Sequence record: NC_048053.1
Length of the DNA stretch: 64,000 nt
Reading direction: 5' to 3' (one strand)
The notes under the pieces were generated by a model. It was given only the letters and a program-made list of their open reading frames with translations. It was not told where the DNA came from and made no database searches. Shown here piece after piece: positions 1-64,000 of this stretch. A program made the position numbers and the translations under genes. Within the stretch, counting starts at the first letter, position 1. Each line of letters begins with the position of its first letter.

Positions 1-31
1 CTCGCAGATATAAACAACTCCGCTTGATCAT
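1..31 (-). CDS. 5' end of a gene running off the left edge (MIKRSCLYLR...)
   Basis: ATG at 29-31 on the minus strand, 8 nt after the stop of the 673-aa gene; frame open to the edge. Confidence 0.5.
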   Translation of the reverse strand, partial: MIKRSCLYLR

Positions 32-39
32 TTTTATTT

Positions 40-2061
40 TTACCCGTAAGTGACTGTTACGTTAACTCGCAAATCAACGTATTGCTCATCATCCTGTGGA
101 GTATAAACAGTAACAACGCCGACCCAACCATTAGCTGCGCTAGGCAACTGCGCAAGACTTGCAGTGTAGATCGTACCAGTCCATGTAAAACTTGTTGAAA
201 CAGCAACGATACTTCTGTTACCGATTGTTAAAGGCCACGGTTCATATTCCAAGTTGCCCCACAAGTCACCATGTTTTGTTTCGTTTGTTTTCTGGAAATA
301 TCCACCAGTTGACGCAACAGCAGGAGTTAATGCGCTTCCTCTTCCTGCGCCTGTCCAACGGTTTCCATCAACAGTTGCAATTCTGAAATTCAGATTCACT
401 GTATGGTCAACGTTACCCCAATAACGCAGAACGCCTTTGCTCATCGTCCAGATAGAGTTATTAGGATTGTTTGGATCATCAACAGAGAGACAGTTATAAG
501 GAACAGAAAAATCTTGCACATTAAGTTTAGGAGGCTGAATTGGGCACCAGACAAAATAACTCCAATCACATCCGATACCACTCGTTACGCGCACCGTGAT
601 ATTGCTACGGAGAACGTGTTCCGGATACTTCCAGAATTCGAGTGTTCCTGATTGTCCTGCCAAAAGATTTTCAGTATCGAGCAGATTCATTTCCTGATCG
701 AAAACTTCAAACTTCGTATCGAAACTTCCGGCACGCACATCAACTAAGCCTGCGCGAATATCCGTTTGTGTTCCTAATGCAAAGTTATCTTCTGTAGTTG
801 GATGCCCTGCGCTCACTACCCAATCATACTGACAAGGGAAGCGATATTCGCGTGCGCCTCTTTCGTTCGGACAATACAGAGAATAGTAGAAGCTATTAAT
901 AGAATTATTTTTTCCAAAATCTTTCGCCACAACTCTAACCATAAGATCAAAGTTTTGTGTGCCTGTAGGATCGTAGTAAAAATAAAGATAGCCGCGACCA
1001 GTTTGTGCTTCTTGTGTTGACGCAATTCTTCGGCCTGCATGATAAACTTCGATGTAATCTAAGTTATCCCATGACGTATAGTTAAGATAAGTCCAACCAA
1101 CGTTGTTGCCGATGTAGTGATAGTATTCGAATGCGCTGCTATCAACAATACGATCTGCAATAGGCCAAACAGTTGCGTGACACGGCGCAGGAAAAATTGG
1201 TGTGCCAATGTATTCAGGAACAATAACATCCGGATAAGTTAAAACGTCATATGCCGCCTGACTATCCAGCGCTAAGTTTGCGCGGTCAGTAGTTGCATTG
1301 AGTTTTGGCGGTATGACTTGTAAACTCCAGTTCGCACCTTGAGAAGTACGAACACGGATCATGATACGCATATCTTCTGCATCAGGATCGTTAAGGAATT
1401 TAATTCGACCACGACCGCCAACTTTTCCGCACGTAGATGCAACGCGAATTCCTTCGGCGTAAACATCCACACTTAAACCGTCTGCGTGATACGACGCAAA
1501 AGTTATTTCAACGTAACCTTCTTGTCGAGGAATTGCGAAAATAGTTTCAGTGATTTGTGCGCCGCGAGAATGAACACTCGCCCACGGAACATTTGGATTC
1601 GTCCACGTTCCTAAACCTGCTTGCGATGCAAGACCAGTCGGATCGTAACTTTCAATTGTTCTTATTCCCGGTCGAGTAATATAACGCGACGTAGGAGGAA
1701 CGTTTCCAATTCCAACACCGAAACCGGTTCGCGCAGCATCCGGTAAATCATATCCAGCAGGATAACCTTTTAACGGATCATATTTAGGGCCACGCGAACC
1801 GTCGCCAGTACCGGAACCTTTTGTTGTGGAAGTTGGAGCGCCACCACAATTCCCGATTTCCTGATTGATACAAGGATCGTCATAGTTAGGATCAAACTCT
1901 GCATCAATATCGTACCAGCGTTTTCCATGCAGACCGCGAACAGAAAAAGTATCGACTGTTAATGGTTGCCACGTATTTTCTTTTGTTCGGATGAACATCG
2001 GAGTATCTGCGCAATCATACCAGCCGTTGTTTTCTAAATTTCTTACGCGAAAACGAGGCAT
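40..2061 (-). CDS. virion structural / fibre-associated protein with three internal beta-sandwich repeats
   Basis: 673-aa ORF; three related units (VDVYAEGIRVAST..GRG..F..DP..IRV; IEVYHAGRRIAST..GRG..F..DP..VRV; FEVFDQ..G..EF..VRV); sits in the fibre operon. Confidence 0.7.
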   Translation of the reverse strand: MPRFRVRNLENNGWYDCADTPMFIRTKENTWQPLTVDTFSVRGLHGKRWYDIDAEFDPNYDDPCINQEIGNCGGAPTSTTKGSGTGDGSRGPKYDPLKGYPAGYDLPDAARTGFGVGIGNVPPTSRYITRPGIRTIESYDPTGLASQAGLGTWTNPNVPWASVHSRGAQITETIFAIPRQEGYVEITFASYHADGLSVDVYAEGIRVASTCGKVGGRGRIKFLNDPDAEDMRIMIRVRTSQGANWSLQVIPPKLNATTDRANLALDSQAAYDVLTYPDVIVPEYIGTPIFPAPCHATVWPIADRIVDSSAFEYYHYIGNNVGWTYLNYTSWDNLDYIEVYHAGRRIASTQEAQTGRGYLYFYYDPTGTQNFDLMVRVVAKDFGKNNSINSFYYSLYCPNERGAREYRFPCQYDWVVSAGHPTTEDNFALGTQTDIRAGLVDVRAGSFDTKFEVFDQEMNLLDTENLLAGQSGTLEFWKYPEHVLRSNITVRVTSGIGCDWSYFVWCPIQPPKLNVQDFSVPYNCLSVDDPNNPNNSIWTMSKGVLRYWGNVDHTVNLNFRIATVDGNRWTGAGRGSALTPAVASTGGYFQKTNETKHGDLWGNLEYEPWPLTIGNRSIVAVSTSFTWTGTIYTASLAQLPSAANGWVGVVTVYTPQDDEQYVDLRVNVTVTYG

Positions 2062-2073
2062 AGAAAAATTCCT

Positions 2074-2568
2074 TTACGAAGATGTTCTTACCCAAATCGA
2101 TCCGGGTTCCACGATGCGATCAAGTGATGGATCGGTAGCTTGAATAAATACAGCAACAACGCCATCTTTTCCACTTGGGCCAGTTGCACCAGTTGCACCA
2201 GTCGGGCCAATATTTCCGCGAGATCCTCGAACACCTTGTCTGCCCGGTAAACCATCATTACCGCGTGGCCCCGGGCAACCATCAGAACCACGACCGCCAT
2301 CAGATCCAGATAAGCCGTCGATACCATCGCGACCATCTTCACCGCCGGGGCCAATTGGCCCTAATCCAATATCGTTTGGAGTTGTGAATCCGGGAATTGA
2401 AACTTTTCCGATGTTAGGAATATTTAAAACAAGTGTTCCGCTTAGACGATCAAAATTTCCGCTGAGAGTATCGTCAGAAATTTCGCGAATGTTTAAACCA
2501 CCATCGCCAGAATAAACTTCGCCGTCTGCGTCAGTTTTAATTAAACTGAGATCAACTTTTTCAACCAT
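2074..2568 (-). CDS. collagen-like (Gly-X-Y) fibre protein A
   Basis: about 22 uninterrupted GXY triplets; AGGAG RBS. Confidence 0.9.
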   Translation of the reverse strand: MVEKVDLSLIKTDADGEVYSGDGGLNIREISDDTLSGNFDRLSGTLVLNIPNIGKVSIPGFTTPNDIGLGPIGPGGEDGRDGIDGLSGSDGGRGSDGCPGPRGNDGLPGRQGVRGSRGNIGPTGATGATGPSGKDGVVAVFIQATDPSLDRIVEPGSIWVRTSS

Positions 2569-2581
2569 GATTTATTTTCTC

Positions 2582-3214
2582 CTACGGCCACGTTGCAGCT
2601 TGATCAATAGAAGGATTCACCCACAACACACCAGCCGCCATATTTCCCGGTTGAGTAGAACTTACAACGATTTGCAATTTTCCACTTGGGCCTTCTGGTC
2701 CAGTTGGTCCAGTTGTTCCGGTTTTTCCAGTTGCACCAGTTGGACCGGGGCGACCCATCGGCCCAGTTGGTCCGACATTTCCAGTTGGGCCGGTTGCACC
2801 AGTTGGACCGATTTCTCCCGGAATTCCCGGATTACCATCGCGACCATCTTTTCCCGGTGGCCCTTCATCGCCGTCTGGCCCGACTGGTCCGGTACAACCA
2901 ATTCCACCTTGCGCCCCGTCGCGTCCGTCTCTTCCGTCTTTTCCATCTGCGCCAGTTTCACCACGCGCACCTTGTCTACCCGGAGGAATACTTGATGCCG
3001 TTGGAAAACCTTTTATTTGAATTGATTTTCCGTTTTCAAAACGCAGAGTTAAAATTCCAGAAGTTTCATCGTAACTTGATTCGTCCGTGATTTCCGAAGG
3101 CACACCAGATTCATCAGCCGATGCAGTAAGCACGCCAGCGTTGGCGCGGATAGGCGTATTGTCGGAAGCCCCCGTTGCTGTGATCATGCCTACATCAACT
3201 TTTACTAAAGGCAT
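2582..3214 (-). CDS. collagen-like fibre protein B
   Basis: about 33 GXY triplets; start reassigned to MPLVKVDVG (ATG 3214) with GGAG RBS. Confidence 0.9.
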
Positions 3215-3224
3215 AAAAATACTC

Positions 3225-4199
3225 CTACTTAGGATTTCGCGCAGTGATTCGAACCGTTGAACGAACAGTTGCAGTCGGACGAGAACTTTGTCCCATATCC
3301 ATAACAACGCAAGTTAACGTTGCAGTAAGAGATAAAGTTTTTCCTTGATCAACTTTTCCGTTAAAAATAATCTGAACAATTCGATCAGTGTTGCCTTTGA
3401 TGTTTAAATCTTTTGCGTCACTGATTGTCCATTTATACGAATAGTTTCCGGTGCCACCACGCACGTTTACAGGCAGATACGCCTGCGCGAAGAACAAGTC
3501 ATTGCCAGCAACCACGCGGGTTGCAACAAGATCCACATTAGATACAGAAGCACCAATAGAAGGAACGGAAGGCAAAGCAGGAATAGGATTTGTTGTTGCA
3601 ATTGGAAAACACCAAGCAAAAACTGTTTTATCAGTTGGCGGTGCGTTTCCACCACTCACAACAACAGTTGTATTTGGTGCAGGGCCAGTTGGACCAGTTG
3701 CGCCAGAAATACAACTCGGACCATCTTCACCAGCAGGGCCATCCGGACCAGTCGGGCCAGTTGGACCAGTTGGCCCTTGTGGCCCTTCATTTCCGCGAGG
3801 GCCGGGATAACCATCATCACCATCTGGCCCATCTAATCCGTCATTTCCCGCTTGACCAGTTTTTCCTTTTAAACCTCGCTCGCCAGTATTTCCTCGCGGG
3901 CCAGTATTTCCATCACGTCCGTTTCTTCCGTTTCTTCCCGGTTTTCCCGGAGCACCTTTTCCGCCCGGTAAACCTTCACCGAATAAACTTACAGTAGGAA
4001 GACCTGAAATAGTTATGATCTTCCCACTGCGTTTTATGATTACCAAATTTCCTTTGGCACTATCATATTTAATATCGGCGATTTGTGTGTTCGCGAGTGC
4101 ATCTGTATCTACGAATTCCAGTTCACTGCCGCCAACAATTTCTTTACCATCTTGTTCGCCGGAAGTTTTGATCTGTTCTAATCGTAGAGTGTTACTCAT
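3225..4199 (-). CDS. collagen-like fibre protein C with C-terminal Ig-like domain
   Basis: about 33 triplets, one with Cys replacing Gly; beta-rich C-terminal domain. Confidence 0.9.
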
Positions 4200-6517
4200 C
4201 GCGGTTCCACCTTAATACAGAGATTAGCAATAAGTTTTGATCCGTAGTTACCGATCATCGCATTGCTGATACGCATCTTCGCAACAATCTCCACGTAACC
4301 AGCAGGATGATTATCACGAATAAGATCGTACATCTGCGTTATGCTTGCGTTGCCGTAAGCAATAGATTCAGTGCTGTTTGGATTCACAACAGCAAGACCA
4401 GCAGCACCAGTACCTTTAACGCCGCGCCCGTATTCAGGAGCATCAGATCCCGGAGTCGCAGAAGCAAGAACAAATTCTAAATGTTCGTTGCCGATAGCAA
4501 CTGCAAAACCTGGCCCAAGTTGCGCTTGAAAATCAGCAGTGGCAGTAATCACAATACCTTTGTTGAATTCAATGCGCTGGCGAATAATAATCTCTTCGCT
4601 GTCTTCGACGCGGTTTTGAATGTTAAAAATTGCTTTGGGATCTTCTGCCTCTGCCATTGCTGCAATGGAATGAATTTTAACGAAAGGCCAGACGCCTTCA
4701 ATTTTAATTCCTTTTCCTGCAACGATATCAGGCGTAAACAGCGGAACACTTAACGGAGTCATGCCCTGACGTTTGAACATGTATCCAGTAGGAGTTGCAA
4801 TCACATCAACAATCACGCCTTCGATGTTTGTGTCTTTGCTACCAACACTTTTAACGTTTTCGAAAATTGTGAATTCAACAGTTGTGTTTGCTTTCACCTG
4901 AGTTGAAAAACGAATTGTACTTCCAACAAGAGTGAAATCCGCAGTGTGCGCAGGCAGACCGCCCATGTTAGCAATTACGTGCGCTTTATTCAGCGGAGTA
5001 ACTGGAAGTTCAAACGTATCTGTAGCATAAGGAAGTTTGAAAGTCGCGACACGAATTCGCGTTGACCATCCAGCACGTTCTTCGTACCGCGCAGCATACA
5101 GCGAAACTTTATGACCGCTAGGAATGCTATCTACAAATTTCAAACGGTTTCCGTTATTCAGTTTATAGACAGTAGTTGGTTGCCAAGTATTTCCAACAAC
5201 AGCGAACACATGATCCGCATCATCTACCGGAGCGTTACCGAGTTTGAATTCACTCGTTTGTCCGTCACCTGTAAAGTCATACGCTTCAAAAAGAACAACA
5301 TGGCCTTGCGACGGTTCCAAACGGAATTGACGCAGATCCAGAGTCATCGCGTTAGGCAAGTTTTCTGAAAGAGCCATTTCTTTTTTACGAACTTCATACG
5401 CGGTGCGAGGCTGCAAAACTCCACTGGTGCCAAGCAATAGATCCGTTGCGCTATCCAGTTCTTCGGAAAGAGCATAAGTAATCGCATCGGTTGAGCCAGT
5501 TGTAACGAGAGAACTAAATAAAAGTTTTCCCGGAGGCGTAAACAGAGTTGCAGTAGTTTGTCTGTTACCTCCTGCGACTGGCCCCCAATAGAGTTTATTT
5601 CCTTCGCCGCGAAATAAAGCCCACGCAGCAGGAACATCATTGTCTTCCGGCCACGGAATACCAGAAGTCGGAACAATCGGATTCACAATGCGTTTCCACA
5701 CTGCGATTGTTGTTGCGCTACTGATAAACGGAATTGCTTTATCCTGATTAATCAGTTGTCCGTTGCGATATTTAAAATGACGACACGCGCCAGCACCGGG
5801 GCCACTGATAGTCTGAACAATAACGATTTCATCTTGCGCAAGTTTCAAACTTGTGTTGAAGGTGTTTGCGTTAATAAAATCAGCGCCGATTGTTTTTGAA
5901 AGCACACGATCATGTTCGCCGAATCCCCAATTATATCCCCCGGGGCCATAACGAAAAGCGGTGCCGGGAGATTTCGAACCGTCACTATTCACATGAAGAT
6001 CGAGAACAGAAACTGCATTGAATTGGTTATTATCAGAGGCAGGAAGATTCTCAAGTGTAGCAACGGAAGGAATAGTTGCATAGTCATACATCGTCACATC
6101 AAGAATTCTTTGAATGTCTTGTTTTAAATGTACGAGCAAACTAATACGAGCCGCGCTGTTTGGAACCACCATGATCGGATTAGAAAGCACAACATGCCCG
6201 AAGGCACGATTGTCTTCGAGCATGATGAGAATTTCACCGACCGATTTGATTTCTTCGTTGTTTTTATATTCGATAGAAACATCAAAAACAAAACGCGCAG
6301 AGTTTTCACTCACAATCTGAACAAAAGAAAGTTGTCCGGAAGCAAGCTCGTTTCCTAATAGCTGCGAAGGTACTGCGCTAGGCTGAGAACCAGTAAAATC
6401 GCCGACTTTGAAAGCGACAGGCTTTACTACGATTCCACCTGCGTTGGCGGTAGAAACTGCTTGTTCCCCGACAGACGTTAGCCGAAGCGCATCAACATAA
6501 ATTGCTTGTGATGCCAT
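4196..6517 (-). CDS. baseplate / tail-fibre attachment protein (tail-collar-fibre-like N-terminus)
   Basis: N-terminal LTSVGEQAVSTANAGGIVVKPVAFKVGD...VGEILIMLEDNRAFG resembles tail-collar fibre N-termini; repeated FTGDGQTSEF-type beta domains. Confidence 0.7.
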   Translation of the reverse strand: MASQAIYVDALRLTSVGEQAVSTANAGGIVVKPVAFKVGDFTGSQPSAVPSQLLGNELASGQLSFVQIVSENSARFVFDVSIEYKNNEEIKSVGEILIMLEDNRAFGHVVLSNPIMVVPNSAARISLLVHLKQDIQRILDVTMYDYATIPSVATLENLPASDNNQFNAVSVLDLHVNSDGSKSPGTAFRYGPGGYNWGFGEHDRVLSKTIGADFINANTFNTSLKLAQDEIVIVQTISGPGAGACRHFKYRNGQLINQDKAIPFISSATTIAVWKRIVNPIVPTSGIPWPEDNDVPAAWALFRGEGNKLYWGPVAGGNRQTTATLFTPPGKLLFSSLVTTGSTDAITYALSEELDSATDLLLGTSGVLQPRTAYEVRKKEMALSENLPNAMTLDLRQFRLEPSQGHVVLFEAYDFTGDGQTSEFKLGNAPVDDADHVFAVVGNTWQPTTVYKLNNGNRLKFVDSIPSGHKVSLYAARYEERAGWSTRIRVATFKLPYATDTFELPVTPLNKAHVIANMGGLPAHTADFTLVGSTIRFSTQVKANTTVEFTIFENVKSVGSKDTNIEGVIVDVIATPTGYMFKRQGMTPLSVPLFTPDIVAGKGIKIEGVWPFVKIHSIAAMAEAEDPKAIFNIQNRVEDSEEIIIRQRIEFNKGIVITATADFQAQLGPGFAVAIGNEHLEFVLASATPGSDAPEYGRGVKGTGAAGLAVVNPNSTESIAYGNASITQMYDLIRDNHPAGYVEIVAKMRISNAMIGNYGSKLIANLCIKVEPR

Positions 6518-6546
6518 TCTTATTACTCCTTTGGTTTAGTCCTTTA

Positions 6547-6553
6547 AAATTAG
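6547..6553 (-). promoter_or_regulatory. candidate late promoter core CTAATTT
   Basis: about 30 nt upstream of ATG 6517, just past a terminator; same heptamer at 14430, 33752 and 50395. Confidence 0.45.
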
Positions 6554-6567
6554 TGTAATGCGAAATA

Positions 6568-6598
6568 GAAAAGAAAAAGGCCGCCAAAAGGCAGCCTT
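6568..6598 (-). terminator. intrinsic terminator
   Basis: AAGGCTGCC-TTTT-GGCGGCCTT followed by TTTCTTTT. Confidence 0.85.
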
Positions 6599-6603
6599 AA
6601 ATT

Positions 6604-7674
6604 TTAAAACGAGAAGATTTGTTGGTTACTTAAAGGAGGTGTAATGCCTGCTTGAGCGGCAATTTGCGCACTTACTCCCGGCGTTACTGTCTTCGCAACA
6701 ATATCAGTTGAATTAAGTTTCAAGAAAACTCGCTCCATTCCCCAACGCACCAACATCGCACCCCAAGAAATAAGCGGAGTTTCCGGAGTACCTGCGATTG
6801 GATAATACATTCCGCGCAATGCACTTGCGTTAAAAGTTGTATCGTCTCGCTTTCCACCAACTGTAAGATTATTCAATCCATACATGTTGTAATAAGACGG
6901 AGTGCCTGCGCCAGATCCATTCGCATAAATTTGCTGCATGAAACGAAATTCCGTAGGTTCAATCACCATCAACTGACCTAAAGTATTCGCATTGACAGTT
7001 TGCTGCGCAAAAGATGGATCGGTTGCGTTCGCCCAATTGTCTGCTAGTGCTGTTCGCGATCCACCACTTCCCGTAGTAGTAGGACGAATAGTTGTCGTGC
7101 TGCAAATCACTGAGTTTTTAATCCACCAACTTACATACCCACCACCTGTTTCAAGATACGAGTTTGCTTTTGAAAACGGTGCAGTAAGTTTTGCAGATAC
7201 AGCAGCGGCAATTGCCATAGGCTTCATTGCAAAAAGCATTCGTGTATCAGGCGCAGAAAATCCATTACTGCCGAATCCATATTGTTTTTTCGGATTCACA
7301 CAAAGCGGAGTTCCATTGTAGTTTTGTGCATCGAGATCCAGCGTGAGAAAGTTCCACATATCGCCGTTAAAAATTGTCGGCGGTTGTGGAGAAGATGATG
7401 TGTTATAAGTAGAGCCTAAAGTTCCTTCTAAAAGTGCGCCTAAATTTGCAGGGAAATATTGAGTTGAGTTTGCCTGACCTTGAACCTGACCTGTACGCCA
7501 CGCATTACCTTCAAACGTGTACGAACCTGCGCGAACTTTTGTGACAAGCTGATTCCAAGTATCATAACTTAAATCTGATTCTGGAACCTGATCGTCAAAG
7601 AAAAATATCCGGTCAAGAGCGGCATTGAAATTCCTTTTCATCATAGGAACAGCATTAGGTGCCACAAATTTCAT
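6604..7674 (-). CDS. virion structural protein, function unknown
   Basis: ORF 6604-7701; start reassigned to MKFVAPN (7674) with AGGAG RBS; Gly/Thr/Asn-rich. Confidence 0.7.
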   Translation of the reverse strand: MKFVAPNAVPMMKRNFNAALDRIFFFDDQVPESDLSYDTWNQLVTKVRAGSYTFEGNAWRTGQVQGQANSTQYFPANLGALLEGTLGSTYNTSSSPQPPTIFNGDMWNFLTLDLDAQNYNGTPLCVNPKKQYGFGSNGFSAPDTRMLFAMKPMAIAAAVSAKLTAPFSKANSYLETGGGYVSWWIKNSVICSTTTIRPTTTGSGGSRTALADNWANATDPSFAQQTVNANTLGQLMVIEPTEFRFMQQIYANGSGAGTPSYYNMYGLNNLTVGGKRDDTTFNASALRGMYYPIAGTPETPLISWGAMLVRWGMERVFLKLNSTDIVAKTVTPGVSAQIAAQAGITPPLSNQQIFSF

Positions 7675-7685
7675 AAAAGAGTCTC

Positions 7686-7715
7686 CTAAAAAGGCCACCA
7701 AATGAGGCGGCCTTT
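7686..7715 (-). terminator. intrinsic terminator
   Basis: AAAGGCCGCC-TCATTT-GGTGGCCTTT-TT. Confidence 0.75.
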
Positions 7716-7719
7716 AGGT

Positions 7720-10700
7720 TTAAGAATATCTGACCGTCAGAACAGCAGTGCCAAAAGCACGTTCATTACTTCGATACAAATACAGAGTTTCAGTTACGTT
7801 GTCATAAACTTTTTGCATAGTGAGCGTGCCAGTTTTTCCATCGTCGCCAGTTACAGGCCAACGAGCGCCATCCATTGCTTTCCATCCGGCATTGATTTGA
7901 CCCTGCGAGTCAGACGCGCTACCGAATTTTGCACTCCCATAACGAGCAGGACACATAAAATATCCGTACTCATTTGTGCGTGGAGAAAATACAAATGTAC
8001 CGCCAACATTACTACGCAAACGCGATTGAAGGTTTGCTTCCACAACTGCAAGAGTGGTTAAACCAAATGGCGCAGTTCCGTAATAAGGGTAACTACTATG
8101 CGCGTTAATATAATGCGTTTGAACCAATCGAACTTTATTTTCAATGTATGTGCATCGGATACCAAAACGCACATCACTAAGAAGAGGATCAATTGAGACA
8201 TTACCGCGCTGATCTACGCTAACCCCCTGAACGGAAACAGTGTCGCCTCGATCATTGGTTACTTGCCACAAAGCATTTGCAGAAACATCTTCGCGGTTGA
8301 AAGTACCTGAGCGTCCAAGCAACGCCTTCAACTGAATTATACTTTCATCGCGAACGTTACTGAAACCAGTGATTGTGAGATCTTGCGGATAGCCGACTTT
8401 CAAACAAGTAATGTCTACGTCACGTTCTATTACCGTGCGTTGTTCGCGCAAAGTGCAACGAACAGTTACCGTCTGAATATCATCTGCCGCTGCAAACTGG
8501 AAGAAGCCTTGCTGATCAATCGTGAAGCCCGGAGAAGAATTGATAATCGACCACGTAAAACTAACCGTGTCAGCATCAGGAGAAATACTAGTGCCAACTT
8601 GATCGTTGCGTCGTTTATATTCCATAGACAGACGATATTTGTTGTTCGGAATAACGTTTCCGCCAACGTCTTTAATCTCTGCCTCGATAATGGACTGCGT
8701 GCTCATCAGTGTGATAACACGGCTCGCACTTATCGTTTCATCCTGAATCGTTTCCGGATTTATTTTCACGAACTCACAATTTATTCTGATCTTGCCGTCA
8801 GAAATTTGATTGCCGCCGATATACAAATGCCCCGACGGACTATCAATAGAGACGGCCTCAACATCAGTATCATCACCGATTTGCCAAGTTCCTTCGCTAC
8901 CGATAATCTCACTGCCTGTATTAAGTTGAACACGATAGCCATACGGAATAAACCAACGGCCTTTTTCATATTCATACGTTGGATTTCGTTCCGCTAATTC
9001 CCAAACTATATCCTGACCAGTGATACCCATCGAAAGCAAATAAGTATTCGCTCGCGTAATGTAGACGAGTAAGAATCTTTCGATACTGTACCCATCACAC
9101 TGGTAACGAGCACGGATTTTTACAGCAGTGTCAGAGTTAATTGTTGGCGTTAAGTTTCCTTCGTCGTCAATAACAGCGACAGGCGAGTTACTCGGAATCA
9201 AAGTGCGCTGATTGTTCGTAATATCCAACGTGTAGTGATCCGTGATAAACCAATCACACGTCATTTCAGCATCATAGGTAGATTTAGGAATATTTCCATA
9301 ACTACCATCCATGTTTTTGACGATGCCGGGAAGTTCGAACGTACACACTAACGCATAAGATTCACCCTGAACATCAGCACGAATATTTGTCGCACCATCA
9401 ATACGAGCGCTGATAATCGTGTTAATGCTTTCACGATCTGGAATGCGCAGTTGAACAGTGAGAGAAGATTCGATGCGATAGAAGCGAGCTTTGATGTTAG
9501 CGTAGCTATCAAACGTAAGTTTATTTACTTGAACAATAGCGCCATCAAAAGACGTTTCGCTAAGTTCTTTCAAGGAACCAATATTCAACAACATCGGCAA
9601 CTTACTTGCTTCCATATTCTTAAATTCTGCGAAAGATTTTGGAGTACGCCCTTCGAGAATTTCAACAACTGCCATGCCTGTATATGTGCTAGGATTGAAT
9701 TTAATTAACTCGTAATCAACTTCATCTTGCTCAGGCCAACTCGCAGACCAATTCGCAGCCTGAACATATTCTTGTGAACCGTCTTCATACGTCGCAAATA
9801 AACGTGCGAACGTGCGAGAATTTTCAAAAAGAATATCGTAGCATTCAATTTCAACACTACTGACCAAACTACGCACCGGAACTAAAACAATATCCCGAAT
9901 GTTTGTGATCGTGGAGTTGTCATACGTGTATTCCATTTTGATTCGAGCGGTGCCGTGTAAATCGCCTTTGAAATAAAGCTGTTTGATTTTACCGCCTGCG
10001 CCGACAAATGGATCATACATATTCTGCGTGCTGTCACTAACAGTCAACGTAACCCAACGAGAATATTCCGGATTGTTCGGATCGAATTTCGTCGGGTCTT
10101 GTCCGTTTTTAATTGCCTCTTCCTGCAAAGCAACAGTACGCGCATACGCCTCTGTTTTCGCACTCGGAGACGGAATAAACTCAGCAGTAACTTTTGCCAG
10201 TGCTGCAACAGTCTTTCCAGTGTTCCACGTACAGGCAACAGGAAGATTTAACGTGCTGCCGGAGTTCAATTTGCCAGAGGAAAGCAGATCCAAAATACGA
10301 GGCACATAAATGGTGCTGTAGATATCAAAAAGTTTCTGGAAGGTTTTTACTGTGCTTCCTTCAATGATGCCTGCATTCAGCGAAAATGTTTCGTACCCAT
10401 CAGAAATAATAGGTGCCTGAAACTTCCCGGTTTGTTTATTCAAGTCCGGAATATTGCGAACGCCTGCATTCAAATCGGCGGTAGTTGACCACTGCGCATC
10501 TACCTCAAGTTCAGCCACGATGATAGAAGGATCTCGATCATCGATTTGTTTTTGCGTTGCACTGTCCAGAACGTACAGAGCAATCGCTTTTGGCTGCACA
10601 ATATCTCGTTCTTGCACAACACTAGGCAGAACGATTTTCAGATCCGCCAGTTTTGTTTTTGGAGCAACGAACTTGATTGATTTTGTTGTGCTTACTGTAG

Positions 10701-12243
10701 TTTCATTTTCAGTGTACTGCGCGACAAGGCTAGTGAGATAATCATTTCTCAAAACTTTGCTGCGCAGATAGTTTTCTACAACCTGCGTATGCTCAGAAGT
10801 GGAAAGATATTGCGGCTCAATTACCCGACTGGAATCGTCGTTATACGTCACGATTGTGCGCAACTCAATCTGTTCGCCTTGATTGATTGTGTCGCTTACT
10901 GAAATTGAAATAGAAGCAGGCACAAGTTCCATTTCGCTTTTCTTCACAACGAATTCTTTCGTCGCATAGTAATCAAAAATTCCCTGATAACGAGCTTTCA
11001 GCGCAATCTTTGTATCTGCGGCAACATAAGGCAACACAAGAAAAGAACCGTTGAAACTTCCCAAAGGAGTTTCAAGAATAACGTTACCGCTCGCAGTGAG
11101 ATCGCGACGCTGACCATTAGCATATGTGCCGTAGACTTGAATCTGCGTGCTACTGTTTCCGTAGAGAGTTTTCTCTACCAGTTCAATTGAAACTGGATCA
11201 GGCTCAATACCTAACGGGAATAAGCGCACGCTGATTTCATGTTCAGTCTCGCCGTACACAACAGTAAGTTGAATTGTACGAATAGCAGCAGGCTCTTTGA
11301 ACGTAACTTTATTTCCGTTACGGCTCTCGATCATTTCGTGATCTTTCACATAAACTTCTTCGGTAGTTACGCTGTTATCACTGTACAGCACATTAACACC
11401 GAAAGAAATTTCTTCACCGCCGTGAATAAAATCGGGCTGAATGAATTGAAGTTCACTGACCAGAGGTTTGCCTACATAACTACGGCGAACAGGCTCAACA
11501 ACACTATGCGCACCAATATAAATTTCAGCAGCGATATTTAGTGTCGTATACACGCCATGCAAAACTTCTTCGATTGGTGCCCACTGATAAAACAGTTGAG
11601 CACAACGACGAAAGAACATTACATTGCGTGCCGCTTTTTGGTAAGGATCGATGTTAACAGGATCAAAACCGATATGATTCAAATGCCACTCTTCGGCTTG
11701 CGCCTGCGTCATCCCAACAGCAACGAGCGCAGTAACGATATCGTTTTTGCTGTCACGGTCGATAGTTAAATCCAGACCACTGTTAATCAGATGTGCATCA
11801 ACTTCTAAATCAACGTGCGTTGTTTTATACCAAGTGCCGCCATCTTTAATCATGGTGCCTAGCGGAGTCGGAACGAAACTTTGATAGTCATTGGTATAAA
11901 GACGATAGCTTTCAAAATTCGCACCAAGCAGAATGGCAACGAACTTGTGCCAGTTTTTTGTTCCACTTACTTCGCTGTACTCAGGAAGAACATCAAAAAT
12001 CTTTTTGAAAACTTCGCTGCGGAAACTCATGATATCGCGAGTTACGTTGATACCGATTTCCTGAACACTTTCTTCAAGCACTTCCGTTGTGCTTTTAGTT
12101 GTGATGCGGCGAATGTCTATCAGTTGTTGAATAACATCGAGATTTCGCTCGTCGTTATGTTCAGCAATGATATCGAACAGTTCACCTATTGCAGCGTTGT
12201 CTTGAAAGAAGTCCAGAAAGAAATCTGGAGTTTGTGACTTCAT
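7720..12243 (-). CDS. large baseplate wedge-associated protein with Ig-like repeats
   Basis: 1507 aa directly after the wedge gene; repeated beta-sandwich units; C-terminal YPYYG...YGYFMCPARYG...MDGA domain. Confidence 0.7.
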   Translation of the reverse strand: MKSQTPDFFLDFFQDNAAIGELFDIIAEHNDERNLDVIQQLIDIRRITTKSTTEVLEESVQEIGINVTRDIMSFRSEVFKKIFDVLPEYSEVSGTKNWHKFVAILLGANFESYRLYTNDYQSFVPTPLGTMIKDGGTWYKTTHVDLEVDAHLINSGLDLTIDRDSKNDIVTALVAVGMTQAQAEEWHLNHIGFDPVNIDPYQKAARNVMFFRRCAQLFYQWAPIEEVLHGVYTTLNIAAEIYIGAHSVVEPVRRSYVGKPLVSELQFIQPDFIHGGEEISFGVNVLYSDNSVTTEEVYVKDHEMIESRNGNKVTFKEPAAIRTIQLTVVYGETEHEISVRLFPLGIEPDPVSIELVEKTLYGNSSTQIQVYGTYANGQRRDLTASGNVILETPLGSFNGSFLVLPYVAADTKIALKARYQGIFDYYATKEFVVKKSEMELVPASISISVSDTINQGEQIELRTIVTYNDDSSRVIEPQYLSTSEHTQVVENYLRSKVLRNDYLTSLVAQYTENETTVSTTKSIKFVAPKTKLADLKIVLPSVVQERDIVQPKAIALYVLDSATQKQIDDRDPSIIVAELEVDAQWSTTADLNAGVRNIPDLNKQTGKFQAPIISDGYETFSLNAGIIEGSTVKTFQKLFDIYSTIYVPRILDLLSSGKLNSGSTLNLPVACTWNTGKTVAALAKVTAEFIPSPSAKTEAYARTVALQEEAIKNGQDPTKFDPNNPEYSRWVTLTVSDSTQNMYDPFVGAGGKIKQLYFKGDLHGTARIKMEYTYDNSTITNIRDIVLVPVRSLVSSVEIECYDILFENSRTFARLFATYEDGSQEYVQAANWSASWPEQDEVDYELIKFNPSTYTGMAVVEILEGRTPKSFAEFKNMEASKLPMLLNIGSLKELSETSFDGAIVQVNKLTFDSYANIKARFYRIESSLTVQLRIPDRESINTIISARIDGATNIRADVQGESYALVCTFELPGIVKNMDGSYGNIPKSTYDAEMTCDWFITDHYTLDITNNQRTLIPSNSPVAVIDDEGNLTPTINSDTAVKIRARYQCDGYSIERFLLVYITRANTYLLSMGITGQDIVWELAERNPTYEYEKGRWFIPYGYRVQLNTGSEIIGSEGTWQIGDDTDVEAVSIDSPSGHLYIGGNQISDGKIRINCEFVKINPETIQDETISASRVITLMSTQSIIEAEIKDVGGNVIPNNKYRLSMEYKRRNDQVGTSISPDADTVSFTWSIINSSPGFTIDQQGFFQFAAADDIQTVTVRCTLREQRTVIERDVDITCLKVGYPQDLTITGFSNVRDESIIQLKALLGRSGTFNREDVSANALWQVTNDRGDTVSVQGVSVDQRGNVSIDPLLSDVRFGIRCTYIENKVRLVQTHYINAHSSYPYYGTAPFGLTTLAVVEANLQSRLRSNVGGTFVFSPRTNEYGYFMCPARYGSAKFGSASDSQGQINAGWKAMDGARWPVTGDDGKTGTLTMQKVYDNVTETLYLYRSNERAFGTAVLTVRYS

Positions 12244-13703
12244 GACATATTCCTTTCGCTGTATGTCACATTGATTTGTAGATTACGCAATGCAACATAT
12301 TCGAGTTTGCTGTTTGGAATCAGATCCTGAATCGGACTAAGTACGTTCAGATAATCAACTTCCGGACGCTTAACAGGTTCATCAGGATCGGTGTGATCGT
12401 ATTTCACTGCGTCGATGATATCGGAGACTGCCAAGCGTTTTCCGAGAGAACCGGATTTACGCTCGAACAGCTTCATAACAGCAGTAGCGATCTTATCCTG
12501 ATTTGATTGACGAGTGCCGCTTGCGTCTGCAAACAATGCAACATCAATAATAACATCGGCAGCAAGTTTATCCGGATTCCACGTTTGAATTTCAAGTTCG
12601 GATTTATATTTATCTTCAATCCAACTTAAAAATTTATTCCACTGCGCACTAACAGGACTAGGGTTGATGCCGCCCCAACTGCTAGTGTTCTTTGGCAAAA
12701 TACAAACGCGAATAACGCCCATCCATTCTTTATCGTTCGGCGCAATATCACGCTGCGACATTATTACAACGTCAGCAACATCCGGATATAGACTGATTGC
12801 AGCTTTCCATTCATCGTGACGAATAAGTTTTCCTTTCGCACGACCGAGAACAGGCGCAAAACGTCTGTAGTATTCAGCAGAAGTTTCATCAGCAGCGCCA
12901 GCAATTGACGTTGTTGTTTTGCCTTGCAGAACACTGTAGTTAACTGCCTGAACTTTTAGACCAACCGTGTCACTATTTACCGTAGCGCCAAGTGAACGAG
13001 TAGCAGCGACGTTAAAAGTATAACCAACAGGAGGAATGCTTCCCCATCGTTCGCCGCCAAATTGAATCGTAACGTCGCCATCATCTTTTGTAATGTCGAT
13101 AAAAATGTTCTGATTCTCATAGGCTTCAAACAAACATTTGTCGAAACGATCATAAACAATCTTCTGTCCGGTAGGAGTTTCCAACCAAACTTCAATATCG
13201 TTTGTGATTTCAAAGTTATCAGTGTTCAAATCGAAACTCAAATAATCGCCCGTTTGAGTAATCAGTTGAGTGTATTTAAAACGGGAACCAACGATCAGAT
13301 CAACTGTTTTAGTTTCACCTGCTTCCCACTGCGTTACTTCTGCAAGTAAGCCGGAAAGACTACCAATGCTGATCGGTTCATATTTATCCAGAATGATTTT
13401 AGTTCGCCCGGTGTTAGTTATCTGAGCACTAACAGAACCAGCAGATTTGCGCGTAATGTCTACGCCAAGAAAACGAGCGCCTGCATAAATACTTGTTGTA
13501 CGGCGAGCAAGACGGATAAATGCTTCTCGCGCTGCAATTAAAGTTGCGGTACTGTTTGTAATACCCAAATCACCTAACGCATCAGCAAGCAAACTAGTCA
13601 TACTACTGACTTGTTGATCAGTCCAATAAGTAGATTGCTGGAGTCTACTCAAAATGTCTTGAGCAAACTCTTCATGCGTAGTGAAAGTATTGAGAATTGT
13701 CAT
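12240..13703 (-). CDS. baseplate wedge protein (T4 gp6 / J-like)
   Basis: SIAGAADETSAEYYRRFAP...LIRHDEWKAAISLYPDVADV...IRVCILP pattern; follows a gp25-like gene. Confidence 0.85.
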   Translation of the reverse strand: MTILNTFTTHEEFAQDILSRLQQSTYWTDQQVSSMTSLLADALGDLGITNSTATLIAAREAFIRLARRTTSIYAGARFLGVDITRKSAGSVSAQITNTGRTKIILDKYEPISIGSLSGLLAEVTQWEAGETKTVDLIVGSRFKYTQLITQTGDYLSFDLNTDNFEITNDIEVWLETPTGQKIVYDRFDKCLFEAYENQNIFIDITKDDGDVTIQFGGERWGSIPPVGYTFNVAATRSLGATVNSDTVGLKVQAVNYSVLQGKTTTSIAGAADETSAEYYRRFAPVLGRAKGKLIRHDEWKAAISLYPDVADVVIMSQRDIAPNDKEWMGVIRVCILPKNTSSWGGINPSPVSAQWNKFLSWIEDKYKSELEIQTWNPDKLAADVIIDVALFADASGTRQSNQDKIATAVMKLFERKSGSLGKRLAVSDIIDAVKYDHTDPDEPVKRPEVDYLNVLSPIQDLIPNSKLEYVALRNLQINVTYSERNMS

Positions 13704-14113
13704 AGCGGCCTCAATGCAAATGTGACGGAATCCTTATCTTCCAGCGCAGGAACTCTCCATGCAATATAGCATTCGTAAGTTTGCTGTTCAGAGCGGAAAA
13801 CTTTCACATAAATATTTGTGATATCGTTAGTCAATCCGTTATCCGGATCTTCGAGCGCAGTTTTAATATGCGTTTGAATCCATCCGGCTGTTTCATCGTC
13901 GAACGGTTCGAATAAATCTTTATAGACAAGGGAACCAAATTTCTCCCGCCATTTACGCGAACCTTTTCGCGTACCGATAACGAATAAAACTTTTTGCGTG
14001 ATGCTGTCCATATCCTGAACTGTATCACGCAATTCCATTTTGATATCCATGTTGATATCAGAATAGATTGCTTCGTTAGCAGGAACGTTAACACGCTTTG
14101 TAATTATGCCCAT
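13700..14113 (-). CDS. baseplate wedge gp25-like protein
   Basis: YSDINMD...SITQKVLFVIGTRKGSRKWREKFGS matches the gp25/GPW motif. Confidence 0.85.
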   Translation of the reverse strand: MGIITKRVNVPANEAIYSDINMDIKMELRDTVQDMDSITQKVLFVIGTRKGSRKWREKFGSLVYKDLFEPFDDETAGWIQTHIKTALEDPDNGLTNDITNIYVKVFRSEQQTYECYIAWRVPALEDKDSVTFALRPL

Positions 14114-14403
14114 TAGCCAAACCCTACGTTACCTGAACCGTTGCTTGCCGTATCGCCGCAAGTATTTCCGTCTCCCGCACGCTGCGCAGGTTTTCCATTT
14201 ACGAAAACAGTTGCGCCGCTAGTAGCGTATCCGGTATGTGGCGGTTTCTTTGGCTTCCAGTGAGGTTGATAAGGATCGCCATTACGAACAACGCCCAAAC
14301 CATTCACAAAAACATTTCCGGAAGCACCAACAGGAACAACAGGAAAATACCCACTGTGACCAGTAGTTTGATCAGCACCCAATCGAATAACAGGTTTTCC
14401 CAT
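14113..14403 (-). CDS. PAAR-repeat spike tip protein
   Basis: PVIRLGAD..TGH...NVFVNG..VVRNGD...H...VFVNGKPAQRAGD..TCG. Confidence 0.92.
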   Translation of the reverse strand: MGKPVIRLGADQTTGHSGYFPVVPVGASGNVFVNGLGVVRNGDPYQPHWKPKKPPHTGYATSGATVFVNGKPAQRAGDGNTCGDTASNGSGNVGFG

Positions 14404-14429
14404 TAGATTTTCTCCTTTTGTTACTGGTT

Positions 14430-14436
14430 AAATTAG
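14430..14436 (-). promoter_or_regulatory. candidate late promoter core CTAATTT
   Basis: 27 nt upstream of the PAAR start, just past a terminator. Confidence 0.45.
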
Positions 14437-14440
14437 TGGC

Positions 14441-14477
14441 AGAAACAAAAACGGGCAGCACAAAGGCCACCCGTTTT
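14441..14477 (-). terminator. intrinsic terminator closing the non-coding tract
   Basis: AAAACGGGTGGC-CTTTGT-GCTGCCCGTTTT-TGTTT. Confidence 0.85.
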
Positions 14478-14927
14478 CGTATCAAATTTTTCATGCGGAT
14501 TTAAAAGTTTGACTCGCAGCCTATAGAATAACGGCGCGGCAATCGGTATATAGCTTGGGCAAATAAAAGCAGTTGTTCGCCGTGTTGCATCCGACAGAAT
14601 CGCCGCGCCATTTGGAGGCGGCACAAAACCCCACGTCTGAAATTTTGTTTGTCTGAATAAGCGGAGTTACCCGCAATTTACCGCAATCAAATTTAAATTT
14701 TTCGGCAAGTGTTGTCGCTGTCTAACACATCCCCATAATGTGCGCTTTGCCGTACACCACGGCGTAGCCAGACGCGAGACGTTTCGGTGTTCTCGCACAC
14801 ATTTCTATAATGCCTGATCTTACCCCTTGCCAAAGCAAGATCAGTAGCGACATAAGGAGGATGAGATCTTTCACTCTGAATGTTTCCTTATATCGAGTTC
14901 TTCAAATACATTTTACAGTATTAAATC
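14478..14927 (-). ncRNA. candidate structured ncRNA (about 450 nt)
   Basis: no credible ORF; stems 14531-14543/14599-14611, 14737-14803 (multibranch), 14814-14844 and 14848-14895; stem mismatches resolve as G-U pairs on the minus strand. Confidence 0.5.
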
Positions 14928-14954
14928 TTAACCACCGTAGAACCAATCATTCAT
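14928..14954 (-). CDS. possible 8-aa mini-ORF MNDWFYGG
   Basis: AGGAG RBS 8 nt upstream; ATG overlaps the preceding TGA. Confidence 0.3.
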   Translation of the reverse strand: MNDWFYGG

Positions 14955-15055
14955 TTTGCTTCTCCTGTTCCGCAATCAATTATCCACGCACGTAATTCTT
15001 CGCGAGACATTTTTGCAGGCGGTGTGAATGTTTCAGATTTAAGAGCTTTATCCAT
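14951..15055 (-). CDS. small phage protein (MDKALKSETFTPPAKMSREELRAWII...)
   Basis: 34-aa ORF below the track cutoff; resembles small phage proteins with an 'F.I.RM..AL.S......lSREE.R.fi' pattern (from memory). Confidence 0.55.
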   Translation of the reverse strand: MDKALKSETFTPPAKMSREELRAWIIDCGTGEAK

Positions 15056-15094
15056 CCGGTTAATATCAAAAATAACAACCGGATCTACAAGCGC

Positions 15095-15406
15095 TCATTT
15101 TTCAGATGCACGCATCATGCAGTCTTGCGCTTCAAGCAGTTTACGCAAACCAGCACTTTTTTCTGCGCTATCCGGAATCTCGTTATCTAGCGTTTCCGCA
15201 ATATGTCGAAAACATCCAGCAATTCCCATCTTCGTGAAATCGCCTGCGAAGCGTTCCTGATCAAAGTAGTTCATGATCGGATTAGAATATTCTTTCTTCG
15301 CGCCGCCCCAATCACCAACTTCTTTCGGGCCAGGCATTCCGGTCGGGCCAGCATTTGTTCCCGGAGAATTTTTCTTTTCGGTTATATCAATACGTCTTTC
15401 CGACAT
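15095..15406 (-). CDS. small helical-hairpin protein, possibly Acb2/Tad1-like nucleotide sponge
   Basis: GAGGA RBS; C-terminal LDNEIPDSAEKSAGLRKLLEAQDCMMRA motif of a widespread phage family. Confidence 0.6.
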   Translation of the reverse strand: MSERRIDITEKKNSPGTNAGPTGMPGPKEVGDWGGAKKEYSNPIMNYFDQERFAGDFTKMGIAGCFRHIAETLDNEIPDSAEKSAGLRKLLEAQDCMMRASEK

Positions 15407-15420
15407 TTTTTGTTCCTCTT

Positions 15421-16400
15421 AGGTAACATCCTGCATTACGCTGTTAAGGGCAACGCAATGCAAGTTGTCTTCCCAACTCTCCAGACAAAAAGATTTTCTA
15501 TTCGTTTCCCGTCTCCCCACTGAAACAGGTCTAAACGAAATCTATCTTCGAAGCCTCGCAGGAGGTCTTGCAATACGCGATGGACGGCGTAGGCAAAATA
15601 CGATCTTCGGTCTGCGGCAGTTATTTGAAATCATCGTAAGATGACAAGATAGTGTCGTAAAACCGCTACCCACACTTTAAACTTCCTGCTAAATAAGATT
15701 CGAATACGGAAGCACCGCACGGGATATTCGAAAATAAGTCCTCTTTGATTGGCAACAGCTTTTATGGTACAGCGCAATGCACACTCAAACTTCGAATGTG
15801 CATTAAGCAGTGCGAAGATTTTGTTTCCCGGTTCCCCATTGAAGCAGGTCTAAACAAAAATCTTGGTATGGCCTAGCCGGAAGCCTGAAACATCAGCAAG
15901 AATGCTCAGTAAAGAACTATCCACACCTGCGGAGGTTAAGACACTTAATCGCGAATGAAAAACTTAATGTGGAATGCTTTCGCGCACCGCTTGTCAACAA
16001 GCCACATGGATATGTCAAACGTTGCCATTACACGCTCAGACGTGTGCGAGATACCGCTCCACCGGATCTCAGTATATTCACTTTACAGTTTTAAAATAAA
16101 TATACGGAAAACGTTGGCAAAAGATTTCCCGTTTATGTCCTCGTTAGAAAACATAAACGGCATTCTTTCTTGCTGTCTGCGATAAATCGTTTTTTCTCTG
16201 TCTGGAAGAGAAAAGGCGATTTCGTTTCCCCCTGTTAGGAGCGGCTTGGTAGCCTACAAGTGAAACGGCTGCCAGTGTTATATCCCCACTTTACAGATTC
16301 GTTCTCCCGCAAAAGAACTTTTATGAATCCAACTGGCTAGGGTCTACAGACAAGGCGGGGAAAAAGTAAAACCGCCTTGCCTCAACTAATTACTATTTAC
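15421..16400 (-). ncRNA. candidate large structured ncRNA (about 950 nt)
   Basis: about 1 kb with no credible ORF in an otherwise gene-dense window; more than 12 hairpins, multibranch junctions and a duplicated 33-nt module. Confidence 0.55.
15504..15855. repeat. two 33-nt imperfect direct repeats (15504-15536 and 15823-15855)
   Basis: GTTTCCCGTCTCCCCACTGAAACAGGTCTAAAC vs GTTTCCCGGTTCCCCATTGAAGCAGGTCTAAAC, 29/33 identical. Confidence 0.9.
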
Positions 16401-16409
16401 AGATTTGCT

Positions 16410-18188
16410 TTAGAAAATTTTGCGCTTAACTTGTGAATAGTAAACTTCAAAAGGAGCGCCATATAAAGCAGGGCCACGTTGCGCACGCGCCGTAACTTTA
16501 CCTGTATGAAGATGCACTTCGGTGATTTCTACCGTAGGCTGTTTCGGGCGAATAGTTTCGTAGATAGGTGCATTCAACGTAGGATAATCCTCGTAGAATT
16601 TAGCGAAACTTTCTTGCTGTTCTTTGGTAGCAGGAGGCAGAGTTAAACGCAATTCAGCGGCTTTCTTACCACGCGCCAAACGAACAGCACCTTTTTTCAA
16701 AGGTACGCCTTGATACATCAGATAAGAAGTAATGCGGCGAGCAATACCCAATACCTGATCATAAACAACGTCATTCATTTCTGGCGCACTAAAACGAATT
16801 CCGGTTGTTGGTTGTGGATGAGCCAGACGAACGCCAGTGCTGAAATAACCTTCTTCAATCAGGCGGCGCAAGAAGTCATAGGTTTTTGCAACGGTGCCGT
16901 CATAGATCGGAAATTCAATTTTTGGCGCATCAGCTTTAGGTTCAACAAAAGTTGGAAGCTGAACAGGCGCAGCCATTTTAACAGTCTGCGAAACTTTATA
17001 AGTGTTCTCCAGAATAGGAGTTGTTTTGATTACAACTTTATTCTTAATTGCTTTCTTATAGTTTTCGTCAGTGGTGAGTGAAGTAAATAGGCGATAGTCA
17101 ACCGGACTCGTATAGCCGCCGATAATATCGCGCACCTGCGTTTGCAGTTTTGCCTGCGTGTCAGCAAAAATTACGCGACTACGGTTAGGCGTACTCGGAG
17201 AAACCGGGAAGAACGCGCCGTAAACAGTTTTGATGTTGCGCGGCGATCCTGTTCCCGTAACCTTAGTTGCATTTTCCAGTTTCGGAAGTTTTTCAGCCTG
17301 ACCGACAGGCGCAACTTTCGGCGTACTGCGAATCGCTTTACCTTTAATATAACTGGTGCCTTCCGGATCAACAGTCAGATTACTCAGCAGAGTTTTCACT
17401 GCTTGAGAATCCATCCAACTTTCAATAGGAACAGCGAGATTGTGCGCGAGATAATGTTTCTTACGGCGCAGCAGAACAACAGTGCCTTTCGGAATAAGAG
17501 GCGAGAGAAGTTTTTTCTTCGCAGTTCCGACATAAGCAAACGAGTCGTTCTTCAAATCTGAAATTTGACCAAACGGTGCGGTAAATTCCAGAGCGCCCAT
17601 GATGTTCTGCGCAGTTTCATGGCCGCGAACAATAAACTGAATTCGAGGACTATCTTTCAAACGAAGATCATAACGGTCTTTGTTGAGATAGGTAATCTTG
17701 ATCAGATCGCCTTTCTCAAGTTCCAGATCATATTCGTCCGAAGCATCATCTACCGCCATTTTCTTGCCAGTATATTTGAGATACTTAGGCGCGGCAGATT
17801 CAGAGCTAACATCCAGCACATCGAAAACACGTTGAGAGTTTTCAGCATACTCACGCGCAGCAAGCATAGCGGTAGCGAGATTGTAGCTAATGGATTTTTC
17901 TTTCGGTGGAACTAACTGAACATGAACACTGCTACTTGCGCTCATGAAAACAGTTTGATTATCGTCGCGAGTTCCGGCGAAGTGCATTCCAGTAAGACGC
18001 TCTACCGCGTCAGCACTAATGCTTTCGTGTGCGATACGATCACCGGGAACAATTTCAGTGATCTCCCCACGGTGCCAGACATATGCGGCGCGTCCGTTAT
18101 GACCAATAAAATGATCACCTACTTTAGAAATTGACCGTGGGATAATTCCCAAGTCAGAGATAACGCGAGAAGGTTTTTGAACAATCAT
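16410..18188 (-). CDS. putative internal head protein
   Basis: 592 aa; several N-terminal S-x-S motifs; two copies of the shared Y(K/R)YxG domain. Confidence 0.65.
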   Translation of the reverse strand: MIVQKPSRVISDLGIIPRSISKVGDHFIGHNGRAAYVWHRGEITEIVPGDRIAHESISADAVERLTGMHFAGTRDDNQTVFMSASSSVHVQLVPPKEKSISYNLATAMLAAREYAENSQRVFDVLDVSSESAAPKYLKYTGKKMAVDDASDEYDLELEKGDLIKITYLNKDRYDLRLKDSPRIQFIVRGHETAQNIMGALEFTAPFGQISDLKNDSFAYVGTAKKKLLSPLIPKGTVVLLRRKKHYLAHNLAVPIESWMDSQAVKTLLSNLTVDPEGTSYIKGKAIRSTPKVAPVGQAEKLPKLENATKVTGTGSPRNIKTVYGAFFPVSPSTPNRSRVIFADTQAKLQTQVRDIIGGYTSPVDYRLFTSLTTDENYKKAIKNKVVIKTTPILENTYKVSQTVKMAAPVQLPTFVEPKADAPKIEFPIYDGTVAKTYDFLRRLIEEGYFSTGVRLAHPQPTTGIRFSAPEMNDVVYDQVLGIARRITSYLMYQGVPLKKGAVRLARGKKAAELRLTLPPATKEQQESFAKFYEDYPTLNAPIYETIRPKQPTVEITEVHLHTGKVTARAQRGPALYGAPFEVYYSQVKRKIF

Positions 18189-18197
18189 GACCTGTCC

Positions 18198-18638
18198 TTA
18201 TATCGAAATTTTTCGCATTGAGTGTTGCTGGAGAAGTCGAAGATTTCCAAACATCACATTATATGCAGAGGTTCCATACGTGTGGATGAGTTCGCGAGGA
18301 ACAAACGTGCCGAAATAAAGACAGTTAGGATCGAGTTGAGTGATTTCCATTCCAACGTTTTTATCAATGTTGGAAACCACCCACACCCACGGTTCCGCAA
18401 AGAAACGATCATTGCGAACATGGATACGATAACCAATTGCCATTTCTCGACCGCTAGGATCAAACGAAAACAGATCAACAGTTTTCTTATTCATTGCTTT
18501 CTGTACGGTGAACAATGCCATCGTGCGAAACTTTTCAGAAAACTGCGGAAGGTGCGCGTTGTCCTGTTCTATTTGCAGCAAGATTTTGTCTTGCTGTTCC
18601 TGCGTCATCTTTCCAAAATATTTTATTGCGAAAGGCAT
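18198..18638 (-). CDS. hypothetical protein
   Basis: 146-aa ORF coupled to the upstream kinase gene. Confidence 0.75.
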   Translation of the reverse strand: MPFAIKYFGKMTQEQQDKILLQIEQDNAHLPQFSEKFRTMALFTVQKAMNKKTVDLFSFDPSGREMAIGYRIHVRNDRFFAEPWVWVVSNIDKNVGMEITQLDPNCLYFGTFVPRELIHTYGTSAYNVMFGNLRLLQQHSMRKISI

Positions 18639-19216
18639 TTCAGAATCTCCCCGACAATTTCGGTAGGAGTTGTATTATCGGTACTGAATACTGCATCATA
18701 GCCGCCCGGAAGATTCCGATAACGGTCTTGATACATTTCGAAAGTTTCGGCATCGACCATACGCGCTTCAATATTGTCGCTACCTTCGCGCTTATCGCCA
18801 CGACGAGAAACATAAGTGTCGTATGTGCAAGTAAGCAGGATGCTAACTACTTGAACATCCGGACGCAGAATATTAACAGTGCGATCAAACAGCACTTGCG
18901 TCTTATCGTCTTTGACTTGCAGCGCCCACGTTGAAGGCCAGCCACGATCAGAAATAACTACATCGGCAGAGGACTCCGCAAGATAATCCATCAAAGAAGA
19001 TCGTGCGGCGAGAAACAGAAGCATTTCAGTTGTCGGCGAGCGCACATTATTATCATGCAGCGCGATGTTGCGAAGCTGTTCCGCAAGTGGAGTTGTTCCC
19101 GGCTCTCGAACACGGATAACACTCATATCGCGCAAACGCAGAGACGATTCTAAAATTTCTGCGGTAGTGGATTTTCCCACACCTTCTGTTCCTTCAAGGA
19201 GGATGTATTTTTTCAT
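18623..19216 (-). CDS. tmk: thymidylate (dTMP) kinase
   Basis: P-loop EGTEGVGKST; VREPGTT; LLFLAAR; VISDR; start reassigned to MKKYILL. Confidence 0.93.
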   Translation of the reverse strand: MKKYILLEGTEGVGKSTTAEILESSLRLRDMSVIRVREPGTTPLAEQLRNIALHDNNVRSPTTEMLLFLAARSSLMDYLAESSADVVISDRGWPSTWALQVKDDKTQVLFDRTVNILRPDVQVVSILLTCTYDTYVSRRGDKREGSDNIEARMVDAETFEMYQDRYRNLPGGYDAVFSTDNTTPTEIVGEILKCLSQ

Positions 19217-19220
19217 TTGA

Positions 19221-19709
19221 TTACCTAAACTTGCCTCCACGCCATGCAGCATGGATTAGAAGACGGGAAAGGATTTTGTTTGATGTTTCGTGTGCTGTAG
19301 CATTCTTTTTAACTCGCGCATTACCTAAAGAAGTTACAACAATAACCCCCGCTCCGCTGCCTTTAATGCGAGCAAGAATTTTCTCTCCGTGAGATTCAAA
19401 CAAACGTTCAGAAATAACGAAATAAAACTTGTGGCAGTATTCAAAGTATTTGTGCCATTTCTTATCAGAAGAGAAATCAGCCCAACTACTTTTGACCTCA
19501 GAGATTACTACATGACATTTTGTGTTGAGTGACCAAACATCTGCACGTAGATTGCCGTATTTGTTCAAACCAAATTCAATGTGATTAGAATATCTCTTAT
19601 CGATCCAGTAACCCACAACTGCTTCCGTTAAAAAGGCAGTTGTCTCGCCACGCGACAAACTTGTGAAAACAACTGCGGGTTTCCGGATTTTAATTCTTCT
19701 ACGACGCAC
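19221..19709 (-). CDS. mmcB: MmcB-family PD-(D/E)XK nuclease-like protein
   Basis: RADVWSL...ISEVKSSWADFSSDKKWHKYFEYCHKFYF is the MmcB/DUF1052 signature. Confidence 0.85.
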   Translation of the reverse strand: MRRRRIKIRKPAVVFTSLSRGETTAFLTEAVVGYWIDKRYSNHIEFGLNKYGNLRADVWSLNTKCHVVISEVKSSWADFSSDKKWHKYFEYCHKFYFVISERLFESHGEKILARIKGSGAGVIVVTSLGNARVKKNATAHETSNKILSRLLIHAAWRGGKFR

Positions 19710-20151
19710 CTAATTCCAACTTCTTGATTGCCTGTTTCAGAACAGGTTTCCAATCGCGATCAATCTTTTTAAGCGCATCTTCGGCAGAGAACCAACGACG
19801 TTCGCGTTGATGTACTTCCAGATAGTTATCAAGTTCTTCATGCACCTGCATCAAAAACCATGTTACTTTCTGGAGGCGTCCGGTACTGCCTTTAACGTAT
19901 TCCATTTTAGCAATTTTCTTGCCGGGAACACCGCGCAGACCTGCCTCTTCCATTGCCTCTTTTATCGCGCTCGCTTCCAACGAAAGATCCGGTTCCTTAC
20001 CGCCTTTTGGTAATCCCCAATTGTTCGCGTGCTTTGTGCGAATCATGCAGATTTCCAAATCACCTTCATCGTTGTAGCGATACGGAATAACGCCGCTTTG
20101 TTTGCGAGGCTTGCGCCCGTCGCCTTCATCCAACGTGAGAATAACTTTCAT
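19699..20151 (-). CDS. Nudix hydrolase
   Basis: WGLPKGGKEPDLSLEASAIKEAMEEAG Nudix box; N-terminal SGVIPYR. Confidence 0.92.
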   Translation of the reverse strand: MKVILTLDEGDGRKPRKQSGVIPYRYNDEGDLEICMIRTKHANNWGLPKGGKEPDLSLEASAIKEAMEEAGLRGVPGKKIAKMEYVKGSTGRLQKVTWFLMQVHEELDNYLEVHQRERRWFSAEDALKKIDRDWKPVLKQAIKKLELGAS

Positions 20152-20654
20152 AAATAATCATTCGCTCTCGGTTTCGGTTCATCCCAATTCCACGCACGGT
20201 CTACCCAAAAACCTGCTTTGGAAAGCGCGTCAACTGCACTACGAAGAGTCGAACTTCCGACAACCACATATTCTACAATTGCGTCGCCAACATTATAACC
20301 ATACTTGTAGTTACCCAAGCAATAGGCGAAAGACGATTGTTTTGGATCGAAAAGAACTTCTCCTGACTGACTCACGACGATTGCGCTGCACGGCGCACCT
20401 TCCGGAACAGTAGAAAGAATTTCAATACGAGCGTGAGGATTGCGACGATAACAACGTTGAACGAATTGAGCACAATCAGCAAAGGAACGTGCAATAATTG
20501 CAGCGCGACTATCGTTATATTGATGTGCGTCTTCAATGATATTGCGAGCACCAGTGAGATTAAAACCAGCAGCAGCGATCATAATAGCCAACGAAGACGG
20601 TTCAATCTGCGCGGCAAAAGTGTTTGAACCAAACACTTCCGGAAACGTTTTCAT
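20148..20654 (-). CDS. hypothetical protein
   Basis: start reassigned to MKTFPEV with GGGAG RBS. Confidence 0.75.
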   Translation of the reverse strand: MKTFPEVFGSNTFAAQIEPSSLAIMIAAAGFNLTGARNIIEDAHQYNDSRAAIIARSFADCAQFVQRCYRRNPHARIEILSTVPEGAPCSAIVVSQSGEVLFDPKQSSFAYCLGNYKYGYNVGDAIVEYVVVGSSTLRSAVDALSKAGFWVDRAWNWDEPKPRANDYL

Positions 20655-20680
20655 AAATATCTCCCAATGAATTGTCTTAC

Positions 20681-20965
20681 TCAAATTAGCGAGTTTGGAC
20701 AACTCAGTATTTGCATACGCGACGAGGTACGCAGAATACCGCCAATCTGCACGCCGTATTTTGTGGGATGTTTTTCACGCGTCCAGTTCACATTAACTTT
20801 CGCAAACTGTCTGATTGCACGATTGGCGAATTTTCCACGCAGAATAAGCAAATGGCTTCCATGAGGAAGCCCCAACTTGCGCGTAGAATCGCATACGAGT
20901 TTAAAGATGTTTCTGGCGTGAATCTCAGTAACTTCTTCCTCGCAAAAAATTCTAATCTTTAGCAA
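20681..20965 (-). CDS. hypothetical protein (probable TTG start)
   Basis: fills the gap between neighbours; GGGGA 8 nt before TTG at 20965. Confidence 0.45.
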   Translation of the reverse strand: MLKIRIFCEEEVTEIHARNIFKLVCDSTRKLGLPHGSHLLILRGKFANRAIRQFAKVNVNWTREKHPTKYGVQIGGILRTSSRMQILSCPNSLI

Positions 20966-21578
20966 AGCCGATTTCCCCGGAATGATCGGATAACACGAAC
21001 ATGTTTTCGCAAAGATATTCGTTAGGAACATCGGCGCTCGGAATAGAGTCATCAAAAAGATGAGTGACAATATCCGAACTATTGAAATGCTGAATATCGC
21101 TAACGCGCCCGATCAAAATGGATTTTCCAGCCAGCGCCTGTTTATCTGTGTAAAGCACCGATGAATTAAAGGTGCCAGCACCGATCCAAAGAACAGAGGC
21201 GACGTGTGGAAGATTTTCTTCAAGCGCCAGTGTAGGCACGCTCTCTAAAATTTCCAAATCAACATTCTCAGTTTTGAAAAATTCTTCAAGACTGCAAAGA
21301 ATGCACGAACGATTTTCCGGACGGCGGTGACGCTTCAAACGCACGAAAGGTTTGTTGCATTTCACCGAAAGTTGATCGGTTATATACTGACCGTTTTCGA
21401 TATCAACGTCTTCCGATTCCAAAGCATAGACCGAAGCGAGAACGCTTTGCTGAATACCAGCCCAACGATTGTGCAATTCACGATCATCAGTGCCACGCAA
21501 AGTTACATCGGTGCGCAACACGCGCAGAATTCCGTCAGCGATAAAAGTGACTAAAAGTTTTTTGCGGAGAAAGTACAT
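20952..21578 (-). CDS. hypothetical protein
   Basis: 208-aa ORF with AGGA RBS, co-oriented. Confidence 0.75.
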   Translation of the reverse strand: MYFLRKKLLVTFIADGILRVLRTDVTLRGTDDRELHNRWAGIQQSVLASVYALESEDVDIENGQYITDQLSVKCNKPFVRLKRHRRPENRSCILCSLEEFFKTENVDLEILESVPTLALEENLPHVASVLWIGAGTFNSSVLYTDKQALAGKSILIGRVSDIQHFNSSDIVTHLFDDSIPSADVPNEYLCENMFVLSDHSGEIGFAKD

Positions 21579-21587
21579 AGTGTTTCC

Positions 21588-22376
21588 TTAGTTCAGATCG
21601 ATTCGTGAAGCATTGACTTTATAATTACCGCCAGCCTTATGCGTAACAGTTCCGGTAACGTTCAACTCGTCACTGCCTTTAATGATTGTTTTGCGGTTGC
21701 CTAGAACCTCAACTGTCTGATTACCTTTTATGAGAGTGTACTGATTACCAGCAGAGCCTTTTGCAGCGCCTTTAAATGCTACACGTTTCTTCTGATCAGA
21801 CTGCAATGAGCGAGCAATCAACACCGGATCTTCTGAAATATATTTCGGAATATCCGATTTGGAATCGGTTACAGTTAGTTGTTGGTTTCCGATAATCGTT
21901 TGGTTAACGTCGCCAAAAATAACGAAATGGAAATCGCCGCCATGAATCAGAATACATTCTTTCGTCATGCGATCTACAATCATTTGCGTTGCGCTACTCA
22001 AACGATGAACCATACGATGAGGATAATTCACCAGCGCTTCTGGAAGCATATCGGCCTCAGTGGGTCGAGCCTCCATTGTGTATTCACCAGTGTACATATC
22101 CCCTGTAGGGAACTTTACAGAAATTTTCGAGTTACGTTGCGGTACGTTAAAAGTTCCGAACGCATGAACATCAGATCCGCCTTTCCATCCTTCGACTTGT
22201 CGCATTTTAGGACGCAGCCACGGCAAATCTTTATCTTCGATGCTATCGAAAATTCCTACGATGCGAGCACGAACTTGACCAATTCGTTTTGGATCGTTCG
22301 TGTCCACAACAACCGCTTCATAATCCATGTTTGGGTCAATGCCCTTTTTCTGGACGTGACCGTTTAAATTCATCAT
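21588..22376 (-). CDS. baseplate central spike (T4 gp5-like OB-fold plus beta-helix, no lysozyme domain)
   Basis: YEAVVVDTNDPKRIGQVRARIVGIFD...LPW...VPQRNSKISVKF; C-terminal GNQTVEVLGNRKTIIKG repeats. Confidence 0.9.
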   Translation of the reverse strand: MMNLNGHVQKKGIDPNMDYEAVVVDTNDPKRIGQVRARIVGIFDSIEDKDLPWLRPKMRQVEGWKGGSDVHAFGTFNVPQRNSKISVKFPTGDMYTGEYTMEARPTEADMLPEALVNYPHRMVHRLSSATQMIVDRMTKECILIHGGDFHFVIFGDVNQTIIGNQQLTVTDSKSDIPKYISEDPVLIARSLQSDQKKRVAFKGAAKGSAGNQYTLIKGNQTVEVLGNRKTIIKGSDELNVTGTVTHKAGGNYKVNASRIDLN

Positions 22377-24256
22377 GCGCCAGCCCTCGGCAAGTACATT
22401 GAAAGTTTCTGACCATTTGGAGCGCCGAACTTACTACTACCATCGACGGTGCCATCACCCATACTGCAAAGAAGATTTCTCAAATTCTCTTCGGCCTGAC
22501 GAATCAATTGAGATAGATTTGTACTTGGGCCAAACAGTTTTGAAATCGAACTTGCATCTAAACACTTATCAGGCAATTCGTCTTTCACTGCACGCTGCAA
22601 ATCTTCGAGTTTATTGCTCACACAACTTTGGGAGAATTGTGGCCCACCCATGTAGTAATCTGGAATATCGCCGTTAGCGATAAGACCGTTGATATCAGAA
22701 GTAAATCCATTCAACAATCCTTCCATCTGATCAATACGATTTGCAAGAGCACTCAAAATAGTTGGGCCAAAGTCGATTGCTATATTGATGCTCAACTTCT
22801 CTAAGCTATTCAGCACATCACAAATCCCGGTAAGGAATCGTGCCATATTGAATTCTTGCATGAGAGAATTTAAAAAGTCAGCGCCTTCTCCATACTTCTC
22901 AGCCAGTTCAGGAAAACTAAAAATATCGCTATCCATTTTAAACTGATCCAACATTACGTTAAGACGCAAATCATGGTTTGAGAAAATACGGTCAATGGCA
23001 CTGGTGCCATCCATAGCCTGCTTTAATGCAGAGTTAATCTGGAACGGACGCAAAATATTTGCTACGGTTTGGACAGGAACATTCAAAATGTTTTTACCGC
23101 CGCCGATATTGGTTTCGCCTTTTACTGGCGTAAAGTTTCGCGCAAGTAAAAACGTTTCGGCATAGCTGTTCTGCACAATACTTTTTGTTCTTCCAATAAC
23201 GATCCAGTTACCGGAAGTTTTCACATCCATGTTGCCGTTTCCGTCACGCAGAGGGAAACTTGTTTTTGCTTCAACGCAACTCAACAAAGGAATTCCGGAA
23301 ACGCCACCAACATACAGAGCACGCGCAGTTTCTGTATACGCCATGCTTTGACGCTTCCAGTTATAGTACGCTTGCTGGAAATTTTTATGCAGATTTATAT
23401 CAGCAGTTGGGCGTGCATATGCTTGGCGAGTTCCAACGATGCCTTCACGGATATCGCTGTTAACGTTTAATGGATCTTTTCCTGCAACAGTAACGCCTTT
23501 GAGTTCATTCGTCTTACCGTCAGAACTATTCCACATCAGCGTATCGCCATAGTTACTAATCCCGTTCATTACTCCGGAAGAAGACTTAGGGCGAAATTCT
23601 TTGATAGGCAATTCACTGCCTTGATGATCAACGTTGAAACACAAAACATATTGCGCTTGTTTTATCAGTTCTGCGTTAACGTCACGAACAACCATTCGCT
23701 TATCAGCAGTGATAGCAACTTTGGGAAGTGCTTCTTCGCTGATCCACATATGCTGTTCGATTTCGTGCATAAAGCGTTTTGGACTTTGAGCCGCACTCAA
23801 CCACAACATACTGTCATCGGTTTGAACGTTGCTGTCCAAAGTTAATCCGCAAGTGTCGCAGATTTTCTTTAATGCCTGAACACTCGTACCGCGCAGACTG
23901 AATCCCGCAGTATCATAAATAAATTTATTGGCATTGATTGCAGCCACTACACGCAAAACACGCAGACCTTCTTCATCGTATTCTTTTACTGCAATGGTTG
24001 CGAATGTTGAAGTTTCTGCATTTTCTAAAGTGCTTCCCATCGTGATAGTAAGCTGCGTACCATCTACGATTGCGTGTTTATCACGAAGCACATTGTTGCG
24101 ATCAACAAAAATGATAACCGCACTTGGAATAGAAAAAGTATTTTCCAGAATATGAATTGAGCGAATCAATCCGGGCGAAACTGGCAAACTTTTTCCATCA
24201 ACGAGAAGGGAGACATAACTTTGACCGTGTACGCCGCCGTAAGATTCTCCGACCAT
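22373..24256 (-). CDS. baseplate hub (gp27/VgrG-like)
   Basis: SIHILENTFSIPSAVIIFVD; adjacent to the spike gene. Confidence 0.75.
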   Translation of the reverse strand: MVGESYGGVHGQSYVSLLVDGKSLPVSPGLIRSIHILENTFSIPSAVIIFVDRNNVLRDKHAIVDGTQLTITMGSTLENAETSTFATIAVKEYDEEGLRVLRVVAAINANKFIYDTAGFSLRGTSVQALKKICDTCGLTLDSNVQTDDSMLWLSAAQSPKRFMHEIEQHMWISEEALPKVAITADKRMVVRDVNAELIKQAQYVLCFNVDHQGSELPIKEFRPKSSSGVMNGISNYGDTLMWNSSDGKTNELKGVTVAGKDPLNVNSDIREGIVGTRQAYARPTADINLHKNFQQAYYNWKRQSMAYTETARALYVGGVSGIPLLSCVEAKTSFPLRDGNGNMDVKTSGNWIVIGRTKSIVQNSYAETFLLARNFTPVKGETNIGGGKNILNVPVQTVANILRPFQINSALKQAMDGTSAIDRIFSNHDLRLNVMLDQFKMDSDIFSFPELAEKYGEGADFLNSLMQEFNMARFLTGICDVLNSLEKLSINIAIDFGPTILSALANRIDQMEGLLNGFTSDINGLIANGDIPDYYMGGPQFSQSCVSNKLEDLQRAVKDELPDKCLDASSISKLFGPSTNLSQLIRQAEENLRNLLCSMGDGTVDGSSKFGAPNGQKLSMYLPRAGA

Positions 24257-24259
24257 AAG

Positions 24260-24481
24260 TTACTCCTGAGCAAATGCGCCAGATTTAAAACGAACAGCAA
24301 TGTTTTTCATTCCTAACGCTTCGAGACGACTATTAACGCACAAAGGGCAGAGCGATCCCTGTTCAAGACCGTCTGCCTCTGGCGTCGCTTCTCGAAGTAG
24401 TTGCCACGCGGTTTCAGAAATAACAAATTCAGGATATGAATTCGCATTACACCACGCACAAAAATTCAGAGAAACTTTCAT
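24260..24481 (-). CDS. small CxxC...CxxC protein
   Basis: CAWC and CPLC motifs; GAGGT RBS. Confidence 0.7.
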   Translation of the reverse strand: MKVSLNFCAWCNANSYPEFVISETAWQLLREATPEADGLEQGSLCPLCVNSRLEALGMKNIAVRFKSGAFAQE

Positions 24482-24487
24482 GTAACC

Positions 24488-24874
24488 TCACATTTCGTCG
24501 AGCAAATCCTGTAAGGCACCAATAACAGATTTTAGAACTTTGGGATCAGCAGGAAGATTAAAACCACCTTTGCCAATCTTCATTTCAGGATCTGCTTTGG
24601 TGCAATACATTTTTCGAATGGCAATTACATCCTCACCATTGAATTCAGAAGACTCGATCTTAATAGCGCTGTTTGTACCAGTGCGGATAAAGTCTTCTTT
24701 TTTGGATTTCTTTTTATCCTTCTTAGGCTTCTCAACATTCATTTCTTTCTTGAATTTGTCGAAGCCTTCCCGGATGATGTTTTTCTTCTTTTCCTTTTTC
24801 GGCGTATCGCTGGAAACCTTTTTATCTTTCTTAGGCTTCTTGTCGCGTACAATTTTACCGTTAACGATTGGCAT
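24488..24874 (-). CDS. Lys-rich protein with PC4/YdbC-like ssDNA-binding domain
   Basis: IKIESSEFNGEDVIAIRKMY...KIGKGGFNL fits the PC4 pattern. Confidence 0.7.
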   Translation of the reverse strand: MPIVNGKIVRDKKPKKDKKVSSDTPKKEKKKNIIREGFDKFKKEMNVEKPKKDKKKSKKEDFIRTGTNSAIKIESSEFNGEDVIAIRKMYCTKADPEMKIGKGGFNLPADPKVLKSVIGALQDLLDEM

Positions 24875-25167
24875 TAGATTGTTGTCCTTGAAACTTTCCG
24901 CACTGGTTGTTTCGGACGCTGAATCGGAATACGAATCAACATACCAGCAACCATTTCGCTTGGATGAAAAAGACCGTTGGCGATCAGGATGTGCCGCCAG
25001 TAAGCATTAGTGCCAAACTGTTTATGAGAAACCATTTGCGGGTTTCCTGCTAACGAGGCATCTATCCTGATATTTACAGTATTTGCACTTTCAATTTCAT
25101 CAAACAAAGTGACAAGGAGAGGATCAATTCCAAACTTATCTACGGGTGTTGATTGCCACTGAGCCAT
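24874..25167 (-). CDS. baseplate wedge gp53 / LysM-like protein
   Basis: PQMVSHKQFGTNAYWRHILIANGLFHPSEMVAGMLIRIP; start reassigned to MAQWQ. Confidence 0.8.
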   Translation of the reverse strand: MAQWQSTPVDKFGIDPLLVTLFDEIESANTVNIRIDASLAGNPQMVSHKQFGTNAYWRHILIANGLFHPSEMVAGMLIRIPIQRPKQPVRKVSRTTI

Positions 25168-25943
25168 TTTGCAAGATCCTCGCGAGTGACAGCAAAGTAA
25201 CTTGAAATTTGCAGAACGAAATCGACAGAGATAGGGTTCCCTGTTCCATCTTCCCACACGTTATCAAAGTTAGCGGAAACGGAATCAACCACACACGGAG
25301 ACATTGAGAAAAAGTTACCAATATCCACCGTGAAACTTTCAGAATCATCAGCAGGATTGACAATGTTAGTTCCTGCCGCCTGATTGATACTCTGAATTGC
25401 AGAGTCTGCAAGTTGGTTAATTGGAACTGGCCCAGGTGGAACTAAGATCCCCAATTTTTCAGAAGGCGCACACATACTCAAAAGACCGATAATGTTTTTA
25501 ACCACTTCTTCCCGTGAGTCGTAATACGCATCCAAAAAGATTGGAAGATCAATCGAAAGATAACTTGGGCCAGCCCACTTCTTAGCCGAAAACATTTTAA
25601 CGAAAGATGAAGCGCCGCCCATTGTTGCCGCACGCTGAATGATATCAGCACGGCTAGACAACTGAGCGTTACGTGCAATCTGCGCCTCTGTTTCATTTTT
25701 TCGCATTCCAATGCCTTTCTGCGCAACATCGTTTAAAGTTGTATCTGCATAGGGCATTGTCCAATTCGAAGCGAGTGTAAAACTAAAATCAGGAGGAATA
25801 AATCCAGTGAACGCAATAGAGTTCGATTTATTGTGAATCCTAACTTTATACATCGAATCGACGTTAATAATATCTTCGCGGCCTAGAAGTTCCGTAGGCT
25901 TTATTGCAGAAGCGCCTGTAGACTTCATCAAATAGTTAGACAT
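25140..25943 (-). CDS. baseplate / tube-initiator protein (gp48-like)
   Basis: follows the tape measure gene; FTVDIGNFFSMSPCVVDSVSANFD...PISVDFVLQI tube-fold pattern. Confidence 0.65.
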   Translation of the reverse strand: MSNYLMKSTGASAIKPTELLGREDIINVDSMYKVRIHNKSNSIAFTGFIPPDFSFTLASNWTMPYADTTLNDVAQKGIGMRKNETEAQIARNAQLSSRADIIQRAATMGGASSFVKMFSAKKWAGPSYLSIDLPIFLDAYYDSREEVVKNIIGLLSMCAPSEKLGILVPPGPVPINQLADSAIQSINQAAGTNIVNPADDSESFTVDIGNFFSMSPCVVDSVSANFDNVWEDGTGNPISVDFVLQISSYFAVTREDLAKWLSGNQHP

Positions 25944-28741
25944 TAGACGTATCCCACGTTAATCAGATTCAGCATCGGATCTTCCAGAATAACAGGAATA
26001 TCATCGAGCGACGGAGACGAAGCGCCGCCGGAAGAAGTGCCACTAGATCTAGCGCCACCGCCAGAACCAGTGCCAGAACTACGAGCGCCGCCGGAAGGAG
26101 TTGCACTTGCTGTTTCTGCAACAGGAGTTGATGCAGGCGTAGGCATTTCTTCTAACGATTTAACGCGCTCAACTTCCGGAGAAACTTGTTCCGTTGCTGC
26201 GAGAGATTCACTGCGAACAGAAGTTGATTCAGGATCTTTACTCGCAGTAACTGTTCCGGATTGAACTTGCTGATTGCGAATAATCTCATCGATCTTTTTA
26301 TCATCAGCACGCGTTACTTCTGGATGCGCTTTGATGTATTCAACTTTTCGTTTCAGGAAATCTGCGCGATCATGCAGCTTCGCAAGTTCAGCTTCTTTTT
26401 CCGGAATAGATTTCTGTTCAAACGTCGCATTAGGAGCAGGCGACGCCGCATTCTTACGAGCATCCTCGCGAACTTCTTGCGGAATACCGACAGGAGATTC
26501 AGATCGTGGAGCATCGCCAGTGGCAGTAGGTTTCGCTTCAACTTGTGCAGTCTGACGTTGCAGCGATTCAGGATTAAAAGATCCTTCTTTCGACTCTGCA
26601 TCAGCAGGTTTCACAGGTTCAGCAGAAGCAACCTGTTTTTCCTTATCCTGTTCGTGAACTTTTTTGAGAACATCCAATTCTCTTTGAGTACGCGCAGCAA
26701 CACCTTGCTGAACTTGCACACTACTGCTTCGGAAATCATTTTGCACATTCGCAAGTTTATCTTGCTGGATGGCTTCAATTCTTTCCTCTTCCGTCATGCT
26801 GTTAAAATCTTTTCCTCTGAATGCACGTTGGATTTTATCAGCCGCGTTGCCTCCATACTGCATAGAAGTGGAGTAAACCAATTCTTTGAAAGCACGGCCT
26901 TGTTTATCCATATCAATACCTAAATTCTTTTCGAGCTTTTCCGCAGTTGGTGCGTAATGAGTTCGAACCAGATATTGATACTGCGCATCCTCCATATCTT
27001 TTCCGTGCGTTGCTGCAACCTGACGATAACGTTCATTGAATGCAGCCGTTCCGGGAGTTAGCCCCATGAATTCGCCGGAAAGATTTTTTGCTTCCGGTGA
27101 CGCAAGAAATTGCGACATACTTCCGTTCGCAGAAGCAAGTTGATGTTTACCGTAACTGACGCCGCCATAATCGCCAGCACCGCTACTAACAGTTCCTACA
27201 CCTCGACCGCCACTTTCAAACTGTTCCGATACGCCGCCAATTTTTTCACTACTCAAAACTTTCTGAGCAATGTCATTAGCGCGTTGCGAAGTTTGTCCGG
27301 GGAATCGCGCAGGGCCACCGCCTCCGAATCCGTAATTGAATCCAGCAGCCGCGCCAGTCGGACTTGCGCCGCCCAAAGCAAACGGCATAAAAATAGGAGC
27401 AGCATAACGAGAAGCAACAGGGTTATCTAACAGCGCCGCTTCCTGATCTTCTTTCTCTCTACGTTTGCGATCTTCTTCGATAGCTTCATCAGTTTTATCA
27501 GAAATTTTCTCGCCAACAAAATTGCCGATCTTATCTCCGAGATAGCCGCCAAGTAAACCGCCAAGAGTTGCACCAATCGCAGTACCGAAAACAGGAACAA
27601 TACTGCCAATAGTGCCGCCAGCCCACATACCAATAGCCGTACCGGTTGCAGCGCCACCAGTTGAAGTTATGTTTTTGACTTGAGCTTTTTTCTTTTCTTC
27701 TTCGGAAAGCGTGTCATCATGCGCAATCTGGTATCCGTTATATACACCATCGGCGGCAGTAACAGCAGCACCAACGCCGGGAATACGTTTAGCACCTGCA
27801 AGCAAAAGTGCCGCAGTTGTTCCGGTATCCCACATCGCATCTTGTTTCTCACGCGCCTCTTCTTTTTCAGCAATTTGCTGTTCAGTCAATTGAGGCTTAA
27901 CTGTTTCCGCAGCGCGGGGAACTTCTGTTCCCGTTTGTGCAGGTTTAGGAGTAGCTTCTTGAGGTTCAGCTACAGAAACATTCTGATTTTGCTGTTCAGA
28001 ATTTTCATCGCCATAGTTATCGTGACCGTCTTCCAGATTTTCACTGGTATCAGATTTCAACAAATAACCTGCGCCCAAACCAGTCGCAGCAAGTGCAACT
28101 AAGCCTGCAATTTTTCCTGCGCGACTTCTACCAAAACGACCGATACGCATACGGCGTAAACGACTGCGAGAATTACGCGAGCCTCTGCGCCCATTACGTT
28201 TGCGTCGATTTCCTCTCTCATCAGCACCATTACCATCAGGAAGAAGATCATCAACTCCGAATCCATCATCGTTACCGCCAGCACGAACACCGCGATCAGT
28301 CGAAGGCGGTGAAATAGACGTATCAGATTTCGCTTTATGGTCATCGAGAAATGCGCGTTCTTGCGTCCACTTCAACCAATCAGCTAAAGTTTTCGCAACT
28401 TGTTTTGTTGAAGAAGTAGATTCATCAACAGACTTAATTAAATCGTTTGTGTCTTCACTCTGTTCTGCAAAAACAGTTTCCAGTGCTTTAACAACATCAC
28501 GATTATCAGGTCTTGCCGTTGCTGTAGTTTGTTGAGCACGCATTTCACGATTTGCTTTTCGTGATCCGGTGCCGACATACTCTTCGTAATATTCAAAACC
28601 TTCCGGAAACATTTCAGTAAGGCTTTTCTTTTTACGCTTTCTCTTTGGAGCGCCTTGCGATTGAATGTGAGCATCATCGGCGTGACTCATCATCAACTCA
28701 AGCGCTGATAGCTGTTCCTCAGAGATCATAGATGCGTCCAT
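25943..28741 (-). CDS. tape measure protein with C-terminal VgrG3-type muramidase
   Basis: Gly-zipper hydrophobic segments; GGVSEQFESGGRGVGTVSSGAGDYGGVSYGKHQL lysozyme-like motif. Confidence 0.85.
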   Translation of the reverse strand: MDASMISEEQLSALELMMSHADDAHIQSQGAPKRKRKKKSLTEMFPEGFEYYEEYVGTGSRKANREMRAQQTTATARPDNRDVVKALETVFAEQSEDTNDLIKSVDESTSSTKQVAKTLADWLKWTQERAFLDDHKAKSDTSISPPSTDRGVRAGGNDDGFGVDDLLPDGNGADERGNRRKRNGRRGSRNSRSRLRRMRIGRFGRSRAGKIAGLVALAATGLGAGYLLKSDTSENLEDGHDNYGDENSEQQNQNVSVAEPQEATPKPAQTGTEVPRAAETVKPQLTEQQIAEKEEAREKQDAMWDTGTTAALLLAGAKRIPGVGAAVTAADGVYNGYQIAHDDTLSEEEKKKAQVKNITSTGGAATGTAIGMWAGGTIGSIVPVFGTAIGATLGGLLGGYLGDKIGNFVGEKISDKTDEAIEEDRKRREKEDQEAALLDNPVASRYAAPIFMPFALGGASPTGAAAGFNYGFGGGGPARFPGQTSQRANDIAQKVLSSEKIGGVSEQFESGGRGVGTVSSGAGDYGGVSYGKHQLASANGSMSQFLASPEAKNLSGEFMGLTPGTAAFNERYRQVAATHGKDMEDAQYQYLVRTHYAPTAEKLEKNLGIDMDKQGRAFKELVYSTSMQYGGNAADKIQRAFRGKDFNSMTEEERIEAIQQDKLANVQNDFRSSSVQVQQGVAARTQRELDVLKKVHEQDKEKQVASAEPVKPADAESKEGSFNPESLQRQTAQVEAKPTATGDAPRSESPVGIPQEVREDARKNAASPAPNATFEQKSIPEKEAELAKLHDRADFLKRKVEYIKAHPEVTRADDKKIDEIIRNQQVQSGTVTASKDPESTSVRSESLAATEQVSPEVERVKSLEEMPTPASTPVAETASATPSGGARSSGTGSGGGARSSGTSSGGASSPSLDDIPVILEDPMLNLINVGYV

Positions 28742-29583
28742 TAGCCTCTGCCCTTACCTCGCGATGCAAGGAATTTGCGACGTTCTTCTTCCGCAGCATT
28801 TCGATCTTTAATGTAACAACTATACCAATACAGAAGTTTCATCAAAGCACCATCATCCGGAAAATAAATCTTATTGGATGCGGCAAGGTCAAGCGACATA
28901 TTCATTAGCGACTGATCGCTATACGTTCGCAAGTGACTTAAAATTTCAATAGGCTGCAATGTAGTGTACTGGCGCAAACAGTGGTTACACTTGAATCGAG
29001 TTTCTAATTCGCAAATACGAAATGAAACCTGACGCGCTTTATGAATTGTGGAAAGATCTGAAAGTTGAATGGTTGTTTCCAAATCAACATCACTATCAAT
29101 CCAAATTGCGGCTTCTGCTTCCTTACCGTACTTTTCGAGAAGATCAAAATGCTCTACCCAACGTCGAACAGTAGGATGTTTGAAACCTTCGGGCATTTCT
29201 TGCCACGGATAAACTTTAATTTTCTGTCTCGCAATTTCTTCGGTGTTGAGTTTATTGCATTCGATTTCGCGAGAGCGCACACGCGGCGGTCTTTCATAGT
29301 GGCGTTGACCATCGCTTGTGATAAAGAAAGGCAGCACACAATTCCAGTTATAAATACGGTGGCTATCGGGCCAACTGCTTTTCTCAAACATCAAGATGAA
29401 GTAACGGAAATCTTCTAAAAGCATATCCATTAAATCAACATTCGTGAAATGCTGTAGCGTTTGCACAAACATTTCTGGCAGGACGTATTTTTGCGCATTG
29501 TACAAGCTAGGCATGTAATTAATCGTGAACTGCTTTTCAATGCGCACATCAACACGCCCGGAAGGGAGCGCTATCTCAAGCAT
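28741..29583 (-). CDS. tail / baseplate hub assembly chaperone
   Basis: C-terminal CNHC; paralogous to the upstream gene; precedes the tape measure gene. Confidence 0.6.
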   Translation of the reverse strand: MLEIALPSGRVDVRIEKQFTINYMPSLYNAQKYVLPEMFVQTLQHFTNVDLMDMLLEDFRYFILMFEKSSWPDSHRIYNWNCVLPFFITSDGQRHYERPPRVRSREIECNKLNTEEIARQKIKVYPWQEMPEGFKHPTVRRWVEHFDLLEKYGKEAEAAIWIDSDVDLETTIQLSDLSTIHKARQVSFRICELETRFKCNHCLRQYTTLQPIEILSHLRTYSDQSLMNMSLDLAASNKIYFPDDGALMKLLYWYSCYIKDRNAAEEERRKFLASRGKGRG

Positions 29584-30262
29584 GTTCGAAAATCTTCGCT
29601 TTCATTTCCCATGTACGATCTGATTCGCGTTTGCAAACCGGACACGTCATAGTTATGGTTGTTGGAATTCCATGCTGCGCCGCTTTAACCCATTCCTCAA
29701 GACGCATCCAGAGATTTAAATCAGTTTGCTTTTCAATAAGCGCATAGTTCTCATCAAAGTTAAGACCCATATGCGCAATAAACCAATTGAAACGCGATTC
29801 ATGAGCAACTTCGTAATTGCGCATACGAGGCAAATCAAATTCATCAGAATTCGCCCTGAGAGTTAAAACTGTCACAGCAGATTCATCAATGATGCCTGCG
29901 TTATGCGCATCACAAGGAAACGTATTCAATGGAAGTTCATCAGTGTCACGCAGATCCGGAAATACCCCATTGGCATATTCGAACAGCGGCTTATTGCATG
30001 TCCAGAAAACTCGAAGCGGGAAATTTTCAATTAACATGCGTTGTTGGAAAACAAGCGCATGAGCATCCTGAATTGAAAGCATATCAATAGGAATAGAAAG
30101 AACTTCCGGAAGTGCTTCAAGAAGAATGGGAGCAAGATTATCTTGTTCGATAGCTTTTGAAATATGATACGCTTGCTTTCCGCTAAACGGTTTCATATCA
30201 AAAGAAGGAGGAAGGCCAGATTTCCAGCCAGCGGAAGGAAGGCTGCGTGTGATGATTTCCAT
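29576..30262 (-). CDS. baseplate hub assembly protein (gp26-like)
   Basis: ITRSLPSAG...FDMKPF N-terminus; C-terminal MTCPVCK; start reassigned to MEIITRS. Confidence 0.65.
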   Translation of the reverse strand: MEIITRSLPSAGWKSGLPPSFDMKPFSGKQAYHISKAIEQDNLAPILLEALPEVLSIPIDMLSIQDAHALVFQQRMLIENFPLRVFWTCNKPLFEYANGVFPDLRDTDELPLNTFPCDAHNAGIIDESAVTVLTLRANSDEFDLPRMRNYEVAHESRFNWFIAHMGLNFDENYALIEKQTDLNLWMRLEEWVKAAQHGIPTTITMTCPVCKRESDRTWEMKAKIFEHA

Positions 30263-30272
30263 AAGTGTTTCC

Positions 30273-30785
30273 TTAAAACAGTAATCGTTGTGCGTCACAT
30301 TTCCATTGAACTGTCATAATGCCGCGACCACCAGTGCCATTAAGCTGTAACGACTGCATACCGATAGGCCACACGTTACGAACTTCTGACGTAGCAATCA
30401 CACGGCCTTTGATATCAAAGAGTGCAACGCGCAAACGTTTTTTATATGCGGAAGGGAGATTAAATCCACCAGTGTACGGATTTTGAATCAGAGTCTGCCA
30501 GCTTTGAAAATATTTCATCAGCGCCGCTTTCTGATCAATCCCCCATTGAGAAGAAAAGCCATCAATACTACTTCCATGAGGCCAGTGAATTTGAGTGCTT
30601 GCAACCTCTTTGGATTTCTCCGTATAAACAGGAAAAGGCAATTCGATCTCTTCACACGCGAGAGGACTTAAACTAACACCCCCAATTGTAGGAAGAGAAA
30701 CGATTCGCCATTTTTCTGTAGTAAACGGATCAGCCAAACCGGGAGCGCTCGCATCCATTAATTCAGTAAGCGTTACGGCAGGCAT
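30273..30785 (-). CDS. tail tube-like protein (gp54-like paralog)
   Basis: CEEIELPF...YFQSWQ...YKK...VWPIG tube-fold pattern; start reassigned to MPAVTL. Confidence 0.75.
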   Translation of the reverse strand: MPAVTLTELMDASAPGLADPFTTEKWRIVSLPTIGGVSLSPLACEEIELPFPVYTEKSKEVASTQIHWPHGSSIDGFSSQWGIDQKAALMKYFQSWQTLIQNPYTGGFNLPSAYKKRLRVALFDIKGRVIATSEVRNVWPIGMQSLQLNGTGGRGIMTVQWKCDAQRLLF

Positions 30786-30787
30786 AA

Positions 30788-31456
30788 TTATTTCTCCACG
30801 ATGATCAAACAAGGACGCATAGCGCCGTCGATTTTCATCATAGCCGCACCGACAATATAACCACGCGGAATAACTTTTAGCACTGCATCCTCAAGCGCTT
30901 TTTCCCACTTGTCTTTTGGCTTACCATCAAACGGGGAATAAGTATCCGTCGCATCATAGTAATTATAAGTTTCAGTTGTTGGCATAGGAACGCCAGCAAG
31001 AAACTCTAAACGATTTGCGCCAGAAATTTTCGCCTTACGAATTGCTTCTGTCAGTTTTTTATTTTCTTTGCCGACAGAGTTATCCACTTCGTAGATACGT
31101 GCTTCCATCGGTGCATCTTTTGGCTTAGTAGGAAGTTTTTCTTGAGCCGTGGTATTTGCTTTCTTACCAGTGACTTTGATTCCCTTCACCTTGCCAGTAA
31201 ACGGACGCGAACGACCTAACAGAGAGCGTGCAGTTTTAGCGTCAATCAGAAAAACAACATCGGGATCGTCACGATGCAGCACATAGATTTTATTCTTAAT
31301 GATGCACGTACCAAAAACATCTTTGGCTTCGATATCTGCCTCGAAATCTTTGTTCTCGATATAAACTTTTCGAGCACCTTCGAAACGATACCAGTCACAA
31401 TCTTCGATTTTGATTTTCGGTAAACGCGGAGCAGATACACTCACAAAAAACAGCAT
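30788..31456 (-). CDS. putative head protein with shared Y(K/R)YxG domain
   Basis: N-terminal VSVS-A motif; DWYRFEG...DVFGT domain. Confidence 0.6.
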   Translation of the reverse strand: MLFFVSVSAPRLPKIKIEDCDWYRFEGARKVYIENKDFEADIEAKDVFGTCIIKNKIYVLHRDDPDVVFLIDAKTARSLLGRSRPFTGKVKGIKVTGKKANTTAQEKLPTKPKDAPMEARIYEVDNSVGKENKKLTEAIRKAKISGANRLEFLAGVPMPTTETYNYYDATDTYSPFDGKPKDKWEKALEDAVLKVIPRGYIVGAAMMKIDGAMRPCLIIVEK

Positions 31457-31471
31457 ACAGTTACCTCAAAT

Positions 31472-31497
31472 CAGAAGTGGGGCCGAAGCCCCAACTT
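31472..31497 (-). terminator. UUCG hairpin after the tail tube gene
   Basis: GGGGC-TTCG-GCCCC followed by a weak U-tract. Confidence 0.65.
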
Positions 31498-31498
31498 A

Positions 31499-32014
31499 TT
31501 AAGATTTCGGCTTAACGTAGTCGAATGACCACTCAACAGTAACAGGGATTGCCTGAGCCGTGCCGTTAAATTGCAGATCCGGAACCTGTTTAGGCCACAC
31601 GCCGAAAATTTCATACTCTCCAGCAATGCTGCCGTCCTGTTTAAAGATACGGAAAACTACTTTGGTTGCGTATTCAGCTTTGACTGAGCCTAACTGAGTT
31701 TCAGTAGCACGAATCATTTCATGCCATTTTTCCAGCGGCTTATATACAGCCATTTCAGCGTTTTCGTTGAATTCAGTTGAGAAGCTATGCGTAAAAGTTT
31801 TACGACCTGCATAGTTCAACTGGAAACCAAACGCTTCTTTCAAAACTTCTTCCAGCGTTGAGCCGGGTTTCGCACCAGTTTTACACTGAATGCGCAACAT
31901 AGAAGTATACGACGTTCCACCAACAGCAGCAGGAACGTTGAACAGCATTTCGAAGTTATCATCCAGCAACGGATCGCCAGTGGATGCAAATTCGGTCAGA
32001 GTTACCTTTGGCAT
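31499..32014 (-). CDS. tail tube protein
   Basis: directly after the sheath; T4 gp19-like FEMLF...CKT...PG...EFNE...WHE...FGVWP...VEWSFDY. Confidence 0.9.
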   Translation of the reverse strand: MPKVTLTEFASTGDPLLDDNFEMLFNVPAAVGGTSYTSMLRIQCKTGAKPGSTLEEVLKEAFGFQLNYAGRKTFTHSFSTEFNENAEMAVYKPLEKWHEMIRATETQLGSVKAEYATKVVFRIFKQDGSIAGEYEIFGVWPKQVPDLQFNGTAQAIPVTVEWSFDYVKPKS

Positions 32015-32028
32015 TTTCTAAATTCTCC

Positions 32029-33714
32029 TTAGATTGCGCCGCGATTGATCAGATCGATAGCGTACTGAATATCACCGACAGGCGGCACAATTGCAGTAAC
32101 GTGAATACGTTTCGTGTAACGAGTAGGATCAAGGAAAATATCAATGATCAGATCGCCACGCGCTTCGTCCTGCGTAGAGTTGTTGGTATAGTCACATACA
32201 ACTTCATACCAATCCAAACCACGACCTAAGCGAATCGGTTCCAGAATACTTTCCATTCCGGTAATCTGCGCTTGTTTTAAAATGTCGTCGTTCGGTTCGA
32301 ATACCGCACGCAAGTTATTTGCGCGAGCGGAAGCATGAAGCATTGCGAGCAGACGGCGAACACCGATATCATTCAGTGCGCTGCGCGTAGTCATCGCAGT
32401 ATCTGCGCCCCACAGGAAAATACCTTCACCTTCGAAAACAGCAATCGGGTTGATTTGGTTTTCAACCAGCACATCACGATCATTCAATTTGAAACGGTGA
32501 CGAACATCAGTAGCGAAATCGATGTTACCGCGATTCAAACCGCCCGGTGCCAGCCAGCTTGCAATCTGATCCGTGTTCAACATGCAATACGCCATGCACA
32601 CAGAAGCCGGAACATAAAAATCGCGAGCGTTTGCAGTATCACGCGCTTTCACATCACTGTTACAGATCGCAGTCCAGCTATCAGTGATAGTAAATTCTGC
32701 GCCCTGATAAGTTTTAATGCCGCGACGATACGCAACAGCATTATCGCGTGCCTGCATGGTAACAGGGATACCGACTGTAGAGATACAGTCCATACGCGTT
32801 TGCGAAAGTTCATTGATCTTGTTTGCGATTACCGGATGTTCGATACCACCAGAACACAGAATACCGCAAGCGATCTGTTCCCAATCCTGATAGTTATCCC
32901 AACCTTCAACGATTGCGGCAAGCGAGTTGTTTGCAATCGTTTGATCGGAATGATCAACGTCGATGATATCGCCAGAAGTTGCACCAACAAACTGACCGTT
33001 AATTGCAGTCGGATTTGTCGGATCGTAAGGGCCACCACCGATAGCGTTGAACAGAACAAATTTCGGATCGTCCAACAGTTTGTAGTTATCTTCGTTCAAA
33101 CGGAAACGAATATAATTGGAGTTGTTGTTAATCACATCTTCAATGAAGAATTGATTTCCAGCATCATCACGCCAATAGAAGTTGGTCACAGTATGAGACT
33201 CAACTGGCGTGAGATTGTTGCCGATATAAACACGAATCAGCGCTTTAATGCCAAGCGGATCATTCGTGTCAGGCTGGAAAGAAATCCAGATATCATTTGC
33301 TTCGTCGTACTGAGACAGCGAATAAAACAGACCGATATCTTCGGAACGAAACGCAACCTGATCCGGATCTTCAAAACCTGCATCGCTCACAGGCCGCAGC
33401 GTAGCAAGGTTGTTGAACATCGTTGCAAACACGCCACCATATTTCGCATTGAGAGCAACGCGAGTTACATTCAAACGACGAGCTTTCGTCATAAGAATTT
33501 TAGCGATTAAAACGTTGATTGCATAACGACCCGTAGGTGAACCAAGTTTCGTTTCGATTTCATCTTTAGAAGTGATGGTAATATTTTTGCCGATTTCACC
33601 TTTCGGGAATGGCAGCACCAGCGTGCAATATCCGTTGGTAACAAGAGTAGACGAACCACTCCGGTCATTCTCCATCGTATACGTGCCAGCGCTCGGATGA
33701 TCAGGAAGTAGCAT
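32029..33714 (-). CDS. tail sheath protein 1
   Basis: SWLAPGGLNRG...ENQINPI...LWGADT...IGVRRLL...FEPND sheath C-terminal motifs. Confidence 0.95.
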   Translation of the reverse strand: MLLPDHPSAGTYTMENDRSGSSTLVTNGYCTLVLPFPKGEIGKNITITSKDEIETKLGSPTGRYAINVLIAKILMTKARRLNVTRVALNAKYGGVFATMFNNLATLRPVSDAGFEDPDQVAFRSEDIGLFYSLSQYDEANDIWISFQPDTNDPLGIKALIRVYIGNNLTPVESHTVTNFYWRDDAGNQFFIEDVINNNSNYIRFRLNEDNYKLLDDPKFVLFNAIGGGPYDPTNPTAINGQFVGATSGDIIDVDHSDQTIANNSLAAIVEGWDNYQDWEQIACGILCSGGIEHPVIANKINELSQTRMDCISTVGIPVTMQARDNAVAYRRGIKTYQGAEFTITDSWTAICNSDVKARDTANARDFYVPASVCMAYCMLNTDQIASWLAPGGLNRGNIDFATDVRHRFKLNDRDVLVENQINPIAVFEGEGIFLWGADTAMTTRSALNDIGVRRLLAMLHASARANNLRAVFEPNDDILKQAQITGMESILEPIRLGRGLDWYEVVCDYTNNSTQDEARGDLIIDIFLDPTRYTKRIHVTAIVPPVGDIQYAIDLINRGAI

Positions 33715-33751
33715 TATTATCTCCAAACAGCATGAAAACGTTGACGGTTTA

Positions 33752-33758
33752 AAATTAG
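33752..33758 (-). promoter_or_regulatory. candidate late promoter core CTAATTT
   Basis: about 38 nt upstream of the sheath start. Confidence 0.45.
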
Positions 33759-33771
33759 CGTACCGGAACGA

Positions 33772-34116
33772 TTAATACTGAATCACATGAACTCTTTGTT
33801 CAACTTCGGAAACTAAAATTGATTCCGGGAGTGCGCCAGTAAGTAAAAGTTGTCCGTGAATATCAACGAACACACTTCCGATTTGAATCTTTAACGGTTC
33901 GCCCGTGTCGATATGCAGAAAACCTTTTGTAGCAGGTAAAGCATATCCTTTTGGCCCGACGATAACAGAAATGGAATTAAAAATTTCATCTTCCGGAACA
34001 CCAACTGCGTGCGTCTGAGATCGAATAGGCGTGTTGTGATTTTGCGTAACTTCACGTACACGCGAATCAACAACTAATGTTCTCTCAAGAGAGCGATATC
34101 GAGTTTTCTTAAACAT
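33772..34116 (-). CDS. hypothetical structural protein
   Basis: start reassigned to MFKKTRY with GAGGA RBS. Confidence 0.7.
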   Translation of the reverse strand: MFKKTRYRSLERTLVVDSRVREVTQNHNTPIRSQTHAVGVPEDEIFNSISVIVGPKGYALPATKGFLHIDTGEPLKIQIGSVFVDIHGQLLLTGALPESILVSEVEQRVHVIQY

Positions 34117-34117
34117 A

Positions 34118-34780
34118 TTATTCCTCGTCCGGAACAAAATTGGCCTCACCAACATCAATTTCCGTATTGATTGTGATTTCGCCATAGTTATTTATTTTCG
34201 CAGTATCCATATTGAAACCGATCTTAGACTGAATCGTAAAAGGAATTTCAATTTCCATACTGGAAGGCGTACTCCCATCATCCAAGTCTTCAATGTTTGG
34301 AAAAGGAATACTATCGCCATCAATTAAGAAACGCGCTGTCCATTTTGTTGTTGGCATTTCAAGTTCAAACGCCAGCATTTCAACGGTATGCGCAATCATC
34401 AATTGCTGAGAAAATAAAAGTGCCTGTTCGTAATCCATAAACTTCACGTACATACTTCCAGATAGTGTGACAGGAAGATAGAAGTTTCGAATCACAATTG
34501 CGTTTGTAGGTTCCTTGCCAATAGCCCAACCAGATCCAAAGCGTCCGATGTTTTTTCCGTTGGCAAGAAAATCACGATTCAAAGCGAAGTTGGTAATCTT
34601 AAACCAACCGTAAGGATAGTTAGTGCTTTGATTGAACACAGCACGCAAACCTTGTTTCGGGTTATTGTGCATACTGAAAACAAATCGTGTTAAACCAAAG
34701 CCGCGTCTAATCTGACGTTGCACACCAAACAAAGTTGCTTTGAGCGACGTGCTTTGTTTTATGATCTGGTCAATGCTCAT
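34118..34780 (-). CDS. putative tail-completion / neck protein
   Basis: lies between capsid and sheath genes; start reassigned to MSIDQ. Confidence 0.55.
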   Translation of the reverse strand: MSIDQIIKQSTSLKATLFGVQRQIRRGFGLTRFVFSMHNNPKQGLRAVFNQSTNYPYGWFKITNFALNRDFLANGKNIGRFGSGWAIGKEPTNAIVIRNFYLPVTLSGSMYVKFMDYEQALLFSQQLMIAHTVEMLAFELEMPTTKWTARFLIDGDSIPFPNIEDLDDGSTPSSMEIEIPFTIQSKIGFNMDTAKINNYGEITINTEIDVGEANFVPDEE

Positions 34781-34799
34781 ATGAATTTTTCCGAAGCAG

Positions 34800-34830
34800 A
34801 AACAAAAAAGGAGGCCAAAAGGCCCCCTTA
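34800..34830 (-). terminator. intrinsic terminator
   Basis: AAGGGGGCC-TTTT-GGCCTCCTT-TTTTGTTT. Confidence 0.85.
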
Positions 34831-34850
34831 GTTTTACCCGCAGAGGGGCA

Positions 34851-35324
34851 TTATTTAATGCGCAGACGCAGACCAGAGGAAGATGATTCAAACTCACCAT
34901 CATCATTTGATTCTTCGTCATCGCCTTCGAATTCGAGATCATCGAGTTCGTCATCTTCAATCAGCAAATCATCTTCTTCGTCTTCCGGTTCATCTTCCGG
35001 ATCGCCTAGTGAAAGGGATTCGAAATCGTCTCCATCATACAGAGATTGTTGTTTCGCTTTAGAAGTTGTCGTTACCAAAGCAGCAGAAAGCGCTTGCACG
35101 GAATCGGCAAGCGAAGAACTTGCGGCGCTGACTGATTCACAAGGATTTGCACACACATCAATTAGAGTGCTTGCTTCAACGCTATCAGATAACTGACACG
35201 TTAAGAAATCTTCGCAATCAGGAGCGTGAGCAGCTTGTACCAAAATACGAGCTACATCTTCCCACTGGTTTTCGCGTGCCGCAACAATCGCAAGAGCAGC
35301 TAGGGAACCTGTCAACGTTTTCAT
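34851..35324 (-). CDS. acidic head-associated protein
   Basis: 157 aa with D/E-rich C-terminus; ESVS, ESLS and ESSS motifs. Confidence 0.75.
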   Translation of the reverse strand: MKTLTGSLAALAIVAARENQWEDVARILVQAAHAPDCEDFLTCQLSDSVEASTLIDVCANPCESVSAASSSLADSVQALSAALVTTTSKAKQQSLYDGDDFESLSLGDPEDEPEDEEDDLLIEDDELDDLEFEGDDEESNDDGEFESSSSGLRLRIK

Positions 35325-35345
35325 AAAAGTTCCTTAGATAAAAGA

Positions 35346-35412
35346 GGGAACACAATTTCTCATGTTCCCGACTTTAAAAAGTTTCTCACAATTTCTCGCA
35401 AGAAACTTTCTG
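35346..35412 (-). promoter_or_regulatory. twin hairpins with identical GAGAAATT loops after the capsid gene
   Basis: AAAGTTTCTTGC-GAGAAATT-GTGAGAAACTTT then GGGAACAT-GAGAAATT-GTGTTCCC. Confidence 0.7.
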
Positions 35413-35419
35413 CCTTACG

Positions 35420-36514
35420 TTAGGCTCTCTGCGCTTTAGCCACGGAGCGAACGTTAGCCAGCGTGAAGGAGAACACGCTAGACAGCAGCCAGCCACGGTC
35501 AGTAGAACCCTGATTCGCGCCAGAAGTAGGCTGAGACTGAGTGCCGCCGCGAGTGGTGTACATCGCGTGGTAATCCTGATCAGCTACAACATACAGTTCG
35601 CCGTCTTGCAGTACGCGATGTTCCGGAGCGCGGAAACCGTCAGTAACCAGATCCAGACCGAGCAGAGTACCGAGACGACCAGTAGTGATCAGTTCGTATT
35701 TACTTACCGGATCGAGAGCGGAAGTAAACTGATCGTTACCGATGATATCGTTCCAGTAATCAGCCGCCAGAATCGCGGTAGTTACAGGCATAGGCCACGC
35801 GCTCACTTGCTGTTTCAGAACAGACAGCAGGCGCGGAGTCAGTTCGCCGTGAATGTAAGTTACCGGGTTAGCCATACCGACAGAACGATCCGCCGCTTCT
35901 TTCCACAGACGATCTTCTGCAACCATGATAGATTGCAGACCGTCTTGCTGCGCACGATCCAGCAGGTCGCCGTTGATCTGTTCCAGATCCATGCGAGAAA
36001 CACGGATGATGGATTTCAGTTCAAACTCGTCCGGAGTGAACACACGACCGCGCAGTTGGCGATAACCATATTCAGAAGGACCGGTTGCAATAATTGCCTG
36101 GGCCTGGTGAGTTTTCAGTTCCACACGCGGAACGTCGCCCTGACGAACGGTTGCGCCTTTACAGATGCGACGCAGAAGACCTTGACGTTCAGCACGGTCT
36201 TCGATTGCGCCAACAATTGAGGCACCGAGAGAATCCCACTTCGCCGGATCAGCAGCAGCTTCTTCGATCAGTTGACGGTTTTCTTCGCGAATCTGATCTT
36301 TGGTCATGCCAACGTGAGATTCAGAAACTTCCTGAATGTCGCCGTTTTGTGCAGCATTCAGCAGTTGACCGATACGACCGATGAGATCTTTCTTGCTGAT
36401 CGCGTTCACTTCGCCCGTCGATTCAGACAGAATACGCTCACCGTTAATTTTCAGATCGTGCAACGGGTCGCCGTTACGCAGAACAACTTTAGCACCACGC
36501 AGTTGATTTTTCAT
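35420..36514 (-). CDS. major capsid protein (HK97 fold)
   Basis: 364 aa, strongly biased codons; follows protease, scaffold and a decoration-like gene; LLRRIC...QGDVPRV...DEFEL pattern. Confidence 0.88.
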   Translation of the reverse strand: MKNQLRGAKVVLRNGDPLHDLKINGERILSESTGEVNAISKKDLIGRIGQLLNAAQNGDIQEVSESHVGMTKDQIREENRQLIEEAAADPAKWDSLGASIVGAIEDRAERQGLLRRICKGATVRQGDVPRVELKTHQAQAIIATGPSEYGYRQLRGRVFTPDEFELKSIIRVSRMDLEQINGDLLDRAQQDGLQSIMVAEDRLWKEAADRSVGMANPVTYIHGELTPRLLSVLKQQVSAWPMPVTTAILAADYWNDIIGNDQFTSALDPVSKYELITTGRLGTLLGLDLVTDGFRAPEHRVLQDGELYVVADQDYHAMYTTRGGTQSQPTSGANQGSTDRGWLLSSVFSFTLANVRSVAKAQRA

Positions 36515-36567
36515 TTAATACTCCAGAAATTCTTTTCAGTTTAAAAAGTTTTTTGCGAGGTGTGTTA

Positions 36568-37272
36568 TTACACGCCCGGCGTTGCCAGTTCGAAGGTTGC
36601 GTAACCGTTGGTTGCATCCGGCGCTTTCTTGATGATAACGCCTTTCAGCAGAGTACCGTTGCCGCCGATAGTCAGCAGGCCGCCCGCACCGAGAGACGGA
36701 TTCAGAATGGTGTCATTCTGCCAGTCAGCGGAAGCGTCGATCATGTTGGTAGAGATATTACCCAACTTGATATAAGAAACGCGCTGGCGAATGTTGGTAG
36801 GCAGACCACCAACCGGAGCATCACCAGTGATTGCGCGAGCTTCGCTAACAGTCAGTTCCCACGCATACTGAATGTGAACTTTTTTGCCGATATCAGCGGA
36901 GTTGAATTGCAGTTCCGCGCCATCGAAAGCAACTTCACCTGCATCCGGAGCAGCGCCACCAGTAACTTCATCAGCTTTGGTTTTTGCGATCTTAACCAGA
37001 GTCTGACCAGCTTTCGGCAGGTGTTGCAGAGTGTACGCCAGAGTTGCGTCGATAGTGAATTCTTCAACAGCGATCTGGAAAGCAGGCGGCATGTTACGTG
37101 CCATTGCGAAACCTGCGAAGATTTCGCCCTGAACACCGCGAGACAGTTTCAGGAAGTTTTTACCGTTCTCACGATGCCAAACCAGAGCAACGCCTTCTTC
37201 GTGAATGACTTCACCCGGCAGCAGGTCAGCTTCATTAGACATTACAATGTCAGTTGCGATTTGATACAACAT
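36568..37272 (-). CDS. capsid decoration / structural protein
   Basis: immediately upstream of the capsid gene; high-expression codon bias. Confidence 0.7.
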   Translation of the reverse strand: MLYQIATDIVMSNEADLLPGEVIHEEGVALVWHRENGKNFLKLSRGVQGEIFAGFAMARNMPPAFQIAVEEFTIDATLAYTLQHLPKAGQTLVKIAKTKADEVTGGAAPDAGEVAFDGAELQFNSADIGKKVHIQYAWELTVSEARAITGDAPVGGLPTNIRQRVSYIKLGNISTNMIDASADWQNDTILNPSLGAGGLLTIGGNGTLLKGVIIKKAPDATNGYATFELATPGV

Positions 37273-37336
37273 AGTTTTATATCTCCGAAAAATTTAGTCT
37301 GAACTTTTATCAGTTCAATTACCGCGTCAGTCTACA

Positions 37337-39325
37337 TTAGCGACCGAAGCGACGTTTCAGCCTTTCGTCGAAAGATTCTTTAGAAGAACTTTGCGATTCG
37401 ACGGTTTCCAAACTTTCTTCACGTTCTTCTTTAGAAACGCTAGGAACTTTCGGAGTTTCTTTCGTCTGACGTACAGTACCAGCCGAACCAGCAACGGCTT
37501 CGGCGATTTCGTTCTGAGCTACTTCTGATTTTGCCATCAGCGCATCAGCCTGAGACAGAGAAGCACGCAGGAAATCTTCCGAATTGTTGATGAATGCACG
37601 CTCAACCAGAGGGCGCGGATCTGCGATACCTGCATTACGCAGAGTAGCGCAAAGTGATTCAACAACCGGGTTGCTGGAATCGCGCCAGAAGTTGCGTGTA
37701 ATGCCGAGCATCGAAGTGGACAGTGCCGCAACGAAACGCTCACGATGGGATTCAACCATATCGCTAACAGTTTCGTTTACCGTAGAGGAAACGCTGTTAA
37801 CGCGAGCGTCAGCTTCCGCAGTCAGCATTTTGCTAACAGACAGTTGCATAACGAACGGTTCAAAGCCAAAGTTTTTGCAGGTTTCTTCCACGCCAGCATT
37901 GTGCAGAGATTTACTCACAGCACGAATGAAATCTTCTTTATCGAAGACGCGACGCGCAGAATCTTCACCAGCGGCGTTGCTAAAGCTACTGAAAGTAGCG
38001 CGTGCAACAGGTTGACCGTCATAGAACAGGTGAACCGCAGGAACACGACCGTTAACGGTGCGAGACAGAGAAACCAGAGACGGATCGAGATTTTCGTGTT
38101 CAGCTTTAACCGCAGAGAGGCTATCGAAAGAGCGAACTTCCGCAGCGTTTTCATCTTTGGTATTCAGATTGCGAACAGAACTTTCGGATTCAATTTCGTC
38201 TTCGTCGTCAAACTCTTCGTCGTCGAAATCATCATCATCCTCATCTTCTTCTTCTTCGTCGTCGAATTCTTCATCTTCGAATTCTTCTTCGTCGTCGAAG
38301 TCATCTTCTTCGTCGTCTTCGTCATCACCGGAGCAGGACTTTTTAGATTTGGATTCAGAGTCGAAATCTTCGTCGTCCTCTTCTTCCTCATCATCGAATT
38401 CTTCGTCATCGAATTCTTCGTCATCGAATTCTTCGTCATCCTCTTCTTCGTCTTCGTCGGCAGAAGATTCAGAATCAAACTCTTCGTCATCTTCCTCTTC
38501 TTCGTCTTCGTCGAAGCCTTCATCATCTTCCAGTTCCTCTTCTTCCAGAATATCGGAAGAATCATCGTCACTGCTTTCAGAAGCAATGTCGATCAGAGGC
38601 GCGGAACAGTGAGCGCAGAAAACAGTGTCGTCGTCAGTTGCGATGGTGAACGGAGCCGCGCAATTTGCAGAGCAAGAATATACGTGAGCTTCCAGTTTAC
38701 CGTTCGAAGACAGCGCCTGAATTTCTTCGCTTTCCAGAACTTTGGATTCGCTAATCGGCAGACAGCTATACGGATCGAAGTGAACGCCATCAGCGCAAGC
38801 AACAAAACTTGTTGCGGAGGACAGAGCAGTAACTACGTCCTGTTTGCGAATTGCGTTTGCCAGATTCTGTTTTGCGTTTGCCAGCGTAGTACCCACGGCA
38901 ACAACAGAAGAACGAGAAACAGATTCTTTGTTTTCGTTTTCCATGTGGTCGAGAATACGATCATCAGAAACTTCTTCCAGACTTGCAGAGCAAGACGGGC
39001 AATGCGTGATATTCGCACTGCTATCACTAACGATGTGACAGCCGCAACCATCCAGACAGATATGGTATTGTGCTTTCACGTTAGCGGCAGAAGATTCGGA
39101 TTGGAATTCGGCCTGCGCCACCAACTCAGCGTCTTCTTCAAGCAGCTTAGTGCTGCCTTTCGGATCGAAAAGGTCAACGTTGCTTTGCGAAGCATAAACG
39201 TCGCCGCTCTCAGAACGGTAGAACATAGAGTTCTGACCAGTTGCAGTTTTGCGGAAGTTTTCGACTGCTTGAGCGTGGCTGCCACCGACACTAACAATCC
39301 CCGCCAGACGGGTAGTTTTAGGCAT
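37337..39325 (-). CDS. scaffolding / prohead core protein, highly acidic, with two Zn-ribbon units
   Basis: long D/E tract; CLDGC..CPSC and CSANC..CAHC; many SES motifs; start reassigned to MPKTT. Confidence 0.75.
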   Translation of the reverse strand: MPKTTRLAGIVSVGGSHAQAVENFRKTATGQNSMFYRSESGDVYASQSNVDLFDPKGSTKLLEEDAELVAQAEFQSESSAANVKAQYHICLDGCGCHIVSDSSANITHCPSCSASLEEVSDDRILDHMENENKESVSRSSVVAVGTTLANAKQNLANAIRKQDVVTALSSATSFVACADGVHFDPYSCLPISESKVLESEEIQALSSNGKLEAHVYSCSANCAAPFTIATDDDTVFCAHCSAPLIDIASESSDDDSSDILEEEELEDDEGFDEDEEEEDDEEFDSESSADEDEEEDDEEFDDEEFDDEEFDDEEEEDDEDFDSESKSKKSCSGDDEDDEEDDFDDEEEFEDEEFDDEEEEDEDDDDFDDEEFDDEDEIESESSVRNLNTKDENAAEVRSFDSLSAVKAEHENLDPSLVSLSRTVNGRVPAVHLFYDGQPVARATFSSFSNAAGEDSARRVFDKEDFIRAVSKSLHNAGVEETCKNFGFEPFVMQLSVSKMLTAEADARVNSVSSTVNETVSDMVESHRERFVAALSTSMLGITRNFWRDSSNPVVESLCATLRNAGIADPRPLVERAFINNSEDFLRASLSQADALMAKSEVAQNEIAEAVAGSAGTVRQTKETPKVPSVSKEEREESLETVESQSSSKESFDERLKRRFGR
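38391..38435. repeat. 15-nt tandem repeat x3 (DDEEF)
   Basis: tcatcgaattcttcg repeated three times. Confidence 0.9.
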
Positions 39326-39408
39326 GGTGAAACCCTCTATAAATAAGTCGGTTATCGACACATTAAAATTAATGAATGCAGGAAATTTTCGAAAGTTTTT
39401 GAAACTTT

Positions 39409-40512
39409 TTAAAGCGTCCGGCTTTCAATATCTTCGTCCGGAATATAGCGGTTTACGAAATATTTTTCGACCACATCAATTCCGTTTAGAGCGTAAACTT
39501 TTCGCAGACTATCTCCCCAAACCATAAGTTCAGCAAGAGTAGCGAAATGTTCCATTGCCATCGTATTCTTTCCGGCGGCAACGTTCCTTATTGGATGAAT
39601 GTCTTTGCCTGCGATTGCCGCTTTGAATTTCATTCTATCCACATTTCGAAGCAGGGTTGAATCAATGAAATGCGCAAGTTCGTGAGTAATAACATGAGCT
39701 ACGCTTTTACTATTGAAACCGCCGAGCAACTTAACGATTTGTTTCGGGTCGAGGATGATTACTCCGTATTGCACACCGTTATAGCGAGTGTTCAAAATAA
39801 AGCAGCCATCATCACTTAAACCGAGTCCGATAAACAAACGTTTAAACGGCAACGGAACTTTTAATCCGATTGCAGGCATTACGTTATCCTGAATATCTTG
39901 CATTACATAATCAGGACAAGAGCGAGCGGATATACTGGAGCGTAAACCTGTTTTCAAATAATCCTCGTAGCTTTGAACTTCGAGTTTTACTTTGCCGCAT
40001 TTTTCCAGTTTCTTCACTTCGTAGTTATTAATGCTGCCGCCACCATAAACAGTATTAGCGTATTTCAGAGGCTTTAACTGTTTGTAGTTGACGTGTTCTT
40101 TTTCCTGAATTTCTTGCGCACGTCGCGTATTAGCGATTTCTTCCGTTTCATTAGAAACGGGCGCAGGTGCAGGAACAGCACTTTTATTTACTTGAGAAGG
40201 ATAAGCTGTAGGTGCCGGAATTGGCGCAGCAATTTCAGGCTTCGGAGTCTCCGAAACGTTCGCTTCTGGTATATCGAAATTAAAATTTTCAGGAAAAAGT
40301 TTCGCAGGATTTGCAGTAAATTCGCGAGAATCTTCACGCACCTTATTTCCCAATTCAATTGCAACTGGAATAACTTGTGATTGTTTTGGACTAGCGATAT
40401 AAGCAACGCCATCCCCAAATGCAACGCCAACAACATCACGCGTAGTTATTTCCAGTCCATTAGATCTCAGCGGCTCGCCGCCTAAATAACGATAAAAAGT
40501 AAAATCTTTCAT
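39409..40512 (-). CDS. zinc metallopeptidase-like protein
   Basis: ITHELAHFID (HExxH) plus downstream EHFA; N-terminal shared FYRYLG domain. Confidence 0.75.
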   Translation of the reverse strand: MKDFTFYRYLGGEPLRSNGLEITTRDVVGVAFGDGVAYIASPKQSQVIPVAIELGNKVREDSREFTANPAKLFPENFNFDIPEANVSETPKPEIAAPIPAPTAYPSQVNKSAVPAPAPVSNETEEIANTRRAQEIQEKEHVNYKQLKPLKYANTVYGGGSINNYEVKKLEKCGKVKLEVQSYEDYLKTGLRSSISARSCPDYVMQDIQDNVMPAIGLKVPLPFKRLFIGLGLSDDGCFILNTRYNGVQYGVIILDPKQIVKLLGGFNSKSVAHVITHELAHFIDSTLLRNVDRMKFKAAIAGKDIHPIRNVAAGKNTMAMEHFATLAELMVWGDSLRKVYALNGIDVVEKYFVNRYIPDEDIESRTL

Positions 40513-41330
40513 CAGCGTTTAATCTGCATTAGTTGGTTAACTTCGGTTGCTGCGCAGGCGAATGCAGGATCATCAACAGAACTACATTCAAAACCAGTAA
40601 GCAGCAAACAGTTGCGATATGCAAGACGGCCTGAACGTGCATCAAGTTTCGTCGGCACATTGAACGCAGTATGTTCGCAGAAGTTACGCGTTTTAGGAGT
40701 AACTAAACGACCACAGATACTGCATTCATATGCTTTGTATGTCGTGCCTTTCGAATACGTGTTCAGTTCACCTGAAAGAATACGGCGGCAACGTTCCGGT
40801 TCCAGTGTACGGTCAAATGCCAGCAGCAAACTAAGTACCGCGTGATTGCCACGGAAACCAATGAGCGGAGACAAATGACTATCGAAAATAATTCCGCGTG
40901 CTTTCGTATAGTCTTTGTTTGCGTGCTCAATAAAAGTTGGTTTTCCTTTAAAAGTTTGGAAAGCCAATTTTCCTTGATCGGGATTGAAGCGCAACCATTC
41001 TTCTTTCGAAAATCCATCGCCGTTAGTGTTAGGCAATTCAGTTACGTTAACCGGAACAGGAACGATGATATAATCGCGAATATCTTTTGACGTGTTATAA
41101 ACTTCCGCAGCTTTGGGCAACCACACGTTGATATCAAGCATTAAATCGCTAGATGCCCCAATGCGATTGCCTGCAATGCGAATAGATTTATTATCGCGGG
41201 AGGCTTCTTCTTTGTGAAGATCAATTGCTTCCATTCCCGTGTGTTGAGTAGAACTCAGGTCGAAAGATTTACTCTCAACGGAATTGCTAATAGCAGCAAC
41301 CGTTCCTTCATTTTTAAGTCGAATAGTCAT
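40512..41330 (-). CDS. prohead maturation protease
   Basis: PNTNGDGF...FKGKPTFIEH...YSKG...CSICG...ECSSVDDPAF pattern (His/Ser) of phage head proteases; upstream of the scaffold. Confidence 0.8.
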   Translation of the reverse strand: MTIRLKNEGTVAAISNSVESKSFDLSSTQHTGMEAIDLHKEEASRDNKSIRIAGNRIGASSDLMLDINVWLPKAAEVYNTSKDIRDYIIVPVPVNVTELPNTNGDGFSKEEWLRFNPDQGKLAFQTFKGKPTFIEHANKDYTKARGIIFDSHLSPLIGFRGNHAVLSLLLAFDRTLEPERCRRILSGELNTYSKGTTYKAYECSICGRLVTPKTRNFCEHTAFNVPTKLDARSGRLAYRNCLLLTGFECSSVDDPAFACAATEVNQLMQIKR

Positions 41331-41336
41331 ATTGTT

Positions 41337-41759
41337 TTACCTGTAGTTCTTTTTGTTTTCGTCAGAATCAACGAGATAAACGCGTCCTTCCGGAGCAAGA
41401 TATTTGTCGCCGTCGCAGTCTTCAAGTGCGTAGAACAAACGACCGCCCTTCATAATCGCGTAGATGATTTTGGCATACAAAAAGTTTTCCGGATACTTAT
41501 CGCCAAATCTGCGATACTCAACTTCTAATCCGGGATACATAACATCAAAACTTTTCGTACTGTACACAGGACGAACAACACGGTTCGAATCAATATATTC
41601 AGTACCGTTGCAATGTTCGATCATGTAACCTGCTTTATCCTTTCCAATAAGGATACCTTTCACAACACCGCGAGAAGTGCCTCCGCATGTTCCTTGATCA
41701 TTCTGCCATTTAAATTCGACAATATCTTCGATGTTATAATCAAAACTAAATTGAGGCAT
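41337..41759 (-). CDS. hypothetical protein with two SH3-like units
   Basis: two 'F/Y.(D/G)..VE(F/Y)...G....Y.l' repeats. Confidence 0.7.
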   Translation of the reverse strand: MPQFSFDYNIEDIVEFKWQNDQGTCGGTSRGVVKGILIGKDKAGYMIEHCNGTEYIDSNRVVRPVYSTKSFDVMYPGLEVEYRRFGDKYPENFLYAKIIYAIMKGGRLFYALEDCDGDKYLAPEGRVYLVDSDENKKNYR

Positions 41760-41763
41760 ACAA

Positions 41764-42651
41764 TTACCTTAACGCAGACCGCGCCCAAGTTTTTGCAAGT
41801 TCAAGAGAAAGACGTTGCGGATTATGGAGTTTCACTTCGCCGCTATGAACAGCAGTGTACGGTTCGTTTTGATTCTCGCCTTTACCGCTACGGAAAGCAG
41901 CTTCATTAAATCCGTGGAACAGTGTCGTAATCCAGCCGCTACCTTTTGGATTTTGCTCACCGAGTTTTTTATCCCAACGAATAATTCCGCACGTTTCGCC
42001 GCCCACACAGACCAGATAGCAAATTTTTTCGCCGCCTGTATAAATATCTTTTTGCTTATGAGTGCGGAAAGTTACGCGACTGGATTCAGAAACAACTTCT
42101 TCCTGTTTCTTACGCAGATTACCAGAAGTTTTCTGTTTCAAATCGTCGATATCAAGCGTACTCCAGTAGCTCTCAAACAGCGCAACCAATTTATTCGCAA
42201 TAGGAATATCGTCGAGTTGGTTGATTTGCGCAATAGTGCTGGAAGGATCATCGATGATTCGATTCACAAAGAACGAACCAACAATAACCGGAAGTACACT
42301 GCGTTGCGCAGGATTAGTTACGCCAGCAGCATTGAGGTAATTGGCGCTCAAACCAATTGCGAGTCGAGCTAAAACAATGAAAGTTTCTTTTTCAGTAGCA
42401 TTAGCAATAGTTGCCATTAAACGCGCAGCAACAGCAGGATCGGCGGTGCGTTGTGCCAAGCCTTCGATTTCGACTTTAGACAAAGACTTTCCGAGTTTCT
42501 TTTGTGCTGCAAGTTCAAAAGCATTTTCGAGTTTAATAGCGTTTGCACGATTTAAACTATTTTCGATTTTCTGTACAGTTTCTTCGGACGAAGAAAGAGA
42601 AATGCCCGTACTTCTACGGGCAACGTTATGGCGTCGTCTTACTTGCGGCAT
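41764..42651 (-). CDS. putative head protein
   Basis: start reassigned to MPQVRR (GAGGT RBS); GISLS-SS and VVSES-SR motifs. Confidence 0.65.
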   Translation of the reverse strand: MPQVRRRHNVARRSTGISLSSSEETVQKIENSLNRANAIKLENAFELAAQKKLGKSLSKVEIEGLAQRTADPAVAARLMATIANATEKETFIVLARLAIGLSANYLNAAGVTNPAQRSVLPVIVGSFFVNRIIDDPSSTIAQINQLDDIPIANKLVALFESYWSTLDIDDLKQKTSGNLRKKQEEVVSESSRVTFRTHKQKDIYTGGEKICYLVCVGGETCGIIRWDKKLGEQNPKGSGWITTLFHGFNEAAFRSGKGENQNEPYTAVHSGEVKLHNPQRLSLELAKTWARSALR

Positions 42652-42658
42652 GATAACC

Positions 42659-43759
42659 TCATTGAGATTTCTGCAACTTTTCCAGTAATCCAGACGATTT
42701 GAGAGACTCATTCACATCAAGACCACGTACAGAACATAGTTGCGCATAATAATGAATCGCCTTATCAACCATGCCGAGAGATTCGCAGCACTGATAAGCT
42801 ATATTCAAACACAGGTCTAAATTACTTTGTGATGAGTCAAAAAGAAGAGGAGTTTGATTTTTTGCATTGATTCCTTGAAGCGCCAATGCGAGCGCATAAA
42901 CATAGTCGCCATAGCGGAACATTATATCCGCAAACGTTCCATAACTTTCAGAACGATCAGGACGAGCAGCAATTGCCATATTGCTTGCGCTGATTGCAGT
43001 GTGTCGATCACCTACCATGTAAGCGGCACAACTCAATTCAACATTGATCAGGCAAACATAATCTTGCCAGTAAGCAAGTTTATTCAGCCGAGAGATTTCA
43101 GCAACAGCTTCCTGATATGCCTGTCTATCAATGTTTTTTGCTTTGCACGAATCCAAAACACGATAGCAAAGTTCACGCGCATAATAAAATAAACTGCGCT
43201 CATCGCGTGGATTGTCTGTAACGTCTGCCGCAAGTTCAGGCAAATAGTCACGCGGTTTTTCCAAATCAGGATAATGCGTTGTGTGAAAATCTGCATCCAC
43301 AACCGATTCCGGAAGGTTGTCAATTTTCATCAAAACTTCATGCGCACGATATTTCCACGCATAACGTTTTTTCAGATAGGCTTTATGTTGAAAATAAATA
43401 CTACCGCCATTGTGCATATTGATGCGCACAGTATCCGGAACCGCAGGAAGAGACTTTAACGATTCGACCCAATCAGGATCAGAGAATCGTTCGTCGATAT
43501 CCAGCCACACAATCAGATCATCAGGTTGAAAAGGCGCTGCCGCAAGATTGCGACTTTCACCGAGATTTCTACCACCGTTCGGATCTATATCATACGCGAA
43601 ATGTAATTCCGGATGATTAAACCGCTCGATAAATCTAACCGTATTGTCGGTGCTGCCAGTGTCAACGATAGAAATCGCATCGGCTTTCGCAACATGGTTT
43701 AAAAACGCTTCCATGTTCTTTTCTTCGTTGCGACAAATCGCAGCTACGCACACACGCAT
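42659..43759 (-). CDS. glycosyltransferase family 2 with TPR repeats
   Basis: VAAICRNEE...IVDTGSTD...WLDIDE (DxD)...HE; C-terminal TPR helices (RSLFYYARE, RPDRSESY). Confidence 0.9.
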   Translation of the reverse strand: MRVCVAAICRNEEKNMEAFLNHVAKADAISIVDTGSTDNTVRFIERFNHPELHFAYDIDPNGGRNLGESRNLAAAPFQPDDLIVWLDIDERFSDPDWVESLKSLPAVPDTVRINMHNGGSIYFQHKAYLKKRYAWKYRAHEVLMKIDNLPESVVDADFHTTHYPDLEKPRDYLPELAADVTDNPRDERSLFYYARELCYRVLDSCKAKNIDRQAYQEAVAEISRLNKLAYWQDYVCLINVELSCAAYMVGDRHTAISASNMAIAARPDRSESYGTFADIMFRYGDYVYALALALQGINAKNQTPLLFDSSQSNLDLCLNIAYQCCESLGMVDKAIHYYAQLCSVRGLDVNESLKSSGLLEKLQKSQ

Positions 43760-43769
43760 AAGTGTTTCC

Positions 43770-44687
43770 TTAGATTTGAATGTTACCAGAATCCGTCCAG
43801 CGAATGCCGTAACGCTCTACTACCGTGAATTCGATTTCAGTAAACTTACTGAGATCAAGTTGACGGAAAGTTTTCGTAGGATCGGCGGGAAGCGGAGTTT
43901 GTTTTGTTTCGGTATACAGATTGAGTTTAATCACAACATCGCCAGCAAGATGTTGCGGCTTGAAAGTTTGCGCAGTGTCTTCCAACAAACCACTTGCCAG
44001 AATATCATCAAAGAAAGTGTTGACGGTCATCGACAAGCCGCTATTCAAAATAGTCGGAGCGAATGCTAAAACTTGATCATAGAACGAACGATTCCACGAT
44101 GTATTACCAATTAGCGTTCGTTGTTTCTTTATGCGCGTAACTTTGCCGTCTTTGACTTCTCGATACTGATCGTAATACCACGCAGCATAAACCATATAAA
44201 CGTGCGGCAAATTCATCGTATCGAAATCAAACGCAGGAGCTACAACCATACGATGTTGAGTGCGAGCAATATTGCGACGGAAAACGTTAAGCGAGTAGTC
44301 GTATCCGCGACGGCAATTGATTGTCAGATTACTAACAACCGATTGTTGATAGCCGTTAGTAACAGCATACGCAAAACAATCTTGCCCAACAAAACCAGCA
44401 AGCGGCGTATAGATAAAACTCTCACCATCTAACGAAAGTTTTACTGAGCCGTGTATAGGTTGACTGATAAGAATTAAAGTTAATCGCCATCCACGCTGAA
44501 CAGGAACTTTATCAAGAACCCCCTCGCTAGGGGATTCCGATGTTTTAAAATCGCGTGCGCCCTGAATCATAATAGAGCGCAGCGGAATTTCAAAGTCTAC
44601 GTTGTTCGGCGTTTCAAGCGTGAGAGCAGGTGCTACAGGAACATCGTTGCGCCAGTAGTCCACAACACACGGTTTTGAAATCATCAC
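43770..44687 (-). CDS. virion protein with Ig-like (Big_9 / cadherin-like) domain
   Basis: QPIHGSVKLSLDGESFIYTPLAGFVGQDCFAYAVTNG. Confidence 0.8.
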   Translation of the reverse strand: MMISKPCVVDYWRNDVPVAPALTLETPNNVDFEIPLRSIMIQGARDFKTSESPSEGVLDKVPVQRGWRLTLILISQPIHGSVKLSLDGESFIYTPLAGFVGQDCFAYAVTNGYQQSVVSNLTINCRRGYDYSLNVFRRNIARTQHRMVVAPAFDFDTMNLPHVYMVYAAWYYDQYREVKDGKVTRIKKQRTLIGNTSWNRSFYDQVLAFAPTILNSGLSMTVNTFFDDILASGLLEDTAQTFKPQHLAGDVVIKLNLYTETKQTPLPADPTKTFRQLDLSKFTEIEFTVVERYGIRWTDSGNIQI

Positions 44688-46654
44688 GTCACCTTGTATT
44701 TCTTTTTAAACTGATCGATAGTATAAATCGGAATGCCTTTATCCATCGCCTTTTGAACTTTGCTGCTACCGCTTCCGGGATCTTTCGCAATCAAAACAGT
44801 AGTGTCTGCTTTCATGCTATCCGATGCAGTGCCGCCCAATTCGACAATACGCGCTTTCAAATCAGCATCACGCACGCCAGTAAACGCAACGTTAACACCG
44901 TTCAACTTATTGCTTTTCACAACAACTTTCTTCGGAGCTTTTAACTTGATGCCAATTTCCTGCGCCAAGTCGTAAGCATTAATACACGCATTGGAAATCT
45001 TAGGTGCAAGAGATTTGATGCCGTGAATGCCGCTAATAAGTTCCGTAAGATCAGAACGGCGTTTAAGCAGTTTCTGAATATCAGGAATCTCATCGACAAC
45101 TTTATCAAAGGAAGTATTTGCGCCGCGCATGAAATAGGGAGCACAAGCCTTGAGCCACACATTCAATTCAATTCCAGAAAGAATTGTTTTGTTGTGTTTC
45201 GCAATTTGCTTGCCGCGAGCATCACCCAAAATCCCACGCAATGTAGGCAGGCCGCAAAGAATAAGCGACTTAGGATCTTTGATTCCGCTTTCCATCAACA
45301 GATTTGCAGTCTTATCCCCGGCGTTAGAATATTCAGCAGTCGCCATAAAACTTTCAAGAAGTTTTGCATCAGCGGTGGCAGATTTTTTCTTAACGCGGAA
45401 TTCAACGCCTTCCATTGTATAAGGCACGTCCGGAAGTTTCGCTTTCTTCGCAGGGCGCACAATTTCCTGAATGTAGGGAATAACTTTATTACTGCGCACA
45501 AGTTTTACTTTTGCACCGATACCCAACGGACGTTTTTCATGAGGCGGTTTCTGCCCTTTCTTCGTTGGTTTCAGATAGCCATGTTCGATGTAATATCCGT
45601 TATGACCATTAGCGCGATTGATTGTGATCCCGCCGGGAACAACTACAGGTTCCACAATAACAACTGGTGCAAGCACGCCGTATTTTGTTTCCTGATAAAC
45701 TACATCCTTCACGGTTGTAATAACGCTATCCGCACTTGTATTCATTTTGAATTTGAATTCATGTTTCGGATTGCTTGAGGTTGAAGCAGGTGAAGGAATA
45801 TCATCAGATACAACAAGGCCATCCAACTCGTATTTGGATTTGCGCATACGGTCTTCGATCATCGTTACCAATTGTTCTTCGGTAAGATCGTCGAATGGCC
45901 CAAAGTGGCGAACCACAGTGAACCCATATTGTTTTAGAAGTTTAAATTGATCGCTTTTCTTTTTCTTTGAAGCAGCGCCGCCGATAATGCCGAAACAAAC
46001 GAGATCGATATGTTTGATTTCAGGTGGCGACTCAAAACGACGCATCAAACCAACAGACGCAGGACGAGCAGAAGTATATTCATAATCGCCCGGAGCGTCT
46101 TTGTGGAGCGTAGCCATAAATTTCTTCTGACTGATTAACGCTTCGCAACGAACAATGAAACGTTCTTTCGTTGAAATCTTTTTCGGAATATTAAACGAGG
46201 CCAAATGGCGCGTAACGTCTTTGCCCTTCGTACTGTCACCGCGAGTATAAGCAGCAACAGGAATTCCTTTTTCGTAAATCAGTTCAATGCTCTGACCATC
46301 CAACTTATCGCTAACGATTTTACTGTTACCGTTACTCAGGTGTTTCGCGAGAGCCGGAGAAGAAAGTTTTAGTTGGTTCAGACTCGCCATAGGAACAGGA
46401 AGCGGAACATCACTATCATCATGCGAGCCGATCTTTTTAGCCAGCGTAGATTTAGGCCAGCGTTCAGAAATATAATCGCGAATCGTGTCGTAAATGGTAT
46501 CATCAACAAGCGGCTGTCCTTCATCATATGCGTCATCGAAAGCATTGATAAGTTTTTTGGCCTGCGTCAGATTAAGAGTTTCCATTACTTTGATAGGATT
46601 CTTTTCTAATCGTTTTAGGCTTATGCTGGCTGAAATACTTTTGAATTCAGTCAT
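44684..46654 (-). CDS. ligA: NAD-dependent DNA ligase
   Basis: domain Ia (AYDEG...DD..YD), motif I KLDG, TRGD, ELDGLV, KFK, OB-fold and C-terminal BRCT (VAFTG...SSKVQKA). Confidence 0.96.
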   Translation of the reverse strand: MTEFKSISASISLKRLEKNPIKVMETLNLTQAKKLINAFDDAYDEGQPLVDDTIYDTIRDYISERWPKSTLAKKIGSHDDSDVPLPVPMASLNQLKLSSPALAKHLSNGNSKIVSDKLDGQSIELIYEKGIPVAAYTRGDSTKGKDVTRHLASFNIPKKISTKERFIVRCEALISQKKFMATLHKDAPGDYEYTSARPASVGLMRRFESPPEIKHIDLVCFGIIGGAASKKKKSDQFKLLKQYGFTVVRHFGPFDDLTEEQLVTMIEDRMRKSKYELDGLVVSDDIPSPASTSSNPKHEFKFKMNTSADSVITTVKDVVYQETKYGVLAPVVIVEPVVVPGGITINRANGHNGYYIEHGYLKPTKKGQKPPHEKRPLGIGAKVKLVRSNKVIPYIQEIVRPAKKAKLPDVPYTMEGVEFRVKKKSATADAKLLESFMATAEYSNAGDKTANLLMESGIKDPKSLILCGLPTLRGILGDARGKQIAKHNKTILSGIELNVWLKACAPYFMRGANTSFDKVVDEIPDIQKLLKRRSDLTELISGIHGIKSLAPKISNACINAYDLAQEIGIKLKAPKKVVVKSNKLNGVNVAFTGVRDADLKARIVELGGTASDSMKADTTVLIAKDPGSGSSKVQKAMDKGIPIYTIDQFKKKYKVT

Positions 46655-46677
46655 GAAAATTCCCTCTGCAAATATCC

Positions 46678-47601
46678 TTAAACATTTACAGTTTCGGCGA
46701 TGCGATTCGCAATAAAATCAGGAACCGTATTCATCGTTAAGCCATTACGTTTCGCCAACATAATAAACGCTTCTGCGTATTTAAGTTGTTGACTACCAAC
46801 ACCGCTAAATTGACGAGCATTGAGCAAGCGTCGAGACAGCTCGGAAACGATTGTTTGGCGAGTACGGAAACCGGAATTGATGTTTCGCAGCATTTGAAAA
46901 TACTTATGAACATCAGACTTGATTGAGAAAGTTTTAATGCCACTAAAATCTTTTCTGATAGCAGCATGAAGCAACACAAGGAAAGGATACAAATCTTCTT
47001 TCTGTCTGGCTTCGTTTTGTTTCTCAATGTCCTTAATGAAATCAGGACGGTTATCAGGTTCAGGAATTTGTTTGCCAGTGAGAGTCGAAGTCACATCGTT
47101 AAACAGTCCGATGCGTTTAATAGGCTTACGCGACAGCATATCTTTTTTGCTGCCATAGAAGTAGACTGGAATATTTCTTTTGCGTGCCTGCAAAGCAATA
47201 CCACGCAGATACATTCCATTACTTTTAATTCGCGCCTCTTCTTTTGTTCCAGCATTACAGTGAATTTCTTTAACGATACTGATATCAATATCCGGCTTAT
47301 CGATAATAATGCGTTCTTCGGACTCAGAATATTCAGCGCCGTTCTGCCAGAAATCAACAGGAACAACTTTATAGCGCGACCGGATTTTGTCAGCGTCAAG
47401 CACAAACAAAACTTCCGATCCGCCATTAGTTCGAATTGCGAAAATATTACTCAGTGTGCGGGTAGTGGAAAGGAAGAAGAGTCTGTTTTGAGAAAACTCT
47501 TCTTCCGCCTCGCTTCCGGAGGCAATACTCAAATGAAATTTTCCACTTCCCACAATACTCAGCGCATTTTTCGGCGAAGTAAAGTGGAAGAGTGTATTCA
47601 T
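46678..47601 (-). CDS. ADP-ribosyltransferase-fold protein (paralog 2)
   Basis: LFHFT...FFLSTTR...VLFVLD...SESEER. Confidence 0.55.
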   Translation of the reverse strand: MNTLFHFTSPKNALSIVGSGKFHLSIASGSEAEEEFSQNRLFFLSTTRTLSNIFAIRTNGGSEVLFVLDADKIRSRYKVVPVDFWQNGAEYSESEERIIIDKPDIDISIVKEIHCNAGTKEEARIKSNGMYLRGIALQARKRNIPVYFYGSKKDMLSRKPIKRIGLFNDVTSTLTGKQIPEPDNRPDFIKDIEKQNEARQKEDLYPFLVLLHAAIRKDFSGIKTFSIKSDVHKYFQMLRNINSGFRTRQTIVSELSRRLLNARQFSGVGSQQLKYAEAFIMLAKRNGLTMNTVPDFIANRIAETVNV

Positions 47602-48440
47602 AGATCTTTTATCGCCTCATAAATAAAACGAGGAATACCCGCGATTGTAATGCCTTGCTGTTTAGCAAGAATCGCAAGTGCTCGCGGAGTTTTCACGCGC
47701 GAATCATCGCTAGGATAATTGCGAGAGTTTCCGATATCATTACGCAGACCCGTTGCCAGTTCATTGTAACGATATTGATCGCCGTAGCTTCCACGAATTT
47801 TATCGTAGATATATGCAACTTCACTATCACCTTGCTTTAAAAGTTTAGGGATAGTTTTATTGATCGCTGCGTGCATCAATTGAAGCCACGGCATAACGTA
47901 GTCTCTACGGCTACGCGGAATATAACCACCACGAATGATTTTAGATTTAGCCAGAATGCGAGGATCATTAAGAGGTACGCGACGCTCTTTACGCATTGAG
48001 ATCATATCTTTTTGATTGTCGTAGGCAAACACGCTTACCTTTCGGCGTGAGCAAGCCAAAACGAGATCGCGAAGATATTTTCCATCATCGTTACGATCCA
48101 AGTTAATGTGAACAGCAATAATAAACGGCGTCGCCGGGATAGTCGGCTTATCAGTAATCAAACGTTCCTCAGCTTCGGAATATTTGTGATTCGCCCAATA
48201 GTCCATCGGTTCAAGTTTGTAACGAGACTCAAGAGCACGTCCGTCAAGTTCAAACATTACGCCGTGTGCTTTATCCGCAAACGCATTGCTTCGAGTACGC
48301 GTAAGAGACAGATAAAACAACTTACCTTTATTGATTGCTTCGTCAGATTCGGCAGCATCTGCCATACTCAGAAAGAATCGGTTATCAGAAACAATCTGCG
48401 CCGCTTTGTGAGTTTGAGTAAAGTGATATAAAGGTTTCAT
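47598..48440 (-). CDS. ADP-ribosyltransferase-fold protein (paralog 1)
   Basis: LYHFT...FYLSLTR...VMFELD...SEAEER. Confidence 0.55.
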   Translation of the reverse strand: MKPLYHFTQTHKAAQIVSDNRFFLSMADAAESDEAINKGKLFYLSLTRTRSNAFADKAHGVMFELDGRALESRYKLEPMDYWANHKYSEAEERLITDKPTIPATPFIIAVHINLDRNDDGKYLRDLVLACSRRKVSVFAYDNQKDMISMRKERRVPLNDPRILAKSKIIRGGYIPRSRRDYVMPWLQLMHAAINKTIPKLLKQGDSEVAYIYDKIRGSYGDQYRYNELATGLRNDIGNSRNYPSDDSRVKTPRALAILAKQQGITIAGIPRFIYEAIKDL

Positions 48441-50365
48441 CAGCTTACAATAGGTTCCTTGTTGACTTCAAACTCTTCTGACATATCGTACACGCGAGCG
48501 AATAGAGTTGGTTTCATATCCTTCACATGTTCTGCAATATCGAAAAGACTTTGTTTGCGAGCTTTATTGATTCGCACCTGACGAACTTCGTCCGGGCTGT
48601 TAGTGATATCGTAAAGCGTGTATACGATAATACTGTCAGAAGATTTATGCGGAGCTTCGCGGAGAATTACCCATTCACGTTTGAGTTTTTCATCGGCTTT
48701 GAACACCACAATATCGCCTGCTTCCGGATTCGCCAATTTCTCTGGCGTGCCTTTATTTTCTGTAGCTTGTTTTTTAGCAAGTTCAGCGGCCTCCTGTTCA
48801 GCGTTGAGAACATCCTCATCGACTTCATCGGAATCAGTTTCATCAATATCAGCAGCGTCGTCTTCGGAATCCGCTTCTTCCTCATCCTCTGAATCATCTT
48901 CTGAATCATCCTCTGAATCATCTTCTGAATCATCTTCTGAATCAGGATCTTCATCTTCTGCATCAGGATCTTCATCTTCTGCATCAGGATCTTCATCTTC
49001 TGCATCAGGATCTTCATCCTCAGAATCAGTTTCATCTTCTGAATCATCCTCTGAATCAGTTTCGTCTTCGGAATCAGTTTCGTCTTCCTCAGAATCTGAA
49101 TCATCCTCTGACTCTTCTGGAGCAGGTTTCGCGCCTTTAGCTTTTTTCTTAACTTTAGACGGTGGCGCTTCTTCCTCTTCGTCTTCCGGTTCTTCCTCAA
49201 CATCGGACAAATCGAAATCACTATCGACAGAATCAGAATCATCGCCTTCGCCGAACATGGAACCTATAACCGAATCAATTCCCATATTGTCGCTGGCGAA
49301 CGGACGCGCAGAAAGAATATCTTCAAGCGGAGCAAACATATCGTCTTCCTCTGCCAATTCTTCTTCCGCTACTTCCGCTTCAAGTTCTGCATCTAAATCC
49401 TCTTCTTCCTCTAATGCTTCTTCGGCAAGAATGGATTTGATTTGATTGCGCAGACGAACAGTAGGTACAGCGTTCTCTTCCGTGTCGAACGTGAGCGGTT
49501 TTGCAGTAGGAGCTTCCATTTCACCACGTTTGATTTTTTCTTTCATTTCATCAAAACGTTCTTGCTCTGCGCGAGCATTTTCTTTTTGCGCTCGTTTCGC
49601 GTCACGCGCAGAAACTTCCTTAGCAAGTTTTTCAGCACGCTGTTCAAGACGCGCAGCTTCACGCATTTCAACCTGCGAGCGATGTTTCAATTTTTTACTA
49701 TTGGCACGATATGCCTTAACGTCAGCATCGGACAGGGAACCGTTGGGCCAGTCCTGAATCGGCATAACGAGAGTTTCCGCAACAACTTTATCGTAGTTTT
49801 CCGGAGAGAGTTTTAAATACATCCCTTTCTCGTTAATAATAACGCCACCTTTCGCATCGCGAATATAACGCATACCGATCATTTCGTTCTTTTTCAGAAT
49901 CTCTTTGCCTTTAGTGTGAGTAACAGTCAAAGACAACTCTGGAACGATACGCCACTGATAGTTGCTAAAATCAATGCCGTTTTTATATTCATTAGGAACA
50001 GTGCGCGGAGCAAATCGAGCATTGTCGAAATTCTTACGCTGCAATTGACGTTCCGTAGTTTTAACGCCGCGAGCTTTCGAACGGCCTTCGCGCTGAACGA
50101 TATCAGGCAATTTGCGCAGTTTGGTTGCACGTTCAAGCAACTGATTACCGTTCTTTTTATCGAGCGGAAAATTGATATGAGGCATATCAGGAAAAATAAG
50201 AGTGAAACGAGATCCGCTTTTCAGAGACTTAACGCCAAAAATATCGCCTTCGCGAATCATGCGTTTATGGGTACGTTCCGAAACTTCTTTGCCTCGTTGC
50301 CCTGTATATTTGAACCAGTTGTATTCGCTAACCGCTTCGTCATATGTAGCCGACTGAGAGAGCAT
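48440..50365 (-). CDS. acidic putative internal head protein
   Basis: N-terminal LSQS-A; shared WFKYTG domain; D/E low-complexity tract. Confidence 0.7.
   Translation of the reverse strand: MLSQSATYDEAVSEYNWFKYTGQRGKEVSERTHKRMIREGDIFGVKSLKSGSRFTLIFPDMPHINFPLDKKNGNQLLERATKLRKLPDIVQREGRSKARGVKTTERQLQRKNFDNARFAPRTVPNEYKNGIDFSNYQWRIVPELSLTVTHTKGKEILKKNEMIGMRYIRDAKGGVIINEKGMYLKLSPENYDKVVAETLVMPIQDWPNGSLSDADVKAYRANSKKLKHRSQVEMREAARLEQRAEKLAKEVSARDAKRAQKENARAEQERFDEMKEKIKRGEMEAPTAKPLTFDTEENAVPTVRLRNQIKSILAEEALEEEEDLDAELEAEVAEEELAEEDDMFAPLEDILSARPFASDNMGIDSVIGSMFGEGDDSDSVDSDFDLSDVEEEPEDEEEEAPPSKVKKKAKGAKPAPEESEDDSDSEEDETDSEDETDSEDDSEDETDSEDEDPDAEDEDPDAEDEDPDAEDEDPDSEDDSEDDSEDDSEDDSEDEEEADSEDDAADIDETDSDEVDEDVLNAEQEAAELAKKQATENKGTPEKLANPEAGDIVVFKADEKLKREWVILREAPHKSSDSIIVYTLYDITNSPDEVRQVRINKARKQSLFDIAEHVKDMKPTLFARVYDMSEEFEVNKEPIVS
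48941..49020. repeat. 21-nt tandem repeat, about 4 copies (DEDPDAE), flanked by 12-nt SEDD and 18-nt SEDETD repeats
   Basis: atcaggatcttcatcttctgc repeated. Confidence 0.9.
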
Positions 50366-50394
50366 TTTTATTCTCCGTTTTTGGTGATATAAAT

Positions 50395-50401
50395 AAATTA
50401 G
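50395..50401 (-). promoter_or_regulatory. candidate late promoter core CTAATTT
   Basis: 30 nt upstream of ATG 50365. Confidence 0.45.
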
Positions 50402-50424
50402 GAACTTCCCTGTTCCTAGTTCTA

Positions 50425-53400
50425 TTAACCACCTGCGAGATAGCCGCGAGTGTCACAACCGAATTCACCACAATATTCCCCGCAAGGAATTTTGATAGCC
50501 CACGTCCATGTTCCATCAGGTTGTTGAATGCCAAATACTTCATCAGGAGTTTTGTGCCAAACATTTACAGCGTTTTGTAGCGCATCAAGTTCAGTCGCAA
50601 AATAACCTTTCTTGAGAGGATCTTGTTCGCCGTATTCTGTTTTCGGAACAAACATTGTTACTTTCATGCGCTCAACAGGATAAGCAGCATTTTCAATTAC
50701 GCGTGGTGCGTATTCTCCCGCAACAATAACTTGAACTGAAACAAGTTCGGCATCTGACGCTTTCGGTTTATAAACATCCGGCGCGACTTTAAACCAATGA
50801 TCCGTCTCATGACCATAAGCAGAACTGTCAATTTTCCTTTCAACAGCGGTGTCGAGTTTATAAATACTACCCGGCACTTTGTTCTCGATGTTCGTTCCAA
50901 TTTCATACGAGAGCGCACTCTTCGCTTGTCTTGGATCGGCGAGATACTTATATGTCAGTGGTGCGAAAACAAAATGAGAATCCGGAGACATTTCGTAAGA
51001 CGGATTCAACTCAAACCATTGAGGCAACGGCGGTTTATATTCTGCGGTAGGTTGCAGATAAACAATAGGACGAGGATTAACAGCGTCAATGCGATGAATC
51101 TCATCAACAGTGTTTCTCCAGTCCATACCGTGCGACGTTGATGGATCGGCAGGCAAGTACCAATCAGATTCTGCGGCATCAACTTTGTTATAGTTGTAGC
51201 CCATTGTTTCCGATGCTTCAAACGCGTTGTAGTTCGGAACTAATGTTGCCTGAATCCATTTAATCTGAGTTTCATTTTTCGCAGGCGTAGAAAGTTGAAT
51301 GGAATACGGTTCAGCCGGGAAAATCCCTTTGTTCGTTCCTTCAACGTAATAGACAGGAGCAGCAGGAATATGATGAACAGGTTCATACGGCTCAACTACA
51401 TCAGGCGTAGTGTCAATACGATCAGAAACTGCATTCCACTCTCGCGCAATATCAGCAACATCAAATGCGTCGCCAGAATTCACCTCATTCCATTTAGAAA
51501 CGCGGGGCGCGATTACATCATCTATGATTAAAACTTTCTCATCCAGTTGGAAGAACGAGTTACTAAATTCTCCTGAGACTGAATCCTTATACACCGAATC
51601 GCCAAAGGTGAATCCATCTTTCGTTCCGTAGCTAGAATCGGACGCGTACTCATATGCAGGCATATCCATTAACTGCGCTGCAAACGAATGCCACTCTTCA
51701 CGAACTAAATTCATTTGAGTTGAACTATACAGCAACGCAGAAGCATATTGCGCGTTAAACGTTGCCTCCTGTCCTGCATAGTCGATTACAAAATCAAACT
51801 CAAATATAGAAGGAATCCGATCATTTCCGGATACTGCTTGCGTAGAATAATTCTGCCCACGCGATTCAAAAGCATATTGCAATTCTGCCAAATCAACTGC
51901 ATCCGGAACAGAATCGAATTTAGCCGAATAAGTCACAGTACCTGAAAAATCATGAAGCCACGAAATTTCCGCGTTCCCTAGTTTCAAAATTTTTGGCTGC
52001 ATATGTGCCGGATACGATTCAAGTTTCAGAACCGAATCACACGAAACATCAGTCAATACGAAACTATTTTTATACATGGCGCGAGAATCAATCGGCGCTT
52101 CAACATCAGTGCCGTCAATCTCAAACAAAATGCCAGCAGGAACAACAATGTCCGTAATAAAGTTTGGTGGAATTTCATCGAACTTTAACTGATCACTTGC
52201 TGCAACAACCATCCCATTAGAATAAGTTGGAGCAGGCTGCGCATCCAGCCAAGTTTCGTGCGTCCATATATCCCACGTATATTTATAACGAGAGCTACCA
52301 AATTTGATTTGGTATTTCTTGTTCGGTTCCGGAGGCGTAAACAGAAGTTGCGTTGACTGCCCAATCTCCAGCGTTACTTCTTTACCGCCCTGAATAAATT
52401 CACCGTCAACAGAATCAATTGTGAGCGCAAGCGCCGTGATTCCATCGTTAGTTAATACAACAGTGCGATATTCTTTTCCGGCCTGAGCGTATGCACGATT
52501 AGGAACTGGATCGAATTGAATTTCCGAAACAGTATAAATTCCCCAATCAGTTTCATACTCTCCCGCAATCACTTTAATCAGAGTGATATTGTATCCATGC
52601 TTAACGCGTAGATAAAACTTATCGCCGTTATACATGAACACAGGAGCCGGAGTTTTCACGCCGTTAACGAACACCTCAACACGATCATTCTGTTCCTCAC
52701 CGTCGATCAGCACAGAGAATTCAACGCGCTGGTTTACACCAGTAATTTGTTTCTCTACTGTTTGCTGCCAACTGTAATCCGGAACATCGTAGATTGTTTC
52801 AAAGGTAAACGGATCAGGAAGCGGATCAGGAATCACTTCAACTAAACCATTCGAGCGCCCCACACTGAAAGGGAAAGGCTGCGCCGTCAAATAAGCGTGC
52901 TCTGCAACTACGGTAACTTGCTCGCCATTACGAACTGTTTTTACCTGAGTATTGTTTACTGTAGCAGTCCACACAATACCTGTAGGCAAAACAATCGGAA
53001 GCGAATCATCAGGATCATCGAACGTTGCAGTAAAACTAAACGTAACTTTTTTGCCGAGTGGAACATTATATGTCGGCAGTGTTGCGCCGAAGGTAGGCAA
53101 ATAAGTGTGCGTAAGAGTTAATGTCGGACGAGCAACAAAACCATAAAGCGGAGTTGTTTCTCCGTTACTCATCAAGTTTAAATAAGACCAGTTGCGCGAA
53201 CTTACATCCGTGATCGGCAAGGTTCTTTCAACAAAACTTTTACGCCCGGTTGTGTCACTACCTGCCTCAAGAAGAACAGAAGAAGCGGGATTCGTGAAAG
53301 TTGTTGGATAGCGAAGATGATTCCCGTCTTGCGTACCTGCGTTAAATTTAACGCCAGTTTTTATCACGTAACGAGAAAGAGAGTTATCCGCAAAATTTAT

Positions 53401-54387
53401 TGCGTAAACATCATCGGTTCCCGGAGCGAACGCATAAAAGAAACTTGCAGCATCAGGAGTTTGCCAAACGTCAGTGCCTACGAGTTTACCGCTACGCGTA
53501 ATATACGCATCAAGGCTCTCATGGCAGTTAACGTAATATTCGTCACTCTTAACACTGATTTCCGTAAACGAAGAATCAAGTTTGTGAATTCTACCTTCGC
53601 TATCGAATACCGCGAACAGCGGATCAAAAGCACCAGTAGCTTTCAACAGAACAACACGAACAACTCTATAACCGAGATTAATATTCGGTTGTGCTTCCAT
53701 TCGAACGTTATAGCGAGAAACCACTCCGCTCGAAGAAAAAATTGCAATCGTGCGTCTATGCGTAGCAGGAGAATAAAACGCAAGTGCTTCTGCGAATTCT
53801 TGCGAAATGGTTTTGTATCGAATCAAACCATCAGCAGTAGACGGACTATTAAAAAGGTGGATCTTCTGCGTAGCTTTATCAGCTACAAACCAGACAGGCA
53901 GCCTGTAATCAAATGCTGATTCATTCAGCGTTACGCTTGAAAGTTTTTTCGGAACGAGCGCATCAAATGCAGCCATCGAATTCTGAGCAGCACCAAACGC
54001 AATGACGGCTTCACCAAATTCCGGATCAACAGAATCTGATTTATAAAGCGCATCAAAACCGCTCATCAGTGCTTTCGGCGTAACTGTTTTGCTGAGAGTC
54101 TGCAATAAGTTACGAGACGCCTCTTGCAGTAAAGTCCACTGCCCGGCGTAGTCGTAATAAACAGTTACGTGTTTGGCTTCATATTGTTTCGTCGGCGGCG
54201 TTGCAGTGACAGTAAAGTTATACATGCCAAACTGATCAGCCGTTACTTCTATTTGATCCGAAGAGTTTTCAAACGTACCACCGACAACTAAAAATTTCAG
54301 TTTGCCGGAAGGATAGCGTTTAATATGAATCGCGTTTGACCAAGATTCAGCTTTGTTTGAAACAATCGTCTGAATATTATTGGCCAT
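50425..54387 (-). CDS. large tail fibre / receptor-binding protein
   Basis: 1320 aa, beta-rich, PDPLPDPFTF fibre motif; within the fibre cluster. Confidence 0.7.
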   Translation of the reverse strand: MANNIQTIVSNKAESWSNAIHIKRYPSGKLKFLVVGGTFENSSDQIEVTADQFGMYNFTVTATPPTKQYEAKHVTVYYDYAGQWTLLQEASRNLLQTLSKTVTPKALMSGFDALYKSDSVDPEFGEAVIAFGAAQNSMAAFDALVPKKLSSVTLNESAFDYRLPVWFVADKATQKIHLFNSPSTADGLIRYKTISQEFAEALAFYSPATHRRTIAIFSSSGVVSRYNVRMEAQPNINLGYRVVRVVLLKATGAFDPLFAVFDSEGRIHKLDSSFTEISVKSDEYYVNCHESLDAYITRSGKLVGTDVWQTPDAASFFYAFAPGTDDVYAINFADNSLSRYVIKTGVKFNAGTQDGNHLRYPTTFTNPASSVLLEAGSDTTGRKSFVERTLPITDVSSRNWSYLNLMSNGETTPLYGFVARPTLTLTHTYLPTFGATLPTYNVPLGKKVTFSFTATFDDPDDSLPIVLPTGIVWTATVNNTQVKTVRNGEQVTVVAEHAYLTAQPFPFSVGRSNGLVEVIPDPLPDPFTFETIYDVPDYSWQQTVEKQITGVNQRVEFSVLIDGEEQNDRVEVFVNGVKTPAPVFMYNGDKFYLRVKHGYNITLIKVIAGEYETDWGIYTVSEIQFDPVPNRAYAQAGKEYRTVVLTNDGITALALTIDSVDGEFIQGGKEVTLEIGQSTQLLFTPPEPNKKYQIKFGSSRYKYTWDIWTHETWLDAQPAPTYSNGMVVAASDQLKFDEIPPNFITDIVVPAGILFEIDGTDVEAPIDSRAMYKNSFVLTDVSCDSVLKLESYPAHMQPKILKLGNAEISWLHDFSGTVTYSAKFDSVPDAVDLAELQYAFESRGQNYSTQAVSGNDRIPSIFEFDFVIDYAGQEATFNAQYASALLYSSTQMNLVREEWHSFAAQLMDMPAYEYASDSSYGTKDGFTFGDSVYKDSVSGEFSNSFFQLDEKVLIIDDVIAPRVSKWNEVNSGDAFDVADIAREWNAVSDRIDTTPDVVEPYEPVHHIPAAPVYYVEGTNKGIFPAEPYSIQLSTPAKNETQIKWIQATLVPNYNAFEASETMGYNYNKVDAAESDWYLPADPSTSHGMDWRNTVDEIHRIDAVNPRPIVYLQPTAEYKPPLPQWFELNPSYEMSPDSHFVFAPLTYKYLADPRQAKSALSYEIGTNIENKVPGSIYKLDTAVERKIDSSAYGHETDHWFKVAPDVYKPKASDAELVSVQVIVAGEYAPRVIENAAYPVERMKVTMFVPKTEYGEQDPLKKGYFATELDALQNAVNVWHKTPDEVFGIQQPDGTWTWAIKIPCGEYCGEFGCDTRGYLAGG

Positions 54388-54406
54388 TTTCTTTCCTCAA
54401 GCGTCA

Positions 54407-54436
54407 GAAACAAAAAGTGGGGCAATTAAGCCCCAC
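54407..54436 (-). terminator. intrinsic terminator
   Basis: GTGGGGC-TTAATT-GCCCCAC-TTTTTGTTT. Confidence 0.85.
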
Positions 54437-54450
54437 GAGTTTTCGCGAAA

Positions 54451-55605
54451 TTAAACGCCGCCACCAGAGGCTAACAGGAAGATACGCATCCCGGTGTTTT
54501 TCGGGCTGTTTGCAGACAGCGCCTGATAGGTACGTTTTTTCGGCGTAGGATTCTGAGGATCAGTGTTATCCATTTCGTTATAAACCTGAACGGCAATTTG
54601 CACGCCGTTGGAAATAACGTCAGCAGAAGCGTAACCTACCATATCAATTTCATACGGATAGGAATAACGATGAGAGTTGAAACCTTGCGGTAAACGGAAG
54701 TCAAACTTATTGTCTTCCGAGAATGCAACTTGCTGCAACGGGTTGATAACCGCAAAGGCGTCGGCAGAATGCTGAACAGCAGAAACAGCAGCAGTCGGCG
54801 CGTTCACGTCAGTTTCGCGAACAGTGAAACGCTGAATACCGCCCGCGATCAGATCGTTGGAATTTTCACTACCGCCACCGTTCACAGAGTACATGCAGAA
54901 CAGCGGAGCTTTACCGTCAGTTACAACGGAACCATCGCGATTGATTGCACGCTGAATTACCAGCCACGCTTGACGGCAACCGAAATCATCAGCACCTTCA
55001 ACAGAAATGTGCAGCGCCAGACCGTGATCGGAAATCGACAGATGATACGTCATCGGAGTAGATGCCGGATCAGTGAAGATCATTGAATCGGCGTCGGTGT
55101 CCTGAAAACACATTGTACCAGCGTAAGCCGGAGTAGCAGTCAGAGTGCCTTGATCGTTGACGATACCACGATGCCAGAAATACGTTGCGTGCGCAGAATT
55201 TTTATCTGCATCCTGAGTAATCTGAGCAGGCAGCGCACTGGTGCGACGCTTACCAATCGAGCCAGAATAGATCGGATACGCGGCCTGACCAATAACAGTC
55301 TGACCAATTTTCGCAACGGTTCCAGTATCAGAAATCTGATCCGGAGTTGCAACGTTCAGACGAGTTGACAGCGGAGCCAACTGTCCGGCGATACGCCAGC
55401 GCTGAGATCCAGAAACACCCGCGAGCACATCAACATCTTCGGTTGCTTCGATAACGAAACTGTTCAGCGCAACAGTCGGCATAGAAGAACCAGCGGTTCC
55501 GTTTGCACTTACCAGAGTGAAGCCATTCGCTACCAGATCGGCAACAATGTCTTTCCACATTTTCTGGTTGTCAACGTAGCCAGATTTTTTAATAAACTTA
55601 CCCAT
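54451..55605 (-). CDS. abundant virion fibre ('hair') protein, paralog 1
   Basis: capsid-gene-like codon bias; WLVIQR..PLF..IQRF.V.E.D..INPLQQV..HRY.Y..DM.GY.SADVIS. Confidence 0.7.
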   Translation of the reverse strand: MGKFIKKSGYVDNQKMWKDIVADLVANGFTLVSANGTAGSSMPTVALNSFVIEATEDVDVLAGVSGSQRWRIAGQLAPLSTRLNVATPDQISDTGTVAKIGQTVIGQAAYPIYSGSIGKRRTSALPAQITQDADKNSAHATYFWHRGIVNDQGTLTATPAYAGTMCFQDTDADSMIFTDPASTPMTYHLSISDHGLALHISVEGADDFGCRQAWLVIQRAINRDGSVVTDGKAPLFCMYSVNGGGSENSNDLIAGGIQRFTVRETDVNAPTAAVSAVQHSADAFAVINPLQQVAFSEDNKFDFRLPQGFNSHRYSYPYEIDMVGYASADVISNGVQIAVQVYNEMDNTDPQNPTPKKRTYQALSANSPKNTGMRIFLLASGGGV

Positions 55606-55623
55606 TGTTAAGGTTCCTCTTTA

Positions 55624-56598
55624 TTATTCGCCAGTATCAACTTTTGCAATCGGGAAAAGAACACGCATACCACGGTTATCTTTTCCGTTCGCATTCAGTG
55701 CGCGATAAGTGTTAGTCACTTTCGCAGGAGACAGATCGATCTGCGATGCAGCAGAAATAACATCAGCAGAAGTGTATCCCAACATATCCAGAACGATATG
55801 ATAGAGATAACGATGAGAGTTAATCATATGAGGGAACAGAACAATAGCTTTGTTCCCTTCCGCGATCATTACTTGTTGCAGCGGGTTAATAACCGGAATG
55901 CCATCAGGAGAAGGCACAACCGCGCTGATCGGAGAAGTTGCCGAGAAAATATCACGCTCGATAACTACGAAACGTTGGATAGATTTCGGATCGAGCGTAT
56001 CCGGATCGCCTGCCTGACCGCCACCGCACGCAAAAATTGCGAACAGCGGAGATTGCGGATCAACTGCGCCAGTTTCTGCAACAACGCCACGCTGAACAAC
56101 TAACCAGCTAAACGCAGTACCAGTGTTATCCAGACCTTCGGCGTTTACATGCAGAGAGAAACCGTGATCAGAAACAGACAGATCGAAAGAGAACGGATAA
56201 GCTGCGAAATCAGCAGCAGCATCAACTTTCCAGTCATTAACCAGATCGATGAAATATTTGCTTTCTGATCCGTCAACAGAAACGCGACCCACTTCCGCAG
56301 TGGCATTACGTTTAACCGCTTCGAAAGTTGTACTGAGCTGATTGGTAGGCAGTACGTGCAGAGAAAGATTTTTCTGAACATCATCTGCCGAAATAATTAC
56401 AGACCATTTTTGATTTTCGTAGAGAGAATCAACCGCCATTGCAGCAGAAAGCACAATGCTCTTTGCCGCCGGAGTGATTGCATTACCTGCCGCACCATCG
56501 ACAGCAACAACCTGAAAACCGGAAGTTGAAAATGATTGCGCCAGATTGCGTGCGAGTGCTTCAAGCCCCACAACATTTTGGCCTTTAATGTAATTCAT
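55624..56598 (-). CDS. virion fibre ('hair') protein, paralog 2
   Basis: shares the motifs above along its length. Confidence 0.7.
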   Translation of the reverse strand: MNYIKGQNVVGLEALARNLAQSFSTSGFQVVAVDGAAGNAITPAAKSIVLSAAMAVDSLYENQKWSVIISADDVQKNLSLHVLPTNQLSTTFEAVKRNATAEVGRVSVDGSESKYFIDLVNDWKVDAAADFAAYPFSFDLSVSDHGFSLHVNAEGLDNTGTAFSWLVVQRGVVAETGAVDPQSPLFAIFACGGGQAGDPDTLDPKSIQRFVVIERDIFSATSPISAVVPSPDGIPVINPLQQVMIAEGNKAIVLFPHMINSHRYLYHIVLDMLGYTSADVISAASQIDLSPAKVTNTYRALNANGKDNRGMRVLFPIAKVDTGE

Positions 56599-56601
56599 GA
56601 A

Positions 56602-57369
56602 TTACTCCATTACTAAGTAAGTTACCGAAAGTTTCGGCTGCGCTGGAGACGATCCGAGATTTCGCATCACACCATAATGAGTTTTCCCTGACGGCACAGA
56701 CACAAAAGCATAACGACGATGTTTTATAATCGTGTTATCTTCAATAGTCACACCATCGTCAGAAAGGAAATCTACAGTCGAACGGAAAAGGTACGGGTTA
56801 CGATCATTACGTTCGTCCGTTGTATGGAATTGGATTTCGATATCAAACGCATTTAACTCGACAACCAATAACATGCAAGTCTGCGACATATCCAAAGTGA
56901 AATTAAGATTTTCACCCGGATTAATGAAATCCTGAGCACTGTACTCCACATTTAATCGTGCGCCTGCGCCAGCACTTCCACCGAAATTACTCCACGAAAG
57001 AGCGCCATTAGCGCCCGACGTAAGAACTAATCCCGGTTGATCTGCTTTCGGAATAAGTTGTGAATCTTCGAGACTCACTTCTTGTTCGTTATTCGCATTC
57101 TGAACTACTTTGAGAGGACTTTTGAAAACTAAATTGTTTCCTAACTTCGCATCTTCCCAAGTAGTAAGATCGTCGGCAAGCTGATACATCTGTTTATCGT
57201 CGGATACCCAAACCATCATGCCTGCCGAGCGAGCGCCTGATTTGATTGCGTCACGATCAGCACTAGACTTAACGCAACGCAATCCCCCTTTCAAATGAAT
57301 ATCTTGAACGAGGAAAGGTAGAGCAGTGTTGGACGGTAATAAAAACGAAGTTAACATTACCGGCATCAC
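56602..57369 (-). CDS. virion structural protein
   Basis: VQDIHLKGGLRCVKSSADRDAI...GMMVWV fibre-associated motif. Confidence 0.7.
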   Translation of the reverse strand: MMPVMLTSFLLPSNTALPFLVQDIHLKGGLRCVKSSADRDAIKSGARSAGMMVWVSDDKQMYQLADDLTTWEDAKLGNNLVFKSPLKVVQNANNEQEVSLEDSQLIPKADQPGLVLTSGANGALSWSNFGGSAGAGARLNVEYSAQDFINPGENLNFTLDMSQTCMLLVVELNAFDIEIQFHTTDERNDRNPYLFRSTVDFLSDDGVTIEDNTIIKHRRYAFVSVPSGKTHYGVMRNLGSSPAQPKLSVTYLVME

Positions 57370-57381
57370 TTTCTCCTTCTA

Positions 57382-60300
57382 TTAAGGCATACCTGACAGT
57401 GGATCTTTCGAACCATAAGTCAGTTCAAAACTGAAACTGTACTGATCACCGAACGGGAAGTCAGCACGATAAACGTAGTACAGCACACCGTCAATCGTAA
57501 CTTCCGCTGCGCCAACAAAGTTGAAATCATCAAACTCCATCGCGCCATCCCACGAACCAGCAAAACCACTCACAGGATCTTTGAAATATCCGTATGCGAG
57601 TCGTGCAGGCCATGCAACATACCAGAAGATTTTGTTTGCTTCCGTAGAAGAACCTTTAGGGATAGTCAGAATCTGAGTTCCCGTTTCAGTCAGATTTTGA
57701 GTAAGCGATTCAAAGAATGCTTTATCGTAACCTGCAAGACTCATCACCTTAGTATGCGTGCCGTAACGCGGGCCATATGCAGTCGGAACATCAGCAGGCA
57801 ACACGTTAATGTTTCGAGTCTGAGTAACAACAGCACCTTCCAAACGATAAACAGCAGTGATACGCACAACAGACGGAGAGGAAACAACAGTCGTAGACAG
57901 AACACCTTTCGAAATCGAAGGAACAGTAGTTCCGCTAACAACAGTGACACTCCATTCAGCATCCTGCGTAACGTCTTTCGAACTTGCATCCGTAAATAAC
58001 GCAATCGCAGTGTAAGGAGTATCGTTACCGCCAACAACATCCGTCGGGCCATTGATGGAAAGACTTTCCGGCAGAACATCAGCTTTATTGCGAATAATAA
58101 CACTCGCCTGATTATTCAATTCACCGTCGCTTGCGCGAAGCAACACTGTTTGATCTTGCGTAACTTGTTTTGCAGTCATCAAGCCAGCAGAATCAATTGT
58201 TGCGTACTCCCCACCTTGCAGAATCAACCACGAAAGATTCGTTATAGGCTGCGTGGTGTTATCCGACATTAAATAATGTGCGGTAAAGTTTCCGGCAGCG
58301 CCTTCGTCAATAGTTGAAGGGCCAACAATTTCGATACGAACTTTTGTTGCCGGATTTCCTTTGGCGACAATAGATTTCGTAGCGTTCTTTGTAATACCGT
58401 TTTCGGTATACGTCGCAGACAGCGAAATATTCACAGAAGGAATATCAATCGCGCCAACAGTGAGACGCCCGGTTGCGCCATCAAAACTTGCGTAACTAGT
58501 TGTCGTCACCATTTTAAATTCATCAGGCTGCACCATTAAAGTGTGACCATCTGAATAGGTTGCGAGTACCGTGTAATCGTGTTGCGAGTTCTGCATCACA
58601 TCGCTATCGCCGAGAATCTGAATCGACGAAAGTGCAACAGTCGGAACAACATTGATTACAGTAATCTGTTTCGTTGCGGAGCGCGTGTATCCTTTATAGG
58701 TATACGTCGCAGTCAACGTGATCACTGTATCTTGCTGAACCTGATTCGCGTTCACCGTTTTACTTACGATGTAAGCGACAGCTACGTTCGAACTTGTGAA
58801 CGTATCCGGATCAACAGTGCGGTTCGTACCAGTGTTCATGATCGCTAAGAAGCGATAGGTACTTGCGCGGCCTTCGATGATCGTGTCAGCGCCCTGAATG
58901 ATAAAATCTTCCATGAATTCTTCGGAAGGCTCTTTCACAATCGTGATAGTTTTCTTCGCATCGATAAACTGATTGTTCGTCGGTGAAGTGTAGCCTGCCT
59001 GCAATTCAACAGAACGGTTCGCTTCTGTTTCTTTTTTCGCAGTTACTTTGTTGCCGCTAATAACGGTATACAAAGAAGGAACCGCGTTAAAGAAATCAGG
59101 AGTTACTTGTTCTTTATCGCCATTCGACCAAACAGCAATAAACGTATACGATGCAGTGCCTGCGCTGTTAATGGAAGAGACACCATTAATTTGCAGTTCC
59201 GTCATACGCTGCGCTTTAATCGTAACCTTTTTGGTTCCGCTATAAACGTTGCCGTTGTATTCGTAAGTAGCTGTCAGAGTAACGATAGTATCAGCGTTGA
59301 TGCGAGCACCTTCGCCAATCATTCCAGTTAGAACCATTGCATTGGAATTATCCACTACAAAATTCGCCGGACTAATCGCAATCAAACCGCCTTTCTTGAA
59401 CACTGCATAAACCGCGTAAGTGTCACGTTCGCGGAAGAACAGAGAATCTTTACCAGCGATAGTAATGGATTCAATTTCATCTTCCGGAATAAACACGTTG
59501 CGAATGTGAAGATCGTAAGTGCCGACAACAATTTTTCCGTACACTGGATCTTTCAGTTTCGCCGTAACTTTCAATACAACATCAGCGCCGAGGTCTGGAG
59601 CGAACACCGTACCATCAGCAGAAATTGTTACGCCAACAACGTTTTCTTCAATCGACCAAATAACGCCAGTCGGATCTTGAACAACGTTGTTTTCCCATTC
59701 AGCAGTTGCCACAAGTTTTACGCTTGTGTTATCGCTCATGTAACTTGCGTTACCGGGAAGACTAATGCGCAGATTCAAAAGTCGCGGAGAAGTCCAGTCA
59801 ACATTGTCCAGACTTGGCTTGCGCCATTCCCCGATGTACTTATGAATATCCATAGGATCACGACCCACAAGGGCAAGAACAGCGCCAGCAACAGGAGTGA
59901 TGGAACTATCCACTTGTGCGTAATCTTTGCTATTGATGCGGATTTTCGTGCGCGGATAATCTGCGTGATCGTGAGAAGTTGGTTCACGTTTATCGCTCAT
60001 TCGAGGATCGGTACTGCTAACAGCAATCGACGCTGTTTGGTTATCTTTTAAAATAACTTTACCGATGCGAGTTGTGCCAGCGATAGGCGTAGAAAGTTCG
60101 CCCGGATCGATTCCCAAATCATACGCGTTTTCCACAACAGTGCGGAAAAACTGCGAAGACTTATAGAGATTCGCGTAATCAGAAATTTCTTCCCATGTAC
60201 CGCGAAACGTTCCATCAGAAACGTGAGAAGTACGAAGCAGAATCTTTTGAAAGTTCGGTGATGCGGGATTGCCATCGACCCACAAAAGATTATACGGCTT

Positions 60301-60465
60301 ATCAGCAAACGAAGGTTCCGTGTAGCTCACAACCATCTGATAGATATCATTCTGGTTATTCGCATACGGTTTAAATTCGAAGTTGATCGGATTACGCGGA
60401 GTTAAGCCGCGCATACGCGCAAGCTGAATATACTTCTTAGCGAAATCCAAAATGTTAGTTGCCAT
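57382..60465 (-). CDS. Ig-repeat virion protein
   Basis: about 7 Ig-like units starting SITIAG/ELQING/FIIQG/SIQILG/IEIVG/LSING; start reassigned to MATNIL. Confidence 0.8.
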   Translation of the reverse strand: MATNILDFAKKYIQLARMRGLTPRNPINFEFKPYANNQNDIYQMVVSYTEPSFADKPYNLLWVDGNPASPNFQKILLRTSHVSDGTFRGTWEEISDYANLYKSSQFFRTVVENAYDLGIDPGELSTPIAGTTRIGKVILKDNQTASIAVSSTDPRMSDKREPTSHDHADYPRTKIRINSKDYAQVDSSITPVAGAVLALVGRDPMDIHKYIGEWRKPSLDNVDWTSPRLLNLRISLPGNASYMSDNTSVKLVATAEWENNVVQDPTGVIWSIEENVVGVTISADGTVFAPDLGADVVLKVTAKLKDPVYGKIVVGTYDLHIRNVFIPEDEIESITIAGKDSLFFRERDTYAVYAVFKKGGLIAISPANFVVDNSNAMVLTGMIGEGARINADTIVTLTATYEYNGNVYSGTKKVTIKAQRMTELQINGVSSINSAGTASYTFIAVWSNGDKEQVTPDFFNAVPSLYTVISGNKVTAKKETEANRSVELQAGYTSPTNNQFIDAKKTITIVKEPSEEFMEDFIIQGADTIIEGRASTYRFLAIMNTGTNRTVDPDTFTSSNVAVAYIVSKTVNANQVQQDTVITLTATYTYKGYTRSATKQITVINVVPTVALSSIQILGDSDVMQNSQHDYTVLATYSDGHTLMVQPDEFKMVTTTSYASFDGATGRLTVGAIDIPSVNISLSATYTENGITKNATKSIVAKGNPATKVRIEIVGPSTIDEGAAGNFTAHYLMSDNTTQPITNLSWLILQGGEYATIDSAGLMTAKQVTQDQTVLLRASDGELNNQASVIIRNKADVLPESLSINGPTDVVGGNDTPYTAIALFTDASSKDVTQDAEWSVTVVSGTTVPSISKGVLSTTVVSSPSVVRITAVYRLEGAVVTQTRNINVLPADVPTAYGPRYGTHTKVMSLAGYDKAFFESLTQNLTETGTQILTIPKGSSTEANKIFWYVAWPARLAYGYFKDPVSGFAGSWDGAMEFDDFNFVGAAEVTIDGVLYYVYRADFPFGDQYSFSFELTYGSKDPLSGMP

Positions 60466-61099
60466 CTTGTGCCTCCAACAGATCAGCAGCATCAATAGCT
60501 GCATATTTGGCAACGCTGGCATCTTCCGCAACGAAAGTTGTTCCCACAGTTCCTTTATCGGCATCAACATTAATCTTACCAGTTGAGTGCTTCAATTCTT
60601 TCGCAGGTTTTTCCGGATGCGTGTGATCTTTTGGAACGCGTGCATCGGTATTGCGCGGATCATTTTCAGAAACAAAAGTTGGACGATCATCGGCGGTTGC
60701 TTTCGTTGTCAAACGAGCAACACCGTAATCATCTTTAGTTGCGTAAGGCAGAGAAGCGCCTGACGGAAGATCTTCTTGTGCGTAATACTGAGGTGCCCAA
60801 AGAGAAGAAACTTCTTTCACTTCTACCCAAGTATGTTTGAAAATTGCAGAAGGATCTTTCGACGTGCGCGTTAACAGCGTGCGATAGTATTTCGTCTTAG
60901 TATCCATGCACAACCAAACAACGTTGAGCGGTAAAGGAATTGCCGTTGGTTCCGAGTCAGAAACGACAAAACTCGCGCTCGTATTCAAAACCGGATTCAC
61001 CTGACGAATAACCTGAGTCAAGCGGGAGGCTTCAAAGTCCGTAACAGCGAGTAATGCAGAAATGATCTGATTGAAGGTAGGCAGCAGAGTTGTTGTCAT
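60455..61099 (-). CDS. virion structural protein (paralog of neighbours' N-terminal domain)
   Basis: LNVVWLCMD...HTWVE...DPRNTDARVPKDHTHPE; start reassigned to MTTTLL. Confidence 0.75.
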   Translation of the reverse strand: MTTTLLPTFNQIISALLAVTDFEASRLTQVIRQVNPVLNTSASFVVSDSEPTAIPLPLNVVWLCMDTKTKYYRTLLTRTSKDPSAIFKHTWVEVKEVSSLWAPQYYAQEDLPSGASLPYATKDDYGVARLTTKATADDRPTFVSENDPRNTDARVPKDHTHPEKPAKELKHSTGKINVDADKGTVGTTFVAEDASVAKYAAIDAADLLEAQDGN

Positions 61100-61722
61100 T
61101 TCAATTCCCCTTCCTTCAATTTGCGCCACGTTACCGTGTCATTCTCAAAAACAAGAATTTGACCAAGTTTCGGTGCCGCCTGATCCTGTACAGGAATGTG
61201 TTCTGCACCGTTCGATTTATTCACGCTGAACATGCTTGCCGGAGTTTCCGGATGCGTATGCTCAAGCGGAGGACGGGCATCAGTTAAAGTCGAATCGCCA
61301 TCCTGAATAACGCGTGCTTCACTTTGCGGATAAGAAAGATATCCAACACCGTGCGTTAAGACAGTTGCGACCGGAGCGAGTTGACCAGCAACAACACCAA
61401 TATCATTAGGTGAGTAGTGTTGTTCTTCCATTGCGTCGTCATAAAAATACAATTCCGTCCAAACATCGTTGTAAGGATTTGCACTATCATGAGACGTGCG
61501 TTTAAAAGCGCTACGGAAAGTTTCAGACTCTGGATTAAAATCAATCCATACTCCATTTTCCGGCAGCACCACATAACGAGGAACCGAATAGCCACAGAAG
61601 AAAACCAAACCGAGCGAACTCCCTTCCACCGGAAGGCGGAAGAGAATCGGGTTTTTATTCTGACTATGGATGTTCGTTAGAAGCTCAACGTTATTGATAA
61701 ACTTTTCTAACTTTAATTCCAT
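61096..61722 (-). CDS. virion structural protein (paralog)
   Basis: ENGVWIDFNP...DVWTE...LTDARPPLEHTHPE. Confidence 0.75.
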   Translation of the reverse strand: MELKLEKFINNVELLTNIHSQNKNPILFRLPVEGSSLGLVFFCGYSVPRYVVLPENGVWIDFNPESETFRSAFKRTSHDSANPYNDVWTELYFYDDAMEEQHYSPNDIGVVAGQLAPVATVLTHGVGYLSYPQSEARVIQDGDSTLTDARPPLEHTHPETPASMFSVNKSNGAEHIPVQDQAAPKLGQILVFENDTVTWRKLKEGELK

Positions 61723-61743
61723 GAGTCTTCTCCAGAAGAAGAA

Positions 61744-63420
61744 TTAGATCACCGTTGCCGTACTGCCTTTCGGGTTGATGTTGAAACGATAAATCAGGCG
61801 ACGCGTCATGCGAGTCGGATCAAGAACGATATCAATAATCAGATCGCCATTCTCAATCGTTTGATTTGTGTTGTTCGTTTCATCACACACAACTTTATAG
61901 CCAGCAGAACCTGTAGAGCCAGTACGCAGACCGCGACCTAAACGAATTTCTTCTAAGAACTTCTCGATCTTCGCAACGAGAGTATCACGAAGAACACTAT
62001 CGTTAGGATCGAAAAGTCCGGTACGCGCCTGACGGCTTGCAACTTCCAGAATATAACCAACCATACGCTGAATAGGTACTTGCTGGAAAGCGCTGTCAGT
62101 ATTCAGGAGCGTAAACGCTTCCCAAATTGCATAACCGCCACCCAACTGTTCCGGAAGTTTGCGCAGGTAGTTAATCTGTTCACGCGCAAGAGCATCGCGA
62201 GCAGCCTGATCGTAAAGTTGCTTCGAACCATACACCTGTAAATTTTCAGATGCAGTAATACCAGCAGGAGCAAACCAAGTACCGCGATTGTTGTCCGTAG
62301 CGCAATAAGCAGCAGCAACCTGACCAACAAACGGAACCCAAATATAACGCCCGGTATCTTCATCGAACTCTTTGATGTGCGGAGCATACAACGACATATT
62401 TTTTGCGTTGATGTTCAGCGTTTGGCGGCGATAACGAATCGCTTTCGCTACAGTTTGTTCTGATTGCGGAATCGAACCGATAACGTGACAGTTGATGTGA
62501 TTGTTTGCAGCCAACACCATGCCCCGATGGACGATATGATCATCCAGACCGCCAGACACCAAAAGAGTTACGCGCACTTCTTCCGGATCACCGAAATAAT
62601 CCTGATAGGCTTGCGCCATCATATCGGAAGTAATTGCATCGCCATCACTTGCGCCAGCCATAAAAGCAAAATCGCTAGTGAGGAAATCAATATCGTGCGT
62701 GAAATATTCGTTGCGAATAAAACGAATGTTTACGCTTTCATCGCGCAGCGCCGTTTCGAAACGATACTGACGACCCATATCATCAGCGTAATCGTTCAGA
62801 GTACATTGAATCTGTTCGATAGGCGCACTGCCTTGCTGATAGTTTTGGAAAACTTCCACATAGAAAATTTTCGCGTTGTAGAGTTTGCGGTCACGAACGG
62901 CATCCAAACCTTTTGGAACCGCAGGACGAATTTGAACGCTGATTTCATTGTTCCATTCGCCGGGGTTTTCACAAATGATATAACCAATAACGTTATCATT
63001 GAGAACATCATTAGGCAGGAAACCTAGCAGGTTCGGATCGTCAACACCGACAATATTTCCATCAGCATCCACGTAAGGAGTGATACTGATTTTTGGAACT
63101 ACTGCATCAGGATCATCAACAGAAACAACCAGTACCGCATATTTTGCGTTTTTTGTCAGACGCACATAATACAGTTGGTTCGTTTGTTTTGATACTTGAC
63201 GCGCGATGTAAAGACCCAATCCATATTTCGGATCGCGTTTACCGAAAGTATTGCTGAGAACAGAAGGTTCAAGAATCGGAACGCGTTGATTAACGGGGCC
63301 GCGTCTTGCACCACCTACGATCCCAACAATAGACGTTGACAGTGTTACACCTTCACCAGCAGAAAGATCTTTGGTTGCGGTATAAACGCCAGCCGACGTA
63401 TGCGTACTGTTAGTGGGCAT
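61744..63420 (-). CDS. tail sheath protein 2
   Basis: VGIVGGARRGPVNQ...FGK; TWFAPAGI...REQINY...FDPND...CDETNN. Confidence 0.93.
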   Translation of the reverse strand: MPTNSTHTSAGVYTATKDLSAGEGVTLSTSIVGIVGGARRGPVNQRVPILEPSVLSNTFGKRDPKYGLGLYIARQVSKQTNQLYYVRLTKNAKYAVLVVSVDDPDAVVPKISITPYVDADGNIVGVDDPNLLGFLPNDVLNDNVIGYIICENPGEWNNEISVQIRPAVPKGLDAVRDRKLYNAKIFYVEVFQNYQQGSAPIEQIQCTLNDYADDMGRQYRFETALRDESVNIRFIRNEYFTHDIDFLTSDFAFMAGASDGDAITSDMMAQAYQDYFGDPEEVRVTLLVSGGLDDHIVHRGMVLAANNHINCHVIGSIPQSEQTVAKAIRYRRQTLNINAKNMSLYAPHIKEFDEDTGRYIWVPFVGQVAAAYCATDNNRGTWFAPAGITASENLQVYGSKQLYDQAARDALAREQINYLRKLPEQLGGGYAIWEAFTLLNTDSAFQQVPIQRMVGYILEVASRQARTGLFDPNDSVLRDTLVAKIEKFLEEIRLGRGLRTGSTGSAGYKVVCDETNNTNQTIENGDLIIDIVLDPTRMTRRLIYRFNINPKGSTATVI

Positions 63421-63471
63421 CTTCATTTCTCCTTATTAGGACTAATGAAAATTATTGAGATCGCAGTAGAA

Positions 63472-63503
63472 ATGAAAAAGGGCAGCATATTTGCCACCCT
63501 TTT
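63472..63503 (-). terminator. intrinsic terminator
   Basis: AAAAGGGTGGC-AAATAT-GCTGCCCTTTT-TCATTT. Confidence 0.8.
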
Positions 63504-63507
63504 AGGA

Positions 63508-63999
63508 TCATACGTTGATTTGTTTGTAATCCGGATTGATTTCAGGATAAAACGTATCAAAAGTTTTTCGAGACATAACACAACCAGCAGCATTAACGTG
63601 ACCGTCACCGCCAAAGCTGTTTGCCACTGAACGCGCACTGATTGGACTATCTGCATCGCTTCGCACGCTACAGAAAACTTTTTCAGGTTCCGCATTATCT
63701 GGAGCGCAACGAACAATCAACACCAGTTTAACGCCGGGATTGTTATCACGAATCCACTGAGCAGCATCGGAACCAATTGCGCGGGATGTGCTCATAATCG
63801 CGTGACGTTGAGCAATGATATCGTTCGGTTCGTAAATCTTTCCGTTTGCTTTGAAAAGTTTTTCGATGTGCTCATTACGTTCTTTAATGCGCTGTTCGCC
63901 AAGAGAAATAATCTCTTCGACATTTCCATTCATCACAATATTGCGAGCGTTTGCAATAGTGCTAGGAACAGAAGAATGCAGCACGCCAGTTTCTTCTTT
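63508..63999 (-). CDS. DHH-family phosphoesterase, C-terminal DHHA1 domain (partial, starts beyond the window)
   Basis: VFCSVRS...ARSVANSFGGDGHVNAAG; frame open to the right edge. Confidence 0.85.
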   Translation of the reverse strand, partial: KEETGVLHSSVPSTIANARNIVMNGNVEEIISLGEQRIKERNEHIEKLFKANGKIYEPNDIIAQRHAIMSTSRAIGSDAAQWIRDNNPGVKLVLIVRCAPDNAEPEKVFCSVRSDADSPISARSVANSFGGDGHVNAAGCVMSRKTFDTFYPEINPDYKQINV

Positions 64000-64000
64000 G

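Follow-up and report, generated by a model that had tools for sequence, protein, structure and literature searches.

The window analysed here, a stretch of 64,000 nucleotides of sequence record NC_048053.1, comes from the Dickeya phage vB_DsoM_JA29, a jumbo phage of the genus Salmondvirus with a genome of 253 kb (subtracting 62000 from a record position gives the window position). All genes around the tract under study are on the minus strand. The tract lies inside an unannotated gap between the gene for a PAAR protein (14113-14403), with which the baseplate-tail block begins, and a gene coding for a 103-aa protein (15095-15406). A second gap follows, from 15407 to 16409, and ends at the gene for a 592-aa protein; it holds the other non-coding tract of the JA29 locus (15407-16402). 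In the six full records compared (JA29, JA13, JA11, AD1, Y3 and SNUABM_7), at most one gene is annotated in the 1.3-2 kb surrounding the RNA described below.

A sequence-only reading of this tract had proposed a separate non-coding RNA of about 450 nt ending at its own terminator, or else a switchable element. We found that better-than-chance folding is confined to the minus strand. The region 14430-14930 folded at -161 kcal/mol on this strand (z -4.5, with none of 100 shuffles as good), as compared with -135.6 kcal/mol (z -1.8) on the plus strand. Taken separately, the conserved core described below had a folding z of -3.2, and the 3' part a z of -2.5. Every stem named in the sequence-only reading was present where it had been placed, and all of them are sensible on the minus strand only. 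In particular, its 13-bp GC stem pairs 14531-14543 with 14599-14611, includes two minus-strand G.U pairs (14532/14610 and 14541/14601, which are C.A or A.C on the plus strand), and encloses the GGCGAA/UUUGCC hairpin, located at 14558-14581. Its stem at 14814-14844 is a 13-bp hairpin, hereafter named P2, its stem at 14848-14895 is the hairpin P0, and its multibranch element at 14737-14803 is part of a multi-helix junction, P3/P4. The terminator said to close the tract is there as well, as a GC-rich hairpin (14443-14477) followed by UUUUUGUUU on the transcribed, minus, strand, and is therefore of the intrinsic (Rho-independent) type. This type of terminator is found again elsewhere in the JA29 genome, and its sequence is 84-94% identical in other genera, where the remaining gap no longer aligns. 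Features of the locus are collected in Table 1.

Table 1. Features of the RNA locus of phage JA29, from the 5' to the 3' end of the minus strand (window positions).
Feature	Position	Strand	Remarks
Promoter-like motif CTGTAAAATG	14909..14918	-	Just 5' of P0; predicted start near 14900, from the motif
Conserved RNA core domain	14696..14898	-	P0, P1, P2, P3a/b, P4 three-way junction, pseudoknot tail
P0 hairpin	14849..14894	-	10-bp outer stem, AAGGA with UCCUU; inner 3-bp stem
50-codon ORF	14722..14874	-	GTG start, hydrophobic N-terminus; overlaps core; judged non-coding
P1 5' strand GUCGCU	14846..14851	-	Pairs with AGCGAC 14714-14719, closes junction
P2 hairpin, 13 bp	14814..14844	-	Loop UGGCAAG 14826-14832 is the pseudoknot strand
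P3a hairpin	14797-14813	-	Compensatory changes
P3b hairpin	14774-14796	-	Compensatory changes
P4 three-way junction	14720..14773	-	P4, P4a, P4b, P4c
P4 helix	14769-14773 with 14720-14724	-	Both-sided change in 5/5 pairs
P4a	14766-14768 with 14744-14746	-	Helix of P4 junction
P4b	14749-14763	-	Both-sided change in 5/6 pairs
P4c	14726-14742	-	5-bp stem, 7-nt loop ending GG; both-sided change in 3/7 pairs
P1 3' strand AGCGAC	14714..14719	-	Partner of GUCGCU 14846-14851
Pseudoknot 3' strand CUUGCC	14704..14709	-	Complementary to P2 loop GGCAAG; tail just 3' of P1
Lineage-specific 3' domain	14480..14695	-	Hairpins 14661-14674 and 14624-14647; 13-bp GC stem around hairpin 14558-14581
Intrinsic terminator	14443..14477	-	Stem 14465-14477 with 14447-14459; U tract to 14443
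Late-promoter-like motif CTAATTT	14426..14436	-	33 nt before PAAR start codon; context, outside the RNA

Conservation of the tract was analysed in other phages. The whole gap could be aligned with those of JA11, JA13 and JA33 (about 82% identity), and the alignment contained indels that are not multiples of three as well as compensatory stem changes. Two intermediate phages of IMG/VR, L016 and L009, were recovered by means of their PAAR protein. With four distinct sequences, RNAalifold predicted 149 pairs, of which 21 had a compensatory change, and these were concentrated in 14700-14895. A covariance model of 14696-14898 built from four relatives (model R1) gave weak matches in the Erwinia phages Y3 and SNUABM_7, which fell precisely where the terminator meets the remaining gap. 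Rebuilt once with these two sequences added, the model (R2) matched every syntenic locus that was fetched, namely AD1, Alexandra and eight further IMG/VR genomes, and later also SNUABM_5, Yoloswag and the Yersinia phage fHe-Yen9-02. The core was found in 22 phage loci, always on the gene strand and upstream of the PAAR gene, with E-values ranging from 1e-7 to 1e-66. There was one match per locus at E < 0.01, and two sub-threshold extras at E 0.31. In JA29, where it is present as a single copy, the core scored 217 bits with R1 and 208 bits with R2. Its location was the same in each locus, just before the terminator and the late-promoter motif of the PAAR-baseplate operon. Its holders are phages of the genera Salmondvirus, Alexandravirus, Sasquatchvirus, Snuvirus, Rivsvirus and Yoloswagvirus, and a Yersinia jumbo phage. 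Between genera, BLAST and nhmmer aligned nothing but the terminator, so that discovery of the family required a structure-aware search.

When IMG/VR and 185,579 species genomes were scanned by pattern, the core turned up only in this phage group, with one exception, a 34.7-kb contig filed in a Raoultibacter MAG. An exact-pattern scan of metagenomes returned 58 loci; one of them scores the same as L009 and is probably the same phage, and the others were discarded as chance matches, none of them fitting the model at E up to 10. One IMG/VR pattern match, a high-GC sequence reading like a coding region, was discarded as well.

The helices of the core are kept by compensatory change across genera. 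In the 19-sequence model alignment, which is fitted to the model and in which pairing is therefore somewhat inflated, a bias that controls with slid partners carry as well, 89% of the cells pair (74% in shuffles), 40 of the 61 pairs show changes on both sides, and the covariation score is 0.392, a value reached by none of 500 shuffles, vs at most 0.103 for partners slid by 1-3 columns. The core is a closed multi-helix domain, conserved at the RNA rather than at the protein level, with a fixed position before the PAAR terminator. Covariation is strong for P0, P2, P3 and P4. In P0, pair 9/69 is CG in 11 sequences, UA in 6 and AU in 2. The 6-bp helix P1, which is used in the minimum free energy structure of the single sequence, shows a compensatory change from CGC/GCG to CGU/ACG in Y3, AD1 and L020; the GUC bases that its extended form uses through its outer 3 bp are also those of the base of P0, so that the two compete. 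For P2, 11 of the 13 pairs change on both sides. P3a and P3b form the variable region of the family, and are replaced by a single long hairpin in Erwinia-type phages. The alternative pairing that the sequence-only reading had seen for a CGC of the junction (AAUGUGCG/CGCACAUU) can form in the four Salmondvirus-like sequences, though without any compensatory change, and is impossible in the other genera.

The loop of P2 and the tail located 3' of P1 are complementary in three co-varying versions among the 22 sequences (GGCAAG/CUUGCC, GCUUGG/CCAAGC and UGCUCGGC/GCCGAGCA). Runs of Watson-Crick pairs are 6 to 8 bases long in 20 of them and 5 bases long in SNUABM_5, and in L095 the two strands pair via one G.U. 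These three versions indicate that loop and tail form a pseudoknot; pairing between separate molecules is the less likely alternative.

The remainder of the tract behaves differently from the core. The 3' domain, 215 nt long, is conserved in JA13/JA11 and L016, has diverged in L009 and does not occur in Alexandravirus-type phages; a different sequence of roughly 190-270 nt takes its place in Yoloswag, SNUABM_5 and fHe-Yen9-02. The 3' half of the tract, 13-bp GC stem included, hardly varies among three sequences and can no longer be recognised in L009. Retention of this stem is limited to JA29, JA11/13 and one IMG/VR relative, among which a single pair changes, from G-C to G-U. Support for this stem is thermodynamic, and the 3' domain has little or almost no comparative support. 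Conservation of the stems in relatives holds for the core and, for the 13-bp stem, stops at close relatives. The single tract of about 450 nt of the sequence-only reading fits the evidence as an RNA unit but is made of two parts, a widely conserved pseudoknotted core of 200 nt and a lineage-specific 3' extension.

We then compared the locus with known RNA families. None of the 4227 models of Rfam 15 (including riboswitches, ribozymes, GOLLD, ROOL, OLE, raiA, tmRNA, RNase P and 6S) matched at its gathering score in the whole window, so that the cmscan check suggested along with the sequence-only reading yielded no family. With E up to 10, the region 14300-16500 gave nothing but sub-threshold chance matches on the terminator, and with E up to 1 the homologous Erwinia-type gap of one phage (L011) gave no match. 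An ARAGORN scan of the window found no tRNA or tmRNA gene, and none of the papers searched describes an RNA at this locus. The core is an RNA family not previously described. As a kind, i.e. a phage-borne structured RNA without known role, it has precedents in GOLLD and ROOL.

The core occurs in two locus layouts. In layout A (JA29, JA11/13, L016, L009, Yoloswag, SNUABM_5 and fHe-Yen9-02), a non-coding tract is followed by small genes, the core, a variable 3' domain of roughly 190-270 nt and the terminator. The small genes belong to three families, with products of 103 aa, 47/66 aa and 68 aa. In layout B (Alexandra, AD1, Y3, SNUABM_7 and others), there are no small genes, and a conserved non-coding region of about 1.25 kb ends with the core, then the terminator. 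By tblastn, the small-gene families were present in Yoloswag, SNUABM_5, fHe-Yen9-02 and the Salmondvirus-like loci (two of the three families in each of the latter), and none of the three was detected in the Erwinia-type gap. In Alexandravirus-type phages, the pseudoknot tail stops 6-10 nt before the terminator stem. A fold of the whole gap of about 1.25 kb, computed by script on the alignment, has 363 predicted pairs, with 93.7% of cells paired vs 36-43% for slid partners; compensatory change affects 142 of the pairs, as compared with 34-51 when partners are slid. Homology between the JA29 tract 15407-16402 and the 5' kilobase of the Erwinia-type region was considered and rejected, as 0 of 20 conserved blocks were present in Salmondvirus-type gaps. 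This 5' kilobase has no recognisable counterpart in JA29, which leaves the core as the one RNA element that all of these phages share.

Transcription signals were examined around the tract. The promoter-like motif upstream of P0 reads TAATCTGTAAA[AT]AGAA in relatives. Its core, CTGTAAA[AT], is also found 37-44 nt upstream of the start codons of DNA polymerase I, the clamp loader, DNA ligase, gp189, gp201 and gp202, and at 16393-16402, where the other non-coding tract starts; in 11 Erwinia-type phages, it stands where the RNA region begins. Sharing this motif with replication genes, the tract looks like a transcription unit of its own, of the replication-gene promoter class. A different motif, CTAATTT, is present 16 times on the minus strand and twice on the plus strand. 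It is placed 33-44 nt upstream of the start codons of the tail sheath, endolysin, PAAR, gp100, gp112, gp142, gp171 and gp193 genes, often just past a terminator. In all relatives it lies between the terminator and the PAAR gene, and therefore the baseplate operon probably has its own late promoter.

Traces of the RNA itself were found in public sequencing runs. In a seed metatranscriptome, a contig of 807 nt (depth 16) spans 14465-14967, its end at 14465 falling within the terminator hairpin; Logan contigs such as this one are strandless. The same metatranscriptome had zero coverage of the PAAR gene, the baseplate genes and the gene for the 592-aa protein. The contig extends 316 nt upstream of 14967, into sequence unlike JA29, and at least part of the RNA is therefore joined to an upstream message, of which it could be the 3' UTR. 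In the other runs compared with JA29, coverage was DNA-like or uniformly low. About 20 runs contain 31-mers of the Erwinia-type region; most of these runs are labelled as RNA or metatranscriptomic, several of the kinds being guessed and DNA carry-over being possible. This RNA evidence is thin, and points the same way as a separate RNA unit. The separate RNA of about 450 nt with its own terminator that had been proposed fits the strand of the fold, the cross-genus helices, the promoter-like motif, the terminator and the RNA contig.

A short ORF overlaps the core in JA29 (Table 1), and 19 of the 22 phages checked have an open frame of 47-67 codons at this position (the frame of L014 was recovered in a second pass, and those of L012 and Yoloswag were not recovered). 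Gene callers reported it in Yoloswag, SNUABM_5 and fHe-Yen9-02, where a 'hypothetical protein' is annotated over the RNA in the deposited genomes. In most phages the N-terminus is hydrophobic, and AGGAG or AAGGA stands 5-10 nt before the start codon, paired within P0. The persistence of the open frame and of this Shine-Dalgarno-like arm in most phages is not accounted for by an RNA-only role.

The core might accordingly be read as a structured mRNA for a small hydrophobic peptide, either a hok-like type I toxin or another membrane peptide, whose folds would hold the ribosome-binding site shut until the right time. As for hok/sok, a small hydrophobic ORF would then lie in a folded RNA with a buried ribosome-binding site. 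This is found in most phages; in SNUABM_7 and L014, the purine-rich, Shine-Dalgarno-like arm has been replaced and the P0 hairpin is retained. Codon-level tests argue against a peptide. Over eight gap-free relatives, dN/dS is 0.90 for the ORF, with mild constraint on codons 1-20 (0.59) and a value of 1.11 for codons 21-52, and the variable columns are spread over codon positions as 22/20/22, without third-position bias. For the PAAR gene of the same genomes, taken as a control, dN/dS is 0.05 and the variable columns are distributed as 16/12/79. The 'synonymous' rate is 0.26 in the core vs 1.15 in PAAR. Taken together, these values show selection on nucleotides, not on a peptide, and the protein-coding reading of the core was rejected on the dN/dS and codon-position tests. 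Moreover, compensatory stem changes override the end of the ORF in L009 and L016, where they delete the stop codon and add 8-17 codons, and L009 differs from JA29 by three separate 1-nt indels. No conserved antisense RNA gene was found either, since the sole plus-strand promoter-like site, 14712-14739(+), is no better than chance and lacks its -10 element in JA13/JA11. A translated short hydrophobic peptide is a minority possibility, and we consider the corresponding mRNA unlikely.

The core could also be a cis-acting leader, riboswitch-like or acting as a protein-dependent attenuator or antitermination element, that sets passage through the terminator into the PAAR-baseplate operon. The terminator, then PAAR, is indeed the sole constant neighbour of the core, the pseudoknot tail comes within a few nucleotides of the terminator stem in Alexandravirus-type phages, and the competition between P0 and extended P1 for GUC could act as a switch. 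However, the conserved motif for a late promoter sits between the terminator and PAAR, and the operon could therefore do without read-through. In JA29, Yoloswag, SNUABM_5 and fHe-Yen9-02, core and terminator are set apart by roughly 190-270 nt of unrelated sequence, neither arm of the terminator had a complement, on inspection by eye, within the core or tail, and the terminator is of a type generic in the JA29 genome. No riboswitch family matched, even with E up to 10. We therefore regard such a leader as quite improbable. The ligand-sensing switch of the sequence-only reading, for which cyclic oligonucleotides had been suggested, is unsupported, given this lack of a riboswitch family and the restriction of the alternative CGC pairing to the closest relatives; it is weakened further by the 215 nt that lie between core and terminator in JA29 and by the recurrence of the terminator type. 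Nothing in the sequence or its context pointed to a cyclic-oligonucleotide ligand, and the covarying fold was not identified as a ligand pocket.

Alternatively, the tract may be merely a protective 3' UTR, its stable fold blocking 3' exonucleases on the mRNA of the small upstream genes (103-aa and 47-aa products). The upstream continuation of the RNA contig is in line with this, as is the arrangement in JA29, with the tract directly downstream of the small genes and the terminator at its end. However, the core is kept in Alexandravirus-, Sasquatchvirus- and Snuvirus-type phages, whose gaps are without small genes, and layout B thus counts out a role purely in mRNA protection. In addition, a terminator hairpin would suffice for protection, and a co-varying pseudoknotted junction of 200 nt kept over seven genera exceeds what protection needs. 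This explanation is very doubtful. Finally, that the element works as DNA, being a replication origin, a packaging site or a protein-binding array within a long non-coding gap at a module border, is highly improbable, because pairing is strand-specific (the G.U pairs and compensatory changes fit one RNA strand only) and the extremes of cumulative GC skew are at 38 kb and 180 kb of the record and not at 76-78 kb, where the tract lies, on which ground a replication origin at the tract was rejected; no tandem array is apparent in alignments and folds either.

We propose, with moderate confidence, that the tract is a separate and stable minus-strand non-coding RNA of about 455 nt, which works as an RNA and is not a small-molecule switch for the PAAR operon. 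In JA29, this RNA would start near 14900, from a promoter of the replication-gene class, with some read-through from the small upstream genes. It would continue through the lineage-specific 3' domain of 215 nt and end near 14445 at the terminator, which gives the length of about 455 nt. The compact pseudoknotted fold and the terminator hairpin may allow the RNA to accumulate, and the terminator would keep this transcription out of the late structural genes. The core would act in trans and would most likely serve as a platform to which a protein of the phage or the host binds, and its exposed surface would consist of the invariant junction bases and the 7-nt loop of P4c. A protein partner seems the most ordinary possibility for the core.

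A bolder version of this proposal takes the 200-nt core as the signature domain of a class of jumbo-phage non-coding RNAs not described before. Phages of the Alexandravirus, Sasquatchvirus and Snuvirus types would make one ornate RNA of about 1.25 kb with the core at its 3' end, and those of the Salmondvirus type a separate RNA of about 455 nt that contains the core. Made together with the replication genes, such RNAs would build an RNA-protein or RNA-only structure, with loop-tail pairing possibly occurring between molecules, and baseplate and tail assembly, or the switch to it, would require this structure. This remains speculative, and we hold it to be rather unlikely as a whole.

To our knowledge, a role has been established for very few structured phage RNAs, and in this group of jumbo phages none has been described. 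GOLLD is about 800 nt long, ROOL about 580 nt and OLE about 610 nt; if the Erwinia-type region of about 1.25 kb is indeed a single RNA, it is larger than all three. Biocontrol work makes use of jumbo phages of the JA29 group, whose hosts are crop pathogens (Dickeya, Erwinia). The new RNA class is directly testable, as its fold of 200 nt is defined, its pseudoknot co-varies, its place in the genome is fixed and the host, D. solani MK10, is tractable. The annotation of three deposited genomes, in which a 'hypothetical protein' covers the RNA, is also corrected.

Several known systems resemble the core in part. Terminating riboswitches and attenuator leaders similarly combine a conserved pseudoknotted fold, an intrinsic terminator and a gene with a ribosome-binding site. 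They differ from the JA29 locus, which has a promoter motif before the gene, a variable insert of roughly 190-270 nt in four lineages, no antiterminator seen by eye and no match to a known aptamer class. The mRNAs of hok/sok type I toxins are also highly folded transcripts of about 400 nt, in which an overlapping ORF of about 50 codons encodes a hydrophobic helix at the N-terminus, a stem hides the ribosome-binding site and the 3' end carries a strong hairpin. In contrast, the JA29 ORF is without protein-level selection, as judged from its dN/dS of 0.90, and without a conserved antisense promoter, and the tract belongs to a lytic jumbo phage, in which it occupies a fixed border of the structural module. 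The pRNA of phi29 is likewise a phage-encoded structured RNA (120-170 nt), with loop-loop complementarity that co-varies while the sequence changes. There is no similarity in sequence or fold, however, and the pairing of pRNA is known to be intermolecular, whereas that of the core more likely forms a pseudoknot. Moreover, pRNA is limited to small Bacillus podophages, where it is encoded at the genome end.

Closest in kind are GOLLD and ROOL, large ornate non-coding RNAs of Rfam that are often borne by phages or prophages. As in the core, they are phage-encoded, with several helices, a pseudoknot with covariation and no known function, and in Alexandravirus-type phages the core terminates a structured RNA region of about 1.25 kb. 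RNAs of this kind have more than 500 nt and many co-varying helices; the Alexandravirus-type region, if a single RNA, would be longer than that, and the JA29 RNA of about 455 nt shorter. Differences lie in the lack of any Rfam match, in sequence or structure, and in the hosts of the core, which are jumbo phages of Enterobacterales. GOLLD and ROOL are found beside tRNA genes, whereas the core is fixed before the baseplate operon. GOLLD and ROOL form cages between RNA molecules (PMC12286853), and the loop-tail complementarity of the core, a pairing read here from co-varying bases, could in principle likewise act between molecules.

Two small open frames lie between the 103-aa gene gp106 and the RNA core, the conserved pseudoknotted domain upstream of the terminator and the PAAR-baseplate operon. 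The longer one, of 47 codons, evolves in a coding-like manner, showing third-position changes between JA29 and its close relative JA13. From residue 9 onwards it is similar to phrog_17259 (E 1.7e-6), a match that begins upstream of the first ATG of the frame (15055); the homologues at the syntenic loci L016 and L009 have start codons of their own. The frame could be a gene that has escaped annotation and has an unusual start, or it could be the product of read-through at the gp106 stop codon. The second frame, the mini-ORF MNDWFYGG, is placed directly 5' of the promoter-like motif that precedes the RNA core. Its JA13 version carries synonymous changes; the L016 counterpart reads MRDWFYGG and that of Yoloswag MNDWFFDD. 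A longer protein ends in these residues in L009 and SNUABM_5; the one in L009 is hydrophobic and 68 aa long. We consider the mini-ORF to be a remnant or, alternatively, a leader peptide that has been kept.

Genome-wide, CTAATTT and CTGTAAA[AT] are strand-biased motifs found at fixed distances ahead of start codons. They resemble promoters of two classes, one late/structural and the other replication; neither motif was described for these phages in the literature searched. The terminator downstream of the RNA core is of a sequence type, GGGTGGCC...GCTGCCC followed by a T run, that is found again at several borders between operons and is shared across genera. Four sites were seen in JA29 (with a related stem at 6553), and at three of them CTAATTT occurs within ~15-22 nt after the terminator; the pair looks like a reused terminator-promoter cassette.

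A wastewater relative, ~95% identical across the 6 kb compared within its 43-kb contig, carries 139 additional nucleotides between the terminator region and PAAR (window 14404-14425). AD1, L014 and L020 have an extra small ORF of ~40 codons at this same site.

Features around the RNA core, recurrent motifs, and related non-coding regions.
Feature	Coordinates	Strand	Remarks
47-codon open frame	14951-15097	-	in-frame extension past TGA stop (15095-15097) of 103-aa gene
Mini-ORF MNDWFYGG	14928-14954	-	8 codons; AGGAG of its own
CTAATTT sites in window	6553, 14436, 20689, 33758, 50401
CTGTAAA[AT] sites in window	14918, 16402, 25079, 46691
Terminator type, recurrences	JA29 record ~165.7 kb, ~159.8 kb; Alexandra ~176.4 kb (L006:4001-4036)
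"Hypothetical protein" genes overlying RNA core	L102:2441-2602; L103:2450-2644; L101:495-686		Yoloswag gp109; SNUABM_5 gp115; fHe-Yen9-02 340c
Second non-coding tract	15407-16402	-	~1 kb; AAATCTGTAAAT at its start, immediately past 592-aa gene stop
Erwinia-type non-coding region	L011:2144-3460 and equivalent gaps		~1.25 kb; between 590-aa gene and PAAR

The three "hypothetical protein" genes annotated over the RNA core in Yoloswag, SNUABM_5 and fHe-Yen9-02 are probably mis-annotations. The core was also found (67 bits, L098:7630-7823) on a 34.7-kb contig assigned to a Raoultibacter sp. MAG; this contig probably comes from a jumbo phage and was misbinned.

The second non-coding tract of JA29 is probably another abundant RNA. 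A 601-nt contig of depth 44 from the seed metatranscriptome touches it at 15695-15712 and 15825-15853. No homology was found between this tract and the 5' region of the Erwinia-type phages.

In those phages, the non-coding region of ~1.25 kb had no annotation in all three records inspected (AD1, Y3, SNUABM_7), and no Rfam match. It is present in Alexandravirus-, Sasquatchvirus- and Snuvirus-type phages. Upon alignment of L011 with the gaps of L004, L005, L007, L012-L014, L017 and L020-L022 (alignment A7), it folds as a single co-varying RNA of very large size, for which 363 pairs are predicted. The fold includes a hairpin with the loop GUGAUG that is repeated twice.

Follow-up and report, generated by a model that had tools for sequence, protein, structure and literature searches.

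The window, a 64,000-nt stretch of sequence record NC_048053.1, comes from the Dickeya phage vB_DsoM_JA29 (JA29), a jumbo phage of 253 kb (genus Salmondvirus). On its minus strand, at positions 15095-15406, the ORF list contains HOU08_gp106 (here gp106), annotated as "hypothetical protein". The ORF starts with ATG, encodes 103 aa followed by a stop codon, and is preceded by a strong Shine-Dalgarno sequence (AAGAGGAA, 15413-15420, minus strand), which we read from the sequence 6 nt upstream of the ATG. An initial annotation had reported this ORF together with its C-terminal sequence, and both were found exactly as described. It had also stated that the gene is isolated by long non-coding DNA. 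Indeed, gp106 is flanked by two stretches without annotated genes, of which the upstream one comprises 1,003 nt (15407-16409) and the downstream one 691 nt (14404-15094). Upstream of the first of these, which is approximately 1 kb long, is gp107 (minus strand; 592 aa, KMPT-N domain). The second, of approximately 0.7 kb, is followed by baseplate genes encoding PAAR, gp25-like and gp6-like proteins.

The downstream stretch contains an unannotated 34-aa ORF (14951-15055, minus strand), which is located 39 nt downstream of gp106 and is conserved in phage JA11 (35 aa). Counterparts were located at L002 3949-4056 (minus strand) and L008 3203-3397 (plus strand). The ORF matches the C-terminal half of gp110 of phage Yoloswag, whose gene directly follows the Yoloswag member of the gp106 family, and both the ORF and gp110 match phrog_17259. 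Comparison with JA11 revealed 6 synonymous and 12 non-synonymous changes, which is weak evidence for coding. The ORF may be a cassette partner of gp106; a possible parallel is described in a preprint, according to which Tad1-like genes are paired with a 29- to 36-aa ORF in cluster A mycobacteriophages.

Two terminator-like hairpins with T-runs (14441-14475 and 16129-16160, both on the minus strand) were detected, one after the gp107 homologue and one immediately in front of the PAAR gene. Between them, gp106, the small ORF and both RNA tracts are enclosed as a unit of their own. Promoter and terminator scans yielded nothing decisive, and no Rfam family was found in the region 14000-16600. In two wastewater libraries of cDNA type (their RNA status is a guess), near-identical short contigs over positions 13000-18500 fell only within the non-coding tracts (14580-14763, 15616-15765, 15831-15980 and 16216-16370; low depth), and none fell in the flanking genes. 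This hints that the non-coding tracts flanking gp106 are abundant RNAs.

Orthologues of gp106 are retained in JA11, JA13 and JA33 with 83% aa identity. Furthermore, in an approximately 95% identical relative from wastewater, the reading frame is kept intact by compensating +1/-1 changes at 15299 and 15306 (contig). The protein can be divided into two parts. Its N-terminal extension (residues 1-40; 15287-15406, minus strand) is Gly/Pro-rich, predicted to be disordered (pLDDT <50) and, according to the alignment, specific to the JA29 clade, in which it contains a conserved GPKE(V/I)GDW(G/S)G motif. Residues 41-103 (15098-15286, minus strand) form the family domain, which consists of the short helix NPIMNYF and a two-helix hairpin. 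AlphaFold2 modelling with 27 homologues placed short helices at residues 43-48 and 50-53 and the hairpin at 57-76 and 81-101 (pLDDT 82-93). The hairpin that had been predicted for the C-terminal half is thus present in the model, with a pLDDT of approximately 90.

The two parts differ in their codon changes with respect to JA11. Among the C-terminal 63 codons, 22 changes are synonymous and 6 non-synonymous, and among the first 40 codons, 6 are synonymous and 12 non-synonymous. Therefore, the C-terminal domain is constrained by purifying selection, while the N terminus is free to evolve. Within the domain, the second helix (AEKSAGLRKLLEAQDCMMRA, residues 81-100; 15107-15166, minus strand) consists of columns that are invariant in the alignments and nearly invariant among 146 diverse family representatives. 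In wastewater sequencing runs, high-depth 40-nt matches derived from other family members landed exactly on this helix. We consider it a candidate ligand-binding or oligomer-axis surface.

Profile searches assigned gp106 to phrog_1761 and phrog_5120 (E 1.5e-11 and 2e-11), both of which are annotated in PHROG as function unknown. In phages and prophages, the counterpart of residues 41-103 is a common stand-alone protein with a length of 61 to 64 aa. The family signature N-P-I-M-x-[YF]-F ... A-E-K-S-A-G-L-R-K-L-L-E-A-[KQ]-D-C-x-x-R-A is invariant or nearly so, with the near-invariant helix reading AEKSAGLRKLLEA.DC..RA, and outside of it the members are approximately 40% identical. All invariant columns are present in gp106 according to the alignments. 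When 1.84 billion cluster representatives (50% identity clusters) were searched with the family profile, 5,233 were found at E <= 1e-3 and 2,006 at E <= 1e-10. In addition, tblastn detected the family in 229 sequenced phage records, including phages of Vibrio, Acinetobacter, Brevibacterium, Gordonia and Mycobacterium, Erwinia jumbo phages and others, and a pattern scan of IMG/VR yielded at least 525 confirmed loci. Neither Pfam nor NCBIfam holds a model covering it. We conclude that gp106 belongs, as a divergent member, to phrog_1761/phrog_5120, a phage family of very large size. Because of its conservation in JA11, JA13 and JA33, the pattern of codon changes with respect to JA11, the PHROG matches and the family of 5,233 representatives, the ORF is genuine beyond chance.

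Among the 150 best representatives, 8 contain a tandem duplication of the family domain. A model of one natural tandem protein (P0170) showed a single compact two-unit body (pLDDT 86.5, pTM 0.82; computed from eight sequences only). This model supports the idea that a dimer of hairpins is the basic unit.

The initial annotation had proposed that gp106 is an Acb2/Tad1-like sponge, i.e., a member of the hairpin family designated PF24729, DUF7681 or phrog_717. This membership was not established. With the PF24729 profile, for which the curated cutoff is 27 bits, no match was obtained to gp106 at E <= 1, and none across the entire JA29 genome at E <= 10. The pattern P.S.EKS..l.KL.EA, which had been taken as reminiscent of Acb2/Tad1, turned out to be the signature of the phrog_1761/5120 family itself. 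In profile-profile comparisons of the family core (127 effective sequences) against T4-type Acb2 or T4-type plus JBD67-type Acb2, hhalign gave a probability of 0.08-0.26, with P at approximately 0.24-0.3. Searching the PDB sequences with the family profile did not retrieve any Acb2 or Tad1 chain, while in the control, the profile of T4 Vs.4 did recover PaMx33 Acb2 (1.8e-4). The cGAMP pocket motifs KGY (containing Y11) and N.VK (containing K26), which were taken from T4, PaMx33 and JBD67 Acb2 and are numbered as in PaMx33, find no equivalent when aligned with gp106 or with the consensus of the family.

Structure comparison did not change this picture, since the matches to solved folds were at the level of noise. 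A Foldseek search of the PDB returned no match at E <= 1e-3, and with VIA-align against solved structures, the hits were non-specific, T4 Vs.4 (7uq2) ranking 50th (Z 5.4, rmsd 5.4). VIA-wide fold searches with the monomer and with the tandem protein retrieved only generic helical bundles (Z < 8). The gp106 model (helices 43-53, 57-76 and 81-101) does have the fold of a hairpin protomer, which is too simple to discriminate between families.

Nevertheless, several weak observations speak for a remote connection between the two families. PF24729 was the most frequent Pfam match among the 146 diverse representatives, 13 of which showed weak matches at E <= 1, as did 4 representatives in a set of 27. 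The best of these matches (E 2.6e-6) may represent two weak matches summed in a tandem protein, and its bearer was not identified with an HMM built from T4 and JBD67 Acb2; for the tandem protein P0170, there is no precomputed Pfam entry. The family genes on contigs G018 and G049 scored 11.9 bits. The weak matches of the relatives share a single register, K-L-x-E-A-5x-R-A: the PF24729 matches, phrog_1454 (which is weakly matched by both Acb2/Tad1 and the phrog_1761/5120 family) and the best local hhalign path all pair GLRKLLEAKDC.VRA with AKTKLKEASMWACRA. Furthermore, 23 of the 30 nearest ESM-Atlas clusters contain members annotated as PF24729 (score 0.91-0.92, 209-219 of 256 features shared), and in a fold search of BFVD, 6 of the top 26 hits were short "Acb2/Tad1 hairpin domain-containing" proteins (E 0.4-1.7, probability 0.5-0.99). 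Among the Acb2 homologues in the text of the Hadary et al. 2025 supplement, no phrog_1761/5120 member was found. Possibly, the family branched off very far back from the Acb2/Tad1 hairpin superfamily, and we do not file it as a member.

The genomic surroundings of the family were analyzed by scanning 50 IMG/VR contigs bearing a family gene with the Pfam models of known sponges and then inspecting the ORFs. At the loci L019/L020 and L074, three overlapping genes were found in the order [phrog_872-like domain plus Acb4 (PF13876)], [family member], [Lockin]; the Lockin neighbor matches PDB entry 9p8l ("Lockin") with E 7.4e-30. Acb4 and/or Lockin adjoin the family gene at three further loci (L087, L053 and L065), the gene next to the family member at L024 encodes Sequestin (PF21825), and at L046, a gene for a phrog_872-like domain plus Tad2 lies 2.3 kb downstream. 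In total, a verified sponge family was present within 2.5 kb at approximately 9 to 10 of approximately 75 non-redundant loci, mostly directly adjacent to the family gene (raw count). As a comparison figure, Sequestin is present in only approximately 2.6% of sequenced phages. In Morganella lambdoid prophages, the 62-aa family gene is always located between the lysis cassette and the small terminase gene. In Shigella phage Sf6, this lysis-terminase accessory slot is occupied by gene 66, a founding member of PF13876 (Acb4 family); as a control, Sf6 gp66 matched PF13876 with 3.6e-35.

The family domain is also fused to other domains, among them a phrog_872-like beta domain, a phrog_419-like domain, WDGH and HTH domains. 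At L071, the gene order is [family domain plus WDGH], [X plus Tad2], [phrog_419-like domain plus Sequestin]. According to Table S1 of Tal et al. 2025 (bioRxiv 10.1101/2025.07.12.664507), there are Sequestin proteins in which the N-terminal half is the family domain, and a phrog_872-like domain is also found fused to Sequestin. Sequestin itself was discovered in that work by reasoning that sponges fuse to sponges. Thus, the general idea of a small, oligomeric hairpin sponge acting against defense, as put forward in the initial annotation, gained support from the adjacency and fusion to sponges and from the published selection of the family for its hexamer with pockets, while the specific Acb2/Tad1 identity did not.

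Two of the fusion partners recur across sponge families. The beta-rich phrog_872/9467 domain (approximately 65 aa, motif ...GYLV.Y.DGY.SW(S/C)PK..F(E/D).., no Pfam model) occurs in separate fusion proteins with Acb4, Tad2, Sequestin (Tal et al. Table S1) and the phrog_1761/5120 family (L019 1178-1693, L074 3486-3956 and L046 6332-6805; P0046, P0201, P0267, P0286 and P0306). This domain may itself be another sponge, or it may act as an adaptor. We considered whether the fused beta domain with YIGTK...SWSPK is Acb4 (PF13876) and rejected this, since PF13876 as represented by Sf6 gene 66 looks different; the genuine Acb4 neighbors of family genes were located by HMM. A phrog_419-like N-terminal domain is a partner of both the phrog_1761/5120 family and Sequestin, and WDGH (PF25311) joins the family; a three-gene island of such fusions is present at L071 3797-6272, with related proteins P0205 and P0264. 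Searches of PDB sequences with the fusion partners of the family gave nothing useful, NCBIfam provided no name for them, and an Atlas search with the phrog_872-like domain gave no lead.

In JA29 itself, PF21825 (Sequestin) had no match at E <= 10, nor did it match among the scanned relatives, and PF13876 (Acb4) had no match in JA29. A Tad2-like protein (PF11195, E 3e-14, above the cutoff) is encoded outside the window at 29790-30026 (plus strand; locus L093). Therefore, JA29 already holds one gene of a recognized sponge family.

It had further been suggested that gp106 and the structured RNAs form an anti-defense island pairing a sponge with RNA. Such a pairing is specific to JA29-like phages and does not characterize the family. 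At 78 other viral loci, the median gap between the family gene and its neighbors was 15 nt upstream and 30 nt downstream, and gaps of at least 300 nt were found in 4 of 75 cases upstream and 7 of 77 downstream. The 16-nt motif of the RNA module was not found at the other loci. In Yoloswag, the same slot contains four small genes, one of which is a family member. The related Dickeya phage AD1 carries its only copy approximately 17 kb into the genome, among small early-type genes and adjacent to a DNA adenine methylase gene; this protein (AD1_025, L009 2752-3204) has an N-terminal P-loop-like domain with weak matches to nSTAND NTPase and CoaE. Given the AD1 placement and the tight packing at the 78 loci, the neighborhood of protein and RNA therefore belongs to the baseplate locus of the JA29 phage lineage and not to the family.

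Members of the family have already been included in a published structure-guided screen. Tal et al. 2025 (bioRxiv 10.1101/2025.07.12.664507) applied AF2-Multimer to short phage proteins without an assigned function and selected those confidently predicted to form homo-oligomers in which several positively charged pockets lie between the protomers. They challenged 124 candidates with five signaling systems. These were type I Thoeris (3'cADPR), type II Thoeris (His-ADPR), type I CBASS (3'3'-cGAMP), and Pycsar with cCMP and with cUMP. Table S2 of that study contains at least seven phrog_1761/5120 members (constructs 16a, 17a, 18a, 19a, 24b, 46b and 61b), all of which were predicted to be a "hexamer", one of them a "dimer/hexamer". 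With these seven members, no culture collapse was seen in any of the five systems wherever transformation worked, in a screen in which candidates were paired, the hosts were heterologous and expression was unchecked; that the screen has limits is acknowledged by its authors. In a review of October 2026, seven sponge families are listed as characterized, and the phrog_1761/5120 family is not among them.

Since the family adjoins or is fused to proven sponges, gp106 is probably a counter-defense sponge. More precisely, we see even chances that gp106 is a sponge-like anti-defense protein whose target is a nucleotide-type immune signal not among the five of the screen. What the analysis shows is the gene itself, the class of its fold, how large and how conserved the family is, its tandem and fusion architectures and its adjacency to verified sponges, and the literature contributes the prediction of a hexamer with pockets and the negative screen. 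We envisage that two hairpins pack into a dimer unit and that such units then come together, probably as a hexamer. The invariant Lys/Arg/Asp/Cys helix and the aromatics of NPIM.YF would line positively charged pockets at the protomer interfaces. Provided that the JA29 copy keeps the function of the family, an immune signal derived from a nucleotide would be trapped in these pockets, and the host effector would never be activated. The signal of gp106 is probably not 3'cADPR, His-ADPR, 3'3'-cGAMP, cCMP or cUMP. Furthermore, a third signal is suggested by the location of the family gene, which is the third one of a set, with a CBASS sponge (Acb4) on one side and a Thoeris sponge (Lockin) on the other. 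Acb2 carries R67 and T74 where its equivalent last helix begins, and these residues bind cyclic trinucleotides on the three-fold axis; by analogy, we infer that a cyclic oligoadenylate would be a reasonable first guess for the ligand of the family. The function of gp106 may have drifted, because the HLP..LQ.VS.P motif is missing and a disordered N terminus is added. The JA29 neighbors of gp106, which are baseplate genes and RNAs and include no known anti-defense gene, speak against a sponge.

Three other explanations have to be weighed against a sponge for such a signal. That gp106 is a true Acb2-type sponge, holding CBASS cyclic dinucleotides such as 3'3'-cGAMP in the Tyr/Lys pocket of an interlocked hexamer, appears improbable to us. 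The shared architecture, the common register of the weak PF24729 matches, the weak matches of both families to phrog_1454, the PF24729 annotation of the ESM-Atlas and BFVD neighbors and the hexamer predicted in the literature would fit it. It is contradicted by the results of the profile, PDB and hhalign searches and by the missing counterparts of Y11 and K26. Moreover, the tested family members did not inhibit 3'3'-cGAMP CBASS, and contig G029 bears a canonical PF24729 gene in addition to its family gene. Even less probable, in our view, is a factor dedicated to the baseplate region, be it an assembly chaperone, a virion component or an RNA-binding partner of the two flanking structured RNAs. 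This explanation draws on JA29, JA11 and Yoloswag, in which the gene has the gp107 homologue on one side and the PAAR/baseplate genes on the other, with long structured non-coding tracts flanking it. Elsewhere, however, the family occupies other slots (between lysis and terminase genes, in early regions and in sponge cassettes), where it is tightly packed, and the single AD1 copy lies among early-type genes.

A more serious competitor, although still rather unlikely, is a protein for anti-defense or host takeover that acts on a macromolecule, i.e., a defense effector, a sensor or nucleic acid. In one version, it would protect against systems that detect sponges, such as Panoptes. The occurrence of the family in accessory and anti-defense cassettes and the negative outcome of the screen with five signaling systems are compatible with such a role. 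The Arg/Lys-rich invariant helix could bind nucleic acid, and HTH, FtsK-gamma and zinc-ribbon domains are among the fusion partners. However, this helix is nearly invariant from Vibrio to Mycobacterium phages, which is unusual for a surface binding a host protein; that a helix rich in Lys and Arg is nearly invariant across phages with widely differing hosts agrees better with a universal small ligand. In addition, the recurrent fusion partners and neighbors are sponges of small molecules, and the published models show enclosed, positively charged pockets of a size suited to a sponge.

It is a tentative possibility that gp106 and its relatives constitute an eighth independent class of phage sponges, possibly a distant Acb2/Tad1 offshoot, with pockets for a signal to which no characterized sponge family is known to be devoted or which is yet undiscovered. 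Candidate ligands would be cyclic tri-, tetra- and hexa-adenylates, decoy nucleotides of the Panoptes type or a new messenger. Such a class would explain the third-gene position between Acb4 and Lockin.

With its 5,233 clusters, the phrog_1761/5120 family outsizes several of the seven characterized sponge families and is found in phages of several bacterial phyla. It sits in multi-sponge cassettes, yet it has neither a name nor a Pfam model. The identity of its ligand could reveal the host signaling system that is countered, possibly one not yet described, and would add to the tools with which the host range of phages on defense-rich bacteria such as Dickeya is predicted. For JA29, a sponge function of gp106 would mean a second candidate counter-defense gene beside the Tad2-like gene.

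The known systems closest to gp106 include the hexamer candidates in Table S2 of Tal et al. (for example, Ga0105238_10000067168 and DTR_864865_68), which belong to the same family and carry the signature F(F/Y).(Y/F).HLP...LRKLLEAKDC.VRA. These candidates are the only family members with any experiment, and none of the tested proteins is from a jumbo phage. Compared to them and to the rest of the family, gp106 and the JA29 clade have the HLP..LQ.VS.P stretch of helix 1 replaced and 40 disordered residues added at the N terminus.

Acb2 (T4 Vs.4, PaMx33 gp26, JBD67 gp34) and the N-terminal hairpin of Tad1 resemble the family in their short N-terminal element followed by two long antiparallel helices, and in the weak similarity of the last helix (K-L-x-E-A.....R-A). 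The hexamer has been solved for Acb2, while for the phrog_1761/5120 family it is a published prediction. Placement within structural gene modules is also possible for Acb2, as in JBD67, where acb2 has the major head gene on one side and the adaptor gene on the other. In contrast to Acb2 (88 to 108 aa), the family protein has 62 aa, forms a separate PHROG and does not have the cGAMP-binding Tyr (KGY), the Lys or the C-terminal QP motif. The lack of a significant sequence or profile match for gp106 and the inactivity of the tested members against cGAMP-CBASS are further differences. Sequestin (PF21825, crAss001_48; T4 Y16O) differs in that it forms a dimer or tetramer and binds 3'cADPR via R8/E12/Q47/R61, while the phrog_1761/5120 members did not inhibit type I Thoeris. 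Like the family, it is an all-helical, stand-alone phage protein of 60 to 80 aa, and both serve as modules in multi-sponge fusions; the two are also found fused to each other or encoded by adjacent genes.

Follow-up and report, generated by a model that had tools for sequence, protein, structure and literature searches.

A Conserved Structured RNA of Tandem Domains Predicted in a Gene-free Tract of Dickeya Phage vB_DsoM_JA29 and Its Relatives

The large structured RNAs known from phages are few in number, and to our knowledge none of these is understood functionally. The families contained in Rfam include GOLLD, ROOL, OLE, raiA, and HEARO. Two of them, GOLLD and ROOL, are described in PMC12286853 as phage-borne large RNAs that form RNA-only assemblies. 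Smaller phage RNAs provide further points of comparison. These include the antitermination element of HK022, “put,” which is ~70 nt long, and the prophage anti-sRNAs AgvB and AsxR (“Pas” sRNAs), which are 51-60 nt long, lie 3' of PR', and end in intrinsic terminators (PMC4104026; 2026 preprint). Here, a tract in the genome of Dickeya phage vB_DsoM_JA29 is compared with these systems.

The window analyzed is the 64-kb stretch MH460461.1 62001-126000. Gaps were counted as stretches lacking any minus-strand ORF of >=80 aa; the longest runs from 15407 to 16409 (1003 nt), followed by 14404-15094 (691 nt) and then by gaps of at most 231 nt. The first-pass annotation, which had proposed a large ornate non-coding RNA on the minus strand of this tract, was correct in calling it the longest ORF-free gap, with exact coordinates. 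The neighboring gap at 14404-15094 contains plausible small ORFs. All genes neighboring the tract are on the minus strand, those flanking it are intact and separate, and the tract heads more than 15 kb of co-directional late genes. KMPT-N is the only domain found in JA29_107, a Pfam search assigned no family to JA29_106, and a PDB search returned a relative for neither. An ARAGORN scan of the window for tRNA and tmRNA genes found none, and a tandem-repeat scan found no repeats. The gap goes unmentioned in the published work on these phages, and no description of such an RNA was found in the literature on jumbo-phage structured RNAs.

No family of Rfam 15 (4227 families) matched the window or any of 13 relatives at gathering score. 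Across 14300-16600 no credible match appeared at E <=10, and gathering as well as permissive thresholds gave nothing in either gap, the relatives, the P22 locus, or the Stx-phage loci. The earlier suggestion of a class not recognized in existing catalogs is consistent with this result, as covariance-model matches to GOLLD, ROOL, OLE, raiA, or HEARO were likewise not found. The tract nevertheless has the attributes of a large ornate non-coding RNA, with a length of >400 nt, many helices supported by covariation, and no coding potential. The comparison with GOLLD and ROOL drawn at first pass holds as analogy but not as kinship. All are phage-borne, several hundred to ~1000 nt long, and rich in conserved helices and junctions, and all came to light through gene-free gaps and covariation. 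In contrast to GOLLD and ROOL, with which the Rfam models detect no homology, the JA29 RNA lacks neighboring tRNA genes, which are frequent neighbors of the other two, consists of a variable number of tandem repeated domains, and is continuous with the ribosome-binding site of the ORF that follows.

Hairpin density had also been offered as a distinguishing mark of the tract, a claim that did not survive comparison with coding DNA. The minus-strand fold reaches -317 kcal/mol (z = -7.1 versus its own shuffles), but on the same strand the mean for 64 mostly coding windows of equal size is -299 +/- 20, leaving a GC-adjusted z of only -1.6. Because coding windows fold almost equally well, hairpin density in a single sequence does not mark the tract out, and the thermodynamic z-score was dropped as evidence for an RNA after this control. 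Similarly, the minus-strand fold is favored over the plus-strand fold by -40 kcal/mol, a difference of the size usual throughout the window (-33 +/- 16) owing to the G-richness of the minus strand. The observation that mismatches become G-U pairs only on the minus strand does not, as a single-sequence argument, distinguish the tract either; it retains its force when G-U and A-C pairs are counted within covarying helices. The tract is set apart by conservation, covariation, and these pair counts, not by folding energy.

An ORF-poor gap of 0.65-1.4 kb lies between the gene for a 592-aa protein and the PAAR/baseplate genes in every relative, the relatives comprising five genera of Erwinia/Dickeya jumbo phages (Salmondvirus, Alexandravirus, Sasquatchvirus, Yoloswagvirus, and Rivsvirus) and an unclassified Yersinia phage. 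Both the position and, with compensatory changes, several helices are conserved across all of these. The tract is also under purifying selection well above that of synonymous sites: over the alignable part of the gap, JA29 and JA11 share 89% identity (87-98% per 100 nt), compared with 62-76% for third codon positions in the four largest genes flanking it and 82% for a small 146-aa gene. Indels of 1 nt occur throughout this alignment, a common ORF is absent, and the conservation is without codon periodicity. In the record of the Yersinia phage the gap is filled with tiny annotated CDSs, and CDSs of 31-63 aa are annotated over the homologous region in some phage records.

The covariation check of the syntenic region in related jumbo phages, which the first-pass annotation had proposed, reveals many compensatory base-pair changes. 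The helices P1 and P2 of the domain 1 “head” (alignment A3, 13 phages) are 87.7% paired, with 21 double-change cells versus 6.2 in shuffles (0/500). The hairpin containing the AGACC motif (alignment A4, 17 copies) is 85% paired, with 66 double-change cells versus 27.5 in shuffles (0/500) and compensatory changes at all 10 of its 10 lower-stem pairs; AGACC itself recurs five times on the minus strand, as had been reported. P5 is 99% paired in 8 sequences and has compensatory changes at 6 of 13 pairs. Counts derived from RNAalifold, which are biased toward the predicted structure, give compensatory changes at 14/38 pairs of the domain 1 hairpins (5 sequences) and at 30/68 pairs of the 3' domain of Alexandravirus and Sasquatchvirus, which is 94.5% paired. 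The Salmondvirus-like set represents 3-4 independent lineages only. On the minus strand, G-U/U-G versus A-C/C-A pairs in covarying helices number 46:9 (AGACC hairpin), 5:0, and 72:9, a ratio in supported helices of about 5:1 to 8:1. Selection, synteny, compensatory changes, and G-U preference thus support the large, ornate, minus-strand structured RNA originally proposed, which would continue without a break into the ribosome-binding site that precedes a small ORF.

The tract is predicted to encode a minus-strand structured RNA of ~0.97 kb, the repeated parts of which show it to be composed of three tandem paralogous domains. Each begins with a head formed by helix P1 (GCNNNN/NNNNGC), an inner helix P2, and a purine-rich junction UAAA(N)GUG...AAC, then GCAG, after which come a hairpin with an AGA bulge and AGUGGG loop, a hairpin with a GGRAAGAC loop, and a long terminal hairpin. 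Pair 3 of P1 occurs as all four Watson-Crick types across heads, and the head of domain 2 has the same architecture as 29 other heads from 12 phages. P2 stems are longer than those of shuffled sequences (>=6 bp in 63% versus 20%), in a search window permissive enough that shuffled sequences reach stems of >=5 bp 46% of the time. A domain 3 nhmmer profile picks up domain 2 (E 1.7e-9). Model R1, built from jumbo-phage heads only, matches one copy per genome (E 1e-11 to 1e-17) and gives no match to second and third heads because their sequence divergence is too great, so the repeated-domain claim rests on pattern and stem analysis together with nhmmer. A MAFFT alignment of the M2/M3 heads proved to be misaligned and too poor to yield a third model. 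Domain copy number ranges from 2 to 4, with one whole domain (~270 nt) missing from JA11, JA13, and JA33 and apparently one extra in relative L010; the RNA is built of modules, not as a single globular fold. Most of the showpiece structures of the first-pass annotation fall within this one dispensable domain.

From its 5' end, the predicted RNA begins with a hairpin GGCAAGGCGG...CCGCCUUGUC (16349-16381), at whose position L010 has a hairpin of different sequence (GGUAGAGCGGAAA/UUUCCGUUCUACC). The domain 1 head (16271-16337) is composed of P1 GCCAGU/ACUGGC, P2 GGAUUC/GAAUCU, and junction UGUAAAGUGGGGAUAUAAC; in alignment A3 its P1 pair 3 occurs as CG/UA/AU and pair 4 as GC/AU. A branched hairpin CGUUUC...GAAACG with inner AGGCU/AGCC follows (16223-16267; RNAalifold, 5 sequences), with compensatory changes at most pairs, e.g. 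GC/AU, UA/AU/GC, and UG/AU/GC. The next hairpin, AAAUCG..UUUUCUCU-UCCAGAC-AGAGAAAA..CGAUUU (16184-16222), has a conserved UYCAGAC loop, and its position is occupied in L011 and L025 by CGCUGUC..GCUC-AUUCAGAC-GGAGC..GACAGCG. A P4-like element, AUCGCAGACAGC-AAGAAAGAA-UGCC (16159-16183), is nearly invariant in JA29, JA11, L010, L011, and L025 and is found also in the lambdoid contig L017. The domain closes with a P5-like terminal hairpin CCGUUUAUGU...ACAUAAACGG, then GGGAAAUC (16123-16160), where the previously listed stem CCGTTTATGT/ACATAAACGG (16129-16160) is indeed present. This stem covaries in L010, L011, and L025, and Alexandra and Y3 have at its position a CUUUCAC-loop hairpin and then GGGAAG. 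A scan scored the hairpin as terminator-like; its U-run is absent in relatives.

The elements listed at first pass for the next stretch, a four-way junction (16022-16120), a three-way junction (15968-16006), and an 11-bp stem (15776-15804), are all in place as sequence, with differing fates as structure. In the four-way junction, the arm GUAUAUU...(CUGUAAAGUG)...AAUAUAC (16072-16105) has a compensatory change in L010, where it reads GUAUAAU/AUUAUAC, and JA11 forms a G-U pair in it (GUAUGUU), whereas the other arms occur only in JA29. The three-way junction overlaps and conflicts with the homology-supported head of domain 2 (15929-15990; P1 GCGGUG/CUCCGC, P2 CGCGAA/UUCGCG, junction AUUAAGUGUCUUAAC), a region kept in L010 and absent from JA11. 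The AGACC hairpin of domain 2 (15815-15864; model R2, E 1.3e-12), one of the 17 copies in A4, has a lower stem, the AGA bulge, an 8-bp upper stem CCUGCUUC/GAACCGGG, and a hexaloop. The 11-bp stem forms the JA29-specific, P5-like terminal hairpin of this domain; it has the same position within its domain as P5 of domain 3 and has UGCAUUGCG in common with it (families D9 and D12).

Domain 3 is introduced by a hairpin UCGAAUAU...GUAUUCGA (15700-15731), again with the stem TTCGAATA/TATTCGAA listed earlier, whose loop holds the 5' strands of both P1 (GCGGU) and a second long-range helix (GCUUCC). The hairpin and the two long-range helices are all 100% paired in 5 sequences, P1 GCGGU/UGCCGC is invariant, and one compensatory pair each is seen in the hairpin (AU/GC) and in GCUUCC/GGAAGU (CG/UA). 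On this thin evidence of one substitution event per helix, the loop pairing might constitute a pseudoknot or a switch. The remainder of the head (15612-15686) consists of conserved blocks: GGAAGU, junction UUUAAAGUGUGGGUAG, an inner hairpin, and then AAAUAAC-UGCCGC-AG. Beyond it lie the AGACC hairpin with an extended lower stem (15489-15549; R2, E 4.3e-13), the P4 hairpin AGUUG-GGAAGA-CAACU (15463-15478), in which GUUGGRAAGACAAC is invariant in 8 phages and whose lambdoid version is GAUGGAAAGACAUC, and the P5 hairpin CUUGCAUUGCGUUG-CCCUUAA-CAGCGUAAUGCAGG (15430-15464).

Both edges of the unit are marked by conserved motifs on the minus strand. Directly 3' of the stop codon of the 592-aa gene is a promoter-like motif AAATCTGTAAATAGTAATTA (16387-16406), at which AAATCTGTAAATA(N)AATT is kept in all genera despite diverged flanks; all four occurrences of CTGTAAAT within the 64 kb are on the minus strand. 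The T4-late-like form of this motif, CTGTAAATA, is presumably the start of the transcription unit of the RNA. A scan for sigma-70 promoters and intrinsic terminators gave matches at chance level. At the other edge (15404-15431), the 3' motif GGAUGUUACC is followed by the Shine-Dalgarno sequence and AUG of JA29_106; in every genus, GGWUGWYACC (UAUGACACA in Alexandravirus) is found 14-22 nt upstream of the start codon of a small ORF. The small ORFs that follow the jumbo-phage RNA come from four unrelated families. In jumbo and lambdoid phages alike, the RNA is embedded in an extended operon of genes that share its orientation. Its 3' end falls 10-25 nt short of the start codon of a small ORF, and this ORF is not the same from one phage to the next. 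Farther downstream, just before the PAAR gene, a terminator-like hairpin GGGUGGCC-UUUGU-GCUGCCCG with a U-run (14440-14472) is 87-89% identical to its counterparts in AD1, Y3, and Alexandra while its flanks are not alignable (JA29 versus JA11, 98%), and may be the 3' limit of the unit.

A minimal one-domain version is present, unannotated, in at least 159 records of lambdoid phages, including P22, HK97, and ST64T, and a one-domain form, likewise unannotated, occurs in Stx-type phages. The lambdoid element, at least 130 and about 150 nt long, is located between the lysis and terminase genes (in P22 between rha and the terminase gene), in mid-operon and without a terminator, and has nine different continuations 3' of the RNA. 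R1 matches it at E 8e-7 to 2e-5. Among the pattern matches listed, the 5' strand of P1, which is outside the search pattern, is found in 117/118 and a P4-like hairpin in 111/118. Because these copies are nearly identical (90-100% among the at least 159 records, all but two >=95%), they give almost no covariation. The lambdoid contig L017 has a full domain in a leftward early operon, downstream of a CI repressor gene and a PL-like promoter and followed by a hairpin terminator, so the 592-aa gene is not required as a neighbor; blastn of this domain against phages and Escherichia coli genomes gave no informative match. The AGACC-hairpin pattern yielded only three real-looking loci in metagenomes (L025, L075, and L102) and, in 185,579 bacterial and archaeal genomes, 74 matches, approximately the estimated chance number, none of which passed the stem/context filter. 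Three other loci flagged by that filter (L046, L078, and L080) are false positives inside a 733-aa ORF, and a second pattern, GCAGACAGC..RGAAAGA, matched mostly metagenome contigs in a chance-like manner.

Several further known systems share some feature with this RNA. Like AgvB and AsxR of the lambdoid moron sites, as these are described in PMC4104026, the lambdoid element is an unannotated RNA at a conserved position with variable cargo adjacent, but it differs from them in location, size, and 3' end. As in tandem riboswitch and T-box leaders, repeated structured units directly precede a ribosome-binding site; unlike those leaders, the phage RNA has mutually unrelated genes downstream, no match to a known aptamer, and no evident expression platform or terminator. 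Conserved linkage to a single gene family or pathway, as expected of a gene-specific cis-regulator, was not found among the four ORF families and nine lambdoid continuations. The P4-P6-like core of group I introns contains a Q element AAUCCGCAGC, and pairing of AACAUCCGCAG in JA29 with upstream GCGG resembles the P/Q pairing of these introns; as the JA29 element occurs three times in tandem outside any gene and Rfam intron models gave no match at E <=10, the resemblance was judged to be coincidental. A CsrA/RsmA sponge was rejected by eye, GGA not being enriched and the GGAUG motif not conserved, and mimicry of the 16S rRNA 3' end and complementarity between conserved loops were dropped after similar inspection.

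The explanation that best accommodates these observations, with a probability of roughly 55%, is a conserved structured RNA acting as a cis-acting leader, or an RNA processed from such a leader. It would be transcribed from the T4-late-like motif, continue into JA29_106, and act as RNA, either on the transcript that carries it or from that transcript. As a portable structured leader, it might protect or process the mRNA and set up translation of whichever cargo ORF follows; part of it may accumulate as a stable RNA after processing, and each repeated domain would contribute additively as a further copy of the same functional unit, not as part of a single globular fold. Against this reading, a three-domain RNA of 1 kb far exceeds in size any translational or stability leader known to us. 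Size, ornate multi-domain structure, and the possible pseudoknot would suit a stand-alone large RNA acting in trans, for which adjacency to an ORF is incidental and which serves as a multivalent scaffold or decoy, with every domain presenting the same binding surface (the UAAAGUG..AAC junction together with the loops AGUGGG and GGAAGA) to a protein of phage or host or to further copies of the RNA, or self-assembles like GOLLD and ROOL, whose RNA-only assemblies provide the precedent (PMC12286853). The arrangement in Yoloswag, SNUABM_5, and L102, with an intrinsic terminator ahead of the promoter-like motif, fits such an RNA equally well, the variation in copy number is that expected of additive binding units, and, with no conserved ORF downstream, the RNA is not bound to any single gene. 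Yet no terminator or defined 3' end precedes the ribosome-binding site in any genus, the 14-22 nt spacing between 3' motif and AUG survives replacement of the ORF, and the lambdoid version is only ~150 nt and in mid-operon; the stand-alone RNA is considered the less likely of the two.

Other explanations fare less well. Processive antitermination in cis, in which an RNA such as HK022 put or Bacillus EAR binds RNA polymerase and allows read-through of terminators, would suit an element that heads >15 kb of co-directional late genes, with the sequence-conserved terminator-like hairpin between it and the PAAR/baseplate genes. Put is likewise a phage RNA element situated in an operon between a promoter on its 5' side and terminators on its 3' side, and L017 has its domain where HK022 has putL (PMC9378689). 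The JA29 RNA, however, is more than 10-fold longer than put, and the P22/HK97 element sits midway along the late operon instead of following PL or PR. The late operon of P22 and HK97 is already antiterminated by a Q-type protein, so a second antiterminator looks redundant. Homology to put was rejected, since in the HK022 immunity region R2 matched at chance level (E 1.1) and the head pattern gave nothing above chance; antitermination is considered improbable. Even less probable is an element that works as DNA, whether a replication origin, a packaging site or genome terminus, or a boundary for cargo recombination, with incidental hairpins. Conserved sequence beside variable cargo does resemble a recombination boundary, and the Yersinia phage record begins right at the 3' edge of the region, but that start cuts through an ORF and is therefore arbitrary. 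Helices are instead kept by compensatory changes while sequence diverges, and the G-U pairs favored over A-C would count as mispairs in a DNA cruciform, as they would on the opposite strand. GC skew is monotonic, GC content (44%) equals the genome average, and neither an AT-rich block nor tandem iterons are present; an origin or terminus was rejected on these grounds. Least probable of all are remnants of genes or a group of very small protein-coding genes missed in annotation, as might be suggested by the 31-63-aa annotations or by the small ORFs in the gap at 14404-15094, given conservation far above synonymous sites without codon periodicity, frame-breaking 1-nt indels between JA29 and JA11, and structure-preserving substitutions that have no coding explanation.

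More speculatively, the tract might be the expanded three-domain form of an undescribed and widespread phage RNA module that has an active function of a new class rather than the role of a passive leader. Such a module could, for example, reprogram RNA polymerase or ribosomes for the cargo gene that follows, or self-assemble or sequester proteins late in infection.

At ~1 kb, with clear covariation, an unusual tandem-domain build, and natural copy-number variants in JA11 and L010, the predicted RNA would mark a conserved “slot” for variable small genes in phages, and the tiny CDSs annotated over the region in several phage records are probably spurious. As a minimal relative is present in the tractable model phages P22 and HK97, in which deletions, reporters, and RNA work are routine, its function is directly testable.

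The 1.2 kb surrounding the proposed RNA matches Dickeya phage vB_DsoM_JA29 (MH460461.1, Salmondvirus, 253 kb) at 100% identity, with record coordinates equal to window position plus 62000. The minus strand carries every ORF of a non-overlapping tiling of the window, as well as all 17 CDSs annotated between 7300 and 24500 (record 69300-86500). As the first-pass annotation had claimed, the longest run lacking a minus-strand ORF of at least 80 aa is the 1003-nt gap at 15407-16409, flanked upstream by JA29_107 (16410-18188, minus strand; 592 aa, KMPT-N domain) and downstream by JA29_106 (15095-15406, minus strand; 103 aa). The stems listed for this tract all lie where they were reported, and AGACC occurs there five times on the minus strand. 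Scans detected neither tRNA nor tmRNA genes across the window, and the gap contains no tandem repeats. In jumbo phages the gene for the JA29_107 protein invariably precedes the RNA; KMPT-N is the protein's only domain assignment, and it has no structurally characterized relative.

The second-longest such stretch, 14404-15094 (691 nt), is adjacent and probably contains unannotated small genes. A 34-aa ORF at 14951-15055 (MDKALKSETF...) and a 50-aa GTG-start ORF at 14722-14874 with a hydrophobic N-terminus are both kept in phage JA11, and the equivalent site in Alexandra and SNUABM_35 holds a hydrophobic ORF of 47-52 aa. A terminator-like hairpin with a U-run at 14440-14472, some 35 nt before the PAAR gene begins, retains 87-89% identity in AD1, Y3, and Alexandra within otherwise unalignable DNA, more conservation than a plain terminator would usually show.

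Hairpin density and G-U pairs possible only on the minus strand, the single-sequence markers originally put forward, do not set the tract apart from coding windows. Its minus-strand RNA folds at -317 kcal/mol (z = -7.1 versus its own shuffles) and its plus strand at -278 (z = -3.7), but the minus-strand mean for 64 equally long, mostly coding windows is -299 +/- 20, which leaves the tract a GC-adjusted z of only -1.6. The minus-over-plus gain of -40 compares with a window-wide mean of -33 +/- 16, an advantage typical of the whole window because the minus strand is G-rich. Across the window, minus-strand RNA is about 33 kcal/mol per kb more stable than plus-strand RNA, a by-product of a coding strand richer in G than in C. 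Since coding windows fold similarly and the strand bias is window-wide, such arguments are insufficient alone, and a bias of this kind can mislead single-sequence inference of which strand owns a structure.

Comparison among phages provides the evidence that single-sequence folding does not. JA13, JA11, and JA33 share the gap in a form shorter by about 270 nt. Where the gaps of JA29 and JA11 align, identity is 89% (87-98% per 100 nt), compared with third codon positions at 62-76% in the four largest flanking genes and 82% in a small 146-aa gene, and first plus second positions at 88-99% in flanking genes. Because 1-nt indels are scattered along the alignment, the tract is non-coding yet constrained. 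Homologs of the 592-aa protein occur in 51 further phage records at 40-46% identity (Erwinia phages, Dickeya phage AD1, and one Yersinia phage), and a corresponding ORF-poor gap of 0.7-1.4 kb separates this gene from the PAAR/baseplate genes in Yoloswag, Alexandra, AD1, Y3, pEa_SNUABM_3/35/25/5/30, and pEp_SNUABM_52.

Across genera, blastn aligns only short blocks, one of which is a 25-nt motif, AGACCUNNNUNARNNGGGANNCGGG, between variable complementary arms. Its 17 distinct copies fold into a hairpin whose lower stem is separated by an AGA bulge from an 8-bp upper stem capped by a hexaloop; 85% of cells are paired, falling to 39-59% in slid controls. Compensatory changes occur at each of the 10 lower-stem pairs (one pair, for example, is UA 8, GC 7, CG 1, UG 1), and double-change cells number 66 versus 27.5 +/- 4 in shuffles (0/500). 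The preponderance of G-U/U-G over A-C/C-A in these helices (46 versus 9) points to a minus-strand RNA rather than to DNA or the other strand.

This RNA is composed of three paralogous minus-strand domains, at roughly 16340-16120, 15990-15776, and 15731-15422. A sequence profile of domain 3 recovers domain 2 (E 1.7e-9), and the 270 nt absent from JA11 are almost exactly domain 2, which was lost in the JA11 lineage since the metagenomic relative L010 retains it. Each domain opens with a two-helix head, ordered P1 5' strand, P2 hairpin, UGUAAAGUGGGGAUAUAAC, and P1 3' strand. CUGUAAAGUG is the junction of this head rather than a promoter. In 13 phages P1 covaries as GCCAGU/ACUGGC, GCUAGU/ACUAGC, GCCGG/CCGGC, GCUGG/CCAGC, and GCAGGA/UCCUGC; P2 is capped in some by a UUCG or GCAA tetraloop; and pairing covers 87.7% of head cells, double-change cells numbering 21 versus 6.2 in shuffles (0/500). 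In most relatives each RNA has three copies of the plan (U/A)A-GC-NNNN, P2, UAAA(N)GUG...AAC, NNNN-GC-AG. Over 21 heads, P1 pair 3 takes all four Watson-Crick types, and P2 stems of at least 6 bp are found in 63% of heads versus 20% of shuffles, a modest support given the permissive search window.

In eight phages the last domain ("type B") reads AAUAAC-NN-CCGCAG, a variable hairpin, CCUCC, and the AGACC hairpin, followed by GUUGGRAAGACAAC (P4), a long hairpin (P5; 99% paired, 6 of 13 pairs compensatory), GGWUGWYACC, a Shine-Dalgarno sequence, and AUG. Compensatory pairs number 14 of 38 in the 5' domain (RNAalifold; JA29, JA11, and three metagenomic relatives) and 30 of 68 in the Alexandravirus/Sasquatchvirus 3' domain (seven phages; 94.5% of cells paired, G-U to A-C 72:9), counts that lean towards the predicted structure as they were taken on the alignments used for prediction; Salmondvirus-like alignments, moreover, contain few independent lineages.

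These homologies revise some of the junctions drawn from one sequence. The bases assigned to a three-way junction at 15968-16006 (UGC-GCGAAA-GCA, UGUGG/CCACA) instead form the domain-2 head (P1 GCGGUG/CUCCGC, P2 CGCGAA/UUCGCG). One arm of a suggested four-way junction, GUAUAUU/AAUAUAC, is compensated in L010 (GUAUAAU/AUUAUAC), but the other arms are confined to JA29. The 11-bp stem corresponds to domain 2's terminal hairpin, and changes in relatives back the stems TTCGAATA/TATTCGAA, CCGTTTATGT/ACATAAACGG, and TTTTCTCT/AGAGAAAA. The loop of the TTCGAATA hairpin may pair with two downstream segments; the hairpin and both loop helices are 100% paired in five sequences, with one compensatory event per helix.

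At the 5' end, AAATCTGTAAATA(N)AATT directly follows the upstream-gene stop codon in all genera and is preceded by a strong intrinsic terminator in Yoloswag, SNUABM_5, and the metagenomic locus L102. CTGTAAAT is present four times in the 64 kb (16395-16402, 25072-25079, 46684-46691, and 50563-50570), always on the minus (coding) strand; the plus strand has none. One of these copies, at 46691, lies 30 nt ahead of an ATG at 46654. CTGTAAAT resembles the T4 late promoter TATAAATA and is a candidate late-promoter core of this phage group. At the other end, a 3' motif stands 14-22 nt upstream of a start codon in every genus, the ORFs that follow belong to four unrelated families, and no terminator was found between RNA and ORF. 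We infer a promoter for the RNA and its co-transcription with the downstream ORF.

The suggestion of a class not previously recognized agrees with Rfam 15, which gave no match in the window at gathering score, nothing credible at E <=10 within 14300-16600, and nothing in 13 related loci besides one tRNA elsewhere. Searches for the AGACC hairpin pattern in metagenome contigs and 185,579 bacterial and archaeal genomes returned only loci resembling this phage clade, other matches being near the estimated chance number. The sole exception, from the viral-contig scan, is L017 (IMG/VR), a lambdoid immunity/replication region (CI-like repressor, O-like initiator, DnaB) rather than a jumbo phage, where a PL-like promoter precedes one full domain in the leftward early operon. 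Also in L017, within 5600-7300, are a bidirectional-looking terminator (GCCCAC-CGAA-GUGGGC) downstream of the domain and a small plus-strand ORF antisense over the 3' end of a 62-aa minus-strand ORF.

The head pattern GTGGGN{2,3}ATAACACNNGCAG matches at least 118 proviral contigs; among the matches listed, the P1 5' strand, which lies outside the pattern, is present in 117 of 118, a P4-like GAUGGAAAGACAUC hairpin in 111, and nine different continuations follow P4. The 131-nt element occurs in at least 159 phage records, of which only two fall below 95% identity, including P22, HK97, HK544, mEp234/235, and ST64T, and one Stx2a-converting phage whose +/-2.5 kb locus, without annotated features, entered the Rfam and R1 scans only. 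This lambdoid element (about 130-150 nt in P22, HK97, ST64T, and others) is unannotated in these model phages and sits between their lysis and terminase genes; it is built of three hairpins (head, GGAAAGAC, and terminal), with variable ORFs directly after. In P22 (L426 1601-1760; BK000583.1 40180-40340) it begins at the stop codon of rha, with the lysis genes on one side and orf25...terminase gene 3 on the other. R1, a model trained on jumbo-phage heads only, scores lambdoid elements at E 8e-7 to 2e-5, and Rfam has no family for the P22 and Stx-phage loci. The RNA belongs to an uncatalogued family with one-domain members in lambdoid phages, and since L017 and P22 carry it without the 592-aa gene as neighbor, that gene is not required next door.

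Hidden genes are an unlikely account of the tract. In Yersinia phage fHe-Yen9-02 (OR620964.1; L190 1-663 and L191 3000-4000), three CDSs of 31-56 aa (001c-003c) are annotated over the RNA motifs, and the linear record begins inside a small ORF just after the RNA, so that its start is arbitrary rather than a physical end; both features look like annotation artefacts. A 53-aa CDS annotated on the opposite strand within the RNA region of pEa_SNUABM_35 (L111 5747-5908) is probably spurious. A role at the level of DNA is likewise unlikely, given the strand-specific G-U excess, and comparative evidence from conservation and covariation upholds the proposal of a structured minus-strand RNA.

Antitermination like that of put, the cis-acting RNA of HK022, is possible but is weakened by the mid-late-operon site of the element in P22, and comparison with the HK022 immunity region led us to reject the lambdoid element as put itself; position and size also set it apart from the anti-sRNAs 3' of PR', which are 51-60 nt. 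We favor a cis-acting structured leader of the cargo ORF, with a stand-alone scaffold or decoy RNA almost as probable. The leader is preferred because the ribosome-binding-site junction is conserved, no terminator intervenes, and the unit works in one to four copies; of the contextual features, this junction alone persists in every jumbo-phage genus, in P22, and in the proviral contigs read. In every case the RNA lies within a co-directional operon, directly before a variable small ORF. Such a leader would stabilize or process its own transcript and prepare the cargo ORF for translation, and a stable RNA might be left behind.

Follow-up and report, generated by a model that had tools for sequence, protein, structure and literature searches.

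What do four otherwise unrelated proteins of one jumbo phage have in common, and what would a shared module do for them? The window analysed here is a stretch of 64,000 nucleotides of NC_048053.1, the Dickeya jumbo phage vB_DsoM_JA29 (Salmondvirus JA29), which belongs to the PaBG/Lu11 group and is not phiKZ-like. A first-pass annotation made from the sequence had pointed by eye to a domain of about 70 amino acids, here identified as KMPT-N, in the products of four open reading frames, and these exist as it described them, all on the minus strand:

16410-18188, minus strand: gp107 (592 aa), with an N-terminal region, S-E-S-A, a KMPT-N domain and a conserved C-terminal part (phrog_32352, Pfam)
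30788-31456, minus strand: gp124 (222 aa), with a leader, a KMPT-N domain and a C-terminal domain (Pfam)
39409-40512, minus strand: gp133 (367 aa), with a KMPT-N domain, a proline-rich disordered linker, a middle region and a predicted zincin metallopeptidase
48440-50365, minus strand: gp142 (641 aa), with a leader, two KMPT-N domains, a coiled coil, ~200 aa of polyacidic sequence and, at the C terminus, a conserved domain of ~80 aa (phrog_35607)

All four proteins match Pfam family PF20294 (KMPT-N, 'KTSC and Metallopeptidase N-terminal fusion domain') with E-values from 4e-14 to 5e-17, each above the curated gathering threshold of 28.9 bits:

17592-17789, minus strand: KMPT-N copy of gp107, aa ~134-199 (match to aa 135-196, 53.1 bits; hhalign 99.0%)
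31193-31402, minus strand: KMPT-N copy of gp124, aa ~19-88 (match to aa 20-83, 55.2 bits; AlphaFold2 pLDDT 94; SH3 matches)
40321-40509, minus strand: KMPT-N copy 1 of gp133, aa ~2-64, no leader (match to aa 4-62, 59.5 bits; Z 5.3)
50123-50326, minus strand: KMPT-N copy 1 of gp142, aa ~14-81 (match to aa 15-79, 62.4 bits)

The pattern first read by eye, aromatic-(K/R)-(Y/F)-x-G ... P-x-x-x-F, is that of the family consensus, WYxYxG ... GDxFG ... D(x)PxxxF. Any two of the four copies in JA29 are a mere 13-22% identical, as might be expected if the similarity were due to chance or composition without a common domain, but this is scarcely credible given that all four exceed the Pfam threshold, that profile comparisons (hhalign) reach 98-99.9% and that two independent models agree on one fold; the Pfam scores and the profile comparisons refute it. 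The module common to the four JA29 proteins is real and homologous. A six-frame scan of the whole 253-kb JA29 genome yielded no KMPT-N protein besides these four, and the orthologues in Erwinia phage Y3 make up the same set. The family is small, with 77 representatives among 1.84 billion proteins, and every member named or examined originates from jumbo-phage contigs. The copies have a median pI of 9.35, with 82% of them net positive. UniRef entries for orthologues of the JA29 proteins already carry the KMPT-N name and, since the domain is catalogued in Pfam, the bare observation that it is shared is not new. We found no function for the family, nor the term KMPT-N, in the literature searched, and the searchable literature likewise held no description of an S-x-S-A motif, tandem copies, Tad6 fusions or a link to head maturation.

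By structure prediction KMPT-N, some 70 residues long and basic, folds as an SH3-like beta-barrel to which a C-terminal helix is added. The AlphaFold2 model of the gp124 copy comprises six strands and a helix, and its best PDB matches are SH3 domains (Foldseek probability 0.87-0.97, TM 0.47-0.58). The model of gp133 aa 2-66 aligns with SH3-like structures at Z 4-5.3 over ~58 residues with an rmsd of 2.2-3.0 A, the best of these being an SH3 fold at 2.2 A over 58 residues (VIA-align). Sequence relation to SH3 proteins was not significant, with Foldseek E-values of at least 0.07 and no meaningful PDB sequence match, so the resemblance is to be read at the level of the fold only. KMPT-N matches the fold class of the SH3 and SH3-like small barrels (SH3 domains of Pex13p, OSTF1 and ASAP1; FeoA; bacterial SH3b), and by eye its WYxY and GDxFG segments correspond in position to the ALYDY of SH3 domains and the strand after it, whereas the C-terminal helix and strand are additional in KMPT-N.

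Three further regions bear on the number of copies:

49778-49963, minus strand: KMPT-N copy 2 of gp142, aa ~135-196
17334-17576, minus strand: gp107 aa 205-285, possible degenerate second copy (weak)
39715-39921, minus strand: gp133 aa ~198-266, KMPT-N-like by Pfam, below the cut-off (23 bits against PF20294)

Second copies had been suggested for gp142 and gp107. That of gp142 is borne out, as it is matched over the full model by an HMM built without any window protein (i-E 5e-6), reaches 99.4% against the family profile in hhalign and is present in 11 of the 16 gp142-like representatives. The region of gp107 that contains 'FAYVG' fared less well; it had no HMM match, and an hhalign probability of 33% (P 4e-4), with five control segments at no more than 2%, is suggestive of a degenerate copy. 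The gp133 region lies beside the zinc-peptidase helix and was absent from the earlier list of copies. Its equivalent in the Y3 orthologue scores 44 bits (E 6e-12), so that by Pfam it may be a degenerate KMPT-N-like region, but hhalign disagrees, with about 1% against the KMPT-N profile and hence no support. In the model it forms an alpha/beta subdomain before the catalytic helix, within the zincin match at aa 175-340.

The partners of KMPT-N across the family are diverse, including zincin and SprT-like peptidases, KTSC and the anti-Thoeris domain Tad6. In the window the zincin is that of gp133:

39493-39990, minus strand: predicted zincin catalytic domain of gp133, aa ~175-340 (Z 5.0-5.7)
39670-39684, minus strand: HELAH of gp133, aa 277-281, to which E321 is added (invariant residues)

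None of H277, E278, H281 and E321, which make up HExxH and a downstream Glu, varies among 34 sequences, and the model of aa 175-340 matches minimal zincin folds in the range that the tool designates 'common arrangement'. The C-terminal part of gp133 is consequently a predicted zincin metallopeptidase having HExxH, a third ligand and the fold. It resembles the minimal zincins (selecase, Wss1/SprT, PPEP and the anthrax lethal factor catalytic domain) in these respects, yet differs in having no match to Pfam peptidase families (PF10263, SprT-like, gave none at E<=1), and its Z-scores stay within the 'common arrangement' range. Fusions of KMPT-N to the SprT-like domain PF10263 are seen in PaBG gp89 and in four family representatives, and a fusion to KTSC in a single one. 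Members of the SprT-like family are DNA-dependent proteases, and KTSC has been called RNA- or DNA-binding by the Aravind group. Tad6 (PF25188) stands N-terminal to KMPT-N in P0081, P0089, P0132 and P0143, which come from other jumbo-phage contigs; the JA29 genome has no match to PF25188 at E<=1. For the SprT-like and KTSC partners a DNA-related cytoplasmic role has been suggested (PMC7824862), and Tad6 is a Thoeris inhibitor that binds ThsB (PMC13728456).

A second conserved element precedes the domain. The first-pass annotation had placed an S-x-S site shortly before it in three of the four proteins, and this is conserved across the family as a hydrophobic-S-x-S-A motif about 8 residues upstream of the first KMPT-N copy:

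17793-17804, minus strand: gp107 S129-E-S131-A132, putative protease site (conserved in orthologues)
gp107 aa about 55-59 and 81-86, minus strand: two further S-x-S sites upstream (conserved in orthologues)
31430-31441, minus strand: gp124 S6-V-S8-A9, end of an 8-residue N-terminal leader (motif)
50348-50359, minus strand: gp142 S3-Q-S5-A6, in the leader (motif)

S-x-S-[AST] occurs within 26 residues upstream in 47 of 72 first copies (65%), the background rate for a window of 28 residues in these proteins being 2.2%; a further 9 first copies are preceded by [SA]-x-[SA]-[AST]. The middle residue is Leu, Glu or Ile, the following residue is Ala in 46/47, and the spacing between motif and domain peaks at 8 residues. 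The motif also lies upstream of internal KMPT-N copies, both in gp107, where among 27 orthologues S131 never varies and S129 and A132 are each kept in 90% or more, and in the four numbered Tad6 fusions; the Y3 orthologues of gp124 and gp142 start MLIFLSESA and MVLSESA, respectively. The N terminus of gp133 has no S-x-S motif, nor does its family generally, and second KMPT-N copies likewise lack it. Among all 306 JA29 proteins, S-x-S-A falls within the first 16 residues in 10 (1.4 expected). Only two of these carry KMPT-N, which raises the possibility that the leader and not the domain is the targeting signal; the other eight lack it, so the domain is not needed for the leader's role. One leader stands at the start of a 1944-aa helicase-like protein.

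The same motif recurs in the head block of JA29, where capsid, scaffold-like and protease genes adjoin each other:

35420-36514, minus strand: gp130, major capsid protein, with S30-E-S32 (36419-36427) and S64-E-S66 (36317-36325)
37337-39361, minus strand: gp132, annotated 'ATPase', acidic and scaffold-like (S-x-S enrichment)
40512-41330, minus strand: gp134, annotated head maturation protease (prohead core protease; phrog_18299, E 1e-113), putative S-x-S enzyme

JA29, Y3 and PaBG share both sites in the N-terminal part of the capsid protein. The second falls about 18% of the way along the chain, a position that fits, as indirect evidence, the loss of ~20% of its mass by the PaBG capsid protein on maturation (PMC7412058). 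In gp132, which has no Pfam ATPase domain, S-x-S occurs 27 times against 11.4 expected (2.4-fold) and SES 7 times against 1.65; Y3_141 also carries 27, and with 10-11 expected in each the excess has P<0.0005. Being acidic and rich in S-x-S, gp132 is scaffold-like. Its PaBG homologue is enriched in A-x-A instead (27 against 12.9 expected, P<0.0005) and not in S-x-S, and PaBG leaders use A-x-A or A-x-S. From these sequence patterns we infer that the prohead protease gp134 recognises S-x-S. Were it so, the KMPT-N proteins would lie inside the head, a location to which the recurrence of the motif in the capsid protein and gp132 also points, and would be processed and probably ejected, and since the site is upstream of the domain, KMPT-N would stay on the mature protein and not be removed as a propeptide. 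PaBG gp202, the homologue of the JA29 helicase-like protein, starts with a comparable leader and is among the proteins detected in purified virions; it has no KMPT-N. Of the proteins in PaBG virions whose function is unexpected or unknown, only gp202 and perhaps gp83 have the leader, which is absent from gp191, gp261, gp263 and gp81, and tail proteins in PaBG virions have none.

We propose that PaBG/Lu11-type jumbo phages attach KMPT-N to unrelated partner domains that are loaded into the head, cut by gp134 and retained there, probably leaving with the DNA, with the domain as an adaptor; we put the probability of this reading at roughly 0.45. The cassette in most members consists of a short hydrophobic leader or upstream domain, S-x-S-A, a spacer of ~8 residues and one or two KMPT-N copies. 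These proteins would enter the prohead core and be cut by gp134 just upstream of the domain (the PaBG enzyme's motif presumably being A-x-A or A-x-S), so as to leave KMPT-N as the new N terminus with the attached domain (zincin or SprT-like peptidase, KTSC or acidic coiled-coil protein) behind it. Upstream domains, such as Tad6 or the N-terminal region of gp107, would be released by the cut as a free small protein, and KMPT-N, most likely an adaptor, could bind the very acidic gp132 in assembly, the packaged DNA later, or both. Head-loading fits the position of the gp133 gene directly downstream of the prohead protease gene, and Tad6 and peptidase partners fit pre-loaded effectors. Against it stand the placing of gp124 among tail genes and of gp107 beside baseplate genes, the gp133 family, generally without the motif, and the 14 abundant PaBG virion proteins, which include none of PaBG's three KMPT-N proteins. 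Of the original suggestion that a capsid-targeting or inner-body assembly module is appended to different cargoes, the unrelated partners, among them a predicted zincin peptidase, are upheld by Pfam and the invariant HExxH; the inner body is not, having no basis in a phage of the PaBG/Lu11 group, for which we know of no inner body, and PHROG and Pfam match these proteins only to families of unknown function. A bolder version, in which leader, S-x-S-A and KMPT-N form a portable 'load-into-the-head' cassette whose fused domains are trimmed by a prohead protease of unusual Ser/Ala-x-Ser/Ala specificity and delivered with the DNA, upstream Tad6 being freed as a pre-made anti-defence protein, is tentative and somewhat unlikely.

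The basic charge and SH3-like fold could also mark KMPT-N as a nucleic-acid-binding domain, comparable to Sac7d/Sso7d or the C-terminal domain of integrase, that sends its partners to DNA or RNA in the cytoplasm, unpackaged and with S-x-S-A unrelated to head maturation. The SprT-like and KTSC partners and the lack of KMPT-N proteins among those of the PaBG virion would suit such a role, but it leaves unexplained the fixed spacing of the motif, its recurrence in capsid and scaffold-like proteins and its co-variation in PaBG, and KMPT-N genes lie in structural modules; we regard it as unlikely. This reading would also agree with head-loading if the packaged genome were the DNA to which KMPT-N binds.

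The tight spacing and near-constant Ala, compared with looser sites in the capsid and scaffold-like proteins, and the way the site accompanies the domain even when internal, would be expected if KMPT-N were an exosite that docks on gp134 and presents the site ~8 residues upstream, controlling processing and not targeting or retention. That is decidedly improbable, as the motif occurs without KMPT-N in the capsid protein, the scaffold-like protein and eight other leader proteins, and the domain without the motif in second copies and the gp133 family. Gene order offers a last alternative, namely that these are minor structural or assembly proteins of the tail or baseplate whose domain binds a tail component. 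The gp124 gene is flanked by two tail-tube genes and adjoins the sheath gene, and gp107 follows directly after PAAR, gp25-like and wedge genes beside the baseplate, a placing also kept in Y3 and one metagenomic contig. Yet gp133 and gp142 belong to the head-gene region, the gene of a small PaBG KMPT-N protein lies between portal and terminase genes, and the motif ties to head proteins and is missing from PaBG virion tail proteins, which makes a tail function very improbable.

The head-loading reading has partial parallels in known systems. The T4 internal proteins IPI-III and Alt carry an N-terminal capsid targeting sequence that is cut by the gp21 prohead protease at (L/I)-x-E, and are packed and injected; IPI* is an injected anti-restriction protein. 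By analogy, the KMPT-N proteins would share a short N-terminal leader that ends at a putative prohead-protease site on unrelated proteins, and IPI* may parallel the Tad6 fusions. The JA29 motif is however S-x-S-A (A-x-A in PaBG) and not (L/I)-x-E, an SH3-like domain follows the site at a fixed spacing where T4 has no folded domain, and packaging and cleavage are demonstrated in T4 but only inferred for KMPT-N proteins. Thomas et al. are said to have found that head and inner-body proteins of phiKZ, 201phi2-1 and SPN3US are processed at S/A/G-x-E. The likeness there would be that a gp21-like protease processes many paralogous proteins inside the head, at a short motif whose P3 residue is small, whereas P1 here would be Ser or Ala and not Glu, and KMPT-N would be a compact module kept after cleavage, not a removed propeptide.

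The new point is the linking of KMPT-N to a conserved cleavage-type motif and to the head-maturation machinery. It offers a testable prediction of prohead-protease specificity for a group of jumbo phages with none reported in the searchable literature, and predicts about 10 head-internal or ejected proteins in JA29. It also points to a compact tag with which foreign proteins might be loaded into the heads of jumbo phages. If the bolder version is true, these phages would have a natural, modular means of injecting effectors before genes are expressed. Judging by the Tad6 fusions, some anti-defence proteins may arrive pre-made, which would affect the view of phage-defence timing and bear on the phages used in biocontrol of Dickeya and Erwinia.

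The stretch covers bases 62001-126000 of Dickeya phage vB_DsoM_JA29 (NC_048053.1, 253 kb, genus Salmondvirus), which has been grouped with Pseudomonas phages PaBG and Lu11 and Erwinia phages Y3, Yoloswag and Alexandra (PMC7412058). Every gene of the region lies on the minus strand. The gene for gp134, a head maturation protease (phrog_18299, E 1e-113), is immediately upstream of gp133, and the surroundings of gp124 and gp107 are tail and baseplate genes. The features bearing on the shared domain are the following:

16410-18188, minus strand: gp107, 592 aa
17913-18188, minus strand: gp107 aa 1-92, region with two extra S-x-S sites
30788-31456, minus strand: gp124, 222 aa
39409-40512, minus strand: gp133, 367 aa
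48440-50365, minus strand: gp142, 641 aa
22241-22795 of the PaBG locus (L003), minus strand: PaBG gp107, 185 aa, between the portal and terminase genes

The first-pass annotation had aligned a domain of about 70 residues in the four JA29 proteins by eye, and this was borne out by matches of all four to Pfam PF20294 (KTSC and Metallopeptidase N-terminal fusion domain, KMPT-N; 53-62 bits, E 4e-14 to 5e-17, cut-off 28.9 bits), the pattern seen by eye being the family consensus WYxYxG ... GDxFG ... D(x)PxxxF. A six-frame scan of the entire JA29 genome limited PF20294 to these four proteins. The domain itself is not new, being curated already under this accession, and orthologues of the JA29 proteins already carry the family name in UniRef; no occurrence of the term KMPT-N was found in the literature searched. 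Second copies had also been proposed, and of these the one in gp142 stood while the one in gp107 is suggestive only. An earlier iterated HMM had drawn in 45-residue repeats of two family representatives (P0088 and P0115), and was rebuilt minus those and the window proteins, from strong domains of other proteins only. This independent HMM matched gp142 aa ~135-196 across the full model (i-E 5e-6), the gp142-family profile aligned to KMPT-N with an hhalign probability of 99.4%, and the second copy is visible in 11 of 16 gp142-like representatives; by these sequence comparisons it is genuine. The gp107 segment (aa 205-285) reached an hhalign probability of 33% (P 4e-4; five control segments ≤2%) and was matched by no HMM. 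A further region, gp133 aa ~198-266, is ambiguous: it scores 23 bits against Pfam in JA29 and 44 bits (E 6e-12) in the Y3 orthologue, its likeness to KMPT-N is unsupported by profile comparisons, and in the predicted model it forms an alpha/beta subdomain ahead of the catalytic helix.

Structure prediction with AlphaFold2 and Foldseek, the check suggested alongside the original observation, pointed to a common SH3-like fold. The KMPT-N model (pLDDT 94, pTM 0.83, from a 78-sequence domain alignment) has six short strands, a C-terminal helix and a last strand, and gp133 aa 1-64 adopts the same fold in the full-length model (pLDDT 85). Its top PDB matches were the SH3 domains of Pex13p, OSTF1 and ASAP1 (Foldseek probability 0.87-0.97, TM about 0.5), the likeness being at the level of fold only since E was at least 0.07; for gp133 aa 2-66, VIA-align gave Z 5.3 and 2.2 Å over 58 residues. 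Sequence profiles found no solved relative, and when profiles of the domain and of the gp107, gp124 and gp133 families were run against PDB sequences nothing meaningful came back, matches to designed symmetric trefoils and HSP90 being low-complexity artefacts. An ESM Atlas feature search scored ≤0.61, with bacterial SH3_3 domains as the only leads. KMPT-N copies are basic, with a median pI of 9.35 and a net positive charge in 82%.

The family is small: a profile search of 1.84 billion representative proteins yielded only 77 matches at E≤1e-3, with PF20294 present in 66 of the 68 representatives scanned. Clustering on the non-domain part gave groups resembling gp124 (27 members), gp142 (16), gp107 (3) and gp133 (3), the JA29 protein counted in each, as well as four fusions with an SprT-like peptidase. 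In two groups, one or two KMPT-N copies are preceded by the Thoeris inhibitor Tad6 (PF25188), a domain that binds ThsB, blocking the active site (PMC13728456). KMPT-N also occurs alone in proteins of 87-94 aa and with several further uncharacterised partner regions. The peptidase noted among the original cargoes is gp133, a zincin by predicted fold and invariant residues (H277, E278, H281 and E321 in 34 homologues; aa 175-340 versus minimal zincin folds, Z 5.0-5.7). The linker that joins its KMPT-N to the rest of the protein is proline-rich (40213-40272, minus strand; aa ~81-100, continuing through aa ~120) and predicted to be disordered at aa 84-121 (pLDDT <50), with a proline pattern that family members partly keep; it could serve an SH3-like domain as ligand or be a mere spacer. 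gp142 closes with a conserved domain of ~80 aa after a polyacidic tract (48440-48700, minus strand; aa ~555-641). Across 16 sequences F555, D558, Y585, V597 and R598 of this domain are invariant; it matches no family and may be another small beta-rich domain.

Homologues of gp124 or gp133 in isolated phages came from 59 records, all PaBG-group jumbo phages, and a phage-only range for KMPT-N is based on the named matches and the six contigs examined. The metagenomic contigs share thymidylate kinase, MmcB, topoisomerase I, NAD ligase, a giant SNF2-type helicase, and PAAR and gp25-like baseplate genes as neighbours. P0132, a Tad6-KMPT-N protein, stands in the place of gp107. Y3 has the same set of four KMPT-N proteins as JA29, and PaBG has three: gp89 (with an SprT-like domain), gp217 and gp107. 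The last of these has an N-terminal KMPT-N without a leader and a C-terminal half that is KTSC-like by eye, and is the KTSC fusion behind the Pfam family name.

An S-x-S site had been remarked ahead of the domain, and this proved to be a conserved motif, hydrophobic-hydrophobic-S-x-S-A. S-x-S-[AST] lies ≤26 residues upstream in 47 of 72 first KMPT-N copies and [SA]-x-[SA]-[AST] in nine more, against a background elsewhere in the same proteins of 2.2% per 28-residue window. Ala follows S-x-S in 46 of the 47, Leu, Glu and Ile predominate as the middle residue and Ile, Leu and Phe at the two positions ahead, and the distance to the domain start peaks at eight residues. The motif terminates a leader of 5-10 residues in 38 cases (gp124 and gp142 among them) and is internal in nine, gp107 (S129-E-S131-A) and all four Tad6 fusions included, where it always comes directly ahead of the first KMPT-N copy. 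It is kept in the Y3 orthologues and generally missing from the gp133 family, in which an SISA ahead of the second region was rejected as an extra site (present in only 4 of 34 orthologues). A signal peptide was likewise rejected for the leader, the hydrophobic stretch being just ~5 residues and the motif occurring internally too. The gp107 family has further conserved S-x-S sites at PSVSA (aa ~55-59, A59 invariant) and FMSxSS (aa ~81-86), so its N-terminal 130 residues may be cut into several pieces. The Tad6 fusions, on metagenomic jumbo-phage contigs (L004:8001-10760 and L005:8001-9692), show a conserved FAESVS(S/T) after the Tad6 domain in addition to S-x-S-A ahead of KMPT-N; within the head, Tad6 could be cut out to give a free protein.

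We infer that S-x-S is a prohead-protease site, because it occurs in the major capsid protein gp130, is enriched in the adjacent gp132, co-varies in PaBG and lies near the start of 10 JA29 proteins, with gp134 beside gp133 and the PaBG homologue of one of the 10 present in virions. Three features from outside the KMPT-N genes are relevant:

37337-39361, minus strand: gp132, adjoining the capsid gene, annotated 'ATPase' (phrog_20988)
46628-46654, minus strand: start of the gp139 ligase, with the Y3 ligase start (ISLKRLEK) at ~residue 10 of gp139
137462-143296 of the JA29 genome (L008:1063-6897, outside the window), minus strand: helicase-like protein (phrog_21391), leader MQIFSTSA

Both sites of gp130, S30-E-S32 and S64-E-S66, are kept in position in Y3 and PaBG, and the second lies at ~18% of protein length; maturation removes ~20% of the mass of the PaBG capsid protein (PMC7412058). 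The neighbouring gp132 is highly acidic and holds 27 S-x-S versus 11.4 expected from shuffles and seven SES versus 1.65 (both P≤0.0005), with the same S-x-S enrichment in its counterpart Y3_141. It matches no Pfam ATPase domain. Being acidic and S-x-S-rich, it looks like a head scaffold degraded by the maturation protease, so the annotation is probably wrong. Two of its stretches are Cys-rich and zinc-ribbon-like, and D/E-F-D-S-E-S units recur along it at regular spacing. In PaBG the motif co-varies between leaders, which read A-x-A or A-x-S, and the gp132 homologue, with 27 A-x-A versus 12.9 expected (P<0.0005) and no S-x-S enrichment.

S-x-S-A falls within the first 16 residues of 10 of 306 JA29 proteins versus 1.4 expected (P<0.001). 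One is the helicase-like protein (1944 aa), whose PaBG homologue gp202 starts with a similar leader (MGSLFTLNSLSA) and is the largest protein detected in virions purified from PaBG. Phages of this group seem to package a giant helicase-like enzyme. Five consecutive genes (653, 595, 189, 353 and 155 aa; 152924-159162 of the JA29 genome, L009, minus strand, outside the window) also have S-x-S-A in the first 16 residues and are almost devoid of family matches; PaBG homologues of the leader-bearing proteins at 152-159 kb were not found, and the five are candidates for head-internal or ejected proteins. The leader of the DNA ligase gp139 (MTEFKSISAS) is probably an artefact, its start codon having been called too far upstream given that the Y3 ligase begins later. 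A complex prediction of gp134, capsid protein and gp124 aa 1-95 left the partner unfolded without an alignment (pLDDT 32) and is uninformative either way.

We propose that the prohead core would take in the KMPT-N proteins and that gp134 would cleave them just ahead of the domain. The processed protein would be kept in the head, with KMPT-N now N-terminal and followed by the attached domain, and would probably exit together with the DNA, while Tad6 or the gp107 N-terminal region upstream of the site would be freed as separate pieces. KMPT-N, a basic SH3-like domain, would serve as an adaptor, with DNA, the acidic scaffold-like protein or both as its partners. We give this proposal as a whole a probability of roughly 0.45, slightly short of even. 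No KMPT-N protein is in the 14-protein PaBG virion list, which covers Coomassie-visible bands only, and the papers on JA29 and Aeromonas phage Igor contain no proteomics.

Most leader-bearing proteins are without KMPT-N, and so the leader may be the targeting signal instead of the domain. The tight spacing from site to domain would also suit a possible docking of KMPT-N to the protease. The position of gp124 and gp107 among tail and baseplate genes is a further limit on the proposal. The SprT-like and KTSC partners would also suit a cytoplasmic nucleic-acid role, one that has been suggested for them (PMC7824862).

The original interpretation, a capsid-targeting or inner-body module, is partly supported: the shared domain stands, the motif points at sequence level to the head, and an inner body is not supported, JA29 not being phiKZ-like. 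T4 has a capsid-targeting sequence and internal proteins with the motif L/I-x-E, and phiKZ-like phages have processed head proteins with the motif S/A/G-x-E. The proposed leader and KMPT-N arrangement would follow a similar logic to both, and differs in lineage, in the motif (S-x-S-A) and in the folded domain after the site. A link between this domain, a cleavage-type motif and head maturation was not found in the literature searched, and the S-x-S motif is the main new point. If true, the arrangement would be a variant of capsid-loading systems.
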